Origin: Okamejei kenojei
Lineage: Eukaryota
Direction of reading: 5' to 3'
Assembly (NCBI GenBank): GCA_035221665.1
Contig: CM069155.1
Location: forward strand, 29,574,001-29,638,000
DNA: 64,000 nt
Both the position numbers and the translations under genes were made by a program. Under the pieces are notes generated by a model that searched no databases, was not told where the DNA came from, and saw nothing but the letters and a program-made list of their open reading frames with translations. Positions 1 to 64,000 of this stretch are shown piece by piece. The stretch's first letter is position 1; every line of letters begins with the position of its first letter.

Positions 1-1524
1 TAGGCAAGTAAATTGATATGACGGATTTGGAGGGATATGGACCCAATACGGGCAGGTGGGAGTTGTGTAGATGGGACGTTGGCCGATGTGGGAAAGTTGG
101 GTGGAAGGGCCTGTTTCCACACTCTATGACTCTATGACTCTCTTTGACTCCATGGCGGATCATGTAGCATCTGCGGATCGGCATTTGGGTGTTTCGCGTG
201 TTCATATTCTCACGGTATTGCACGTTGCAAAGTTTAAAACGTGCAGCAATAAGAGAATGATGAGAACGGTGAGAGCAGGGACCTGTGTAATTAAACGATT
301 AGGTAAACTTGCTAGTCGTAGTGATATGCCTACGTTCAGAGTGACATGCGCCCAATTGCAGCTCATTCTGTAGATGATACACATTGTAGTCACTTTAGTT
401 TAATTTGGAGATACAGCGCGGAAACAGATCCTTCTACCCACTGATCAACAGTACCCGCACATTAACATTATCCTACACACTTTATGAACAATATATAATA
501 TTAGCAAACCAATGAACCTCCCAATCTGTCTTTGTAGTGTGGGAGGAAACCGGAGCTTCCTGGGAAATCCCAGGCAGTTCATGGGGAAAACGTAGTGGTG
601 AAAGGATGAACGGTTAAGTTAATGGGATGGCTTGACCAGTCATGTGCACTGCTAAACTTATTTAGTTTAATGACAATTTAAGGACAATTATTGTTGATAA
701 GTCTTTTTCTCACCCGCTATTTCCCGAAAACCGCTCTTCGTGTTTTTCCCTTGTCAGTTTTGCCAGATAGCTGGAGTTCCCGTATTCTATTCAACTTTAA
801 TTGAATATGGATGTGCTGTGTGTAAAATTCCTGTCGTCCTGCCGTACTACAAAGTCGAAAGAACTCTGGAAGTGGACGGTGAGAGTCAATGTGACCCCTT
901 TTCCTCACTCATATATGCATTAATTTGGTACAGGTAACCTTTCCACTTTGAGTCGTGGCAAGTTTTGCGAATTACTGCGCATTACAACATGAAACTTTTC
1001 CAAGCACGACACACATCGGGTGGTCAAAATTGCCTCCAAAACTGCAACTTTACTGAGATTTGCAGTGATGTTCTGTCCCCTCAGGTTCTTTCTGAATTAT
1101 CTGATACACAAGTAGAAGGGCAGCCTGTGGGATTTACGATTTTTAAAATTACAAAGATATTTAGATTTAATGTGATATATAATTAAACAAAAAGTGCCGA
1201 GGAGGTGACTGTTATCATGTTTTAGTCAGCGATACGGATTCAGTTGGACCGTTTAGATAAAATATTTATATTCCCATTTCATTGGTGATTAAACAGTTAC
1301 CAAATATAACATTGAATACTCGCAGACAATTTGTTTAATATATATACGCGGTGGGGTCATATTGAAAATTATAGATTGTTTGTTAATAAAGAAGGGGAAA
1401 CTGTGGCAATCCTTGTTATTCTGATGTATGTATGAGAATACATGAAGCTTTTTAGAAATACAAATCTCTAAAATAAGACCTGCATGTTTCACAGTGGCGA
1501 ATATTTTGAGGAAGAATCTGACAA

Positions 1525-1625
1525 TTTCTGATTGGCTATCGACGAGCATAATATATATACCGGTTTGATTGGTTTGGAGAGATAAACACACGGTGAACAT
1601 CCTCGTCATTCCATTTATAAAAGAG
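1525..1625 (+). promoter_or_regulatory. IgL cluster 1 promoter (ATTGG 1531 and 1568, TATAAA 1616; decamer-like site disrupted)
   Basis: Homologous to the cluster 2/3 promoters, with small insertions. Confidence 0.6.
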
Positions 1626-1691
1626 CCAGAGAGCAAGATTACAACTCCACTTGTCCTGGAACTGCCGCCCCATCGGAGCTCAGTCGGTTAA

Positions 1692-3755
1692 ATGAAATGT
1701 CTTATTGGATCCGTGTGGTGTTCGGTGGCGTTGGTTTTTTGCGCAGTTTGTGAGTATTTTACTTTCCTAGACATTTATACTTATTTCTGTTCACCATCAA
1801 TTTGGGGTTATCTCCCACACTTCAACAAACTTAACAATTTTATTTTTACTCTGATATTTCTCTTTTCTCAGACTTAAGCGCGGCAGTTACAGTAAGTCAG
1901 CCCGCCTTCGATGTCCACCTTACGGGACAGAACATACAAATATCCTGTACCATATCGGGTTCCAGTTCAGGCGCTAACCATGTCGCGTTTTGGGTCCCAA
2001 CAGATTCCTGGCAAGACTCCAAAAGTATCTATTCTGGTATTATTCCAGCACCATTTATAAAGGCACGGACATTCCAGACCGTTTTTCCGTCTCGGTGTCC
2101 GGCAACTCTCTAATATTCGCAATATCTAGCGTTCAATCGGTGGATGCTGCTGATTATTACTGTGCCAAATGGGATAGTGGTTTACATTTCGGTAAAGGAA
2201 CGAGGCTGGGTATTGGCGGTAAGTAAAATATATTCATCGGATAGCGCGCTGTTTTCTTTTTATTTCAATGCAGATATTGTTTGAAAATAATGTATATAAG
2301 CGACGAAAATAATTTATTTAATTGTTTGCACTGATCAGAGCCATATTCCGCCTTCAAAGCATTTCAAAACAACCATGACTCGAGCAAGACTAACCCTTAC
2401 AGCGTCACTATTAGATTAGCAATCTCGCAGCTGTGATTCCAAATAACATATTGTTTTACAGTTCACAGAATTACTTAGGGCCGCACCATGATTTAATGTA
2501 CTCGAAAATGTGATGCAAATCTTCAATTTTCTATTTTTTTACCGTCTAATAATGATCGCGTACTACCCATTGCGAATGGTGTAATTTCTCTCGGATTTTG
2601 AAATAGTCAATTAGAAGAGGGTTGATGTAGAACTGAAGTTGCATGGAATTGGGTTCGTCCAATAATTTGCGGAATTATTCGCAGTGATTGTGCAGATATG
2701 AAAGGAAATTGCTTGGGTAACGGGGTTCAGCAACGTTAATATTCAACACTGTCAAAATTCCGGTTGACGGGTTTGAACAAGGATATCAAAATGCGAAATG
2801 CGAAGAGAAAGTTTCGCACATTTTGTTCAGAAATTTTGTTTAATACGTAGAGCTGCCTTTCGTGGACGCAACAATGCATTTCAAATTTAAATGATCACTA
2901 CAATGCCATCCTTGCTTGTGAACGACATCTGCCAATCGTCAACCGTGGCTTTAGAAGAAAAGTTTCTATATAATTTTGCCGAATTTAAATAGCGCCACCC
3001 TCCATCTCAAAGGGTTCCGACAATTAAATACGTTTAAATCTGTTATTATAATTTTCGCGACCGGAAATCGTTTATATCTGCTGATATATTTATATAAATG
3101 TAAATGTAAATGTGTAGTAAAATGAACATTATAAAAGTTGTAATAATGTATTCAGATTTATAAAATAGTGCGCCATGATCTATCATATAAGCTTTACCGG
3201 AGTTTATGCATAGGGTAGACAGGATCTATTCTAGTTGCTTTCACGTACTTTATTTATTGTTCACCCAATTAAAAAAAACCCACACTATAATGGTTGGAAA
3301 TAGGTCGAGAATAAAACGACTTATTTCTACAAATGAATAAATGAGTGCTTTAATGAGATGTATTTTCGGCAAATAATGATATCTCAACGACAACATTTCT
3401 CCAATTAAATGTGACTTCTTATTAAACAGATCCTCGGGCACCGATCGTGACGGTCCTCCCTCCTTCAGCCGATGAAGTTACCTCAACGGGCACCGCCACC
3501 TGGTGGTGTGTTTGGTGAACGGCTTTAATCCGGGCTCGGTGGCCGTTGAGTGGAGCGTCGACGGCGGTGCAAAAAATAGCGGAGTTGAGACCAGCCCGAT
3601 CCAGCAGGATAAGGACAACACGTTCAGTCTCAGCAGTTACCTGACTCTGACAGCTCAGACTGGAACTTACCGATCTTTACTTCCTGTGTGGTTAAACACC
3701 AGACTAGTCAAACCCGCTGAAGACAACTATCATGAGATCCCAGCTGTTTATCTGA
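1692..3755 (+). pseudogene. IGL: Ig light chain cluster 1 (leader 1692-1749, VJ 1872-2218, C 3430-3755); frameshifted as assembled
   Basis: Colinear with clusters 2 and 3 and splice sites are retained, but multiple 1-4 bp indels occur in the leader, FR1, FR2 (1985-2025) and C (3500, 3655-3750). Only partial ORFs remain (1990-2226, 3503-3769). AATAAA at 3934. Confidence 0.85.
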
Positions 3756-5074
3756 TGTTTGAAGCGTGAGCTGACTCCCCAAAGTTAGTTAATCGCCATT
3801 GGGTTCTTCCATGTGACAAAGTTAGTCTTTGTCTTTCGGAATTTTCATAAAGAAATGCCATTTCTGGTTGAAACCTTGATTTTTATGACTTGTTCGCTTT
3901 AAATGTAGTTCTTTCGAAAGAATATAGTTCTTGAATAAAGCATCGTCGATTCAATTGCGTTAACTAAAAGCATGTATGTTGCTATTGTACCCAAGGTATT
4001 CTTTGCAGACGTTGAGTAAAGCTTTAAAACTATTGTCAAATGTATTGCTGATTCTCTTTGATTTATTTATGACCCAAAACATGACGACATAATATGGATT
4101 GTGTTGTCTTGTACATTTGAGCAAGAAACGCTGAATTATTTCCCCTCAATCTCGATCGCGAATTACAATCGTAGAACAGTAGTGAGTTTGTGCCACGCAT
4201 CAAGTTACACAATGCGTTCTAAACCAATCATGACAAAGGTGATCTCAACTCGAATAAGAATCCACAAAAATAGCAGTACTCAGCAGGCGAGGCGACCTGA
4301 AGTGAGAAATTGATTTGACGTTTCAGGTTGTTCTTTTGTTCAAAAATATCCCTACCAACCCAACACCTTCAGGGTTTAAAGGATTTGTTAAGTATGTTTT
4401 CGTTCATAAGGTGCACCGTTACATACTGTAAATAAAGGCAAGATATGTGAATACCTGGACATTTTCCGTAATCTACATTAATTCCCAACATGTCAGCAAG
4501 ATTCTGTAAAACTGACAATTTGTTCCCACCTCTGCTTCACACTATCCACACTATGCACCGCACCTCCACCCCTTTTCACCAAAGACATTGACATTAACCA
4601 ATGACGAGATTTGTATTCCAATTACGCTTAGGCTGTCGTTATCATGCCATGTTCCATCACAATCCCCGCTGTGGGTTGTATTTTTGTTTCTGTGGGAGCA
4701 AACAGCAAAGATTGAATCTTACTGGTTTTGGCGTTTCCATCTGTTCCTCTAGTGTCCAACTATCATCAATATCAGACGATCAGATATGAATTGTTCCAAT
4801 GACTGGACATTCTAAGTCACCCAACAAAGAGGATTCCAATGATTTACAACCTCGGCGAAGACATTCCACTTCATCTCACCCTTACATAGCCAGACCCAGC
4901 ATGATATTATGTCCCCACTGTAGATCCAACAGATCCAGGGTTCTCGTGTTCATCCCTCTCACATTAAGCATTTATTTTCCAACTCGCTCTCCTCTATTTC
5001 TTCGAAACTCTCAGAGAATCGTCTGCAGCCCAATTCAAATACACTGACCGGTTGCAGATTAAAGAAATACGTAG

Positions 5075-5261
5075 TGTGTAGGAAGGAACTGCAGGTGCCG
5101 GTTTAAACCGAAGATAGACATAAACAAGTTGGAGTAATTCATTCGCGTCAGACAGCATCTCTGGATAAAACGAATAGCTGACGAAGCTTCTTCAGACCCG
5201 AAACGTCGCCTATTCAATTTCTCCAGAGATGTTGGCTGACCAGCTTTTTATGTCTATCTTC
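5075..5261. mobile_element. Hairpin-shaped non-autonomous element built from inverted Penelope-type 3' tails; 14-bp TSD
   Basis: AAAGAAATACGTAG is duplicated at 5061-5074 and 5262-5275. Internal inverted arms are aagatagacataaa/tttatgtctatctt and catctctgga/tccagagatg. Homologues occur near 17076, 46535 and 60645. Confidence 0.6.
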
Positions 5262-6065
5262 AAAGAAATACGTAGAGTTTTTATGAATGGATCAATGGTG
5301 CGTTATTCTCATCTACCGGGGTACAGTGTAAATCACTTTTGTTTACAGTTCAGTACAAGTATCACTATACATAAGCACTTAAATACATCTTAGATAAACA
5401 TCTCAGATACAGTAAAGTTGTATCGTGGTGGTGCACTGAGACAGTATATAGCGTCGCCAGATTTAGCTCCATTTTCAAATCCCAGCTGTTATTAATGAAT
5501 GGGTTCTTCACCTGACCGTGAAGGTCCGCTGCACTGGCAGCGTGGCCGGATCTTTATCGGCCCTCTTCACCGTCAGGGTATTGCCCTCCCTCCCACAGTC
5601 CCACGGTGCGAGTTGACCCACGAGGTACCCCGAGTGAAAGACTCGTGGTTGTGTACGAGACTCCAAGTTGATGAACAAGAGTTTAACCAGAGTTCCCACG
5701 GGTATGACTAAGTTTGCCGGTTACTGCTAACGGGCAAAACTTACCTTCCGGGTGGGTTCCCAGTCCGGTCTGCGGCACGAGTCCTCGGCGCGAGATCGAC
5801 TCTGAGATCTCCTCTTGCACTTTTTTGGTTATTCCCAAATTTATTTTTGTCAACCACATGTTAACAAGCCAATTAAGCTGTCTCAATCGGTGTTCATGCA
5901 CCGTCTATTTTAACCACCGTCTATTCAAACACAACTGGCGCAATATCACCTTTACATTTGCGATATAACTGTCACATTATCATTTTGCCCCATGGGCTTG
6001 ATCTCCGATGTAAAAAAACGCAATGTTCTTCTATTTTAAACTCCACGATTTGGTTAATTCCCATC

Positions 6066-8297
6066 TACCCACGCGACAGTGAGGGTAGGAATAGAACGAG
6101 GTGGAGGATAAATGCGGGGCTGAAGGACTGGTGTCGAGGGCAGGGATTCAAGTTTCTGGACCATTGGGACTTCTTTTGGGGAAGGTATGACCTGTACAAA
6201 AAGGACGGGTTGCACTTGAACCCAAGGGGGACCAATATCCTGGCGGAATGATTGGCAAAGGATACTGGGAAGACCTTAAACTAGAACGGTTGCGGAGAGG
6301 GGCCAGAAAAAGCAGCCTACCAGAGGACTGGGAGAAATTCAGAGTCCTGCAGAGGAGGACAAAGGGTTTAATTAGGAAAGGGAAAATAGATTATGAAAGA
6401 AAACTGGCAGGGAACATAAAAACTGACTGCAAATGTGTTTATAGATAAGGAAGAGAAAGAGATTAGTTAAAACAAATGTCGGTCCTTGCAGTCAGAAACA
6501 GGTGAATTGATCATGGGGAACAAGGACATGGCAGACCAATTGAATAACTACTTTGGTTCTGTCTTCACTAAGGAAGACAAATAATCTGCCGGAAATAGCA
6601 GGGGACCAGGGTCAAATAAGGTGGAGAAACTGAGTGAAATCCAGGTTAGGCGAGAAGTGGTGTGTTGGGTAATGAATGGATTAAAGGCCAATAAAACCCA
6701 ATGTGAGGGTCAGATAGTCTGCATCCCGGAGTACTCAAGGAAGTAGGCACAGAAATAGTGGATGCATTAGTGATAATTTTTCAAACTCCTTAGATTCTGG
6801 AGTAGTTCCTGGGGATTGGAGGGTAGCTAATGTAACCCCACTTTTTTAAAAAAAGGAGGGAGAGAGAAAAACGGGGAATTGCAGACTAGTTAGTCTAACA
6901 TCGGTAGTGGGGAAACTGCTAGAGTCAGTTATTAAAGATGGGATAGCAGCACATTTGGAAAGAGGTGGAATCATTATACAAAGTCAGCATGGATTTACGA
7001 AAGGTAAATCATGTCTGACTAATCCTATAGAATTTTTCGAGGATGTAACTAGCAGATTGGATAAGGGACAACCAGTGGATGTGTTATATCTAAACTTTCA
7101 GAAGGCTTTCGACAAGGTCCCACATAAGTGATTAGTATACAAACTTAAAGCACACGGTATTGGGGGTTCACTATTGATGTGGATAGCGAACTGGCTGGCA
7201 GAGTAAACGGGTCATTTTGAGAATGGCAGGCAGTGACTAGTGGGGTACCGCAAGGCTCAGTGCTGGGACCCCAGCTAGTTACAATATATATTAATGATTT
7301 GGACGAGGGAATTGGATGCAACATCTCCAAGTTTGCGGATGACACTAAGCTGGGGGGTAGTGTTAGGTGTGAGGAGGATGCTAGGAGGCTGCAAGGTGAC
7401 TTGGATAGGCTGAGTGGTCAAATGCATGGCAGATGCAGTATAATGTGGATAAATGCGGAGTTATCCAATTTGGTGGCAAAAACAGGAGGGTAGACTATTA
7501 TCTGAATTGTGGCAAATTAGGAAAAGGGGAGATGCAATGAGACCTGGGTGTCATGGTACACCAATCATTGAAAGTAGGCATGCAGGTGCAGCAGGTAGTG
7601 ACGAAAGCAAATGGTATGTTATGTTATATTTCATAGCGAAAAGGATTTGAGTATAGGAGCAGGGAGGTTCTACTGCAGTTGTACAGCGTTTTGGTGAGAC
7701 CACACCTGGAGTATTACGTACAGTTTTGGTCTCCAAATCTGAGAAAAGACATTCTTGCCATAGAGGGGGTACAGAGAATGTTCACCAGACTGATTCCTGG
7801 AATGTCAGGACTTTCATATGAGGAAAGACTGGATAGACTTGGCTTGTACTCGCTAGAATTTAGAAGACTGAGGGGACATCTTATAGAAACTTACAAAATT
7901 CTTAAGGGGTTGGATAGGCGAGATGCAGGAAGATTGTTCCCGATGTTGGGGAGGTCCAGAAGAACAAGGGCAACAACACGCTAATTGCCACAGTCTAAGG
8001 ATAAGGGTGAATTCCTTTAGGACCGAGATGAGGAAAACATTTTTCACGCAGACAGTGGTGAGTCTTTGGAATTCTGTGCCACAGAAGGTAGTTGAGGCCA
8101 GTTAATTGGCTATATTTAAGAGGGAGTTAGATGTGGCCCTTGTGGCTAAAGGGATCAGGTGGTATGGAGAGAAGGCAGGTACAGGATACAGTGTTGGATG
8201 ATCAGCCATGATAATATTGAATGGCGGTGCAGGCTCGAAGGGCCGAATGGCCTACTCCTGCAACTATTTTCTATATTTCTATGTTTCTATGTTTCTA
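6066..8297 (+). mobile_element. CR1 LINE, internally deleted and degenerate (ORF1 SGNH-esterase fragment, ORF2 RT, 3'UTR, microsatellite tail)
   Basis: DWCRGQGFKFLDHW...DGLHLN (ORF1); [50 protein letters not shown]; tail tatttctatgtttctatgtttct. Confidence 0.9.
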
Positions 8298-8329
8298 AAC
8301 GAAAAGGAGGTGGGGGGTTTTTTAGTGTT

Positions 8330-9852
8330 ATTGGTGGGGTAGCGTTGCTGGTTAGAGAGGGGATTAACGCAATAGAAAGGAAGGACATTTGCTTGGAGGA
8401 TGTGGAATCAATATGGGTAGAGCTGCGAAACACTAAGGGGCAGAAATCGCTAGTGGGAGTTGTGTGCAGGCCACCTAACTGTAGTAGTGGAGTTTGGGAT
8501 GGCATCAAACTGGAAATTGGAAATGCGTGCAACAAAGGTAAAACAGTTATAATGGGTGACTTCAATCTACATATAGATTGGGTGAATCAAATTGGCAGGG
8601 GTGCTGAGGAAGATGGTTCCTTGGAATGTATGCTGGATAGTTTTCTAAACCAACGTGTAGAGGATCCAACGAGAGAGCAGGCTATTCTAGACTGGGTATT
8701 GAGTAATGAGGAACGGTTAGTTAGCAGTCTTGTTGTGTGTGGTCCCTTGGGCAAGAGTGACCATAATATGGTTGAGTTCTTCATTAGGATGGAGAGTGAC
8801 ATAATTAATTCAGAAACAAGGGTGCTGAACTTAAAGAAAGGTAACTTTGAGGGTATGAGACGTGAAATCTCCAAGATAGACTGGCAATTGATTCTTAAAG
8901 GGTTGACGGTGGATAGGCAATGGAAAGGCATTTAAAAACTGCATGGAGGAACTACTACAATTGTTTATCCTAGTTTGGCAAAATAATAAATCAGGGAAGG
9001 TAGTGCATCCGTGGAAAACAAGGGAAATCAGAGAAAGTATCAAAACAAAAGATGAAGCATACAAATTAGGCAGACAAAGCAGCCTACCAGAGGACTGGGA
9101 GAAATTCAGAGTCCAGCAGAGGAGGACAAAGGGCTTAATTAGGAAAGGGAAAAGAGATTATGAAAGAACACTGGCAGGGAACATAAAAACTGACTGCAAA
9201 AGTTTTTATAGATATGTGAAGAGAACACGATTAGTTAAAACAAATGTAGTCTCTTGCAGTCAGAAACAGATGAATCGATCATGGGGAACAAAGACATGGC
9301 AGACCAATTGAATAACTACTTTGGTTCTATCTTCACTAAAGAAGACATAAATAATCTTCCGGAAATAGCAGGGGACCGCGGGTCAAATGAGATGGAGGAA
9401 CTGAGTGAACTCCAGGGTAGCCTGGATTATTTGTACACCTGGGGTATTGCGTACAGTTTTGGGCTCCTGATCTGTGGAAAGACATTCTTGCCATAGAGGG
9501 AGTACAGAGAAGGTTCACTAGACTGATTCTTGGAATGTCAGGACTTTCATATGAAGAAAGGCTGGATAGACTCGGTTTGTACTCGTTAGAATTTAGAAGA
9601 TTGTGGTGGGATTTTATAGAAACTTACAAAATTCTTAAGGGGTTGGACAGACTAGATGCAGGAAGATTATTCCCGATGTTGGGGAAGTCCAGAACAAGGG
9701 GGTCACAGTCTAAGGATAAAGGGGAAGTCTTTTAGGACCGAGATGAGAAAAACATTTTTCACACAGAGAGTGGTGAATCCCTGGAATTGTCTGCCACAAA
9801 AGGTAGTTGAGGCCAGTTCATTGGCTATATTTAAGATGGAGTTAGATGTGGC
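8330..9852 (+). mobile_element. CR1 LINE fragment (APE endonuclease plus deleted RT C-terminus)
   Basis: GGVALLV, ESIWVEL, IMGDFN, PTREQAILDWVL, GKSDH in ORF 8159-8935; [16 protein letters not shown] downstream. Confidence 0.9.
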
Positions 9853-9864
9853 CTCTCTCGTTCT

Positions 9865-9912
<48 letters not shown>
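9853..9912. repeat. (CT)n microsatellite
   Basis: Visible directly in the sequence. Confidence 0.95.
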
Positions 9913-9914
<2 letters not shown>

Positions 9915-10165
9915 GAAGGCGAGTTCTGTGAGCTGGATCGAAACATTCATTTATACAATTCTTCTTTGTACTGAAGAAACAGTAAGCTATTTATTAAATC
10001 AAGGGCAGAGCTAGTCTCGGTTGTCTCTAAGAATGAAATTGAGATATCCCAATAGATATCTGGAACTGCAGTGGAGTCAACACTGTTTTATTAGTACACC
10101 ATGTCCACTTTATTAACTGTTAAACATTAAACAATCCTTCATCAATGCACTCTGCTTGATCTTTG

Positions 10166-11060
10166 ACATGGTATAGACATGGATAGAGAATTGGTTGGAA
10201 AACAGGAAACAAAGAGTAGGAACTGCGAATGGTGTGAATTGCGAGCAGGATGCTAGGAGATTGCAGTGTGACGTGGACAGACTGAGTGAGTGGGGAGATG
10301 CATGACAGATGCAGTATAATGTAGATCATTCTGAGTTTATCCACTTTGGCTGCAAGAACAAAGAGGCAGATTATTATCTCAATGGTGTCAGATTAGGAAA
10401 AAGGGAAGTGCAGCGAGATCTGGGTGTCCTTGTACACCAGTCACTGAAAGAAAGGCAGGTACAGCAGGCAGTGAATAAAGCTAATGGCATGTTGACCTTC
10501 ATAACGAAAGGATTTGAGTAGAGGAGTAAAGAGGTCCTTCTGCTGTTGAGACCACATCTGGAGTGTGGTGTGGAGTTTTCGTCTCTTAATTTGAGGAAGA
10601 ACATCCTTGCTATTGAGGCAGTGCAGCGTAGGTTCAAGAGGTAAATCCCTGGGATGGCGGGACTGTCACATGAGGAAAGATTGGAAATAATGGGCTTGTA
10701 TTCACTGGAATTTAGAAGGAGGGGGGGGGGGTCATAGAAACTTATAAAATTATAAAGGGACTGGATAAGCTTGTCGCAGGAAAAATGTTCCCAATGATGG
10801 GGGAGTCCAGAATCAGGGGGCACAGTCTAATATTAAAGGGGAGGCCATTTAAAACTGAGATGAGAAATAAATTTCACCCAGAAATTCAGGTTGTGAATTT
10901 GTGGGATACTCTGTCACAGAAGGCAGTAAAGGCCAATTCACTGGATTAACTTAAAAGATTTAGATAGAGCTCTCGGGGCTAGCGGAATCAAGGGAGATGG
11001 GTAGAAGGCAGGCACGGGTTACTGATTGTGAATGATCAGCCATGATCACAATGAATAGTG
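10166..11060 (+). mobile_element. Degenerate CR1 LINE 3' fragment
   Basis: WIENWL..RKQRV, QRDLGVLVHQSLK and CR1 3'UTR (gatcagccatgatcacaatgaat). Confidence 0.85.
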
Positions 11061-11169
11061 ATTGCGTCTCTGGGAATGCAGTATTTATTGCCCATCCAAA
11101 AGTGGGAACACAGAGACAGAAGGAACTGCAGATGTTGGAATCATGATAAACAAAAAGTGCTGGGGTAAC

Positions 11170-12265
11170 ACGGGGTGTGCCTCAGGGTTCGGTGCTGGGC
11201 CCGTTAATGTTTGTCATCTATATCCATGATTTGAATGAGATCATAATCGGTAAAGCCCCTGTCCCACTTTGGATACCTGAACAGCAACCTCTGGTGACCT
11301 TGCCTGCCACGAAAAAAAAAAAATCAAGGTCGAGGTGGTCTGCAACCTTCTACCACCTCCCACGCATATGTTGAAAACCTTCCTCGACTGAAGAAAACTG
11401 GCTTCGACTAGACCTGGACTAAAAAATATCGATTTTTAATAAGGCAACCTATTTTTAGTCGAGGCCTGTTTTAATCAGGATGAAAAAATAGCAGCAACCT
11501 AGATGAAGCCTCGACCACGCGGAAACCACTTTCGACCATTAGGGAGAGTGATCCAAAACCTCTGGTGACCTCATGGAAACCTGGGGTGGCGGGCAAGGTC
11601 ACCAGACATTGCTGTTTAGGTCTCCTATGTGGGACAGGTGCTTAAGATTAGCAAGTTTGCAGGTGATACAAACGTGGGTGGTTTTGCAGATAGTCGAGAT
11701 GTTTTTTTTTAAACATACAGCAGGATCTTGATCTATTGGCCAGGTAGGCTGAGGAATGGTTGGTGGAATTTAATGTAGGGAAATGTGAAGTGTTGCATTT
11801 TGGGAAGTCTAACATGGGCAGGACCTATGCAGTCGACGGTAGATCGGGTGGCCAAAAAGGCTTTTGGCACATTGGCCTTCATCAGCCAGAGTAAGAGTAT
11901 AGAGGTTGAGCGGTCTTGTTGCAGATGTAAGACGTTGGTGATGCCGCATTTAGATGACCACAGTCTCTCGCCCAGAGTAGGTGAATCGAGCACCAGGTTT
12001 ATGGTAACGGGGCAAAGATGTATTAGGAATCTGAGGGGTAACTTTTTCCCACAGAAGGTGGTGCGTGTATGGAACAAGCAGCCAGAGGAGGTAGATGTGT
12101 TAGGGACTATCCCAACGTTTAAAACCCCGATAGACAGGTATATGGACATGGAGGGATATGGACCTTATACGGGCGGGTGGGACAAGTGTAGATGGGGCAT
12201 GTTGGCCGATGTGGGAAAGTGAGGAAGAAGGGCCTGCGTCCACATCCTATGACTCTCTTTGACTC
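11170..12265 (+). mobile_element. Degenerate CR1 LINE (second subfamily), split by the MITE; homologous 3' ends at 1-150 and 40860-41535
   Basis: [36 protein letters not shown] and a ctatgactct tail. Confidence 0.8.
11254..11642. mobile_element. PIF/Harbinger-type MITE inserted into a CR1 RT fragment
   Basis: About 55-bp TIRs (agcccctgtcccac...ccttgcctgccac / gtggcgggcaagg...gtgggacaggtgct) with TAA TSD at 11251-53 and 11643-45. Removing it restores CR1 atcggtaagattagcaagtttgca (IGKISKFA). Confidence 0.85.
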
Positions 12266-13784
12266 TGTGTGGGATCTTGTAGCATTGGCGGATCGGCATT
12301 TGGGGAGGTAATAATGAACAGCCATGAGCCAGTGCGGCGTTTCGCGTGTTGATTTTCTCACGGTATTGCACGTTGCAAATTTTACACGTGCAACAGTGAG
12401 AGAAGGATGAGAACGGAGAGAGCAGGGACCTGTGTAAATAAACATTGGGTAAACTTGCAAGTGATAGTGATATGCCTATGTTCAGAGTTGCTTATGCGCG
12501 CAATTACAGCTCATTCTGTAGATGGTACAAATTGTTGTCACTTTGGAGATACAGCGCGGAAACTGGCCCTGATCATCACTCCCCGCACATCAACATTATC
12601 CTACACATTTTAGGGACAATATATAATGTTAGCAATCCAATGAACCTACCAGTCTGTCTTTGTGGTGTGGGAGGAAACCGGAGCTTCCTGGGAAATCCCA
12701 GGCAGGTCATGGGGAAAACGTAGTAAGGATGAACGATTAAGTTAATGGATGGCTGACCAGCCATGTGCAATGCTAAACTAATCTAGATTAATGACAATTT
12801 AAGAACAATTATTCATGAGAATTCCTTTTCTCACCCGCTATTTACGAAGGGCCGAGAGGGCCTGTTTCCGTGCTGTAATTGTTATATGGTTATATGGTTA
12901 TGGTTATTTCCCGAAAACCGCTCTTCGCGTTTCTCCCTTGTCAGTTTTACAAGATAGCTGGAGTGCCCCTATTCCATTCAACTTCAATTGAATATGGATG
13001 TGCTGCATGTAAAATTCCTGTCGTCCTGTCGTACTACAAAGTCGAAAGAACTCTGGAAGTGGTCGGTGAGGGCCAATATGACCCCTTTTACTTCACTCAC
13101 ATATGCATTAATTTGGTACAGGTAAACTTTCCACTTTGAGTCGTGGGAAGTTTTGCGAATTCTTGCGCATTACAATAGGATAGTATCACAGACCGCTTTT
13201 CCAAGCACGACACACATCGGGTTGTCAAAATAATCACCAAAATTGCAACTTTACTGACATTTGTAGTGATGTTCTGTCCCCTCAGGTCCTTTCTAAATTA
13301 TCTGATACACAAGTAAAAGGGCAGCCAGTGGGGTTTATGATTTCTAAAATTACAAAGATATCTAAAGATAGATTTAATTTGCTTTTTAATAAAACAATGC
13401 TGAGGAGGTGACTGCGATCATTTTATGTTCAGCGATACGGAGGTAGACCAAAATGCTGGAGAAACTCAGCGGGTGAGGGCGAAGGAAATCAGCAATACGT
13501 ATTAAGTTGGTCAGTTTAGATAAATATTTATATTCCGTTTCCATTAGTGATTAAACAATTACCGAATATAATATTTAAAACTCGCAATCTGTTTAGTGTA
13601 CATATGCGGAGGGTTCATACAGAAAATTATAGATTGCTTGTTTATAATGAAGGGGCAACTGTGGCAATCCTTTTCATTCTGCTGTATGTATGAGAACGCA
13701 CGAAGCTTTTTAGAAATACAAGTCTCTAAAATAAGACCTGCATGTTTCACAGTGGCGAATATTTTGAGGAAGAATCTGGCAATT

Positions 13785-13870
13785 TCTGATTGGCTTCGAA
13801 GAGCATACCGGTTTGATTGGTTTGGAGAGATAAACACACGGTGACATCTCGTCATTCCATTTATAAAGAG
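13785..13870 (+). promoter_or_regulatory. IgL cluster 2 promoter (ATTGG 13789 and 13816, GGTGACATCT 13840, TATAAA 13862)
   Basis: Same motif order and spacing as cluster 3. Confidence 0.7.
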
Positions 13871-14110
13871 AGCCAGAGAGCAAGATTACACGCCACTCGT
13901 CCTGGAAACTGCCGCCCTATCGGAGCTCAGTCGGTTAATGAAAATGTCGTATTGGATCCGTGTGGTTGGTGCGTTGGTTTTTTGAGCAGTTTGTGAGTAT
14001 TTTACTTTCCTCGACATTATAGTTATTTCTGTTCACCATTAATTTGGGGTTATCTCCCACACTTCAACAAACTTAACAATTTTTTTTTTCTGATATTTCT
14101 CTTTTCTCAG

Positions 14111-14452
14111 ACTTCAGCGCGGCAGTTACAGTAAGTCAGCCGCCTTCAATGTCCACCTCTACGGGACAAAAAATACAAATATCCTGTACCATATCGGGTT
14201 CCAGTACAGGCGCTTACTATGTCTCGTGGTACCAACAGATTCCTGGCAATACTCCCAAGTATCTATTCTACTATGAATCCGGCAGCATTTATAAAGGCAC
14301 GGACATTCCGGACCGTTTTTCCATCTCGGTGTCAGGCAGTTCTGTAATATTCGCAATATCTAGCGTTCAATCGGTGGATGCTGCGGACTATTACTGTGCC
14401 AAATGGGATAGTGGTTTACATTTCGGTAAAGGAACGAGGCTGGGTATTGGCG
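14111..14452 (+). CDS. IGL: Germline-joined V-J exon of cluster 2 (open frame)
   Basis: ORF 14149-14460: ...ISCTISGSSTGAYYVSWYQQ...YYCAKWDSGLHFGKGTRLGIG; AG at 14109-10, GT at 14453-54. Confidence 0.9.
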
Positions 14453-15444
14453 GTAAGTAAAATATATTCATCGGACAGCGCGCTGCTTTCTTTTTATTTT
14501 AATGCAGATATTACTTGATTTAATGTCGTGGGTTCACATTATACTTGATTGGGCCAGCTGTATTTCAGTGCAGATAGAGCGATTTTGCTCTACAGATGTT
14601 ACGAGTTCATTTGGACATAACTCAGTGAAATTATTGAGAAAGCGAGCTAATGATTTGTCTTGAGGTTCGTTCAATAAATTGCGGAAATATTCGCAGTGAT
14701 TGTCCAGATATGAAAGGAAATTGCTTGGGTAACGGAGGGTTACCAACGTTAATATTCGACACTGTAAAAAATCCGGTTGCCGGGTTAAACTAGGATATCA
14801 AAATGTGAAATGCGAAAGGAGAAAGTTTCGCACATTTTCTTCAGAAATTTTGTTTAAGACGTAGAGCAGCCTTTCGTGGACGCATTCGTGCATTTCAAAT
14901 ATAAATACATATTCGAACTACAATATCATCCTTGCTTGTGAACTATATCTGCGAATCGGTGACCGTCGCTTTCGAAGACTAGTTTCCAGATATTTTTGCC
15001 GAACTTAAATAGCGTTACCCTCCATCACAAAGGGTGCCGACAATCAAATAAGTTTAAATCTGTTATTATAAATTTCGCGACCGCGAATCGTTTATTTCTG
15101 CTGATATATTTAAATAAATGTAAAACCGGAGATGTGTAGTAAAATGAACATTATAAAAGTTATAATAATGTATTCAGTTTTATAAAATAGTGCAGCCATG
15201 ATCTATCACAGGTGTTTTCCCGGAGTTTATGCATAGGGAAGACAGAAAATTAACTATTCTGATTGCTTTCACGTACTTTATTTATTGTTTACCCAATTTA
15301 AAAAAGACACACTGTAATGGTTTGAAATAGGTCGAGAATAAAACGTCTTATTTCCAAAAATAAATAAAAGTGATCTATTTTCGGCAAATAATCATATCCC
15401 AACGGCAGCATTTCTCCAATTAAATGTGACTTCTTATTGAACAG

Positions 15445-15767
15445 ATCCTCGGGCACCGATCGTGACGGTCCTCCCGCCCTCAGCCGATGAAGTTACCTCA
15501 AAGGGCACCGCCACCCTGGTGTGTTTGGTGAACGGGTTCAATCCGGGCTCGGTGGCCGTTGAGTGGACAGTCGACGGCGGTGCAAAAAATAGCGGCGTTG
15601 AGACCAGCCCGATCCAGCAGGATAAGGACAACACGTTCAGCCTCAGCAGTTACCTGACTCTGACAGCCTCAGACTGGAACTTACACGAGCTTTACTCCTG
15701 TGTGGTTAAACACCAGACTCAGTCAAACCCGCTGAAGACAAATATCATGAGATCCAGCTGTATCTGA
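15445..15767 (+). CDS. IGL: Ig light chain constant exon of cluster 2 (open frame)
   Basis: ORF 15462-15767, nearly identical to the cluster 3 C exon. Confidence 0.9.
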
Positions 15768-15945
15768 TGTTTGAAGCGTGAGCTGACTCCCCAAAGTTAG
15801 TTAATCACCATTGGGTTCTTCTATGTGACAAAGTTAATCTTTGTCTTTCGGAATTTGCATAAAGAAATGCCATTTCTGGTTGAAACCTTGATTTTTATGA
15901 CTTGTTCGCTTTAAATGTAGTTCTTTCGAAATAATACAGTTCTTG

Positions 15946-15951
15946 AATAAA
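15946..15951 (+). terminator. Poly(A) signal AATAAA of cluster 2 (homologous sites: 3934 AATAAA, 59511 AATAAA, 45536 AATACA variant)
   Basis: About 180 bp after the normal C stop, at the same aligned position in all four copies. Confidence 0.7.
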
Positions 15952-18699
15952 GCATCGTCGATTCAATTGCGTTAACTAAAAGCATGTATGTTGCTATTGT
16001 ACCCAAGGTATTCTTTGCAGACGTTGAGTAAAGTTGAAAAACTATTGTCAAATGCATTGCTGTTTCTCTTTGATTTATTTCTGACCCCAAACATGATGAC
16101 TTAATATGGATTTTGTTCTCTTGTACATTTGAGCAAGAAACGCTGAATTATTTCCCCTCCATCTCGATCTCGAATTACAATCGTGGAACAGTGGTGAGTT
16201 TGTGCCACTCATCAAGTTATACAATGCGTTCTAAACCAATCATGACACACGTGATCTCAAGTCCAATAAGAATCCACAAAATTGGGAGTACTCAGCAGGC
16301 GAGGCGGCCTGAAGTGAGAAATTGATTTGACGTTTCAGGTTGTTCATTTGGTCAAAAATGTCCCTACAAACCCCACACCTTCAGGGATTAAAGAATTTGT
16401 TAAATATGTTTTCGTTCGTAAGGTGCACCGTTACATACTGTAAATACAGGCAAGTTATGTGAATACCTGGAAATTTACCGGAAACGACATTAATTCCCAA
16501 CATATCAGCAAGATTCTGTAAAACTGATAGTTTGTTCCCACGTCTGCTTCACACCATCCACACTATGCACCGCACCTCCATTCTTTTACACCGAAGACAT
16601 TGACATTAATCGATGACAAGATATGTATTCCAATTACGCTTAGACTGTGGTTATCATGCCATGTTCCATCACACTCCCCGCTGTGGGTTGTATTTTTTTT
16701 CTGACCGAGCAAACAGCAAAGATTGAATCTTCCTTGTCTTGGCATTTCCATCTGTTCCTCCAGTGCCCAACTATCCATCAATATCAGACGATCAGATATG
16801 AATTGTTCCAATGACGGGTCATTCTAAGCCACCCAACAAAGAGGATTCCAATGATTTACAACCTCCGCGAAGACATTCCACTTTATCTCACCCCTACATA
16901 GCCAGATCCAGCACGATATTAAATCCCCACTGTAGATCCAACAGATCCAGGGTTCTCGTGTTCATCCCTCTCACAATAAGCATTTATTTTCCAATTAGTT
17001 ATCCTCTCCTTCTTCGAATCTCGCAGAGAATCCTCTGCAGCCCAATTGAAATACACTGCCCGGTTGCAGATTTAAGTGTGTGGGAAGGAACTGCAGGTGC
17101 CGGTTTAAACCGAAGATAGACATAAAAACGTTGGAGTAATTCATTCGGATCAGACAGCATCTCTGGATAAAAGAATAGCTGACGAAGCTTCTTCCGACCC
17201 GAAACCTCACCTATTCATTTTCTCCAGAGATGTTGTCTGACCAGCTTTTTATGTCTATCTTCAAAGAAATACGTAGAGTTTTTATGAATAGATCAATGGT
17301 GCGTTCATTTCTGGTTCAAAAGAACGTTATTCTCATCTACCGGGGTACAGTGTAATTCATTTCTGTTTACAGTTCAGTACAAGTATCACTATACATAAGC
17401 ACTTAAATACATCTTAGATAAACATCTCAGATACACTAAAATTCGTTGAATAGCGTCGCCAGATTTAGCTCCATTTTCAAATCGCAGCTGTTATTAATGC
17501 AGGGTCCGCTGGCCTGACAGCGTTGCAGGATCTTCATCGGCCCTCTTCACCGTCAGGGTATTGCCCTCCCTCCCGCAGTCAGTCTGCTTAACGGCCCTTC
17601 CTCCGACTCCTTCCTCTCCGGGCGGGTGAGACGAGCCTTCCGGTTGGGTTCCCAGTCCGGTCCGCGGCACGAGTCCTCGGCGCGAGATCGACTCTGAGAT
17701 CTCCTCTTGCACTTTTTTGGTTCTTCGTAATTTTAATTTTGTTAACCACATGTTAACAAACCAATTAATGTGTCTCAATCGGTGTTCATGCACCGTCTAT
17801 TTTAACCAGCGCCTATTCAAACACAACTGGCGCAATATCACCTTTACATTTGCGATATTACTGTCACTTATTACCATTTTGCCCCATGGGCTTGATCTCC
17901 GATGTATGAAAACGTAATGTTCTCCTATTTAAAACTCCACGATTTGGTTAATTCCCATCTATCCCATTTTTACTCGATTAGTAAGAAGTTTGTCCTAGCA
18001 TGATCACTGTGGCGATGAGCTCATTGAAATATATCTGTATACGGCAATACTATTGCAAAACTTATGTCGTCTATGCCACACGTTGATATTCTGTTCCAGA
18101 GCATATTTGCGCGTGGCGCTGTGAACAATGGATTGTTGAAATTGAGCTTCTTAATTTCTTGAGCTCCCAAACTTCTCGTAGAACAATTGCAGATCTGGCG
18201 CATTGAACTTTGCCAGTTCTTCGGCGGACTTGGATATCTGTGCCATGCCAATTCCGCCTGAATATTTCTCCAGAGACACGAACATGCTCTTAGTCCCCGC
18301 TCTGCACAATGGTCACAGACATTGGTGTTCTTCCTCAAAGTTCATGAAACAGAATGTCTGTATGCCCTGAGCCAACTATAATACTTTTAATTTCTTCTTC
18401 ATCCATGCTACCGTGGCGCTAATGAACAATGTTAAATCTGAAACTCCCGTATCACCGCAATCTGGAATCTTACATTTATTTTATTCACATTTACATCCCT
18501 TGGTCACTATTTTTGAACTCATATTCCTTCTTCATCATCTTAGTTTAGTTTATTATATTGAGGATAAGTAGGAATCTTTGTGGATGTCAACAAAGGAATT
18601 CTGTATGATTATAATCAGGCCGTCTACAGTGTACAGATACAGGATAAAGGCATGCCATTCGGTGCATGATGAAGTCGTATTAAAGATAATTCAATGGTC

Positions 18700-19240
18700 T
18701 GGCCGAATGTACTTCTTGCTTGATGGGAGAAGGGAGAAGAGGGAATGACCAGAGTGAGACTAGTTCTTGATTATGATGGTGCCCCAGTAAGACAGCGTGG
18801 TGCAGAAGGAGTCCAAGGAAGGTTGGCTGTTTTGCGTGATGGCCTGGGCTATGTCCACGACTGTCTGCAATGTCTTGCGAGTTTCGATGGGCCTGTTCCA
18901 AAACCACGGGTGTGATGCATGCCGATACAAATGTTTTCTAGAGCGCAGCTGTGGAAGTTGTCCAGGGTTGTTAGGTACACGCCAAACCTACTGAGCCTCC
19001 TTAGGAAATAAAGGCGTTGTGTGCATTCTTGTCCATTGCTTTGACATGGCTGGTCCAGGCGAGTTTGCTGGTGATGTTCATTCCTAAGTACCTGAAGATT
19101 TCGAACACCTCTAGTTCGCCGTCATCATGTGTGTCCTTCTTAGCTCTATGAAGTCAACCTGAATCTCGTAAAGTCTTGCTGCCATTGTGAGATCAGTTGT
19201 TATTATGGCACCAAGTTATGCGGTTTTCAATCTCCTTCCT
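18700..19240 (-). mobile_element. Old Rex1/Babar-like LINE RT C-terminal relic (paralogue at 61545-62165)
   Basis: Minus strand reads QRLYFLRRLSRFGV and ...TPVVLE. Confidence 0.6.
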
Positions 19241-19481
19241 GGGCTCCGTCTCCCCGTCGGCTGGATAAAGCTTTACAGTATAGCTTGTGTTAATTCTACT
19301 CTACCCATAGTGGAGCTCAGGTGCAGAAGCGATCATGGCAGGATGCGCAGATTCCACCAGAGGTTGTGGCAAATCGGTCCGCGTTTCGAACTGCGCAACT
19401 TCTGTTCTTTACTGGTTCTTTAATAAAGGCCATTTTTAAACATTTTGGTTTCACCATGTAGAAATTACAGCAGTGTTGATA

Positions 19482-20935
19482 CATTGCCCCCCCACCCTCC
19501 ATTTCTGGGCACCATAAATTTTGGGGACACAGCAATGTCATGTAAATGAAAGTAGTCATGTTTAGTATTTTGTTGCATATCCTTGATGTCTGCGATTCAT
19601 GGACATCACCAGTTGCTGGGTGTCTTCTCTGGTAATGTTCTGCCAGGCCTGTATTGCAGCCATCTTTTGCCTATTTTTGTTTTGGGGGCTAGTCACCTTC
19701 AGTTTTCTCTTCAGCATATAAAAGGCATGCTCAATTGGGTTCAGATCGGGTGATTGACTTTGCCACTCAAGAACTGACCATTTTTTAGCTTTGAAAAACT
19801 AATTTGTTGCTTTAGCAGCATGTTAGGACTCATTGTCTTGCTGTAGAATGAACAGCAGGGGGGTGAGTTTTGAGGCATTTGTTTGAACTTGAGCTGATAG
19901 GATGTGTCTATACACTTCATAATTCATTATGCTACTACCATCAGCAGTTGTATCATCAATGAAGATAAGTAAGCCAGTACCTTCAGCAGCCATACATGCT
20001 CAGGCTATAATACCCCCACCACCGTGTTTCACATGTGAGGTGGTATGCTTTGGATTTTGGGCAGTTCCTTCTCTACTCCATTCTTTGCTCTTGCTATCAC
20101 ACTGATATAAGTTAATCTTCATCTCATTTATTCACAAGACCTTTTCTCCAGAACTGTTGCTCTTTTAAGTACTTCTTGGCAAACTGTAATCTGGCTATCC
20201 TATTTTTGCGGTAACCAGTGGTCTGGTTCTTGCACTGTAGCCTTTTTGTATTTCTGTTCATGAAGTCTTCTGTGGACAGTGGTCATTGACAAATCCACAC
20301 CTGACTCCTGAAAGGCGTTTCTGATCTGTCGGACAGGTGTTTGTTTTTTTTTCTTTATTATAGTGATTATTCTTCTGTCATCAGCTTTGCAGGTCTTCCT
20401 TGGCTTGCCAGTCCCTTTACGATGAGTAAGCTTACCAGTGTTCTCTTTCTTAATGATGTTCCAAACAGTTGATTGTGGTAAGCCTAAGGTTTGGCTGATG
20501 TCTCTAAGTTTTATTATTGTTTCTCAGTCTCATAATGGCTTCTTTGACTTTCATTGGCACAAGTTTGGTGCTCATGTTGATAAACAGCCATAAAGCTTTC
20601 CAAAAGTGATGGAAAGAGTGGAGGAAATACTTGGTGCTGAGAGCTCTCCTATACCTGAATTATGGAGGCATTTAAACACACCTGAGCAATTACAAGCACC
20701 TGTGAAGCCATGTGTCCCAAATATTATGGTACCCTGAAATGAGGGAGATTATGTATAAACCACAGCTGTAATTTCCACATGATGACACCAAAATGTATAC
20801 AAATGGCTTTTTTTAAATCTCACAATGTGCCCTTTAAACACATGTGATTTTTTATATTGCAAATCTCAAATTGTGGAGTACAGAAGCAAATAAATAAATG
20901 ATGGGTCCTTGTCCCAAACATTATGGAGGGCACTG
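19482..20935 (-). mobile_element. Tc1/mariner DNA transposon, degenerate
   Basis: Right TIR ...tgtcccaaacattatggagggcactg|TA; imperfect left TIR TA|cattgccc...ccataaattttggggaca. Minus-strand transposase motifs VKHGGG (~20020) and EWQSQSPDLNPIE (~19750). Confidence 0.85.
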
Positions 20936-21645
20936 TATATGCTGAAGGTCCTTACGTGTTGAAGATAGACAAATCACCATGGCCTGATCAGATACATCCA
21001 AGGACACTGTGAGAAGCCAAAGAGGAAATTGCTGGAGCCGTCGCAGAGTCGTCTGGTAAATGCAGGTGAGGTGCCGGAAGAATGTCGGGAGGCAAATGTT
21101 GCGCATCTATTCAAGAAGCTTTGCAGGGAAAAGGATAGATGCTACATTTCAGCGATCCTAGCATCTGTGGTCGGAAAGTTACTGGAGAGTATTTAGAGGG
21201 ATAGGAGAGTTCAAGTTCACATTTATTGTCACAAGCACCAATTAAGTCACAGTGATATTTGAGTTAACATACAGCCATACAAGTAAAAAAAAGCACGATA
21301 CAAGATAGAGTTTAACATAAACATCCATTACAGTGGAATCAGCATTTCTCACTGTGATGGAAAGCGATAAAGTGCTGCAGTCAGCAGGCACCCGCAGTCG
21401 GAGCTCCAACACTGGCGACCCTCGGCAAACGATCCCATGCTCCGCGATGATGTCCGCGCCGTGGCTGCTGGTGAAGTTGTGGGCCAGTCTCTGGTCTGGA
21501 AAGACTGCACCAAACCAGTTGTTAGGCCACGAGTGGGGCGAAGATGGGAGAAGGAGAAAAGTCGCATCTCCGTCGAGGTAAGTGACTGAAACTGGTTCCT
21601 CCCATCTCCTCCACAACCCCCACATAAGACTTACCGAGAAACATT

Positions 21646-24600
21646 AAACAGTAAGATTAAATGACAACCTACCAGGTTGAAGTTTGATCTTGATTTTATG
21701 AGGAGTTATGTTGGTGATTAGGTGAAGAAGACCCCGCCAGGACGCATGCGCACCAATCTTCAAAGCAGCGTATGAAATTACATATAACAACACTGAAGTG
21801 ACATAGTCAGATGCGTGACACGAGAGCTACCAGATGATCCTTTATGAGACAGGGTTGGGCGTGGCGGGCATGTAATCACCAACGTAAAATCAAGATCAAA
21901 CTTCAAACTGGTAAGTTCTCATTTAATCTTACTATTTTACTTTGGAGTCACGTGAGTGATTCCGTGAAGAGTTCAAAGCTTTGTGATTTCATGCCACAGA
22001 TTACAAATCTCGGCATCCCACTGCAGTGATTGACTCGAATGAGAAATTAATGCATCAGTCGTAACATTGCATTTAATGCAGTAATGAAGTTTATTTAAAA
22101 AATATAAACAAACGACAGTACCCCTCTATCCCAGGGCACTTTAAACAGAACTTAAAATAGCATTGGCAAACAGCCCTGGATCGGCTATCGGCCGATGATA
22201 GAAATTCTGAAACATCAGTTCATTTGCCGATCCGGTGGCCGCCAAAATATGGTCGACGGGCACGTCCCTCGCCTTGGCCGCCGACGTAGCGGCTGCCCTA
22301 GTGGAAAGGGATGTAAACATACTATCTAAATGATACGCTGACATTGATGCTCACCTGGTGGAATGAGATATACCATCATCAGTGTTAATACCTGTATGAC
22401 CCAGAACCTGCTGCAGTCACCTTGAAATAGTCTGCGACCTTCATTTGTGTAGTTCTTTGTTGACTAATAAACAATGCTGATTCCATACTTTTTAGGATTC
22501 TGGTGGCCTTGATAACATAGACGTGTGACTGTGCGGTATCCAAAATGATCTTAAATCATGCCACCCCTAGTCTACTCTGCTTGTGTAGACCAGAATGTAA
22601 AATGTAATGGCACCTGCAGCCAATTCCATCCTATCTAGCCCACAGCATTTGAAAGTTTGCGGCCATTGTGCTGATATAAGTGCCATAACTAAGGATGTAG
22701 ACGGAACCCCTTGGTGAAGTAATGTTTACACATTTACAATAACCAACTGCATAATCTTGTAGTGGGAGAAGTTTGTGTCAAGATCTTTTAACAACTCAAT
22801 ATCCCGGTTGAACCCGACAACGTAGTTCCCTTATGTTGCAAGCTGTAGTGTCTCTATAACTACTGAATTATTGTCAAATACCAATTAAAATGAACTGGAA
22901 AACGTCAGTAATCTGTACCGTATTAAATGAAACATCAACACAACAAAAAAACGCTTCTGATCCCCTGAAAATGTACTGCTTTTTGGTGCTATCCCTGCAC
23001 ACTGCAGTGAGCACCTTCATGGCTTGATGTAGACAACCTGAGGCCATAAGTCAATCAATTCAAATGTATAAGTCAATAATTGTTTTACTGTGCAAAGGCC
23101 AGTCTCCTGAACCACAGTTTTGAAGTTCTTGTTTTTGGAATAAACCGTATACCGTTGTGCCATAATGCCTGATGAAGCAGGCAACATGGATGCTTGGCCA
23201 GTCCGACAGTATGAACCCAAGCGAGGTCTTGCTGACTGTTTTAAGACCCGGCTAATGAGGCAAAAATGAGGAAGACATAAAAGACCATTCCTCCTATTGA
23301 AGCAAGAATGTATTTCTCCGCACTGTTGTGCCACATATTTTTGCAATCAGTGAATAAACATGCACCAACATGTCGATATTCGATGTAGTATTGAACCATA
23401 CTTTCATCATACTTCGCGATCCAACACTTATTCTGTGTTATCATTGATCTGAACTGGATGATACACCAGTGGCAAAGGAGATTTATTACAGGATACTTTT
23501 ACTTGATTACCATGTGACTAACATATGTCACCATCATAGAGTAGCAACTTGAATTTGAGCATGTAGAATATGTATATTCGCTCAATAACCCCTTACCCAC
23601 GGGGTGCATCTAGTGTATATATTTAGTTGATTATATATCAACTAATTGTTTACCAACAATTGATGAATTGGTAACTCATGCAATCTCCACTACCGCCAGG
23701 TAGTTGATGGTATTCGGAACTTCTCATCTTAGAGTCCTAAGCATCTGTTTGTAATAACTGAATTCGACCAACCACACGACTGTAGCGAGTTTCAAGTTCA
23801 AGTTCAATGAGTTATTGTCATGTTCAGCAATGCTGAATACTGTTACTTCATCATTGTGGCTGAAGTAGCTTCAACTGACAATAGTATAAGATTTTTAACA
23901 ATGGTCTAATTGCTACTTACACGATATCAGTTCCTTGATTTGCTCGGCTGAAACACAGCTGCTATATTGCCAATTACTCTTGATGAAAATAACTCAGTTT
24001 TGTAACAGATTGCTATACTCCAATCTCTTTCCACAAGGCGGAGTCAAGGCTAATAATAATTAAAGGTAAATCCCAATGACCAACAAACGGTTTATCCCAT
24101 ACCCCAAAGCTTTACTGTTATAGTACAGTTATATTGCCTTTGATAACCTAATGGGATTGCATAGCATGGATCTCTGACTATGAATCTGTTGCAGTCAGGA
24201 AAATAAGTTTTCATATTCAGAAAGTTCATATGCCCGACACTCTCCATTCTTCATAATAACATGCCACTCCTGCCTTATTCCATGGGTGGTTTGCATGAGA
24301 ACTTTTGCGCAATTTCCAAACCCTGGCCATAATCCATACTTGCTTGGAATGCCCCGACTGTGCCTCAACCAAATATTTTTACCCTTTGTGTGTTGTACAA
24401 AACAAATGTAAATATTACAACTTGTGAAAGGTGCACTACCCAAATTTTGGAAATGCTAGACCCATTTTGTGGTGTATGTTTGGAAAGGTGATTGGAATTT
24501 CTGAGCTGACAATCTGCCCCAGCTCCAGTGAACAGCTACTGCCAATGAGCGCCTGGGATGCGTTCTGAACGATGACTTTTGCCTGCCGTTGGCCTAATTG

Positions 24601-26868
24601 ATTCATCTGCCAGGCTTTCTTCCCCTGTTGAATAGGCCTACCTGAATAACAGATTCAGCGGCTGGCTCTCACATCCCCCTGTTGGCGCTGTTCACTGCCG
24701 GCACATTTGTGCTTAAGTATGCTCTATTGACTTCTTTAGAGCCTGGAGTCAGTTATATCTTGACCTTTTGCTCTTCCCTCCTCAGAGAGAGTGATTCGTA
24801 GGCAACCCTAACAGGCGCTGCCACAGGCCGCAGGCCGCAGGATACCAATACTGATACAAACCCATTGGCCTTAACCCAAATAGAATATTCTGCTGGGATG
24901 GCAACTTTGCTATCAGGAAAATATACCTCTGACATGTGCACTTCATCCCTTGGGGTATGCCCCATGGCCATACCATGAGACTCAGTGTCAACAGGATACT
25001 GACCTGTCTTGGTCTCTGCCTCCGAGAGGGAGACCTCTGTAGCACTATATGCAGCAGTTGCTGTATTTGGGATAGTCGTTTCAAATGCACTATCCAGCAC
25101 CGTGAGGAATTCGTCCCCTTGCTGTCCAGCCCCAGTGGAGAATCATCTCCCGACTCCATGGGTGAGCAGATTATGTGTGAATTTGAGCAACCCTTTCCCA
25201 GGCGTTGCTGTGGCCACCTTTCGTAAAGGCCGGCGCTTTTTGACATGAAACATCCCTGCATCAGGCACTGCTGCTACGGCTCTCCCGTAGGCCGGCACTT
25301 TCATACATGAAGCAGCCCTGTCAGGCACTGCTGCTTGGCCTGTGGGCATAGGCCCACACATATTACACATGAATAATCCATGCCTTTATTACATCTAGGC
25401 TGGATTATTGTAACGCACTCTACTCTGGAGTCGCAAGAGCTTCATTGGCTCGTCTCCAGCTTGTCCAAAATGCCGCCGCTCACCTTTTGACCGGAGCTCG
25501 AAAGAGGGAGCACATTACGCCAATTTTGGATTCCCCTTCAATGGCTCCCAGTGCATTTTTCGAGTTCACTTCAAAATTCTTTGTTTGTTTTTAAATCGCA
25601 GAATGGGCTCGCCCCGTCTTAATCTCTCTGAGCTGCTCCACCTATATGCTCCTGCCCGGTGCCTCAGGTCAGCTGATCAGCTGCTCCTTGAGGTACCAAG
25701 GTCTAAGCGGAGGCTCAGAGGGGATAGAGCCTTTTCTGTTGCTGCCCCGGCACTCTGGAACACCTTGCCGCTGCACATCAGACAGGCCCCCTCACTGTCC
25801 ATCTTCAAATCCTCCCTCAAGACTCATTTTTACTCCTTGGCTTTCGACACTGGCTGAGGCTTTGCTCCTGTTCTTGGTGCTTTTAATGTCTTTTTAACTT
25901 TTAGAGTGTGTTTTTAATAGTCCCTTCGTCTTACGGTTTTTAAATGGTTTGTAATGCCTTGTCCATGAGTTCTCATGTACAGCACTCTTGTGGCAACTGT
26001 AGTTGTTTAAAGCGCTTTATAAAATAAAGTTATTATTATTATTATTATTATGAAGCAGCCCTGTCAGGCGCTGCTGGTGCTGCCTGTCCCATAGGGGGAG
26101 TATTACAGTGTGAGCTCACAAAATCAACATTTTTAGTGTATAGCTTTATCTGTGAAGGGTAAACGTAATTCATAGCAACTTGTGCTAAACAACAAGGATT
26201 ACATTGTCAGAAACATATAACAATAACGTTTTATAACTTTAACTTTGCCTTTAGCTGTTAACTTTTAGAAACACACTATTAAATACATATATTTTATTAA
26301 AAGGAGAAACCCTTAATAGCCCGACTCACCCGAGTCCAAATAGGGTTGAATGAGTCCCATTTAATTCCTTGCCTGGGGACCAACGTATATGAGCCACTGA
26401 CCCCACTGTCAGTGACTCCAGCGTTGCTTCCTTGCCGTTGCAACGGCATCCCCACAGGCTGGGAGCTGCTGACCCCACTGTGAGCGACTCTGTTTGAATT
26501 TCCTGCCGTTTTTCCGGCATCCCCGCAGGCTGGGAGTGGCTGACTGCACTGTTTGCGGCTCCTTATCTCGCAACCCGATCAATTTTGCGGGTTACCCGCT
26601 TCTGCCGTCGGAATGGGGTTTCACCACTGTCCATAACCGGCACACTCGTCGGGCTGCGAAACTGGCAGGAAAACCTCTGTGAAAAGAGGCTCCTGCCTGA
26701 AAAACCCTGGTAAGTAAAAAACCGAACTTACCTTTTAGGTTTAACTTATCGCTGGCAGGAGCTCTGTCCTGCCAGTCTGGTGCGCGCACCAGTGCGGCTG
26801 ACATACTGGTGCGTATGCAGCCTGGCGGGACATCTTCACGGAATTACTCACGTGACTCCGAAGTAAAA
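21646..26868 (-). mobile_element. DIRS1-type tyrosine-recombinase retrotransposon, copy A (heavily decayed)
   Basis: Inverted termini at 21722-21755 and 26807-26839. ICR 21869-21970 is complementary to both ends. YR C-terminus STRAAATSAAK...VDHILAATG...FQNFYHRPI at 22141-22344. Confidence 0.88.
25374..26049 (+). mobile_element. 5'-truncated L2 LINE inserted in DIRS copy A
   Basis: IHAFITSRLDYCNAL, RLQLVQNAAA, GDRAFSVAAPALWNTLP..FKSSLKTHFY; AATAAA plus (TTA)n tail; ATGAA TSD at 25369-73 and 26050-54. Confidence 0.9.
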
Positions 26869-28868
26869 TCATACATTTGGACGCAATAAAAATAACAACA
26901 AAAGGTCGAAAGACAGACGAGCTGCTGGCGAGGCTGCCACTCACGGCGCCACCCGATGATGCATACATGCATTTGGATGGTCATTGGCTGATTTTGGATA
27001 GTTAACATGGGAGGGCGGGGGAGGCCGTGTCTCACGAATCTGATTGAGATTTTGAAGATGTGACCAAAAAGGTCTATGAAGGCAGATCTGTAGAATTGTA
27101 TACGTGAATTTGATAAGGCATTTGATAAGGGTCCCATGCAAGTCTGCTCTGGAACGTTAGATCCAGTGGGTTTCAAGGAGAGGTAACGGAATTGATAGAA
27201 CGTTGGCTTCATGGTAGGAAGCAGAGGGTGATGGTGGAAGACTCGTTTTCCGGCTGGAGGCCTCTGACAAGTGGTGTGCCTCGGGGTTCGGCGCTGGGCC
27301 CAATGTTGTTTGTAATCTCTGACAATGATTTGGATGTGAAGGTACATGGCAAAGTCAGCAAGTTTGCAGGTGACACAAAAGCGGTTGTATTGTAGATTGT
27401 AAAGATGTTTTTCAAAAATTGCAGCAGGATCTTGATCTTGTTCGGTTGCCTACGTTGGCCTTCATCAGTCAGAGTATTGAGTATAGACTTTGGGATGTCA
27501 TGTTGCAGTTGCATAAGACATTGGCATGGCTGCAGTTAGAATATTATGTTCAATTTATGGCACCTTGTCGCAAGAACAATGTTGTCAAGGTGGAAAGGGT
27601 GCAGAGAAGATTTATGAAGATGGGGACGCGAGGTCCCGAGCTATGGGGACAGGTTGAACAGGCTATGACTCAATTCCTTAGAGAGCAGGAGGCATTACCC
27701 CGGTTCACCCTCCTACTGGTCTTTGCCCTTCGCTTCCGGGGTCTCCTTTTCACTCCCGGTTACGCCGTCTGCCGAGCCTTCGAGCGGTTTTTCGATGCCC
27801 GTCGATCATCGAGCCTTCGGGCGAGGTCCCGCCGACCGCGAGATTTCGGGCGGACGCTGCCGAGCCTCTGGGTCGGTGCTCGAACCCGCCGGAGACCCCA
27901 TCGGGCTAGTCAGGTTTATCGGTCGGGTCCTCCGACCTCGGTCCACTGCCAGCGAGACGGGCCTACTAACCGCTGCTTGCGGTTCAGCAAGGATATGGAC
28001 ACCAAATCACCATCCCTGCCATCCCTTACTCACACACAGCTCCCAACAATGTTGAGTAGCTGATCACAACGTGAAATTTTAAGTGTTAGCCTATGAACCA
28101 ATGCTTGCATACCTTCACTTCTGGTACCTTAGGTTTGGGCGGTCTCACGTACACCGCATTGGCAAAATTGAGCGTTGGTTCGCCAGGTTACCTTAATGAG
28201 CGACATGTTCGAGAATCTGTCGACTGCTGTTATTGGTAAGCATAAGTTGTTTTTGATGCTATGTTCGAGGTATTGACCTTCGAACATCAGTTTCCATAGC
28301 CTGCGTGAGGCTCCACAAAAAGCATCACTGGAGGGTTTAGTCATCAAAGCCTGCCTTGCTTGTGAGGACAAATGGAAGGTGATCGCCAATCTTCAAAGTG
28401 AGCTGTGTTCTTGAAATTTGATCTTTGAGCAGACGTGCAGGGGAAGTGGTATTCTTCAGTAGGGGCAGTTTTGTGAAGCACGATTGGTCGCTGCAATGTA
28501 ACGTCCCTTCTTGGAGGGTAGCTACAATGTTCAGAAGAAAAGCTCACGACGATATGGAGCCCTGCCTCTCCAATTACCCTTGCAATTGAATTATATACCG
28601 CCATTGCTTTCACCTCTTATCGTCTTCTTACCGTTCAGGGTTCGGAAGACTCTTCCAGTGTTGTGTTCACAGTACACATTGCTTTACATACGAAGAAACA
28701 AACATGCATTGCTTTATGAAGCACCCGTACTCAGTCCGTAAATTGAATCCGGAGCTTCAATTTCGGCCTTTCTGTGTGGCTTCTTATGATATTTTTGATA
28801 AGAGGATCAGTGGAGATAAACAAGTTCATGATTAGAACGAGTGTCAATGGTTTTGGGGAGAAGGCAGG

Positions 28869-31800
28869 AAAATAGTAAGATTAAATGAGAACTTACCAGT
28901 TTGAAGTTTGATCTTTATTTTATGAGGAGTTACGATGAGGGATTACGTGAAGACCCCGCCAGGACGAATGCGCGACATTCTTCAAAGCAGTGGTGTGAAA
29001 TCACAGATACCAGAGTAGACTAATATAGTAAGATAAGATAGAACTTCCATACCAGTTGAACTTTATAATAGAGGGTTTTCGGAGCGGAGGGCACGTAATC
29101 CCTCATCGTAATTCCTCATAAAATAAAGATCAAACTTCAAACTGGTAAGTTCTCATTTAATCTTACTATTTTACTTCGGAGTCACGTGAGTGACTACGTG
29201 AAGATTTCAAAGCTCTGTGATTTCATGCCCTGGAACGAGACCATGCTCACACACTGCCATTCTGGGACGGAGGATGAACGTATTTCACACACGACACTGT
29301 GCTGAAAAACAATAAAGGTATTATTCATACCTAAAATAATATGCCCCACATTGGGTAATTTATTTTACAGAACTTAATTTTTCCCTGCAAACGTCTCAGG
29401 ATCGGCCACGGGTTTATTATAAAGCATTGAATGCGTTCATTGCTCCACCCCGCTGTGGCAAGGATGTGGTCCATAGGAACTTCCCATCATCCTAGTGTCC
29501 GATGTAGATGCAGCCCTGTTGGAGTGAGATTTGAAACATTAGTATTCACCACTGCACGTAATACCACCCGAACCATCTGGATATGGTTTGCACTGTGACC
29601 TTAGGTGAGGGCATGTATGGCTAATGAGAAAGCTCTCTCCGTGCCCATAAGTGTCTTGGTGACTATGTATTGGAAAATATGTGTCACTATGCAGGGCCGA
29701 CTATCTGCAGGATAGGCCAGAACTCTAATATTGGCCAAAGGAACCGGGTCAGTCTTGTTTAAGTACCCCTGTATGTAGCAGGTTATCTGCCATTTGTGAC
29801 AGACATGATGTCCTATTCTAGCTTGTGTAAGGACTGGACCCGTTGTGCTGATCCAAGTGCCATAATTATTCCCATCTAGGATATTAGTTTGTCCAGAGTG
29901 AGCCCCGATATTGGTGTCCATCCTCGTAACATGATGTACTACCTATGTCCCATATATAGGTGTATCTGGGCCTGGGGGGAATAGAGTACAAATACCCCTC
30001 ATTCGTTTAGGTACTATTGGGTGTGATCCTATAGCCAGGTGATCACTCCCTCTGCCCAGATATTAGATAGGGCACTCCTTGCACAATAATGGCACTGTAA
30101 CTCAATCCTTCATCGAAATGAAGGGTGGCCAGAACTCCAGCACTTCAGTGTTGGTGGCTGAGTCATATGTAGTGTTCGTCCTGGTGCTGAACACTTCCCA
30201 TTTCCTGACATAAGTCAGGTACTGTCTTCTCGTGGACTCCCTGCACGACGCTGAGATGGCATTGATCGTCCTGTCGGAGAGTCCGTATCCCAGAAATGGC
30301 CTGTTCAGAAACTGCAAATCAACAAGTTCATACAGTCATGGCACGGATACTTTCCCGCACGGGGTGTGCCAACCTCCTTGGCCGTTGTTGATCCAGATGC
30401 AGGGTTCTGAGACCATCTTTGTACTGTTGGGAACCATGGTACCCGTTGCGGCGTCTTGTTTAATTATTGTAAGACTCGCCTGATGAGGCAGAAGGGGAAA
30501 ATGCATAGCAAAACAAATCCCCCCCTCCCAATGCAGCGAGAAATCGTCCATCGCTGCTGCCCCTGGGTCTGGTTCCCAAGCAACATATGTTGGTAGTTGG
30601 TGAATTAGTCTGGATGGAAAAAAGGTCGATATCTGGTGTCCCATACCGGTCTATAATATCTGTAAACACTTTCCGATCCAACATCCATTTAATGTTGTCG
30701 TTGAATTTACGTGACCTGGTGTCTGCCACTGTATTTAGCTTACCTGGGAAGGTAAGTGGTTGAGATCCAAATCTCTCTCCCAGACACCAGTGCCAGATAT
30801 TATTAGGCAATTCATCACATGATATCGACTTTATTTCACCCATATGATTATATATAGGCCCCCACTGTGGTATCAATTTGTACCGTACATGCAACTGGTG
30901 CTCATCTGAGCAGTAGGCCCCGAGTCCATGAAACGCTCCCAGCATTTCTAGATAATTAATTGCTAGTGCTTTTAAACAGAATAATTTTTGTGCACTCATC
31001 TGCCACCACATCTTGCGGTGGTATTAGTTGCTCCCCAATCTTTAGCACTGGCATCAGTCTGTAATGTACCCTAGGGATATAGAATGGGGTGATGGGGTTA
31101 GGATAATATTGAACATTTCTATCCGCCAGTTTAATTCTGATTTACTTTCCCTGGTAATTGCATAGGCCTATTGAAATGGCCTGCATGATTTTTGAGAGCT
31201 AAAATTTCCCTCTTCCAGGTTTTAATAATGGAGTGGTCCAATTGTGCTGCTGGGAACGCAGCCACCAATTTCCCAATCACTCTTACTCCTTGCCGAATGG
31301 ATGGTTCCCTGATGCCAGTGAGGCTTTTGCATACTCCCATCAAGTCTGTCACTTTGTTTGGTGGCAAGGTGATAGACATATGAACAGAGTCAATAGTGAA
31401 CCCCAAATAATCCATGGTAGTGGAGGGTTCCAATTTTGACTTATCTGGATGTACGTTAAATCTCTGTGTTGTGGCTGATACCACCAATGTAGCCAGCTCC
31501 AATTTTCACCTATAATGAGAATATCATCAAGGTAAGCCATGACGATATGGTTATGTTTCTTTAAGTATGCTAAAGCTGGTTTTTAATGAATTTGTAATAG
31601 CCTGGGTGCTGATGACAACCCATTGGATAAGGCAAACTGCCATAGCTGTCCCATCCAGATAAATTTCAGGTATTTACGATGACCCTGTGTGTGACAAACG
31701 TGTCTATTTTGAAATGGGCATACTGAACGGAAGTATTTAGTTCGGTCAAATCTGTAATGATACGGCAACCACCATCTTTTTAGTTTTTATAAATATATTT

Positions 31801-32568
31801 GATACGAACTCTTGAAATTCTCTGATTGTTTTCTCAATCCCTTTTGTGTTTAGTCTTAACAGTTCAGCATGGCCTGCTGTTCTCTCTTTTTGTGAAGTAT
31901 GAACTTCCTGCTAGGCGTATGCTGAACTGGGACGGTAGTTCGTATACAAATTCAATTTTGTAATTCTGAATACTTCCGAGTATGTAAAAGTTCAGAGGTA
32001 AAGGTGCAGCACACCTTGGCAGTCTGCCAAAGGATGCTGCCGTGGGTCTGCGAGGAGACCCACTGTGACTCTGCCCCTGCATAAGCAGGTCACGCTGGAG
32101 CACTGCTCCCCATCCGCTCCCGCGGGAAAGACGCCCGCCGTCGCTATCCGTGAACGGGGTGTCTTCAGGTCCGGACCCAGCCGAGTCAACGGACCTGTCC
32201 GACTTCCGGGTGGTTTTGCCGCCGACCGCGGCGCACCTGCGGTCTGTAGCGGCGAGAAGCCGGGAGCTGCTGGCAGCACCTGCAGCTCTGGAGAGACGGC
32301 ACGCTGCTGGCTGCTTCCACAGCAGCGGTATCAGCTGCTGCTCTCCCTTGCGCGACTCCATGGTGCTTCCTCCGTTCTGCAAAAGAAACACACCGAGTCG
32401 CCACGCTCACCAGAAAAGGTAAGACTTACCTTCCGAAATTTTTCAAAACTCGCGCTGGAGGAGCGGCGCTCCTCCCGACTGTCGCTTCCGCAATGCGTTC
32501 GACGATAATGCGCGCATGCGTCCTGGCGGGGTCTTCACGTAGTCACTCACGTGACTCCGAAGTAAAAA
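28869..32568 (-). mobile_element. DIRS1-type retrotransposon, copy B (RT-RNaseH-methyltransferase-like-YR remnants; gag largely missing)
   Basis: ITRs at 28945-28974 and 32511-32540; terminal extension 28869-28949 mirrored at 29092-29172; 29169-29204 complementary to 32532-32567. Motifs: YLDDILI (~31540), INYLEMLGAF and NTVADTRSR (RNaseH), PDIDLF and YVAWEPDPGAAAMDDF (MT-like), STRRQYLTY and HS.RAASTS (YR). Confidence 0.92.
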
Positions 32569-33959
32569 TTAGATCAGGAGGTATAGATCAGCCATGATTG
32601 AATGCGGAGTAGACTCGTTTGGCCGAACGGCCTAATTCTAGTCCTACAACTTGTGAAATCGTGAACCTGTTATTGTAACGAGTAACAGGTATCTCGATTC
32701 AGTATCAAATTTCCTATGTTTTGGCAAATCAGTCGTTTCTTCTGCTTCTACCAGAGCTGGCCATTTCTGCCCATCATTATTTGGCTCCCTTTTCTTTATT
32801 CTATGCTTTTAGTCCGTACCGCAGAACATGTCTCTTAGCCTCTCCATTAACAAGAAAATGCATCGACAGTTAAACGGTAATGTGCTTGCAACTGTCCCGT
32901 TCACACAGTTAAAATCTATCAGAGGAACTGTGCTCTCGACATACCCACCTCCACCCCCCCCCCCCCCCCCCCCCCAACGTTTTCTGGCACTGAAAACAAA
33001 ATCGTGTTTTTCGCTATCACCGGGTGCCAGCTGAATTTGTTCTCTTTCCATGACGCTCGCAGTCCCGTTGAGAGTTTTCAGTGTTTTTTCTTAACTTCTG
33101 TTGATTGTGACTAAAGTATACATTACCTATCGTTTAAGAAAGAACTGCAGACGCTGGGTAAGTCGAAGGCAGACAAAAAGATGGAGAAAACTGCAGACGC
33201 TGGGTGAGGCACCATCTATGGAGCGAAGGAATGGGTGACGTTTCGAGATCAGTCAGAAGTGTGTTGGTTGGCTTTACGCACCGGGAAAGAGAGATTACCC
33301 CGATGCACAGCCAAAGACCGTTTGGGCATCAATTTGTAAAGAAATAGTGGATTATTCACATGGTGGAGCCAAAAAAATCCCAGAGGTTTCAGTAATCTTA
33401 GCTATTATTTGTATTCTTTTATTTCTCAGGGCAACGTAAATTTACTTTTTTTAATAGTTTTTTTAAAATAATTTAGTTGAATGTCTATGTACCTACCACC
33501 TTGGGGCTCTCAGATGGTGCAATTATTTACAATTCGCGACCTATGTATCACCCCTATCAAAACGAATTACGACAACTAGCACTACATTAAAATGTAACTG
33601 TCACCATTCTGTGCTTATGTTTTCAGAATAACGCCAGTTCTCACTGCTTATATACTTTGAAATGTCAGGACCTCTGGAAGCGGTGTAATTGTGCCCTGAA
33701 CTTCCACGTACATGAAGCAGTACTTGAAATTAAATAAAGCAATGTTCATACCGCTGAGTTGTGAGCTGCTGAAGCGAAATATGAGGTGCTATTATTCCAA
33801 TTTCAGCAGTCCAGGACAGTAAGCTCAGTGCGGAAATGGGAAGGAGTTAAAATGTTAGGTATTCATGTTATCTAGCCGACACGTCTTCCTACCCTGCCAC
33901 TTTCAAATACTCTCTCACCTACTACTAATTCCTCTGTCGCCGCTGCTTTTCTCCCAAGA

Positions 33960-34826
33960 TGAGATGTTCCAGACTAGAACATCGGAGATGTCCTAATTCT
34001 TTAGGGAACTAGAGTTCCACCCTTTTATCATAAATTAGACCATCACACGTGTCGCATCTGGATCCAGCTGTTCCGCACTTGTACCCCAGCCCTACAGTCG
34101 CGACAGGGACAGTTATCATCTTCCAAAATGTTCATCACCTCCAAAGGGATCCCATCACTAATCATATCTTCCCACCCCCCACTCCCCCAACCTGCCTGTG
34201 TTCCGCAGTGACCATTCGCTCTGAAACTCTCTGGTTCATTCATCAGTTTCCACCCAAACCACCCTCTCCCCAGGGACTTACCCTTGCTACCGCAGAAGAT
34301 GCAATCCCGTCCTTATACCTCCCACCTGGACTATATCCAGGGACCCCGACAGTCGTTTCTGGTAAGGCAGAGGTTTACTTGCACCTTCTCCACCGCAACT
34401 ATTGTTCGGTGTGGGCTCCTTAATATGTGCGACGGGAACTATGGACTTGGTGGCCATGGCCTACGGGATCTTCAGGCTGCCGAAATATTTTACCTCCCAT
34501 TGAAGAATGGTCTCGACCCGAAACGCCACCCATTCCTTCTCTCCAGAGATGCTGCCTGTCCCGCTGATTTGCCCAGCTTTCTTTTATCTATCTTCCCATA
34601 CTGACCATTCTGTCCTGTCGTCGTCAGAGTGAGGCCACGCGCAAATTGAAAGAACAGCACCTCTTATTTCGTTTGGGCAACTTTCAACTGTAGAGAAGGT
34701 ACACAGACACCTTAAGGTCTTCACTACTTTATTAATCATACATCATATAGCCCTAGCTGTACGTGGTCTGTCACGATCACCAGAGAGAGAGCTAGGGGCG
34801 TGTGGGTTACAATTATACTAACTGGT

Positions 34827-34864
<38 letters not shown>

Positions 34865-37800
34865 GGTTAGCATGGACATCGCCACTATCAATTAAAGGTG
34901 TATACACATATCATCTACATCCTTCCTCTACCAAAACAAACAGTGAGTGACAGGGCGACCACGTCTCATGCGCTAGGGTAAATGCAAACAGTAAAAGCAC
35001 GGGAATACAGAATCACACGTAATCGCCGTAACGGACCGGCGGCCTGTCCAGGCGACCAGACCGGGTCCGCACCTCGCCATCACCCCTCCTTCCCCAACGG
35101 GAACAAGCGGGGACGACGCCGGGGGCATGGTGGGGGCTACGGACAGGAGAACCCCTGGGCGACGAATGCATCGGGGGGGGACGGCGAAGAGAAGGGCGAG
35201 GAAGCCGGAGAAAGCGGGACTGCAGCCGGGAGGCGGACCAGAGGAGGACGGGGGGGGGGGGGGGGGGGGGGGGACGTGGTTGGCCCCAGAGGAATGGGCA
35301 AAGCACTGGGCCGTGACAGTGGCAGCGGGGGGGGGGGGGGGGATATACGGAGCCGCCGGGGGAGGGAGAGGCTCGTCCATGAGCTGGAGATGCTGGCGGG
35401 ACCGGTGGTACACCCCTTCCGTCATGGTTGACAAGTTACGAACGAGGGGAAAACGGCAGAACCGACGACCATGGCCAGCTTGGAACGGCCAGAAGTGGAT
35501 CTCATACGGACGACCTGGCCGGGGAGAAGAGGGCGGATGACACGGCAGGGACCAGTCATGGGAACGCTTTCTGTATACCGTGTTTTTGCGCAATACGTTT
35601 CCGGACCAAGGCAGGTTTAAAGACGGAGGGGGACAGGGACTGCTGAGACACCGGGACCATGGGCCTCGTGACTCAGGACATGAGTCGCTGAGCCAGGGAG
35701 CCCAGGGCATGGTCGCGGGAGATGTTGCGGAGGTTCAGCGGGGCCAGGTAGATGTCGGAGCGGGATAGGCGGCAACGTTTCCAACAATCCTTTGGCACTG
35801 CGGACCGCGCGCTTGGCCAGTCCGTTGCTCCGCGGGTTTATTCCGGGCTGCTGGTGTAATGACGAAAGTTCCATCGTTCGGCAAAAGTGCGGAACTCGGC
35901 ACTGGTGAACTGGCTGCCATTGTCGACTGCAGGCTGGCCGGTTGACCCACCAAAGTGGCGGCGCAACCTCTCGATGTCCGCGGAGGGAGAGAGGGAGTGG
36001 AGCTGGTCAACTTCAAACCAGCTGGAGTAAGAGTCGACAAGCACCAGGAAGTGCTTTCCATGCCACTCGAGGATGTCGATTGCTAGCGCAGACCAGGGCA
36101 GGTCAGCAGCTGGCTGCTGCAGGAGCGGCTGCCGCTGTTGCTGCGGAGCGAGGCTGTTGCAGGTAGGGCACGCGGAGACTCTAACCCGGAAGTAGCGAGG
36201 CATGTCAGGCCAGAAAAACTGGCTCTCTGAGCGATGGAAAGGGTCGCTTCGGCCCGGGATGGCCACGATGAGCAGTTTCAAAGTATTGTTCTTGTAGTGC
36301 TGCGGGCACCACCACCTTGTGCCCTTCACAATCACACCATCACGCAGCACCAACTCGTCACAAAACCAAGAAGTAAGGCACCGCTGCGGCCGGCAGGAAG
36401 AACGGCGGTCTGGCCAGCCCTGCTTGATGATCGCAGCCAGCTGCTGTAGCGAAGTGTCAGCTAGGGACCTCAACTGATGGAGGGCACGAAATTAACGTTT
36501 AGGACTATCAGATCAGATGCCTCGTATGGATGTCGGATTGTGGATGAGAGAGGCGCCCGAGACAGCGTGTCAGCAACAAACATGTCCTTGACCTTTCGAT
36601 TAACCACTGTGAAAGTGAAGCGATGTAGCTGGAGCACCATGCGCTGGAGCCGGGAGGAGGCCATGTGTATCAGCTTGTTGAGGATGGTGACCAGAGGCTG
36701 GTGGTCCGTCTCGACAGTGAAGCAGTTGCCCAGGATATAGTCCTTGAATTTGGAGCAGGCAAAGACAAACAGCCAGCAGCTCTTTTTCAATCTGGGCATA
36801 GTGTTGTTCAGCAGTCGTCATTGTGCGGGATGCGTAGAACACAGGCAGTTCCACCCCGTCATGGATCTGCAGGCAGGCGGCCCCGAGGGCCAAACTTAGA
36901 TGCATCACATGTGAGGACGATGGGGGCGCTGGAGGTCAAAAGTACTTCAGCGTTTGGCATGCTGATCAGTTTAGATTTGAGAGTGTCAAATGCTTTCTGG
37001 TGTTGCGGGTAACCAGGCCCAAGCAGTGTCCTTTTTCACCAGATCCCGCAGAGGGGCACTCAGTTCACTCAGGCCGGGGATGAACTTTCCCAGGTAGTTG
37101 ACCATGCCCAAGAAAGCGCTGTAGGCCAGGCACGTCTGCAGGTGCAGGCATCTCGAATATTGCGGCCGTCTTCTGCGGGTCGGGCTTCAGCCCCGATGCA
37201 GTGAAGACATGCCCCACGTAGGTGACCTCAGGGACCCGGAATCGGCACTTCTTCGGGTTTGAGCTTCAGGTTGACTACCCGGGCCCACTCTGCAGCACCT
37301 GGCGAAGGTGGTGGTCGTGCTCAGCGTCATTCTTCCCATAAACCAGGATGTCGTCGACAATGATGGCACAGGAAGTCCAGCAAACAGTTGGTCCATGGTC
37401 CTTTGGAGCACCTCGCTGGCAGAGTTGATCCCAAACGGCATGCGGAGGAAGCGATACCTGCCAAAGGGCATGCTGAAGGTTGTCAGGTGCGAGGATCGCT
37501 CGTCTAGAGGTATCTGCCAGAACGAACTCTTGGCATCAAGAACCGAGAACACGGTGGCAGGGCCGACATGTGCAGCAACATCCTCCATCGTCCGCATAGG
37601 GTAGTGCGGGCGCCTGATGGCCAAGTTCAAGTCCTTAGGGTTGATGCAGATCCGTATTTCGACAACCATGGTAGAAACCCACCGGGTGGAGTCTGTTACG
37701 GCTTCAGGATGCCCGTGGCCACCATCTCGCGAAGAGCAGACTCGCCTTGCCCCTCATGGCGAAAGACACACGGTGCAGGGGACGGATGACCGGCGTGATG

Positions 37801-38205
37801 TCGGAATTGATGGCAATCTTGTAGGGCAATCTTCTGTCCTGTCGTTGTCAGAGTGAGGCCACACGCAAATTGAAAGAACAGCACCTCATATTTCGCTTGG
37901 GCAACTTTCAACCCAGTGGTATAATTACTGATTTATCTAATTTCAAGCTACTCTTGCAGCCCCCCCCCCCCTCCCCATCCTTGTATCCTTCTCATTATCA
38001 TCATTTCCCCAACCAACAATGGTTTATTGTGGGCTCCACCCTTCCTGAAGTCATCTGTTGCCAGCCCTGATTTGTTCTGGCCTTGTCACTTACAGTTTCC
38101 ACCCCCACCTCCACTTTCACTCCGAAGAAGGCTTTCGACCTGAAGCGTCACCTATTATGTTTCTCCAGACTCGCTGAGTTATTCCAGCATTTTTGTGTCC
38201 ACTGT
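33960..38205 (+). mobile_element. Penelope-like element remnant (33960-34688 and 37832-38205) split by a Gypsy insertion
   Basis: QRDPITNHIFP and QGPRQSFLVRQRFTCT; C-terminus EQHLIFRLGNFQPSGIITDLSNFK; tail with gaagaagg..cgacc.gaa.cgtcacctat and gctgagtta.tccagcattt. Confidence 0.7.
34689..37831 (-). mobile_element. Gypsy (Mag-like) LTR retrotransposon, 5'-truncated: RT, RNaseH, integrase, PPT and 3' LTR (34689-34919)
   Basis: IRICINPKDLN...LDAKSSFWQIPL...MPFGINSASE (RT); YAQIEKELLA, ETDHQP, ADTLSR (RH); CPTC, LVLVDSYS, DNGSQF, SNGLA (IN). LTR TGTAG...CTACA with AATAAA; purine tract at 34920-34930 on the minus strand. Confidence 0.92.
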
Positions 38206-38659
38206 CGGTTTATAGTTCTTTAGCTAAATTCCTCCCTATCCATGTATTTATTTTTGGGATTAATGTATTGTTGGTCAGTCAATGCATCGATCGCCCATCC
38301 CTATCTGCCATTGAGAAGCTGGTGATAAACAACCTTGATGCTGTCTGACCTGCTGAGTTACTTCGGCTTTTTGTGTCTATTTTCAGCAACTATAATCTTG
38401 TGATGCCATTCATGTTATAAATCCACAGGTTGGATCAAGGAAGAGTGAAAGATGATATAGTTCCAAGCCTTGATGTGCTTGGAAGTTTCATTGCAGACAA
38501 CTGTATTATTATGTGGAAATAAACACAAAATGCTGAAGTAAATCAACGGGCAGGCAGAATCTCTGGACACACAGGATAGGTGGCAGCTTCTGCACCAAGC
38601 ACCCAATCCAAACCAGCACCTGCTGTTCCTGGACTCTGTGGAAGGACTTGGATATTTTG

Positions 38660-39630
38660 GGGGATTGAGCTGAGTAGTGGGAGATGGAATACAGCACCGC
38701 ATCGTGTGGAGTCATGCATTGATAGCAGGAATAAAGGCATAAACTATTTTCTAAATGGGGAAATAATTGACAAATCGGAGGTACAGAGGGACTTGGGAGT
38801 GCTGTTGCAGGATTACTAAAAAGTTAATTTGCAAGTTGAATCAGTAGGAAGGAATGTGAACGCAATGCTAGGATTTATTTCGAGAGGGCTAGAATACAAA
38901 ACATGAATGTAATGCTGAGGCCTTCTGAGGAACTGCTCAGATTGAATTTGATTATTAGGCTCAGTTTTAGGCGCCATATCTGGGGAAATATGTGTTGGCT
39001 TTGGAGAGGGTCCGGAGGAGGTTTACGAGAATGATCTTAAGATTAATTGGGTTAATATGTGATGAGCGCATGAAGGCACAGGCCTTGTGTTCCCAGGAGT
39101 TTAGAAGAATGAAGGTGGACCTGATTGAAACTTACCGAATAGTGATAGGCTTGTGTAGAGTAACAGACAAACCCCAACATCAGGAAAAATCGATCTCTAG
39201 TCTGTCCAATCCCTTCAGAATTTTATATGTTTCTATAAGATCCCCTCTCATCCTAATATTAGTGAATACAAGCCCTATGTCAAATGCTTTTTGAAAGTCC
39301 AGATACAACACATGAACTGGCTCTTCCTTTTCCATTCTACTTGTTACATCCTCAAAGGTTTCCAGAAGATTAGTCAAGCATGATTTTCCCTTCATAAATC
39401 CATGCTGACTTTGTCCGATCCCTTCATTGCTTTCCAAATACGCTGCAATTACATCTTTAATAATTTAATAATTTTAAAGTTGAGATTGACATATTCTTGA
39501 TTGGCACAGGGGGTACGGAGATAAGACACGAGAATGGGGTTGAGGGGTTAAGATGGATCAGCCATGATTGAATAGTGGAGTAACCTTGATGGTCCGAATG
39601 GTCTAATTCTGCTCCTGGAACAATGAATTT
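38660..39630. mobile_element. Old CR1 fragment (+) containing an inverted, deleted CR1 piece (39165-39465, -); paralogous to 53260-55370
   Basis: EVQRDLGVL and LALERVRRRFTRMI on +; QHGFMKGKSCLTNLL and LDFQKAFD on -. Confidence 0.75.
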
Positions 39631-40509
39631 ATGAACTTATAAAATATGCGTCTGGTTCTTGAATGCCTTGGTGACCATTTTGTTGAGGTTTTACATAAGG
39701 GGACTGATTAGAACGCATTCTGTTGACGGCACAGAATTTGGGCTTGTTGCACTTGTGGCAAATGGAGGCAAAGAATGGGATTATGCCATTAAAATAAAAA
39801 CGTAATTCTGTAAAATGTTGCACTTCTTGAACGTTGTCGGAGCTGAAGTCATCACGACATGTGGCGAGGATATGATCTCAGCCATATTGCTATTTTTTAA
39901 GCATTATCAGAGTCTTGAAAATTTGGTATTGAGTGGGGAACTGGAATTGGATGGAATGGAGATAGATTATTTTGGTTGCAACACGATCTTTATTATAGAA
40001 AATACGAGAAAATATTCATAAAGTAATAAATCTCACGCGCTTCTGCTCGTAATGCGTGAACTGATATAGATGGCGGTTAATAATAAGAGGTCACATGAAT
40101 TTCTCCTCTTCCAGATTCCTGTTTTCTATAGCTTGTCTGGAGAACTCAAAAGTCCTTGCACCTTTCGGGATCATGATCTAATGTGCAGTCTTTATCTCTC
40201 TCCCATGAAGGTGAGTTCTGTGAGCTGGATCGAAACATTCATTTATACAATTAATAAGTCTGATCTCGAAACAAAAGTAAACTCAGTTTTAAAACTAGAC
40301 GTTCTTCTTTGTACTCAAGAAACAGCAAGCTATTTATTAAAGTAAGGGCCGAAGCTAGTCTCCGATGTTTCTAAGAATGAAATTGAGATTTTCCAATAGA
40401 CATCTGGAAGTGCAGTGGGGCCAACAGTGTTTTGTTAGTCACCATGTCCACTTTCTTAACTGTTAAACATTAAACCAGCCTCATCAATGCACTCTGCCCG
40501 ATCTTTGAC

Positions 40510-41535
40510 ATGGAATTGACATGGATAGAGAATTGATTGGGAAACAGGAAACAAAGAGTAGGAATAAACGGGTCCCTGTCTGAATGGCCGGCAGTGATGA
40601 GTAGAGTGCCGCAAGGCTCGGTGTTGGGGCCGCAACTATTTACAATATATATTAATGATTTAGATGATGGGATTAAAAGGAACACTAGCAAATTTGCAGA
40701 TGACACAAAGTTGGGTGGCATGGTGAAGTGCGAAGAGGATGCTATGAGGTTGCAGTGTGACTTGGAGAGGTTGAGTGAGTGGGCAGATGCATGGCAGATG
40801 CAGCATAATGTAGATAGAGTTGATCCTCTTTGGCGGCAAGAACAAGGAGGCAAATTATTATCTCAGGACCTACGCAGTCGACGGTAGATCGGGTGGTCAA
40901 AAGGCTTTTGGCACTTTGGCCTTCATCAGCCAGAGTAATGAGTATAGATGTGGGGGGGTCTTGTTGCAGATGTATAAGACGTTGGTGATGCCGCATTTAG
41001 ATTATTGTGTTCAGTCTGGGCACAATCGCATAGGAAAGATTTCGACAAGCTGGAAAGGGTACAAAGAAGATTTACGAGGATTTTGTCAGGACTACGGGGT
41101 CTGAGCTATAGGGAGAGGTTGAGTAGGCTGGGACTCTATTCTTTGGAGCACAGGAAGATGAGGGAGAATCTTATAGAGGTGCATAGGGTCCTGAGTGGAA
41201 TAGATTGAGGAGATGCATTGTCTCTTGCCTAGAGTAGCTGAATCGAGGACCAGGTTTATGGTGACAGGGCACAGATTTAATAGGAATCCGAGGGGTAACT
41301 TTTTCCCACAGAGAGTGATGGTTGTAGGGAACAAGCAGCCAAAGGAAGTAGTTAGTTGTGCGAGGGACTATCCCAACGTTTTAAAATACAGTTAAACAGG
41401 TACATGGATATGACAGATTTGGAGGGATATGGACTCAATACGGGCAGGTGGGACTAGTGTAGATGGGACATGTTGGCCGATGTGGGAAAGCTGGACCGAA
41501 GGGCATGTTTGACTCTATGACTTTCTTTGACTCTA
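40510..41535 (+). mobile_element. CR1 RT fragments, two subfamilies fused at ~40865
   Basis: [40 protein letters not shown] and 3' tail. Confidence 0.85.
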
Positions 41536-42809
41536 TGGGGCATCATGTGGTATCCGCGGATGAGCCAGTGCAATCTTTCGAGTGTTCGTTTTCTCACGGT
41601 ATTCCACGTTGCAAAGTTAACAACATGCAGCAGCGAGAGAAGGATGAGAACGGTGAGAGCAGGGACCCGTGTAAATAAACATTAGGTAAAACTTACTTGT
41701 CGTAGTGACATGCCTACGTTCAGAGAAGCTTTTGCGCGCAATTACAGCTCATTCTGTAGATGGTACTAATTGTATTCACTTTACTTTAATTTGGAGATAC
41801 AGCGCGGAAAGATCCTTTCTGCCCACTGATCAACAGTCCCCGCTCATTAACACTATCCTACACACTTTAAGGACAGTATATAATGTTACCAAGCCAATGA
41901 ACCTACCAATCTGTCTTTGTCCTCTGGAAGGAATCCGGATCTTCCTGGGAAATCCCAGACAGGTCATGAGGAAACGTGGTGGTGAAAGGTTGAACGGTTA
42001 AGCAATGAATGGCTGTCCAGTCATGTGCACTGCTAAAGTAATATCGTTTAATGACACTTTAAGGACAATAATTAATCGTAATTATTTTTCTCACCCGCTA
42101 TTTCCCGAAAACCGCTCTTCACGTTTCTCCCTTGTATGTTTTTCCAGATAGGAGTTGTGGCAAGTTTTGCGAATTACTGCGCATTACAATAGGATAATAT
42201 CACAGAGTGCTTTTCCAAGCACGACACGCATCGGGTGGTCAAAATAGCCTCCAAAATTGCTACTTTACTGACATTTGCAGTGATGTTCTGTCCCCTCAGG
42301 TCCTTTCTAAATTATTAGATACACAAGTAAAAGGGCAGCCAGTGGGGTTTATGATTTCTAAAATTACAAAGCTATCTAAATATAGGTTTGATGTGCTTTT
42401 TAATAAAACAGTGCTGAGGAGGTGACTGTGATCATGTTATGTTCAGCGATACGGAGGTAGACAAAAATGCTGGAGAAACTCAGCGGGTGAGGGAGCATCC
42501 ATGGAGCGAAGAAAATCATCGATACGTATTCAGTTGGTCCGTTTAGATTAAATATTTATTTTCCGTTTTCATTGTTGATTAAACAGTTACCGAATATAAT
42601 ATTTAAAACTCGCAGTCTGTTTAGTGTACATATGCGAGGATTCAAACAGAAAATTATACATTGTTTGTTTAAAAAGAAGGGACAACAGTGGCAATCCTTT
42701 TCATTCTGCTGTATGTATGAGAACGCGTGAGGCTTTTTAGAAATACAAATCTCTAAAATAAGACCTGCATGTTTCACAGTGGCAAATATTTTGAGGAAGA
42801 ATCTGGCAC

Positions 42810-42900
42810 TTTCTGATTGGCTTCGACGAGCATACGGGTTTGATTGGTTTGGAGAGATAAACACACGGTGACATCTCGTCATTCCATTTATAAAGAGAGC
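42810..42900 (+). promoter_or_regulatory. IgL cluster 3 promoter: two inverted CCAAT boxes (42816, 42843), CRE/decamer-like GGTGACATCT (42867), TATAAA (42889)
   Basis: Motifs lie 70-150 bp upstream of the leader ATG and are positionally conserved in clusters 1-3; no ATTTGCAT octamer seen. Confidence 0.7.
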
Positions 42901-42964
42901 CAGAGAGCAAGATTACACGCCACTCGTCCTGGAAACTGCCGCCCTATCGGAGCTCAGTCGGTTA

Positions 42965-45357
42965 ATGAAAATGTCTTATTGGATCCGTGTGGTCGGTGCG
43001 TTGGTTTTTTGCGCAGTTTGTGAGTATTTTACATTCCTGGACATTATACTTATTTCTGTTCACCATTAATTTGGAGTTATCTCCCACACTTCAACAAACT
43101 TAACAATTTTCCTTTTTTTTCCCTGATATTTCTCTTTCTCAGACTTAAGCGCGGCAGTTACAGTAAGTCAGCCGCCTTCGATGTCCACCTCTATCGGACG
43201 GAAAATACAAATATCCTGCACCATATCGGGTTCCAGTTCAGGCGCTAACTATATCTCATGGTACCAACAGATACCTGGCAAATCTCCCAAGTATCTATTC
43301 GCCCATACTACCGGCAACAGCATTTATAAAGGCACGGACATTCCAGACCGTTTTTCCGTCTCGGTGTCAGGCAGCTCTCTAATATTCGCAATATCTAGCG
43401 TTCAATCGGTGGATGCTGCGGACTATTACTGTTCCAAATGGGATAGTGGTTTACATTTCGGTAAAGGAACGAGGCTGGGCATTGGCGGTAAGTAAAATAT
43501 ATTCTTCGGACAGCGCGATGTTTTAGTTTTAATTTAATGCAGATATTGCTTGACTTAACGTCGTGAGTTCACATTATACTTGATTGGGCCAGCTGTATTT
43601 CAATGCAGATAGTGCGGTCTTGCTATGCAGATGTTCCGAGTTCACTTGGAAATACCTCAGTGAAATGGCGGCAAAAGCGAGCTAATGATTTATCTTGTGG
43701 TTTTACAGATGAACAATCAATCAATTTCTCAACAAAAGTATTCTTTGTCTAGTGAACCACAGGACTGTAGCGATCTTGAGCGAATTAACTCGCTTTGGAC
43801 TGTAGCTAAATTGATCCTCTTTTAGGCATTGAGGTCTGGTTGAAAGGTGCCGCGATGGGAAGGAATTATTTATTCCACATTGTTTTGTTTAATATTGAAG
43901 CAAGTGTTTCACTCTGTAGCCCATTATACTTCAGTTGAATTATGAAAATAATGTATATAATTGTTTTCATTGATCAGAGCCACAACAAGACTAACCGTTA
44001 CAGCTTTAATATTAGATTAGAAATCGCGCAGCTACGATTCCAAACAATATATATTTTTACAGTTCACATAATTACTTAGGGCCGCACCATGAATTTAATG
44101 CACTCGCAAGTGTGACGCAAATCTTCCATTTTCCATTTTGTTTCCCGTCCAGTAATGAGCGCATACTTCCCAATGCGAATGGTGTCATTACTCTCGGATT
44201 TTCAAATCGTCAATTAGATGAGGGTTGATATAGAATTGAAGTTGTATGGAATAGGGTTCGTTCAATAAATTGCGGAAATATTCCCAGTGATTGTCCAGAT
44301 ATGAAAGGAAATTGCTTGGGTAACGGGGGGTCAATAATGTTAATATTCAACACTCTCAAAATTCCGGTTGACGAGTTTAACAAGGATATCAAAATGCGCA
44401 ATGCGATGAGACAGTTTCGCACATTTCCTTCAGAAATTTTGTTTAATACGTAAAACAGCCTTTCGTGGACGCAGCAGTCCATTTCAAATATAAATGAACA
44501 TTCGAACTACAATGTCATCCTTGCTTGTGAACGACGTCTGCGAATCGGTGACCGTGGCTCTCGAAGACTAGTTTCCTTTAGTTTTGCCGAACTTAAATAG
44601 CGTCACCTACCATCTCAATGGGTGCCGACAGTTAAATAAGTTAAAATCTGTTATTATAAATTTCGCGACCGCGCCACGTTTATATCTGCTGATATATTTA
44701 TATAAATGTAAAGCCCGAGATGTGTAGTAAAATGAACATTATAAAGGTTATAATAATGTATTTAGTTTTATAAAATAGTGCCGCCATGATCTATTACAGA
44801 TGCTTTCCCGGAGTTTATGCATAGGGCAGACAGAAAATTAACTATTCTGGTTGCTTTCACGTACTTTATTAATTGTTTACCCAATTAAAAAAATACGCAC
44901 TGTAATGGCTTGAAATAGATCGAGAATAAAAGGGTATTTCTATAAATGAATAAATTAATGAGATGTATTTTCGGCAAATAATGATATCCTAACGACAGCA
45001 ATTCTCCAATTAAATGTGACTTCTTATTGAACAGATCCTCGGGCACCGATCGTGACGGTCCTCCCTCCTTCAGCCGATGAAGTTACCTCAAAGGGCACCG
45101 CCACCCTGGTGTGCTTAGTGAACGGCTTTAATCCGGGCTCGGTGGCCGTTGAGTGGAGCGTCGACGGCGGTGCAAAAAATAGCGACGTTGAGACCAGCCC
45201 GATCCAGCAGGATAAGGACAACACGTTCAGTCTCAGCAGTTACCTGACTCTGACAGCCTCAGACTGGAACTTACACGAGCTTTACTCCTGTGTGGTTAAA
45301 CACGAGACTCAGTCAAACCCGCTGAAGACAAATATCATGAGATCCAGCTGTATCTGA
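42965..45357 (+). CDS. IGL: Intact immunoglobulin light chain gene (cluster 3), chondrichthyan type II/lambda-like, germline-joined VJ. Exons: leader 42965-43019, VJ 43143-43487, C 45035-45357
   Basis: Leader MKMSYWIRVVGALVFCAV ends in phase 1 at T|GTGAGT. Acceptor ctcAG at 43142. VJ exon reads YLSAAVTVSQPPSMSTSIGRKIQISC...ISWYQQIPG...DAADYYCSKWDSGLHFGKGTRLGIG|GTAAGT, with V Cys/Trp/YYC and J FGxGT contiguous and no RSS. Acceptor aacAG at 45034. C1-set domain DPRAPIVTVLPPS..ATLVCLV..W..YSCVVKHE..RSSCI* has the penultimate inter-chain Cys. All splice phases are compatible. The C sequence closely resembles shark lambda/type II C regions from memory. Confidence 0.95.
43143..43487 (+). CDS. IGL: Germline-joined V-J exon of cluster 3
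   Basis: ORF 43181-43495 with SC...WYQQ...YYC-SKWDSGLH-FGKGTRL; bounded by AG (43141-42) and GT (43488-89). Confidence 0.95.
45035..45357 (+). CDS. IGL: Ig light chain constant exon of cluster 3
   Basis: ORF 45052-45357; C1-set motifs LVCLV, VEW, SSYL, YSC and terminal SSCI*. Confidence 0.95.
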
Positions 45358-47186
45358 TGTTTGAAGCGCGAGCTGACTCCCCAAAGTTAGTTAATCACCA
45401 TTGGGTTCATCCACGTGACAATGTTAGTCTTTGTCTTTCGAAATTTTCATAAAGAAATGCCATTTATAGTTGAAACCTTGATTTTTATTACTTGTTCGCT
45501 TTAAATGTAGGTCCTTCGAAAGAATATCGTTCTTGAATACAGCACCAAGTCGATTCAATTGCGTTAACTAAATGCATGTATGTTGCTATTGTACCCAAGG
45601 TATTCTCTGCAGACTTTGAGTAAAGTTGTAAAACGATTGTCAAATGCATTGTTGATTCTCTTTGATTTATTTCTGACCCCAAACTTGAAGACTTAATATG
45701 GATTGTCAAGTCTTGTACATTTGAGCAAGAAACGCTGATTTATTTTCCCTCAGTCTCGATCTCGAATTACAATCGTAGAACAGTAGTGAGTTTGTGCCAC
45801 TCGTCAAGTTATACAATGCGTTCTGAACCAATCATAAGAAATGTGATCTCAATTCCAATATGAATCCACAAAAAATGGCAGAAAATTTTGTTATTACTTA
45901 GCAGCCGAGGCGGCCTGAAGTGAGAAATTGATTTGACGTTTTAGGTTGTTCTTTTGGTCAAAAATATCCCTACCAACCCCACACCTTCAGGGTTTAGAGG
46001 GTTTGTTAATTATGTTTTCGTTCGTAAGGTGCACCGCACCTCCATCCTTTATCACCGAAGACATTGACATTAACCGGTGACCAGATTCGTATTTCATTTA
46101 CGTTTAAGCTGTCGATATCATGCCACGTTCCATCACAATCACCGCCGTGGGTTGTATTTGTTTCTCTGATGGAGTAAACTGCAAAGATTGAATCTTCCCA
46201 GCCTTTCCATCTGTTCCTCTAGTGTCCAACTATCCGTCAATATCAGACGATCAGATATTAATTGTTCCAATGACGGGACATTCAAAACCACCCAACAAAG
46301 ATTTACAACCTTCTCCGCGAAGAAATTCCACTTTATCTCACCCGACATAGCCAGATCCAGCATGATATTGTCCCCACTGTAGATCAAACAGATCCAGGGT
46401 TCTCTTGTTCATCGCTCTCACAATAAGCATTTATTTTCCAATGAGCTCTGCTCTCTTTCTTCGAACCTCTCAGAGAATCTTCTGAAGCCCAATTGAAATA
46501 CACTGCCCGGTTGCAGATTAAATAAATACGTAGTGTGCAGGAAGGAACGGCAGATGCCGGTTTAAACCGAAGATAGACATAAAAAAGTGGAGTAATGTAT
46601 TCGGGTCAGCCAGCATCTATGGAGAAAATAAATAACTGAGTTTTCGGGTCGAGAAACCTTCTTCAGACCCGAAACGTCATCTATTCATTTTCTCCTGAGA
46701 TGTTGTCTGACCAGCTTTTTATGACTATCTTCCAATAAATACGTTTTTATGAATGGTTCAACGGTGCGTTATTCTCATCTACCAGGGTACAGTGTAATTC
46801 GTTTTTGTTTACAGTTCAGTACAAGTATCACTATACATAAGCAAAGACATCTTAGATAAACATCTCAGATACAGTAAAAGTGTATCGTGGTGGTACACTG
46901 AGATAGTATATAGCGTCGCCAGATTTGGCTCCATTTTCAAATCCCAGTTGTTGTTAATGCAGGGTTCGTGACCTGACCATGAAGGTCCGCTGCCCTGCCA
47001 GCGTTGCAGGTTCTTCATTGGCCCGCTTCACCGTCAGGGTAGTGCACTCCCTTCCTCAGTCAGTCTGCTTAACGGCCCTTCCTCCGACTTCTTCCTCTTC
47101 CGGCGGTCGAGACGAGCCTTCCGGGTGGATTCCCCGTCCAGTCCGCGGCACGAGTCCTCGGCGCGAGATCGACTCTGAGATCTCCT

Positions 47187-47665
47187 AGAAATATAGAAAC
47201 ATAGAAAATAGGTGCAGGAGTAGGCCATTCGGCCCTTCGAGCCTGCACCGCCATTCAATATGATCATGGCTGATCATCCAACTCAGTATCCTGTACCTGC
47301 CTTCTCTCCATACCCCCTGATCCCTTTAGCCGCAAGGGCCACATCTAACTCCCTCTAAAATAAAGCCAATGAATTGGCCTCACTACCTTCTGTGGCAGAT
47401 AATTCCAGAGACTCACCACTTTCTGTGTGAAAAATGTTTTCCTCATCTCGGTCCTAAAGGAATTCCCCATTATCCTTAGACTGTGACCCCCTTGTTCTGG
47501 ACCTCCCCAGCATCGGGAACAATCTTCCTGCATCTAGCCTATCCAACCCCTTAAGAATGTTGTAAGTTTCTATAAGATTCCCCCTCAGTCTTCTAAATTC
47601 TAGCGAGTACAAGCCAAGTCTACCCAGTCTTTCCTCATATGAAAGTCCTGACATCCCAGGAACCA
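47187..47665 (-). mobile_element. 5'-truncated CR1 insertion specific to unit 3
   Basis: [16 protein letters not shown], 3'UTR and tail; CTCCT TSD at 47182-86 and 47666-70; the empty site gagatctcctcttgcac is present in units 1 and 2. Confidence 0.9.
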
Positions 47666-48589
47666 CTCCTCTTGCACTATTTTGGTTCTTCCCAAATTTA
47701 TTTTGTTAACCACATGTTAACAAATCAATTAATCTGTGTCAATTGGTGTTCATGCACTGTCTGTATTAAACCACAAGTTTATTCAAACACAACTGGCGCA
47801 ATATCACCTTTACATTTGCGACATTACTGTCACTTATTACCATTTTGCCCCATGGGCTTGATCTTCCGATGTAAAAAACGCAATGTTGTCCTATTTAAAA
47901 CTCCGCTATTTGGTTAATTCCCATCTACCCCAATTTTACCCGGTTAGTAAGAAGGTTGTCCCAGCATGATCCTTGTGGCGATAAGATCATTGAAATATAT
48001 CTATATACGTCAATACTATTGCAAAACCTACGTCGTCTATGCTACACGTTGACATTCTGTTCCAGAGCATATTTGCGCGTGGCGCTGTGAACGCTGGATT
48101 GTTAAAACTGAGCTTCTTAATTTCAAACAGAGCTGCCAAACTTCTCGTAGAACAAGGGCACATCTGGCGCTTTGAACTTAGATGTCTGCGCCATGCCAAT
48201 TCCGCCTGAATATTTCTCCAGAGACACGAAAAAGCACATAGTCCCCGCTCTGCACAATGGACACAGACATTGGTGTTCTTCGTCAAAGTTCATGAAACAG
48301 AATGTATGTGCGCCCTGGACCAACCATAATATTTTTATTTCTTCTTCATCCATGCTACCGTGGCGCTAATGGAAAATGTTAAATCTGAAACTCTCGTATC
48401 ACCGTAATCTGGAATCTTACATATATTTCGTTCACATTTACATCCCCTGGTCACTACTTTTGGAACTTATTTTTTGAACTCACATTTCTTCTTCATCACC
48501 TTAGTTTAGTTTATTGTATTGAGGATAAGTACAAAACTTTTTGATGTCAACAAAAGGATTCTATATGATTATAGAATATATCTCAGTTA

Positions 48590-51500
48590 GAAATTGGCAA
48601 GTATGATGTTGTGGGAATCACAGAGACATGGCTGCAAGAGGGCCAGGGCTGGGAACTGAATATCCAAGGGTATACCTCCTATCGAAAAGACAGACAGGTG
48701 GCCAGAGGGAGTGGGGTAGCTCTGTTGGTGAGGAATTAAATGCAGTCCCTTGCAAGGGGTGACATTGAAACAGGAGATGTGGAGTCAGTATGAAAAGAAC
48801 TAGGGAATTGTAAGGGTAAAAATACTCTAATGGGACTTATCTGCAGGCCCCTAAACAGTAGGCAGGACATAGGATGCAATGTGAATCATGAGTTAAAATT
48901 GGCATGTAGTAAAGGTGGCTGTTATGGAAAATTTCAACATGCAGGTAGACTGGGAAAATCAGGTTGGTACTGGACTCCAAGAAAGGGACTTTGCAGAGTG
49001 CCTTCGTGATTGATTCTTAGAGCTGCTTGTATTGGAGCCTAACAGGGAGAAGGCAATTCTGGATTTAGTGTTATGTAATGAACCGGATTTGATAAAGGAA
49101 CTTGAGGTTAAAGATACAAGATACATTTATTTGTCACATGTACCAATTGGTACAGTGAAATGTGTCGTCGTGGAAATGTGTGGAAATGTGTGGAACTTGA
49201 GGATAATGAGCCATTCGGAGGTAGTGACCATAATATGGTCAGGTTTAATCTACAATTGGAGAGGGGGAAAGATAGATCGCAGGTGTCAGTGTTGCAGTTG
49301 AATAAAGGGGACCATGGGGCCAGGAGGGAGGAGTTGGCCAAAGTTGACTGGAAAGATACCCTAGCAGGTATGACAGTAGAAGAACAATGGCAGGTATTTC
49401 TAGGAACAATACAGAAGGTGCAGGATCAGTTCATTCCAAGGAGGAAGAAAGATTCCAAGGGGAGTAAGGGGCGACCATGGCTGACAAGGGACGTCAGGGA
49501 CAGTATAAAAATAAAAGAGGAGTATAGATTAATGTTGCATGTTAACCAATCACACACCAGCCAGCATCTCTAACTTCACCCCACTGTAATACTTATACTA
49601 ATACTATTTCCCAACACCGACAGTTAGAGCACCCAGGAATTATTGACAACTGATCATCCTTCATGCTGTTAAGTTTTAGTGCTGATTAAAGATGTGTTTG
49701 ATTCATGTACTGAGTCTGGAAGTCATTTACATATTATGGGCACTGTTATAAAACCATCAATCTGACGGGCCTCACTAGGCAGCGAACCAACACAGATAAC
49801 AGGTGATTTATGACCCAAGCTAGTCAGGCGGTTCTTGGCGATCCTCTGAAGAAATGCCCAAATTGCAACTACTCACACAGCAGACAATCAGCTTGCCCCA
49901 CTTTTGGTAAATCATGCAATTACTGTAAAAAGTTAAATCACTTTGCCTCTGCATGACGGGCAGCAAGTCGGGCCCGTGGGAAGAATTCGCCTAGCTTCAG
50001 GTCTAATCTCAACTTCTTGTTATGAGACAGCAACAATCTCACTCCCCAATTCCAGCTCGAACCTGCCCCCGAACAGACTCCAATTAACTCACAAGAGGAC
50101 CCGACTGTTTACTCATTACAGCTTGCTGCTGCTAAGAAGTATGATCCGACCGTGACAGTAACTGTAAACAACGTCAGTTTTGGCGGGAAATTAGACACGG
50201 GAGCGAAAGTAAACACTATGTCAATACATCCTGGCTGCTCTAACTGGGAAATAGTATTAGTATAAGTATTGCAGTGGGGTGAAGTTAGAGATGCAGGCTG
50301 GTGTGTGATTGGTTAACATGCAACATCAATCTACAAGAAGTACAACGTAGCAAAGATGAGTGGGAAGAAAGAGGATTGTGTAATGTTTAAAGAGCACAGA
50401 AGATAACTAAAAATACAATACAGGGAGTTAAGATGTAGTACAAAAGGTAAGCTAGCCAAGAATATAAAGGAGGATAGTAAAAGCTTCTTTAGGTATGTGA
50501 AGAGGAAAAAAATAGTTAAGACCAAAGTTAGACCCTTGAAGACCGAAAATGATGAATTTATTAAGGGGAACAAGGAAATGGCAGATGAGTTGAACAGGTA
50601 CTTTGGATCAGTCTTCACTAAGGAGGGCACAAACAATCTTCCTGATATAGTAGTTGCCAGAGGATCTGGGGTGACGGATGAACTGAAGGGAATCCACATT
50701 AGGCAGGAAATAGTGTTGGGTAGACTGATGGGACTGAAAGCTGATCAATCTCCAGGGCCGGATGGTCTGCATCCCAGGGTACTTAAGGAAGTGGCTCTAG
50801 AAAACAGGGAATTATAGACCTGTTAGCCTGACATCGGTGTTGGGGAAGATGCGGGAGTCAATTATAAAAGATGAAATAGCCGCACATTTGGATAGCAGTA
50901 ACAGGATCAGTCCAAGTCAGCATGGATTTACGAAGGGGAAATGCTTGACTAACCTTGCGGAATTTTTTGAGGATGTAACAAGAAAAATGGACAAGGGAGA
51001 GCCAGTGGATGTTATGTACCTGGACTTTCAGAATGCATTTGATAAGGTCCCACATAGGAGATTAGTGGGCATAATTAGGGCACATGGTATTGGGGGTAGT
51101 GCTGACATGGATAGAAAATTGGTTGGCAGACAGGAAACAAAGAGTAGGGATTAACAGGCCCCTTTCAGAATGGCAGGCAGTGACAAGTGGGGTACTGCAA
51201 GGCTCGGTGCTGAGACCACAGCTATTTACAATATACATCAATGACTTGGATGTAGGGATTCAAAGTAACATTAGCAAATTTGCAGATGACACAAAGCTGT
51301 GTGGCAGTGTGATCTGTGAGTCGGATGCTATGAAAATGCAGGGTGACTTGGACAGGTTGGGGGAGTAGGCAGAAGCATGGCAGATGACGTTTAATGTGGA
51401 TAAATGTGAGGTTATCCACTTTGCTGTCAAAAACAGGAAGGTAGATGACTATTTAGATGGCGTCAGGTTAGGTAAAGGGGAAGTACAATGGGATCTGGCG

Positions 51501-52200
51501 GTCCTTGTTCATCAGTCTATGAAAGTAAGCATGCAGGTACAACAGGCAGTGAAGAAAGTGAATGGCATGTTGGTCTTTATAACAAGGGAGTCGGGTATAG
51601 GAGCAAATAGGCCCTTCTGCAGTTGTATAGGGCCCTAGTGAGACCACACCTGGAATATTGTGTGCGGTTTTGGTCCCCTAATTTGAGGAAGGACATTCTT
51701 GCCATTGACGGAGTGCAGCGTAGGTTTACAAGGTTAATTCCCGGGATGGCTGGACTGTCATATGCTGAGAGAATGGTGCGGCTGGGCTTGTGCACTCTGG
51801 AGCTTAGAAGGATGAGAGGGATCTTATTGAAACATATAAGATTGTTAAGGGTTTGGACACCCTAGAGGCAGGAAACATGTTCCCGATCTTAGGAGAGTCC
51901 AGAACCAGGGGCCACAGTTTCAGCATAAGGGGTAAGCCCTTCGAACGGAGACAAGGAAACACTTTTTCTCACAGAGAGTTGTGAGTCTGTGGAATTCTCT
52001 GCCTCAGAGGGCAGTGAAGGCCGGTTCTCTGGATACTTTCAAGTGAGAGCTAGATGGGGCTCTTAAAAATAGCAGAGTCAGGGGATATGGGGAGAAGGCA
52101 GGAATGGGGTACTGATTGGGGATGATCAGCCATGATCACATTGAATGGCGGTGCTGGCTCGAAGGGCCGAATGGCCTACTCCTGCACCTATTAATTTCTG
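48590..52200 (+). mobile_element. Near-complete CR1 ORF2 (APE+RT) and 3'UTR, degenerate, with two nested insertions
   Basis: [56 protein letters not shown] and 3'UTR to ~52195. Confidence 0.9.
49523..50335 (+). mobile_element. Rearranged Gypsy derivative: LTR (49523-49731), gag zinc-knuckle and protease remnant, inverted partial LTR (50219-50335)
   Basis: Inverted repeats 49523-49648 and 50219-50335; KCPNCNYSH..CPTFGKSCNYCKKLNHFASA; KLDTGAKVNTM; 5-bp TSD AGGAG/AGAAG. Confidence 0.85.
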
Positions 52201-53081
52201 TACTTTATATCGCCCTCACCGCTTTAAACTCAACGGTACACATTTCAATTCCTACTCCGTTTTCCCTCTCACCTTGCTTTCTCTTTCTCTCTGTCCCCCA
52301 CTCTATGTCTCATTTTCTTTCTCGCCCTCATTTACATCCTTTCTCTGTTTCTCTCCACCATTCTTTGCAATTCTCTGTTTGTTGGTTTTACGCACCGTGA
52401 AAGAGAGAATTCCCGGATGCACAGCCAAAGGCCATTTGGGCAACAATGTTCTAAAAATTGTGCATTATTCACATGGTGGAGCCAAACAAAAATAGCAGAG
52501 GGAAGGGGGGGGTGGTGTGGCGTGTCCCCCCTGCCCCCCTCCGCCGCCCCGGGATTTCTGCCCCTGCTGAAGAAGGCTTCCGATCTGTAACGTCACCTAT
52601 TATTTGTCTATCCAGCATTTTGTATCATTTTGTACTGTCTTTAGCCAAATTCTTCCCTATCCATGTATTTATTTTTGGGATTAATGTATTGTTGGTCAGA
52701 CAATGCATCGATCGCCCATCCCTATCTGCCATTGAGAAGCTGATGATAAACTACCTTGATGCTGTCTGACCTGCTGAGCTACTTCGGGTTTTTGTGTCTA
52801 TCTTCAGCAACTATAATCTTGCAATGCCATTCATGTTATAAATACAAAGGTTAGATCAAGGAAGATTGAACGATTATATGGTTCCAAGCCTTGATGTGCT
52901 TGGAAGTTATATTTCACACAACTACATTATTATGCAGAACATTAACACAAAATGCTGAAGTAAATCAACGGGCAGGCCGAATCTCTGGAGACACAGGATA
53001 GGTGGCAGCTTCTGCACCAAGCGCCCAATGCAAACCAGCACTTGCAGTTCCTGGACTCTGCAGAAATACTTGGATATGTTA

Positions 53082-53245
53082 ATCAAGTCAAGTCAAGTCA
53101 AGTCAAGTCAAGTCAAGTCACATTTATTTATATAGCACATTTAAAAAACAACTCTCGTTGATAAGAGTAGCATACACAAGCAGGCTACATACATATATAC
53201 AAATAGCCCTCGCTCAGAAGACGTCAGGAAAGGCTTGGGAGAACA
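53082..53245 (-). mobile_element. Short LINE 3'-end insertion with (AAGTC)n tail
   Basis: GATATGTTA TSD at 53073-81 and 53246-54; absent at the paralogous site near 38650. Confidence 0.7.
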
Positions 53246-53829
53246 GATATGTTAGGGGAGTGAGCTGAGTAGTGGGAGATGGAATACCACACAGCGAAGT
53301 GTGGAGTCATGCCTTTGGGTAGCAGGAATAAATGCATAGTCTATTTTCTAAATGGGGAAATAATTCACAAATCGGAGATGCAAAGGGACTCAGGAGTGCT
53401 GTTGCATGGTTACCAATAAGTTAATTTCCAAGTCGAATTGGTAGGAAGGAATGTGAATGCAATTCTAGGATTTATTTTGAGAGGGCTAGAGTACAAATCA
53501 TGGATGTGATGCTGAGGCTTTATAAGGAACTACTCAGACTGGATGTGGATTATTAATTGGGTTAATATGTGATGAGCGCTTGAAGGCACAAGGTTTGTCG
53601 CTGTAGGAGTTTAGAAGGATGAATGGGCACCTCATTGAAACTTATCGATAGTGAAAGGCTTGTATGGAGTAAACGTGGAGAGCATGTTTCCACTGGTGGG
53701 AGAGTCTGCGCCCAGTGGCCATAGACCCAGCATTAAAGGATGTATCTTTAGAAAGATGAGGAGGATTATTTTTAGTCAGAGGCAGGTGAATCTTTGGAAT
53801 CGATTGCCATACATGGCCGTGGATATTTT

Positions 53830-55195
53830 TACATAGAAACATAGAAAATAGGTGCAGGAGAAGGCCATTCGGCCTTTTGAGCCAGCACCGCCATTCAATA
53901 TGATCATCCATAATCAGTACCACCTCCAGTTTAAATTCCAGCTGGAATATTTTGGAGGACCAAGTAACCAAGAACCAAGAAGTACACCGTTCCTGCATTT
54001 CCCCCATATCACTTGATTCCATTAGCCCTGAGAGCCATAGTTAGATATGACTCTTGGAAACATCTAATGCATTGGCCTCCACTGCCTTCTGTGGCAGAGA
54101 ATTCCACAGATTCACAACTCTCTGGGTGAAAACGGTTTTCCTCATCTCAGTCCTAAATGGCCCCGTATTCGTAATCTGTGACCCCTGGTTCTGGACACCC
54201 CCAACATCGGGAACATTTTCTACGTCCAGCCGGTCCAATCCCTTAAGAGTTGTATATATTTCTATAAGATTCCCTCTCATCCTTCTAAATTTTTGTGAAT
54301 AGAAGCCCAGTCGTCCTATTCTTTCATCATATGTCAGTCCCGCTATCCCAGGAATAAACCTGGTGAACCTGCGCTGCACTCCCTCAATAGCAAGAATGTC
54401 CTTCCTCAAATTAGGAGACCAAAACTGCACGCAATACTCCAGGTGTGGTCTCATCAGGGCACTGTAGGACCTCCTTGCCCCGATACTCAAATGCTCTCGC
54501 TATGAAGGTCAGCATGCCATCTCCTTTCTACACTGTCTGCTGTACATGTATGCTTACACTTTTGCACCTCACCTTTTCCTAATCTGACACAATCAGATAA
54601 TAATATGCCTTCTTGTTCTTGCCACCAAAGTAGATTACCTCACATCTAACCACATTATACTGCATCTGGCATACATTTGCCCATTCACCCAACCTATCCA
54701 AGTCAGCCTACTGCCCCATACCATCCTCCTCGCAGCTCCCACTGCCACCCAGCTTTGTGTCATCCGGAAACTTGAAGATATTACTTTTAATTCCCTCATC
54801 TAGATCGGTAATATATATTGTAAATAACTGGGGTTCCATCACTGAGCATTGCGGCACCCCACTAGTCGCTGCCTGCCATTCTGAAAAGGACCCATGAATT
54901 CATTCTCTTTGCTTCCTGTCTGCCAACCAATTCCATATCCATGTCAACAGCATACCCCCAATACCATGTGTTCTAATTTTGCACACTAATCTCTTGTGTG
55001 GGACCTTGTCAAAGGCTTTTTGAAAGTCCAGATGTACCACAACAACAGGCTCTCCCTTTTTAATTCTACGTGTTACATCCTCAAAATTTTCAAGAAGATG
55101 AGTCAAACATGATTTCCCCTTCATAAATCCACGCTGACTTTGACCGATCCCTTCACTGCTTTCCAAATGCTCTGCAATTGCATCATTAATAATTG
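53830..55195 (-). mobile_element. CR1 LINE RT-to-3'UTR fragment on the minus strand
   Basis: ORFs 54041-54490 and 54900-55166 carry CR1 RT motifs; tail at 53830-53850. Confidence 0.88.
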
Positions 55196-56212
55196 AATAA
55201 TTTTAACGTGGCGATTGACAGGTTATTGATTGGTACGGGTGACAGGGGGTACGGAGATAAGACATGAGAATGGGGTTGAGAGATTAAGATAGATCGGCCA
55301 TGATTGAATGGTGGAGTAGCCTTGATGGGTCGAATGGCCTAATTCTGTTCCTATCACCTGTGAATTTATGAACATGAATTATGCGTCTTTAGTTCCTGTA
55401 TGCCTTGGTGACAATGATGATGAGGTTATACATGAGGGAACTGATTAGAATGCATTCTGTAGATGCCACAACCTGCGGGCTTGTTGCACTTGTGGCAAAG
55501 AGAGACAAAGTTTGCGATTATTCCATTCAAATAAAAACTTAATCCTGTCAAATGTCGCACTTCTTGAATGTTGTCGGAGCTGGTCATCACGACATATGGC
55601 GAGGATATCATCACAGCATATTACTGTTTTTTAAGCAATATCAGAGAAGTCTTGAGATTTTGGTATTGAGTGGGGAACTGGAATGTGATGAAATGGAGAT
55701 AGATTCTTTTGGTTCCAACACGAAAATACGAGAAAATATTCATATGCTCTTCTGCTCGTTAAGCCTGAACTGATAGGCGGTGATTAATAATAAGAAGTCA
55801 CATGAATTTCTGCCCTTCCAGATTCCTGTTTGCGATGGCTGGTCTGGGGAACTGGAAAGTCCTGGCACCTTTCGGGATCATGATCTAATCCGAAGTCTTT
55901 CTCTCTCTCATGAAGATGAGTTCCGTGAGGTGCATCGAAATATTTATTATACAATCAATAAATCTGATCTCAAAACGAAAGTAAACTCTGTTTTAAAACT
56001 AGTTGTTCTTCTTCGTACTCAAGTAACGGCGAGCTATATTAACTCAAGGGCCGAACTAGTCTCGGCTGTCCATAAAAATGAAATTGAGTTATCCCAATAG
56101 ACATCTGTAAATGCAGTGAGGTAAACACTGTTTTATTAGTACACCATGTCCACATTCTTGACTGTTAAACATTAAACAATCCTTCATCAATGCACTCTGC
56201 TCGATCTTTGAC

Positions 56213-56945
56213 ATGGTATTGATGTGGATAGAGAATTGGTTGGGAGACAGGAAACAAAGAGTAGGAATAAACGGGTCTCTGTCAGAATGCCTGGCAGTGG
56301 CAAGCGGAGTGCCTCAAGGCTCGGTGCTGGGGCCACAACTATTTACAATATATATGAATGATTTAGTTGATGGGATTAAAAGTACCACTAGCAAATTTGC
56401 AGATGACGCAAAGTTGGGTGGCAGTGTGAACCGTGAATGGATGCAAGGAGTTTGCATGATGATTTGGACAGGTTGAGTGGGTGGGCAGAGGCATGACAGA
56501 AGCAGTACAATGTAGATAAATGTGAGTTTATCCACTTTGGTGGCAAGATCAAGGAGGAATATTATTATCTCAATGGTGTCAGATTAGGAAAAAAGGAAAG
56601 TGCAGCGAGATCTGGGAGTCCTTGTACATCAGTCACTGAAAGAAAACATGCAGGTACAGCAGGCAGTGAAGAAAGCTAATGGCATGTTGGCCTTCATAAT
56701 GAGAGGATTTGAGTGTGGGAGCAAAGAGTACCTTATGCAGTTGTACTGGGCCCTGATGAGACCACATCTGGAATATTATGTGCAGTTTTGGTCTCCTAAA
56801 ATGAGGAAGGACATCCTTGCTATTGAGGCAGTGCAGCATAGGTTTAAGAGGTTAATCCCTGGGATGGCGGGCCTGTCACATGAGGAAAGAATGGAAAGAC
56901 TGGACTTGTATTCACTGGTATTTACAAGGATGAGAGGGGATCTTT
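56213..56945 (+). mobile_element. CR1 RT fragment
   Basis: [30 protein letters not shown]. Confidence 0.88.
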
Positions 56946-57480
56946 TCAGCGATACATCACTCCCTGAAGATCTCAATGCGTTTTATGCACGTTTTGATAG
57001 GGAGAACACCGATGCGCCTTCCAGAGCACCCATTCGCTGTGATGATATTTTAGTCTCAGTCACAGATGCCGACGTCAGGAAATCCTTCAGAGGAGTGAAC
57101 CCTCGAAAAGCGCCTGGACCTGATGGTATACATGGGCGCGTTCTAAAAACCTGTGCGGACCAATTGGCTGGAGTTTTTACGGACATTTTCAACCTGTCAC
57201 TTCTGAGGTCTGAGGTTCCTACCTGCTTCAAAAGAGCATCAATAATACCGGTGCCCAAGAAGAGCAAGGTGACGTGCCTCAATGACTATCGATCAGTAGC
57301 ACTAACGCCTGTGGTGATGAAGTGATTTGAGAGGTTGATCATGGCGCAAATCAACTCCTACCTCGACAAAAACCTGGACCCACTGCAGTTTGTTTACCGC
57401 CACAACAGACCAACGGTGAATGCGATCTCGCTGTGCCCTCCACTCCGCTATGGACCACTTGGACAACAAAAACTCATATG
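56946..57480 (+). mobile_element. Rex1/Babar-type LINE internal RT fragment at the deletion junction of cluster 4
   Basis: LNAFYARFD, KAPGPDGI.GRVLKTCADQLAGVFTDIFNLSL, PVPKK..CLNDYR.VALT, LDPLQF. Confidence 0.88.
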
Positions 57481-59009
57481 TATTGCTTGATTTAACATCG
57501 TGAGTTCACATTATACTTGATTGGGCCAGCTGTATTTCAGTGCAGATAGTGCGGTCTTGCTATACAGATGTTCCGATGTCACTTGGACATAACTCAGTGA
57601 AATGACTGCAAAAGCGAGCTAATGTTTTGTCTTGAGCTTTTACACACGAACAATCAATCAATTTCTCGAGAAAAGTATTCTGTGCCAGGGAACCACGGGA
57701 CTGTAGAGACTTTGAGCGAATTAACTCGCTTAGGACAGTAGCTATTTGGATCCCGTTTTAGGCATTGATGTCTGGTTGCACGGTGCGGAGATGCGAAGGA
57801 ATTATGTGTTCCATGTTGTTTCGTTTAATATTGAAGCAAGTGTTTCACTCTGTATCCCATTATACTTCAGTTGCATTACGAAACGAATGTACATAATTGT
57901 TTTCGCTGATCAGAGCCACATTGCGCCTTCAAAACATTTCGAGAGAACCATGACCCGAGTAAGACGAACCCTTAAAGCATCAATATTAGATTAGAAATCC
58001 CGCAGCTTCAATTTCAAACAATACTTGTTTTACAGTTCACAGAATTACTTAGGGCCGCACTTCATGAATGTAATGTACTCGAAAATGTGAAGCAAATCTT
58101 CCATTTTCCATTTGCTTCCCGTCCAATAATGATCGTGTACTTCCTAATGCGAATGGTGTCATTTCTCTCGGAATTTGTAGTCGTCAATTAGATGAGGGTT
58201 GATGTAGAACTGAAGTTGAATGGAATAGGGTTCGTTCAATAAATTGCGGAAACATTTGCAGTGATTGTCCAGATATGAAAGGAAATTGCTTGGGTGACGG
58301 GGAGTCAGCAACGTTAATATTCAACACTGTCAAAATTCCGGTTGACGGGTTTAACAAGGATATCAAAATGAGAAATGGGAAAGAAGAAACTTTAGCACTT
58401 TTCCTTCAGAAATGTTGTTTAATACGTAGAGCAGCCTTTTGTGGACGCACCAGTACATTTCAAATAAAAATGCATATTCGGACTACAATGTCATCCTTGC
58501 TTCTGAACGACATCTGCGAATCTGTGACCGTGGCTTTCGAAGACTAGTTTCCATATATTTTTGCCGAACTTAAATAGCGTCACCCTCCATCTCAAAGGGT
58601 GTCGACAATTAAATAAATTGAAATCTGTTATTATAAATTTCCCGACCGCGAATAGTTTATATCTGCTGATATATTTAAATAAATGTAAAGCCGGAGCTGT
58701 GTGGTAAAATGAACATTACAAAAGTTATAATAATGTATTCAGTTTTATAAACTAGAGCAGCCATGATCTATCACATATGGTTTCCCGGAGTTTATGCATA
58801 TGGCAGACAGGATCTATTCTGGTTGCTTTCACGTACTTTATTGTTTACCGCATTAAAAAAAAAACACGCGATAATGATTTGAAATAGGTCGTGAATAAAA
58901 CGGCTTATTTCTACAAATGAATAAATGTGTGCTTTAATGAGATGTATTTTCGATGATGATATCTCAACGGCAGCATTTCTCCAATTAAATGTGACTTCTT
59001 ATTAAACAG

Positions 59010-59479
59010 CTCATCGGGCACCGGTCGTGACGGTCCTCCCGCCTTCAGCCGATGAAGTTACCTCAAAGGGCACCGCCACCCTGGTGTGCTTGGTGAACGA
59101 CTTTAATCCGGGCTCGGTGGCCGTTGAGTGGACCGTCGACGGCGGTGCAAAAAGTAGCGGCGTTGAGACCAGCCCGATCCAGCAGGATAAGGACAACACG
59201 TTCAGTCTCAGCAGTTACCTGACTCTGACAGCCTCAAACTGGAACTTACACGAGCTTTACTCCTGTGTGGTTACACACGAGACTCAGTCAAGCCCGCTGA
59301 AGACAAATATCATGAGATCCAGCTGTATCGGATGTTTGAAGTGTGAGCTGACTCCCCAAAGTTATTTAATCACCATTGGGTTCTTCCATGTGACAAAGAT
59401 AGCCTTTGTCTTTCGGAATTTTCATAAAGAAACGCCATTCATAGCCGAAACCTTGATTTTTATGACTTGTTCGCTTTAA
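59010..59479 (+). pseudogene. IGL: Orphan Ig light chain C exon (cluster 4), no upstream L/VJ; stop codon TGA>GGA gives a 49-aa C-terminal extension
   Basis: Acceptor ttcttattaaacAG at 59009. ORF 59027-59479 is a complete C domain followed by GCLKCELTPQSY...MTCSL*. J-C intron homology begins at 57481, directly after a LINE fragment. AATAAA at 59511. Confidence 0.85.
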
Positions 59480-62221
59480 ATGTAGTTATTTCGAAAGAAT
59501 ATCGTTCATGAATAAAGCATCATCGAATCAATTGCGTTAACTAAAAGCGTGTATGTTGCTATTGTACCCAAGGTATTTTTTGCAGACGTGGAGTGAAGTT
59601 TTAAAACGATTGTCAAATGCATCGCTGATGCTCTTTGATTTATTTCTGACCCCAAACATGACGACTTAATACGGATTGTGCTGTCTTCTACATTTGACCA
59701 CGAAACAATGATTTTACCCCCTCAATCGCGATCTCGAATTACAATCGTAAAGCAGTAGCGAGTTTGTGCCACTCGTCAAGTTACATAATGCGTTCCAAAC
59801 CAATCGTGACAAACGTGATCTCAACTCCAAAAAGAATCCCAAATATTGGCAGAAAATGCTGTTAATATTCAGCCCGCGAGGCGACCTGAAGTGCGAATTT
59901 GATTTGACGTCTCAGGTTGTTCTTTTTGTCAAAAACGTCCCTACCAACCCCACACCTTCAGGGTTTAAAGGATTTGTTAATTATGTTTTCGTTCGCAAGG
60001 TGCACCGTTACATAGGTAAATAAAGGCAAGATATGTGCACACCTGGAAATGTACCGGAAACGACATTAATTCCCAATATATCAGCAAGATTTTGTAAAAC
60101 TGATGGTTTGTTCCCACCTCCATTTTGCACTATCCATACTCTGCACCGCACCTCCATCCTTTATCACCGAAGATATTGACATTAACCGTCGACGGGATTT
60201 GTATTTCAATTACGCTTGAGCTGTCGTTATCATGCAGCGTTCCATCACAATCACCGCTGTGGGTTGTATTTTTTTTTTTCTGAAGGAGTAAACTGCAAAG
60301 ATTAAATCTTACTAGCCTTTCCATCTGTTCCTCTAGAGTCCAACGATCCATCAATATCAGATGATCAGATATGGATTGTTCCAATGACGGCACATTCAAA
60401 GCCATCCAACAAAGAAGATTCCAATGATTTACAACCTTCTCCTCGAGGAAATTCCACTTTATTTCACCCCTACATAGCCAGGTCCAGCATTATATTAAAT
60501 CCCCTTATCCAGGGCTCTCTTGTTCATCCCTCTCACAATAAGCATTTATTTTGCAATGAGTTCTCTCTTTCTTCGAAACTCTCAGAGAATCTTCTGCAGC
60601 CCAATTGAAATGCACTGCCCGGGTTGCAGATTAAAGAGATTCGTCGTGTGTAGGAAGGAACTACATATGCCGGTTTAAACCGACGATAGACATAAATAAG
60701 TTGGTGTAATTCATTCGGGTTAGACAGCATCTCTGGAGATAAGGAATGGCTGACGTTTCGGGTCCAGACGCTTCTTCAGACCCGTCATCTACTGCTTTTC
60801 TCCAGAGATCCTGTCCCCATCTACCAGGGTACAGTGTAATTTATTTTGTTTAAAGTTCAGTACAAGTATCACTATACATAAGCACTTAAATACATCTTAG
60901 ATAAACATCTAAGATACAGTAACAGTGTACCGCGGTGGTACACTGCGACAATATATAGCGTCGCCAGATTTGACTCCATTTTCAAATCCCAGTTGTTGTT
61001 AATGCAGGGTTCTTGACCTGACCATGAAGGTCCGCTGCCCTGGGAGCGTTGCAGGTTCTTCATCGGCCATCTTCATCGTCAGCATTCCCTCCAGCATCAG
61101 TCTGCTTAACGGCCCTCCCTCCGACTCCTTCCTCTCCGGGCGGGCGAGACCGCGGCAGTTAATTACATGTTAACAAACCAATTAATCTGTCTCAATTAGT
61201 GTTCAGGCACTGTCGATGTTAACCACCGTCTATTCAAACACAACTGGCGCCTTTACATTTGCGATATTACTGTCACTTATTACCATTTTGCCCCATGGGC
61301 TTGATTTCCGATGTAAAAAACGCAATGTTCTCCCATTTCATTCCCATCTACCCAATTTTTACCCGATTAGTAAGAAGGTTGTCCCAGCATGATCCCTGTG
61401 GCGATGAGCTCATTTAAATATATGTATAGTCGTCAATACTATTGCAAAACCTATGTCGTCTATGCCACACGTTCCAGAGCATATTTGCACGTGGCGCTGT
61501 GAACACCGAGGATCAATGTGAGGCCTCGACCGCACACCCGCTCGTGAGAGGACGGTTCGGTTGCCTGATAATAGCTGGAAAGGAACTATCCCTGAATCTG
61601 GACTATGCGTTTTCAAACTTCTGTACTTCTTGCTTGATGGGAGAGGGGAGAAGAGGGAATGACCAGAGTGAGACTAGTTCTTGATTATGATGGTGGCCGA
61701 GCGCGGCAGCGTGGTGCAGATGCAATCCAAGGAAGGTTGGCTGTTTTGCGTGATGGCCTGGGCTATGTCCACAACCGTCTGCAATTTCTTGCGAGTTTCG
61801 ATGAACCTGCTCCCAAACCACGGGTGTGATACATGCCGATAAAAATGTTTTCTAGAACGCAGCTGTGGAAGTTGGCCAGGGCTGTTAGGTACACGCCAAA
61901 CCTACTGAGCCTCCTTAGGAATTAAAGGCGTTGTGCGCATCCATGGCCATTGCTGCGACATGGCTGGTCCAGGCGAGTTTGCTGGTGATGCTGACGATTC
62001 CTTAGTACCTGAAGATTTCGAAGACATTTATTTCGCCGTAATCATGTGTGTCCTTATTGGTTCCATGAAGTCAACCAGAACTCGTAGGTCTTGCTGCCAT
62101 TGAGAGATCAGGTGTTATTTAGGCACCAGGTTATGCGGTTTTCAATCTCCTTCCTGCGCTCCGTCTCCCCCTCGGATGGATAAACCTTTACAGTATAGCT
62201 TGTGTTAATTCTACTCTACCC

Positions 62222-64000
62222 GCGAGGAGCGTTAATCTCCGCACAAGCCTTTCGAAATATAGAGAATCGTGCCAAACAACTGGTATTGGAAATGGAAGTA
62301 AGGCAATTAGATATGGAAAACGCAATCGCGCCTTCTTTAATAATACATAATAAAATTGCTGCACTGAAATATAAGTTAAACCAAATATATGCAGACCAAA
62401 TCATGAAATTTTATCAAAAGACTAAAGTTACACTTTGAATTTGGTGATAAACCACAAACATTACTGGCACACCAACTCCGGAAACAGGAAGGGAAAAAAA
62501 CAATATATAAAATTAAATCAGATACGGGAGAAATATTAACACTACCCAAGGATATTAATGATAGATTATCTCACTATTATCAAACACTTTATTCAACCAA
62601 AACGGCAGGGGGTTCTGTAGGAATGGAGTTATTCTTACAGAACTGTAACCTTACTGGTTTAGACTTGAAAGAGAGGGAATTATTAGGGGCCGAAATATCA
62701 GTAAAAGATATTGAAGAATCTATTAATTTAAAAAAAATGGAAAAGCCACTGGCCCAGATGGTTTAAATAGTAATTTTATTTTAAAAAAATCATGAATTGA
62801 TCTCGCCACGCCTACAGACATTATATACTCAAGCATTCATGCAACAGAAACTCCAAGAAACTTTAAATTAATCAACAATAATACTTATACCAAAACGGAT
62901 AAGGACCTTGAAGACCCAGGTTCATACAGAGCAATTGCTCTATTAAACATCGATCAGAAAATATTAACCAAAATTTTAGCACATAGATTAAGCTTAGTGA
63001 TTCATAAATTAATACACCCCAATCAAACTGGCTTTATTCCAAAACGTTATTCATATTATAATCTGACACAATTATTCAACATTATATATTCAAATCGAAT
63101 AGCTAATGTAGACTTAGCAGTCATTTAGCTTGATGCTGAGAAAGCATTCGATCAAGTTGAATGGCCCTATTTACTTTCGGTGATGGAAAATTTCAATTAG
63201 GTGAGAAGTTTTGTACTTGGGTTAAGCTTCTATACACCAACCCAACAGCCAGAATAATGACAAATCAAATGTTATCAAAAAAATCGATTTATCTAAAGGT
63301 TGTAGACAAGGATGCCCGCTATCTCCGTTACTATTCGCCCTTGCTATAGAACCACTAGCAGAAAGAGTTCGAGCACATCCAGAAATAAATGGGTATAATA
63401 CTAAAAAGACAGTTAATACAATTTCTCTATATGCAGATGATGTATTACGATATATGACAAATCCAGAAATTAGCATCCTTAACCTGTTAAATCTTATAAC
63501 TCAATTTGGTTTATTCTCGGGATACACAATAAACTGGAATAAGAGTGAGATTATGCCAATAATGGAACCTAATTTATATATATTGCAACAATCACCATTT
63601 AAAATAGTGAATGAAAAATTAAAATACTTAGGAATCAATGTGACCAAGAAATATACTTCTTTATTTAACTCAAATTTCGTACCTTTACTTAGTAAATTGC
63701 ATATGAATATTCAATATTGGAAAACACTTCCTATTTCAATGCTCGGTAAAATCAATGCTATTAAAATGATTTTCCTTCCTCAACTTCTATACCTCTTCCA
63801 ATCAATTCCGATATATCTACCTAAAAAGTCTTTAAAAAAGTTGACTCTATTGTAACAAGTTTTATTTGGAATTATAAGAATCACAGAATAAGTAAAGAAC
63901 ACTTATGTAAATCCAAGACGAATGGAGGATTAGTCTTACCAAATTTCTTATTTTATTTCTGGGCAGTCAATGTCAAAAACTTAAATTTCTGGTTGAAAGA
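62222..64000 (+). mobile_element. L1-clade LINE ORF2 (RT), degenerate, running off the window
   Basis: A-rich; LIPK.DKD..DPGSYRAIALLNID.KILTKILA, LDAEKAFDQVEW, GCRQGCPLSPLLFALAIEPLA, LYADDVL, KYLGI. Confidence 0.92.

What the first reader, a model, noticed from the sequence alone, without database searches (positions are those of the whole stretch)
1872..43487. Germline-joined VJ array with frozen CDR3 and diversity shifted to CDR1/CDR2
Seen: three VJ exons with no RSS or V-J intervening DNA share the same junction (C-[A/S]KWDSGLH-FGKGT; nucleotides aaatgggatagtggtttacatttcgg identical). CDR1 (SSGANHVA / STGAYYVS / SSGANYIS) and CDR2 (WYYSST / YYESGS / AHTTGNS, with a one-codon length change) differ sharply while frameworks and C are almost identical. 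Established: chondrichthyan type II/lambda chains are germline-joined. Inference: one ancestral germline RAG joint was amplified, then diversifying selection acted on CDR1/2. This inverts the usual CDR3-centred logic and suggests an innate-like light-chain family.
Basis: partly seen in the sequence, partly recalled or inferred. Interest (0 to 1): 0.7.

Follow-up and report, generated by a model that had tools for sequence, protein, structure and literature searches.

The report
Skate pre-joined lambda light-chain array
This is four of about 41 tandem copies of a skate antibody lambda light-chain gene whose V and J parts are already fused in the genome, an arrangement long known in sharks and skates; the third antigen-binding loop is conserved only in this one subfamily and varies widely across the array, while the second loop shows likely positive selection.

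Summary
The sequence observation is real but over-read. The window holds four leader-VJ-C clusters of the chondrichthyan lambda (type II/NS3) light chain, part of a ~41-unit array over 1.35 Mb. Only copy 3 is intact: copy 1 is frameshifted (likely assembly error), copy 2 has a stop in its leader, copy 4 lacks V. All 37 VJ exons found are germline-joined, as published for this isotype. CDR3 is not frozen: 29 open VJ exons give 17 CDR3 sequences of 6-11 residues, with dN/dS 1.0-1.4, above framework (0.3-0.5) and equal to CDR1. A narrower claim holds. In the window's skate subfamily the CDR3 (A/S)KWDSG(L/V/I)(H/Y) is kept in 8 of 9 own genes and, one Asn variant included, in 19 of 19 relatives from three other skate genera, at about framework rate. 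CDR2 there has dN/dS 2-7; CDR1 about 1. The sister subfamily shows the reverse. 'Innate-like' is unsupported: CDRs are rich in hypermutation hotspots, and a review reports skate lambda dominates in adults. Side findings: this subfamily lost the promoter octamer, and no rearranging light chain turned up in the assembly. Known system, modest new detail.

The parts
1529..1621 (+). Copy 1 promoter: two TGATTGG (inverted CCAAT-type) boxes, degenerate octamer site at about 1572, TATAAA at 1616
1692..1749 (+). Copy 1 leader exon, disturbed by small indels
   Evidence: spliced joint 1749>1872 in run X20
1872..2218 (+). Copy 1 germline-joined VJ exon, 347 nt, frameshifted (likely consensus error); junction 2167-2192
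3430..3755 (+). Copy 1 C exon, frameshifted (stop after 28 codons); end approximate; poly(A) signal 3934
13787..13867 (+). Copy 2 promoter: paired TGATTGG boxes, degenerate octamer, TATAAA
13938..13992 (+). Copy 2 leader exon with premature TGA at 13983-13985 (TGC in copy 3)
14111..14452 (+). Copy 2 VJ exon, open frame; CDR1 14197-14220, CDR2 14272-14289, CDR3 14398-14421 (AKWDSGLH)
   Evidence: (V-set E 1.8e-15)
15445..15767 (+). Copy 2 C exon, open frame, 106 aa
   Evidence: (C1-set E 5.5e-27)
42814..42894 (+). Copy 3 promoter: paired TGATTGG boxes, degenerate octamer, TATAAA
42965..43019 (+). Copy 3 leader exon, intact
43143..43487 (+). Copy 3 VJ exon, intact; CDR1 43229-43252, CDR2 43304-43324, CDR3 43433-43456 (SKWDSGLH)
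45035..45357 (+). Copy 3 C exon, intact; copy 3 is the only complete gene in the window
57481..59009 (+). Copy 4 J-C intron remnant; homology to copy 3 starts about 57 nt behind the J end; an interspersed repeat lies where VJ would be
59010..59335 (+). Copy 4 orphan C exon, stop codon lost (read-through); end approximate

Best explanation
The window is four units of a ~41-unit tandem array of germline-joined Ig lambda (type II) light-chain clusters of a skate, and the shared CDR3 marks one subfamily that likely arose by duplication of an already joined gene and then likely diversified mainly at CDR2 under positive selection. How it works: each unit is leader-VJ-C and needs only transcription and splicing (structure shown; spliced joints seen in one run). 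The joint is old: the lineage holding this subfamily has an 8-9-residue CDR3 with Trp at position 3 in skates, rays, sharks and a chimaera (shown); a single RAG joining event before those groups split is inferred. Since then the array has evolved by birth-and-death with unequal exchange between units (mosaic units shown). All three CDRs change in the germline by substitution and short indels, and which loop moves fastest differs by subfamily (shown): CDR2 in the window's subfamily A, CDR1 and CDR3 in subfamily B, all three in C. CDR3 in A is held at about framework rate, likely because a short 8-residue loop mostly packs against the heavy chain (inferred). B cells would pair these chains with RAG-rearranged heavy chains and diversify them by AID hypermutation (hotspot enrichment shown; mutation itself from established shark biology, not tested here).
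For: 40 C matches on one contig, 29.31-30.66 Mb; 37 of 37 VJ exons joined, 24 of 41 units intact. C exon 70% and 73% identical to depositor-named sandbar and horn shark lambda, 46-47% to the other light-chain types of this genome. 17 CDR3 in 29 genes. dN/dS FR/CDR1/CDR2/CDR3: A 0.43/0.96/2.18/1.04, B 0.41/1.45/1.18/0.98, C 0.27/1.01/1.93/1.42. CDR2 in A stays above 1 on the four indel-free codons (3.2, p 0.003; 7.3, p 1e-5) and in tree-free pairwise counts (pN 0.34 vs pS 0.09, intron 0.10). Parsimony changes per site, skate A (27 seqs): FR 1.13, CDR1 3.12, CDR2 4.57, CDR3 1.75; skate B (39 seqs): 1.80, 6.12, 3.12, 6.75. Mosaic units, Fisher p 5e-8 and 3e-24. 122 of 124 long-CDR2-type sequences have CDR3 of 8-9, 121 have Trp3, including Hydrolagus GVWESGYV. 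AGY:TCN Ser 44:16 in CDR1, 35:21 in CDR2, 11:124 in FR1, 13:152 in FR3. Reviews: all lambda genes germline-joined.
Against: Within subfamily A the CDR3 really is conserved: 0 replacement differences between the two A sublineages whose introns differ by 22% (P 0.007 under neutrality, 0.17 at framework rate), and kept in two skate families, so recent duplication alone does not explain it. The one divergent A-flanked CDR3 (AKWEDGYF, L027) sits in a mosaic exon and drives the A-group value of 1.04; without it CDR3 is 0.37. Regions have only 3-11 codons, p-values are nominal over many tests, recombination can inflate tree-based dN/dS, and the assembly has error-rich units. The lambda clade in the C tree had 90/82 support, below the tool's starred threshold. 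Relatives in other skates came from 90%-identity clusters, which favours similar CDR3.
Confidence: 0.8

Rival explanations
1. One reading: a family with a frozen CDR3 that acts as an innate-like light chain, its diversity moved to CDR1/CDR2. Tenable only for subfamily A, as a separately regulated chain with a fixed binding or heavy-chain-pairing surface.
For: [quoted passage not shown]
Against: CDR3 is not slower than framework (p 0.12-0.90); its last two positions vary and fit dN/dS about 3 in A+B; array-wide CDR3 is as variable as CDR1; hotspot-rich CDRs; a review reports skate lambda nearly absent in embryos and dominant in adults.
Confidence: 0.12
2. No selection signal at all: CDR3 identity reflects recent duplication and gene conversion, and the CDR2 differences are conversion tracts from older paralogues, alignment artefacts at a GGC/AGC repeat, or assembly error.
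For: Mosaic units; error-rich units with more indels than substitutions; identical runs as long in FR3 and C.
Against: The signal holds on indel-free codons and in pairwise counts; lineage-diagnostic silent bases stay with subfamily A while Tyr/Cys/Trp changes at IMGT 55 recur in A and B (codons); the same CDR2 variants occur in independent skate genomes; error-rich units were excluded.
Confidence: 0.06
3. Germline leak of AID-type hypermutation wrote the CDR differences, rather than selection.
For: Adjacent differences are 28% in VJ against 11% expected; tandem mutations typify shark hypermutation (passages); CDR1/2 are hotspot-rich.
Against: Silent rate is not raised in CDRs (free-dS model not better, 2dL 1.7-2.7 on 3 df) nor in VJ over introns (0.09 vs 0.10); adjacency is expected from clustering in CDR2. 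Silent sites are few (about 4-6 per CDR), so the test is weak.
Confidence: 0.02

Closest known systems
Chondrichthyan Ig lambda = type II (horn shark, little skate) = NS3 (nurse shark); sandbar shark lambda
   Same: V-J-C miniclusters, all germline-joined (reviews PMC4279169, PMC5192425, passages; synonyms in PMC5985310); C exon 70-73% identical to named shark lambda; 90-95% to annotated skate lambda-like proteins.
   Different: About 41 units in one array against six loci reported for nurse shark; the window's subfamily has a skate-type KWDSG CDR3, a long CDR2 under selection and no canonical octamer.
Skate type I (sigma-2) light chains, Anderson et al. 1995 (PMC2192082, abstract only)
   Same: All germline-joined, sequence groups, replacement changes concentrated in CDRs over frameworks, expressed and potentially somatically mutated.
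   Different: Other isotype: type-I-like C exons of this genome are 46-47% identical and lie on other contigs.
Neonatal germline-joined shark antibodies (IgM1gj with joined sigma-2; joined kappa NS4 R4/R18; Lee et al. 2000, PMC2193156)
   Same: Pre-joined V region independent of somatic RAG.
   Different: Those are a few recent joins beside split genes and are expressed early; here the whole isotype is joined, the join is ancient, and skate lambda is reported to dominate in adults.
Birth-and-death evolution of vertebrate V gene families (PMC3308330 passages; positive selection on germline CDR1/2 recalled, not read)
   Same: Tandem duplication, pseudogenes, conversion, diversifying selection on CDRs.
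   Different: Here CDR3 and J are part of the germline gene and evolve the same way.

Membership tests
Chondrichthyan Ig lambda (type II/NS3) | One V, J and C per minicluster, repeated | tested here: met
   41 units examined, each with at most one VJ and one C
Chondrichthyan Ig lambda (type II/NS3) | All V-J germline-joined, no RSS | tested here: met
   37 of 37 VJ exons joined; relaxed RSS hits only outside the VJ exon in 8 loci; control finds RSS at IgH V. Four units lack a V in the fetched stretch; 29.87-30.40 Mb gave no hits and was not read.
Chondrichthyan Ig lambda (type II/NS3) | C domain groups with named shark lambda chains | tested here: met
   70% to sandbar lambda P0177, 73% to horn shark lambda P0150, 46-47% to other types; one clade at 90/82 support; no named kappa or type I reference was in the tree
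Chondrichthyan Ig lambda (type II/NS3) | Transcribed and spliced L-VJ-C | tested here: inconclusive
   One run (X20, RNA by the tool's guess) has GT..AG joints 1749>1872 and 2217>3429, absent from 3 DNA runs; not assignable to one paralogue or stage
Chondrichthyan Ig lambda (type II/NS3) | Somatic hypermutation | not testable with these tools
   Only contigs available; hotspot enrichment shown
Typical Ig light-chain promoter | Octamer ATTTGCAT upstream of the leader | tested here: not met
   Exact in 13 of 13 group-C units and in L021/L033; GTTTGGAG at the aligned site in the window copies; one mismatch in L022/L031
Sigma-2 / type I light chain | C and V similarity to type I | tested here: not met
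   46-47% C identity to the C26 loci; calling those loci type I rests on recalled motifs
Innate-like neonatal germline-joined Ig | Invariant or near-invariant binding site | tested here: not met
   25 CDR1, 19 CDR2, 17 CDR3 sequences in 29 genes; CDR3 near-invariant only in subfamily A
Innate-like neonatal germline-joined Ig | Expression restricted to early ontogeny, little mutation | not testable with these tools
   No staged RNA; a review reports the reverse for clearnose skate lambda as a whole

The most novel reading that the evidence does not exclude
Skates carry a lambda subfamily that has kept a near-ancestral CDR3 across two families, moved its diversification to CDR2 and swapped the octamer promoter for paired CCAAT boxes, making it a separately regulated light chain with a fixed pairing or ligand surface; and because every light-chain locus found in this assembly is pre-joined and no kappa was found, this skate may build antibodies with no light-chain V-J recombination at all.
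Probability: 0.15. Interest if true: 0.6.

Novelty: new member of a known kind. Interest (0 to 1): 0.27.

Why it matters
The system is known, so the main claim changes little. The array is still a clean natural experiment: with the junction fixed in the germline one can watch selection act on all three light-chain loops, and here the fast loop differs between sister subfamilies. If the octamer loss marks separate regulation, or if skates have no rearranging light chain, it would bear on how light-chain exclusion and ordered B-cell development work without light-chain recombination.

Tried and rejected
Family-wide frozen CDR3: rejected. CDR1 positive selection in the window's subfamily: not found (dN/dS 0.66-1.03). 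RSS in or beside VJ: none. A V remnant for copy 4: none in 45.7-59 kb. Pfam on the repeat upstream of copy 4: no match. PDB search did not resolve the isotype. Germline hypermutation leak: no support, weak test. No RNA holder listed on record. One search timed out before the last variant for group C. The first lineage split by span mixed lineages and was redone by FR2 motif (2-3 chimaera sequences still look misplaced, 8 of 221 sequences unparsed). Earlier-findings look-ups gave nothing. Papers not held: Criscitiello and Flajnik 2007, Hohman 1993, Lee 2002; a search for Iacoangeli found only unrelated citing papers. Base-level read support for copy 1's His codon and copy 2's leader stop stays open.
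Full report
Observation. Three VJ exons lie at 1872-2218, 14111-14452 and 43143-43487 with V running straight into J and a splice donor behind it; no RSS was found. The 26-nt junction is identical in all three. The window has four repeat units, not three. Copy 2 has TGA in its leader. Copy 4 keeps the J-C intron and C but has lost promoter, leader and VJ; an interspersed repeat lies there. Only copy 3 is complete. The shared junction is part of a 46-nt identical run, but FR3 has a 40-nt run and the C exon a 44-nt run among the same copies, so it is not special on its face.

Is copy 1 a pseudogene? Probably an assembly error. Against its nearest paralogue L028 it has 5 substitutions and 4 indels in VJ, 8 and 7 in C, 13 and 13 in the promoter region, while four pairs of open-frame genes have no indel in C. 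In three DNA runs the contigs over positions 1901, 3681 and 3705 all carry the frame-keeping form, and at 1920 all do in two runs and 179 of 308 depth in the third. These contigs pool paralogues and may come from other individuals, so this is not proof. The His of its CDR1 was read as Asp in the only X1 contig there, not in X2.

Identity. Pfam gives V-set and C1-set. Best relatives are skate proteins (C 90-95% to Amblyraja, Leucoraja, Rhinoraja), so the host is a skate. The C exon is 70% and 73% identical to depositor-named sandbar and horn shark lambda, 46-47% to the other light-chain types in this genome, and falls in one clade with shark and chimaera lambda-like C (90/82). Two reviews state that all lambda (type II/NS3) genes are germline-joined in every species studied (passages).

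The array. The C exon has 40 matches (40 of 42 candidates scored), all on contig C25 between 29.31 and 30.66 Mb. I examined 41 units: 37 fetched stretches and the 4 window copies. 37 have a VJ exon and all 37 are joined; 29 have an open VJ frame; 24 are intact in leader, VJ and C. A relaxed RSS scan hit 8 loci, always outside the VJ exon; the same scan finds proper RSS at two IgH V loci. The genes form three subfamilies: A (window type, 9 open VJ), B (10) and C (10).

CDR3 is not frozen. The 29 open exons have 25 CDR1, 19 CDR2 and 17 CDR3 sequences; CDR3 lengths are 6 (2), 8 (19), 9 (7) and 11 (1). A codon model with one dN/dS per region gives FR/CDR1/CDR2/CDR3 of 0.43/0.96/2.18/1.04 for A (8 genes; L026 dropped as identical to L025), 0.41/1.45/1.18/0.98 for B and 0.27/1.01/1.93/1.42 for C; CDR3 exceeds framework in each (p 0.025, 0.003, <1e-4) and never differs from CDR1. 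For A+B together: 0.43/1.27/1.37/1.10, with the invariant Trp under constraint and the last two CDR3 codons at about 3. Broken units were left out of all rate work.

What survives. In subfamily A, 8 of 9 own genes read (A/S)KWDSGL(H/Y); the ninth, L027, reads AKWEDGYF and is a mosaic whose FR3 resembles the other A sublineage. Dropping it, a choice made on the outcome, gives 0.40/0.66/2.62/0.37: CDR3 equals framework (p 0.90) and is below CDR2 (p 0.0003). All 19 A proteins of Amblyraja (13), Leucoraja (5) and Rhinoraja (1) read AKWD(S/N)G(L/V/I)(H/Y), spanning Rajidae and Arhynchobatidae. Parsimony changes per site over 27 A sequences: FR 1.13, CDR1 3.12, CDR2 4.57, CDR3 1.75 (CDR3 vs FR p 0.12; vs CDR2 p 0.003). 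Over 39 skate B sequences the order reverses: 1.80, 6.12, 3.12, 6.75; stingray B-like and own C genes also have CDR3 as the most changed region.

Selection on CDR2 in A. It holds on the four codons free of indel doubt (3.2, p 0.003; 7.3, p 1e-5 for the five closest genes) and in pairwise counts: pN 0.34 in CDR2 against pS 0.09 in VJ and 0.10 in the J-C intron. CDR1 pN is 0.08, CDR3 0.05, FR 0.03. Silent rates are not raised in CDRs. The same CDR2 types recur in other genera, for example HYTSGSI in L025 and an Amblyraja protein, so the variants are old. Caveats: few codons, nominal p-values, and clear exchange between units (copy 1 is L028-like in VJ and copy 2-like in its 3' flank, p 5e-8; L026 switches upstream, p 3e-24).

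One ancestral joint? Partly. Of 124 sequences with the long-CDR2 framework, 122 have an 8- or 9-residue CDR3 and 121 have Trp at position 3, including sharks and the chimaera Hydrolagus (GVWESGYV); the 89 short-CDR2 sequences range from 5 to 12. One very old joint for the A+B lineage is a fair inference, older than this array. RAG as the cause is taken from work on kappa joins (PMC2193156 passages), not shown here. Length changes continue without split genes: one 90%-identity stingray cluster holds both 8 and 9.

Innate-like? Against: CDR1/2 favour AGY over TCN Ser (44:16, 35:21; FR1 11:124, FR3 13:152) and carry about three times the WRCY/RGYW density of FR1/FR3, as expected of hypermutation substrates; a review reports clearnose skate lambda nearly absent in embryos and dominant over sigma-cart in adults. 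For: joined genes in nurse shark are expressed early, and subfamily A has lost the octamer that 13 of 13 group-C units keep, with paired TGATTGG boxes instead. One run, RNA by the tool's guess, holds both spliced joints of an A-type transcript. Stage and cell type are unknown.

Literature seen. PMC2192082: abstract and reference list only; it reports at least 89 joined skate type I genes with CDR-biased replacement. PMC2193156, PMC4279169, PMC5192425, PMC2435157, PMC5985310, PMC3308330, PMC5931798, PMC12227049, PMC13433984: passages only. Nine searches listed no paper on subfamily-level CDR rates or octamer loss in skate lambda, but the key primary papers are not held, so absence from print is not established. 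No supplements were opened. Positive selection on germline CDR1/2 in mammalian V genes, IMGT numbering, interface packing of light-chain CDR3, and the type I, sigma and LINE labels are recalled, not from calls.

Verdict. Known system, observation partly right, headline wrong at family level, right in a weaker form for one skate subfamily. New member of a known kind; interest 0.27.

Noticed in passing
window 1572, 13820, 42847 (approx.); L020-L056 promoters: Octamer ATTTGCAT is exact in all 13 group-C units and L021/L033, degenerate in subfamilies A and B; A has paired TGATTGG boxes, C has a CACGTG-type box upstream instead.
   Followed up: partly
L057, L059, L061 (C26, C581); L058, L060, L068 (C28): All other light-chain loci found are also germline-joined: 3 type-I-like, 2 sigma-like plus a broken remnant (labels recalled). 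No kappa-like C among 150 of 187 candidates scored; little skate kappa is listed as not determined in PMC5985310. Only 3 type-I-like genes against at least 89 reported in Raja suggests collapsed assembly or species difference.
   Followed up: partly
L027 (G000:C25:29496584-29496937): Mosaic gene: core-A flanks and FR1, but FR3 nearer the L022 lineage and a distinct CDR3 AKWEDGYF.
   Followed up: yes
L025 and L026: Identical VJ and near-identical C and 3' flank, but L026's upstream region matches L030: recent unequal exchange or assembly chimera.
   Followed up: partly
L020, L021, L024, L029, L056, window copy 1: Units with dense 1-nt indels, two beside N gaps; likely poor consensus, so the pseudogene count (17 of 41) is probably too high.
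   Followed up: partly
G000:C25 29.33-29.39 Mb and 30.40-30.66 Mb: Minus-strand blocks flank the plus-strand run; group C lies apart across a 0.5 Mb stretch with no hits.
   Followed up: no
window 35841-37753 (-): Reverse transcriptase and integrase fragments, an LTR-retroelement remnant in the 29-kb gap between copies 2 and 3.
   Followed up: no
window 8150-8932 (+), 63226-63852 (+), 56588-57480 (+): Endonuclease and RT fragments of LINE type; the third has no Pfam match but related copies beside two other V-less C exons, L023 and L035.
   Followed up: partly
L062, L063, L066, L067: RSS-flanked heavy-chain V segments on C2 and C3 and multi-domain heavy-chain C exons on C15.
   Followed up: no
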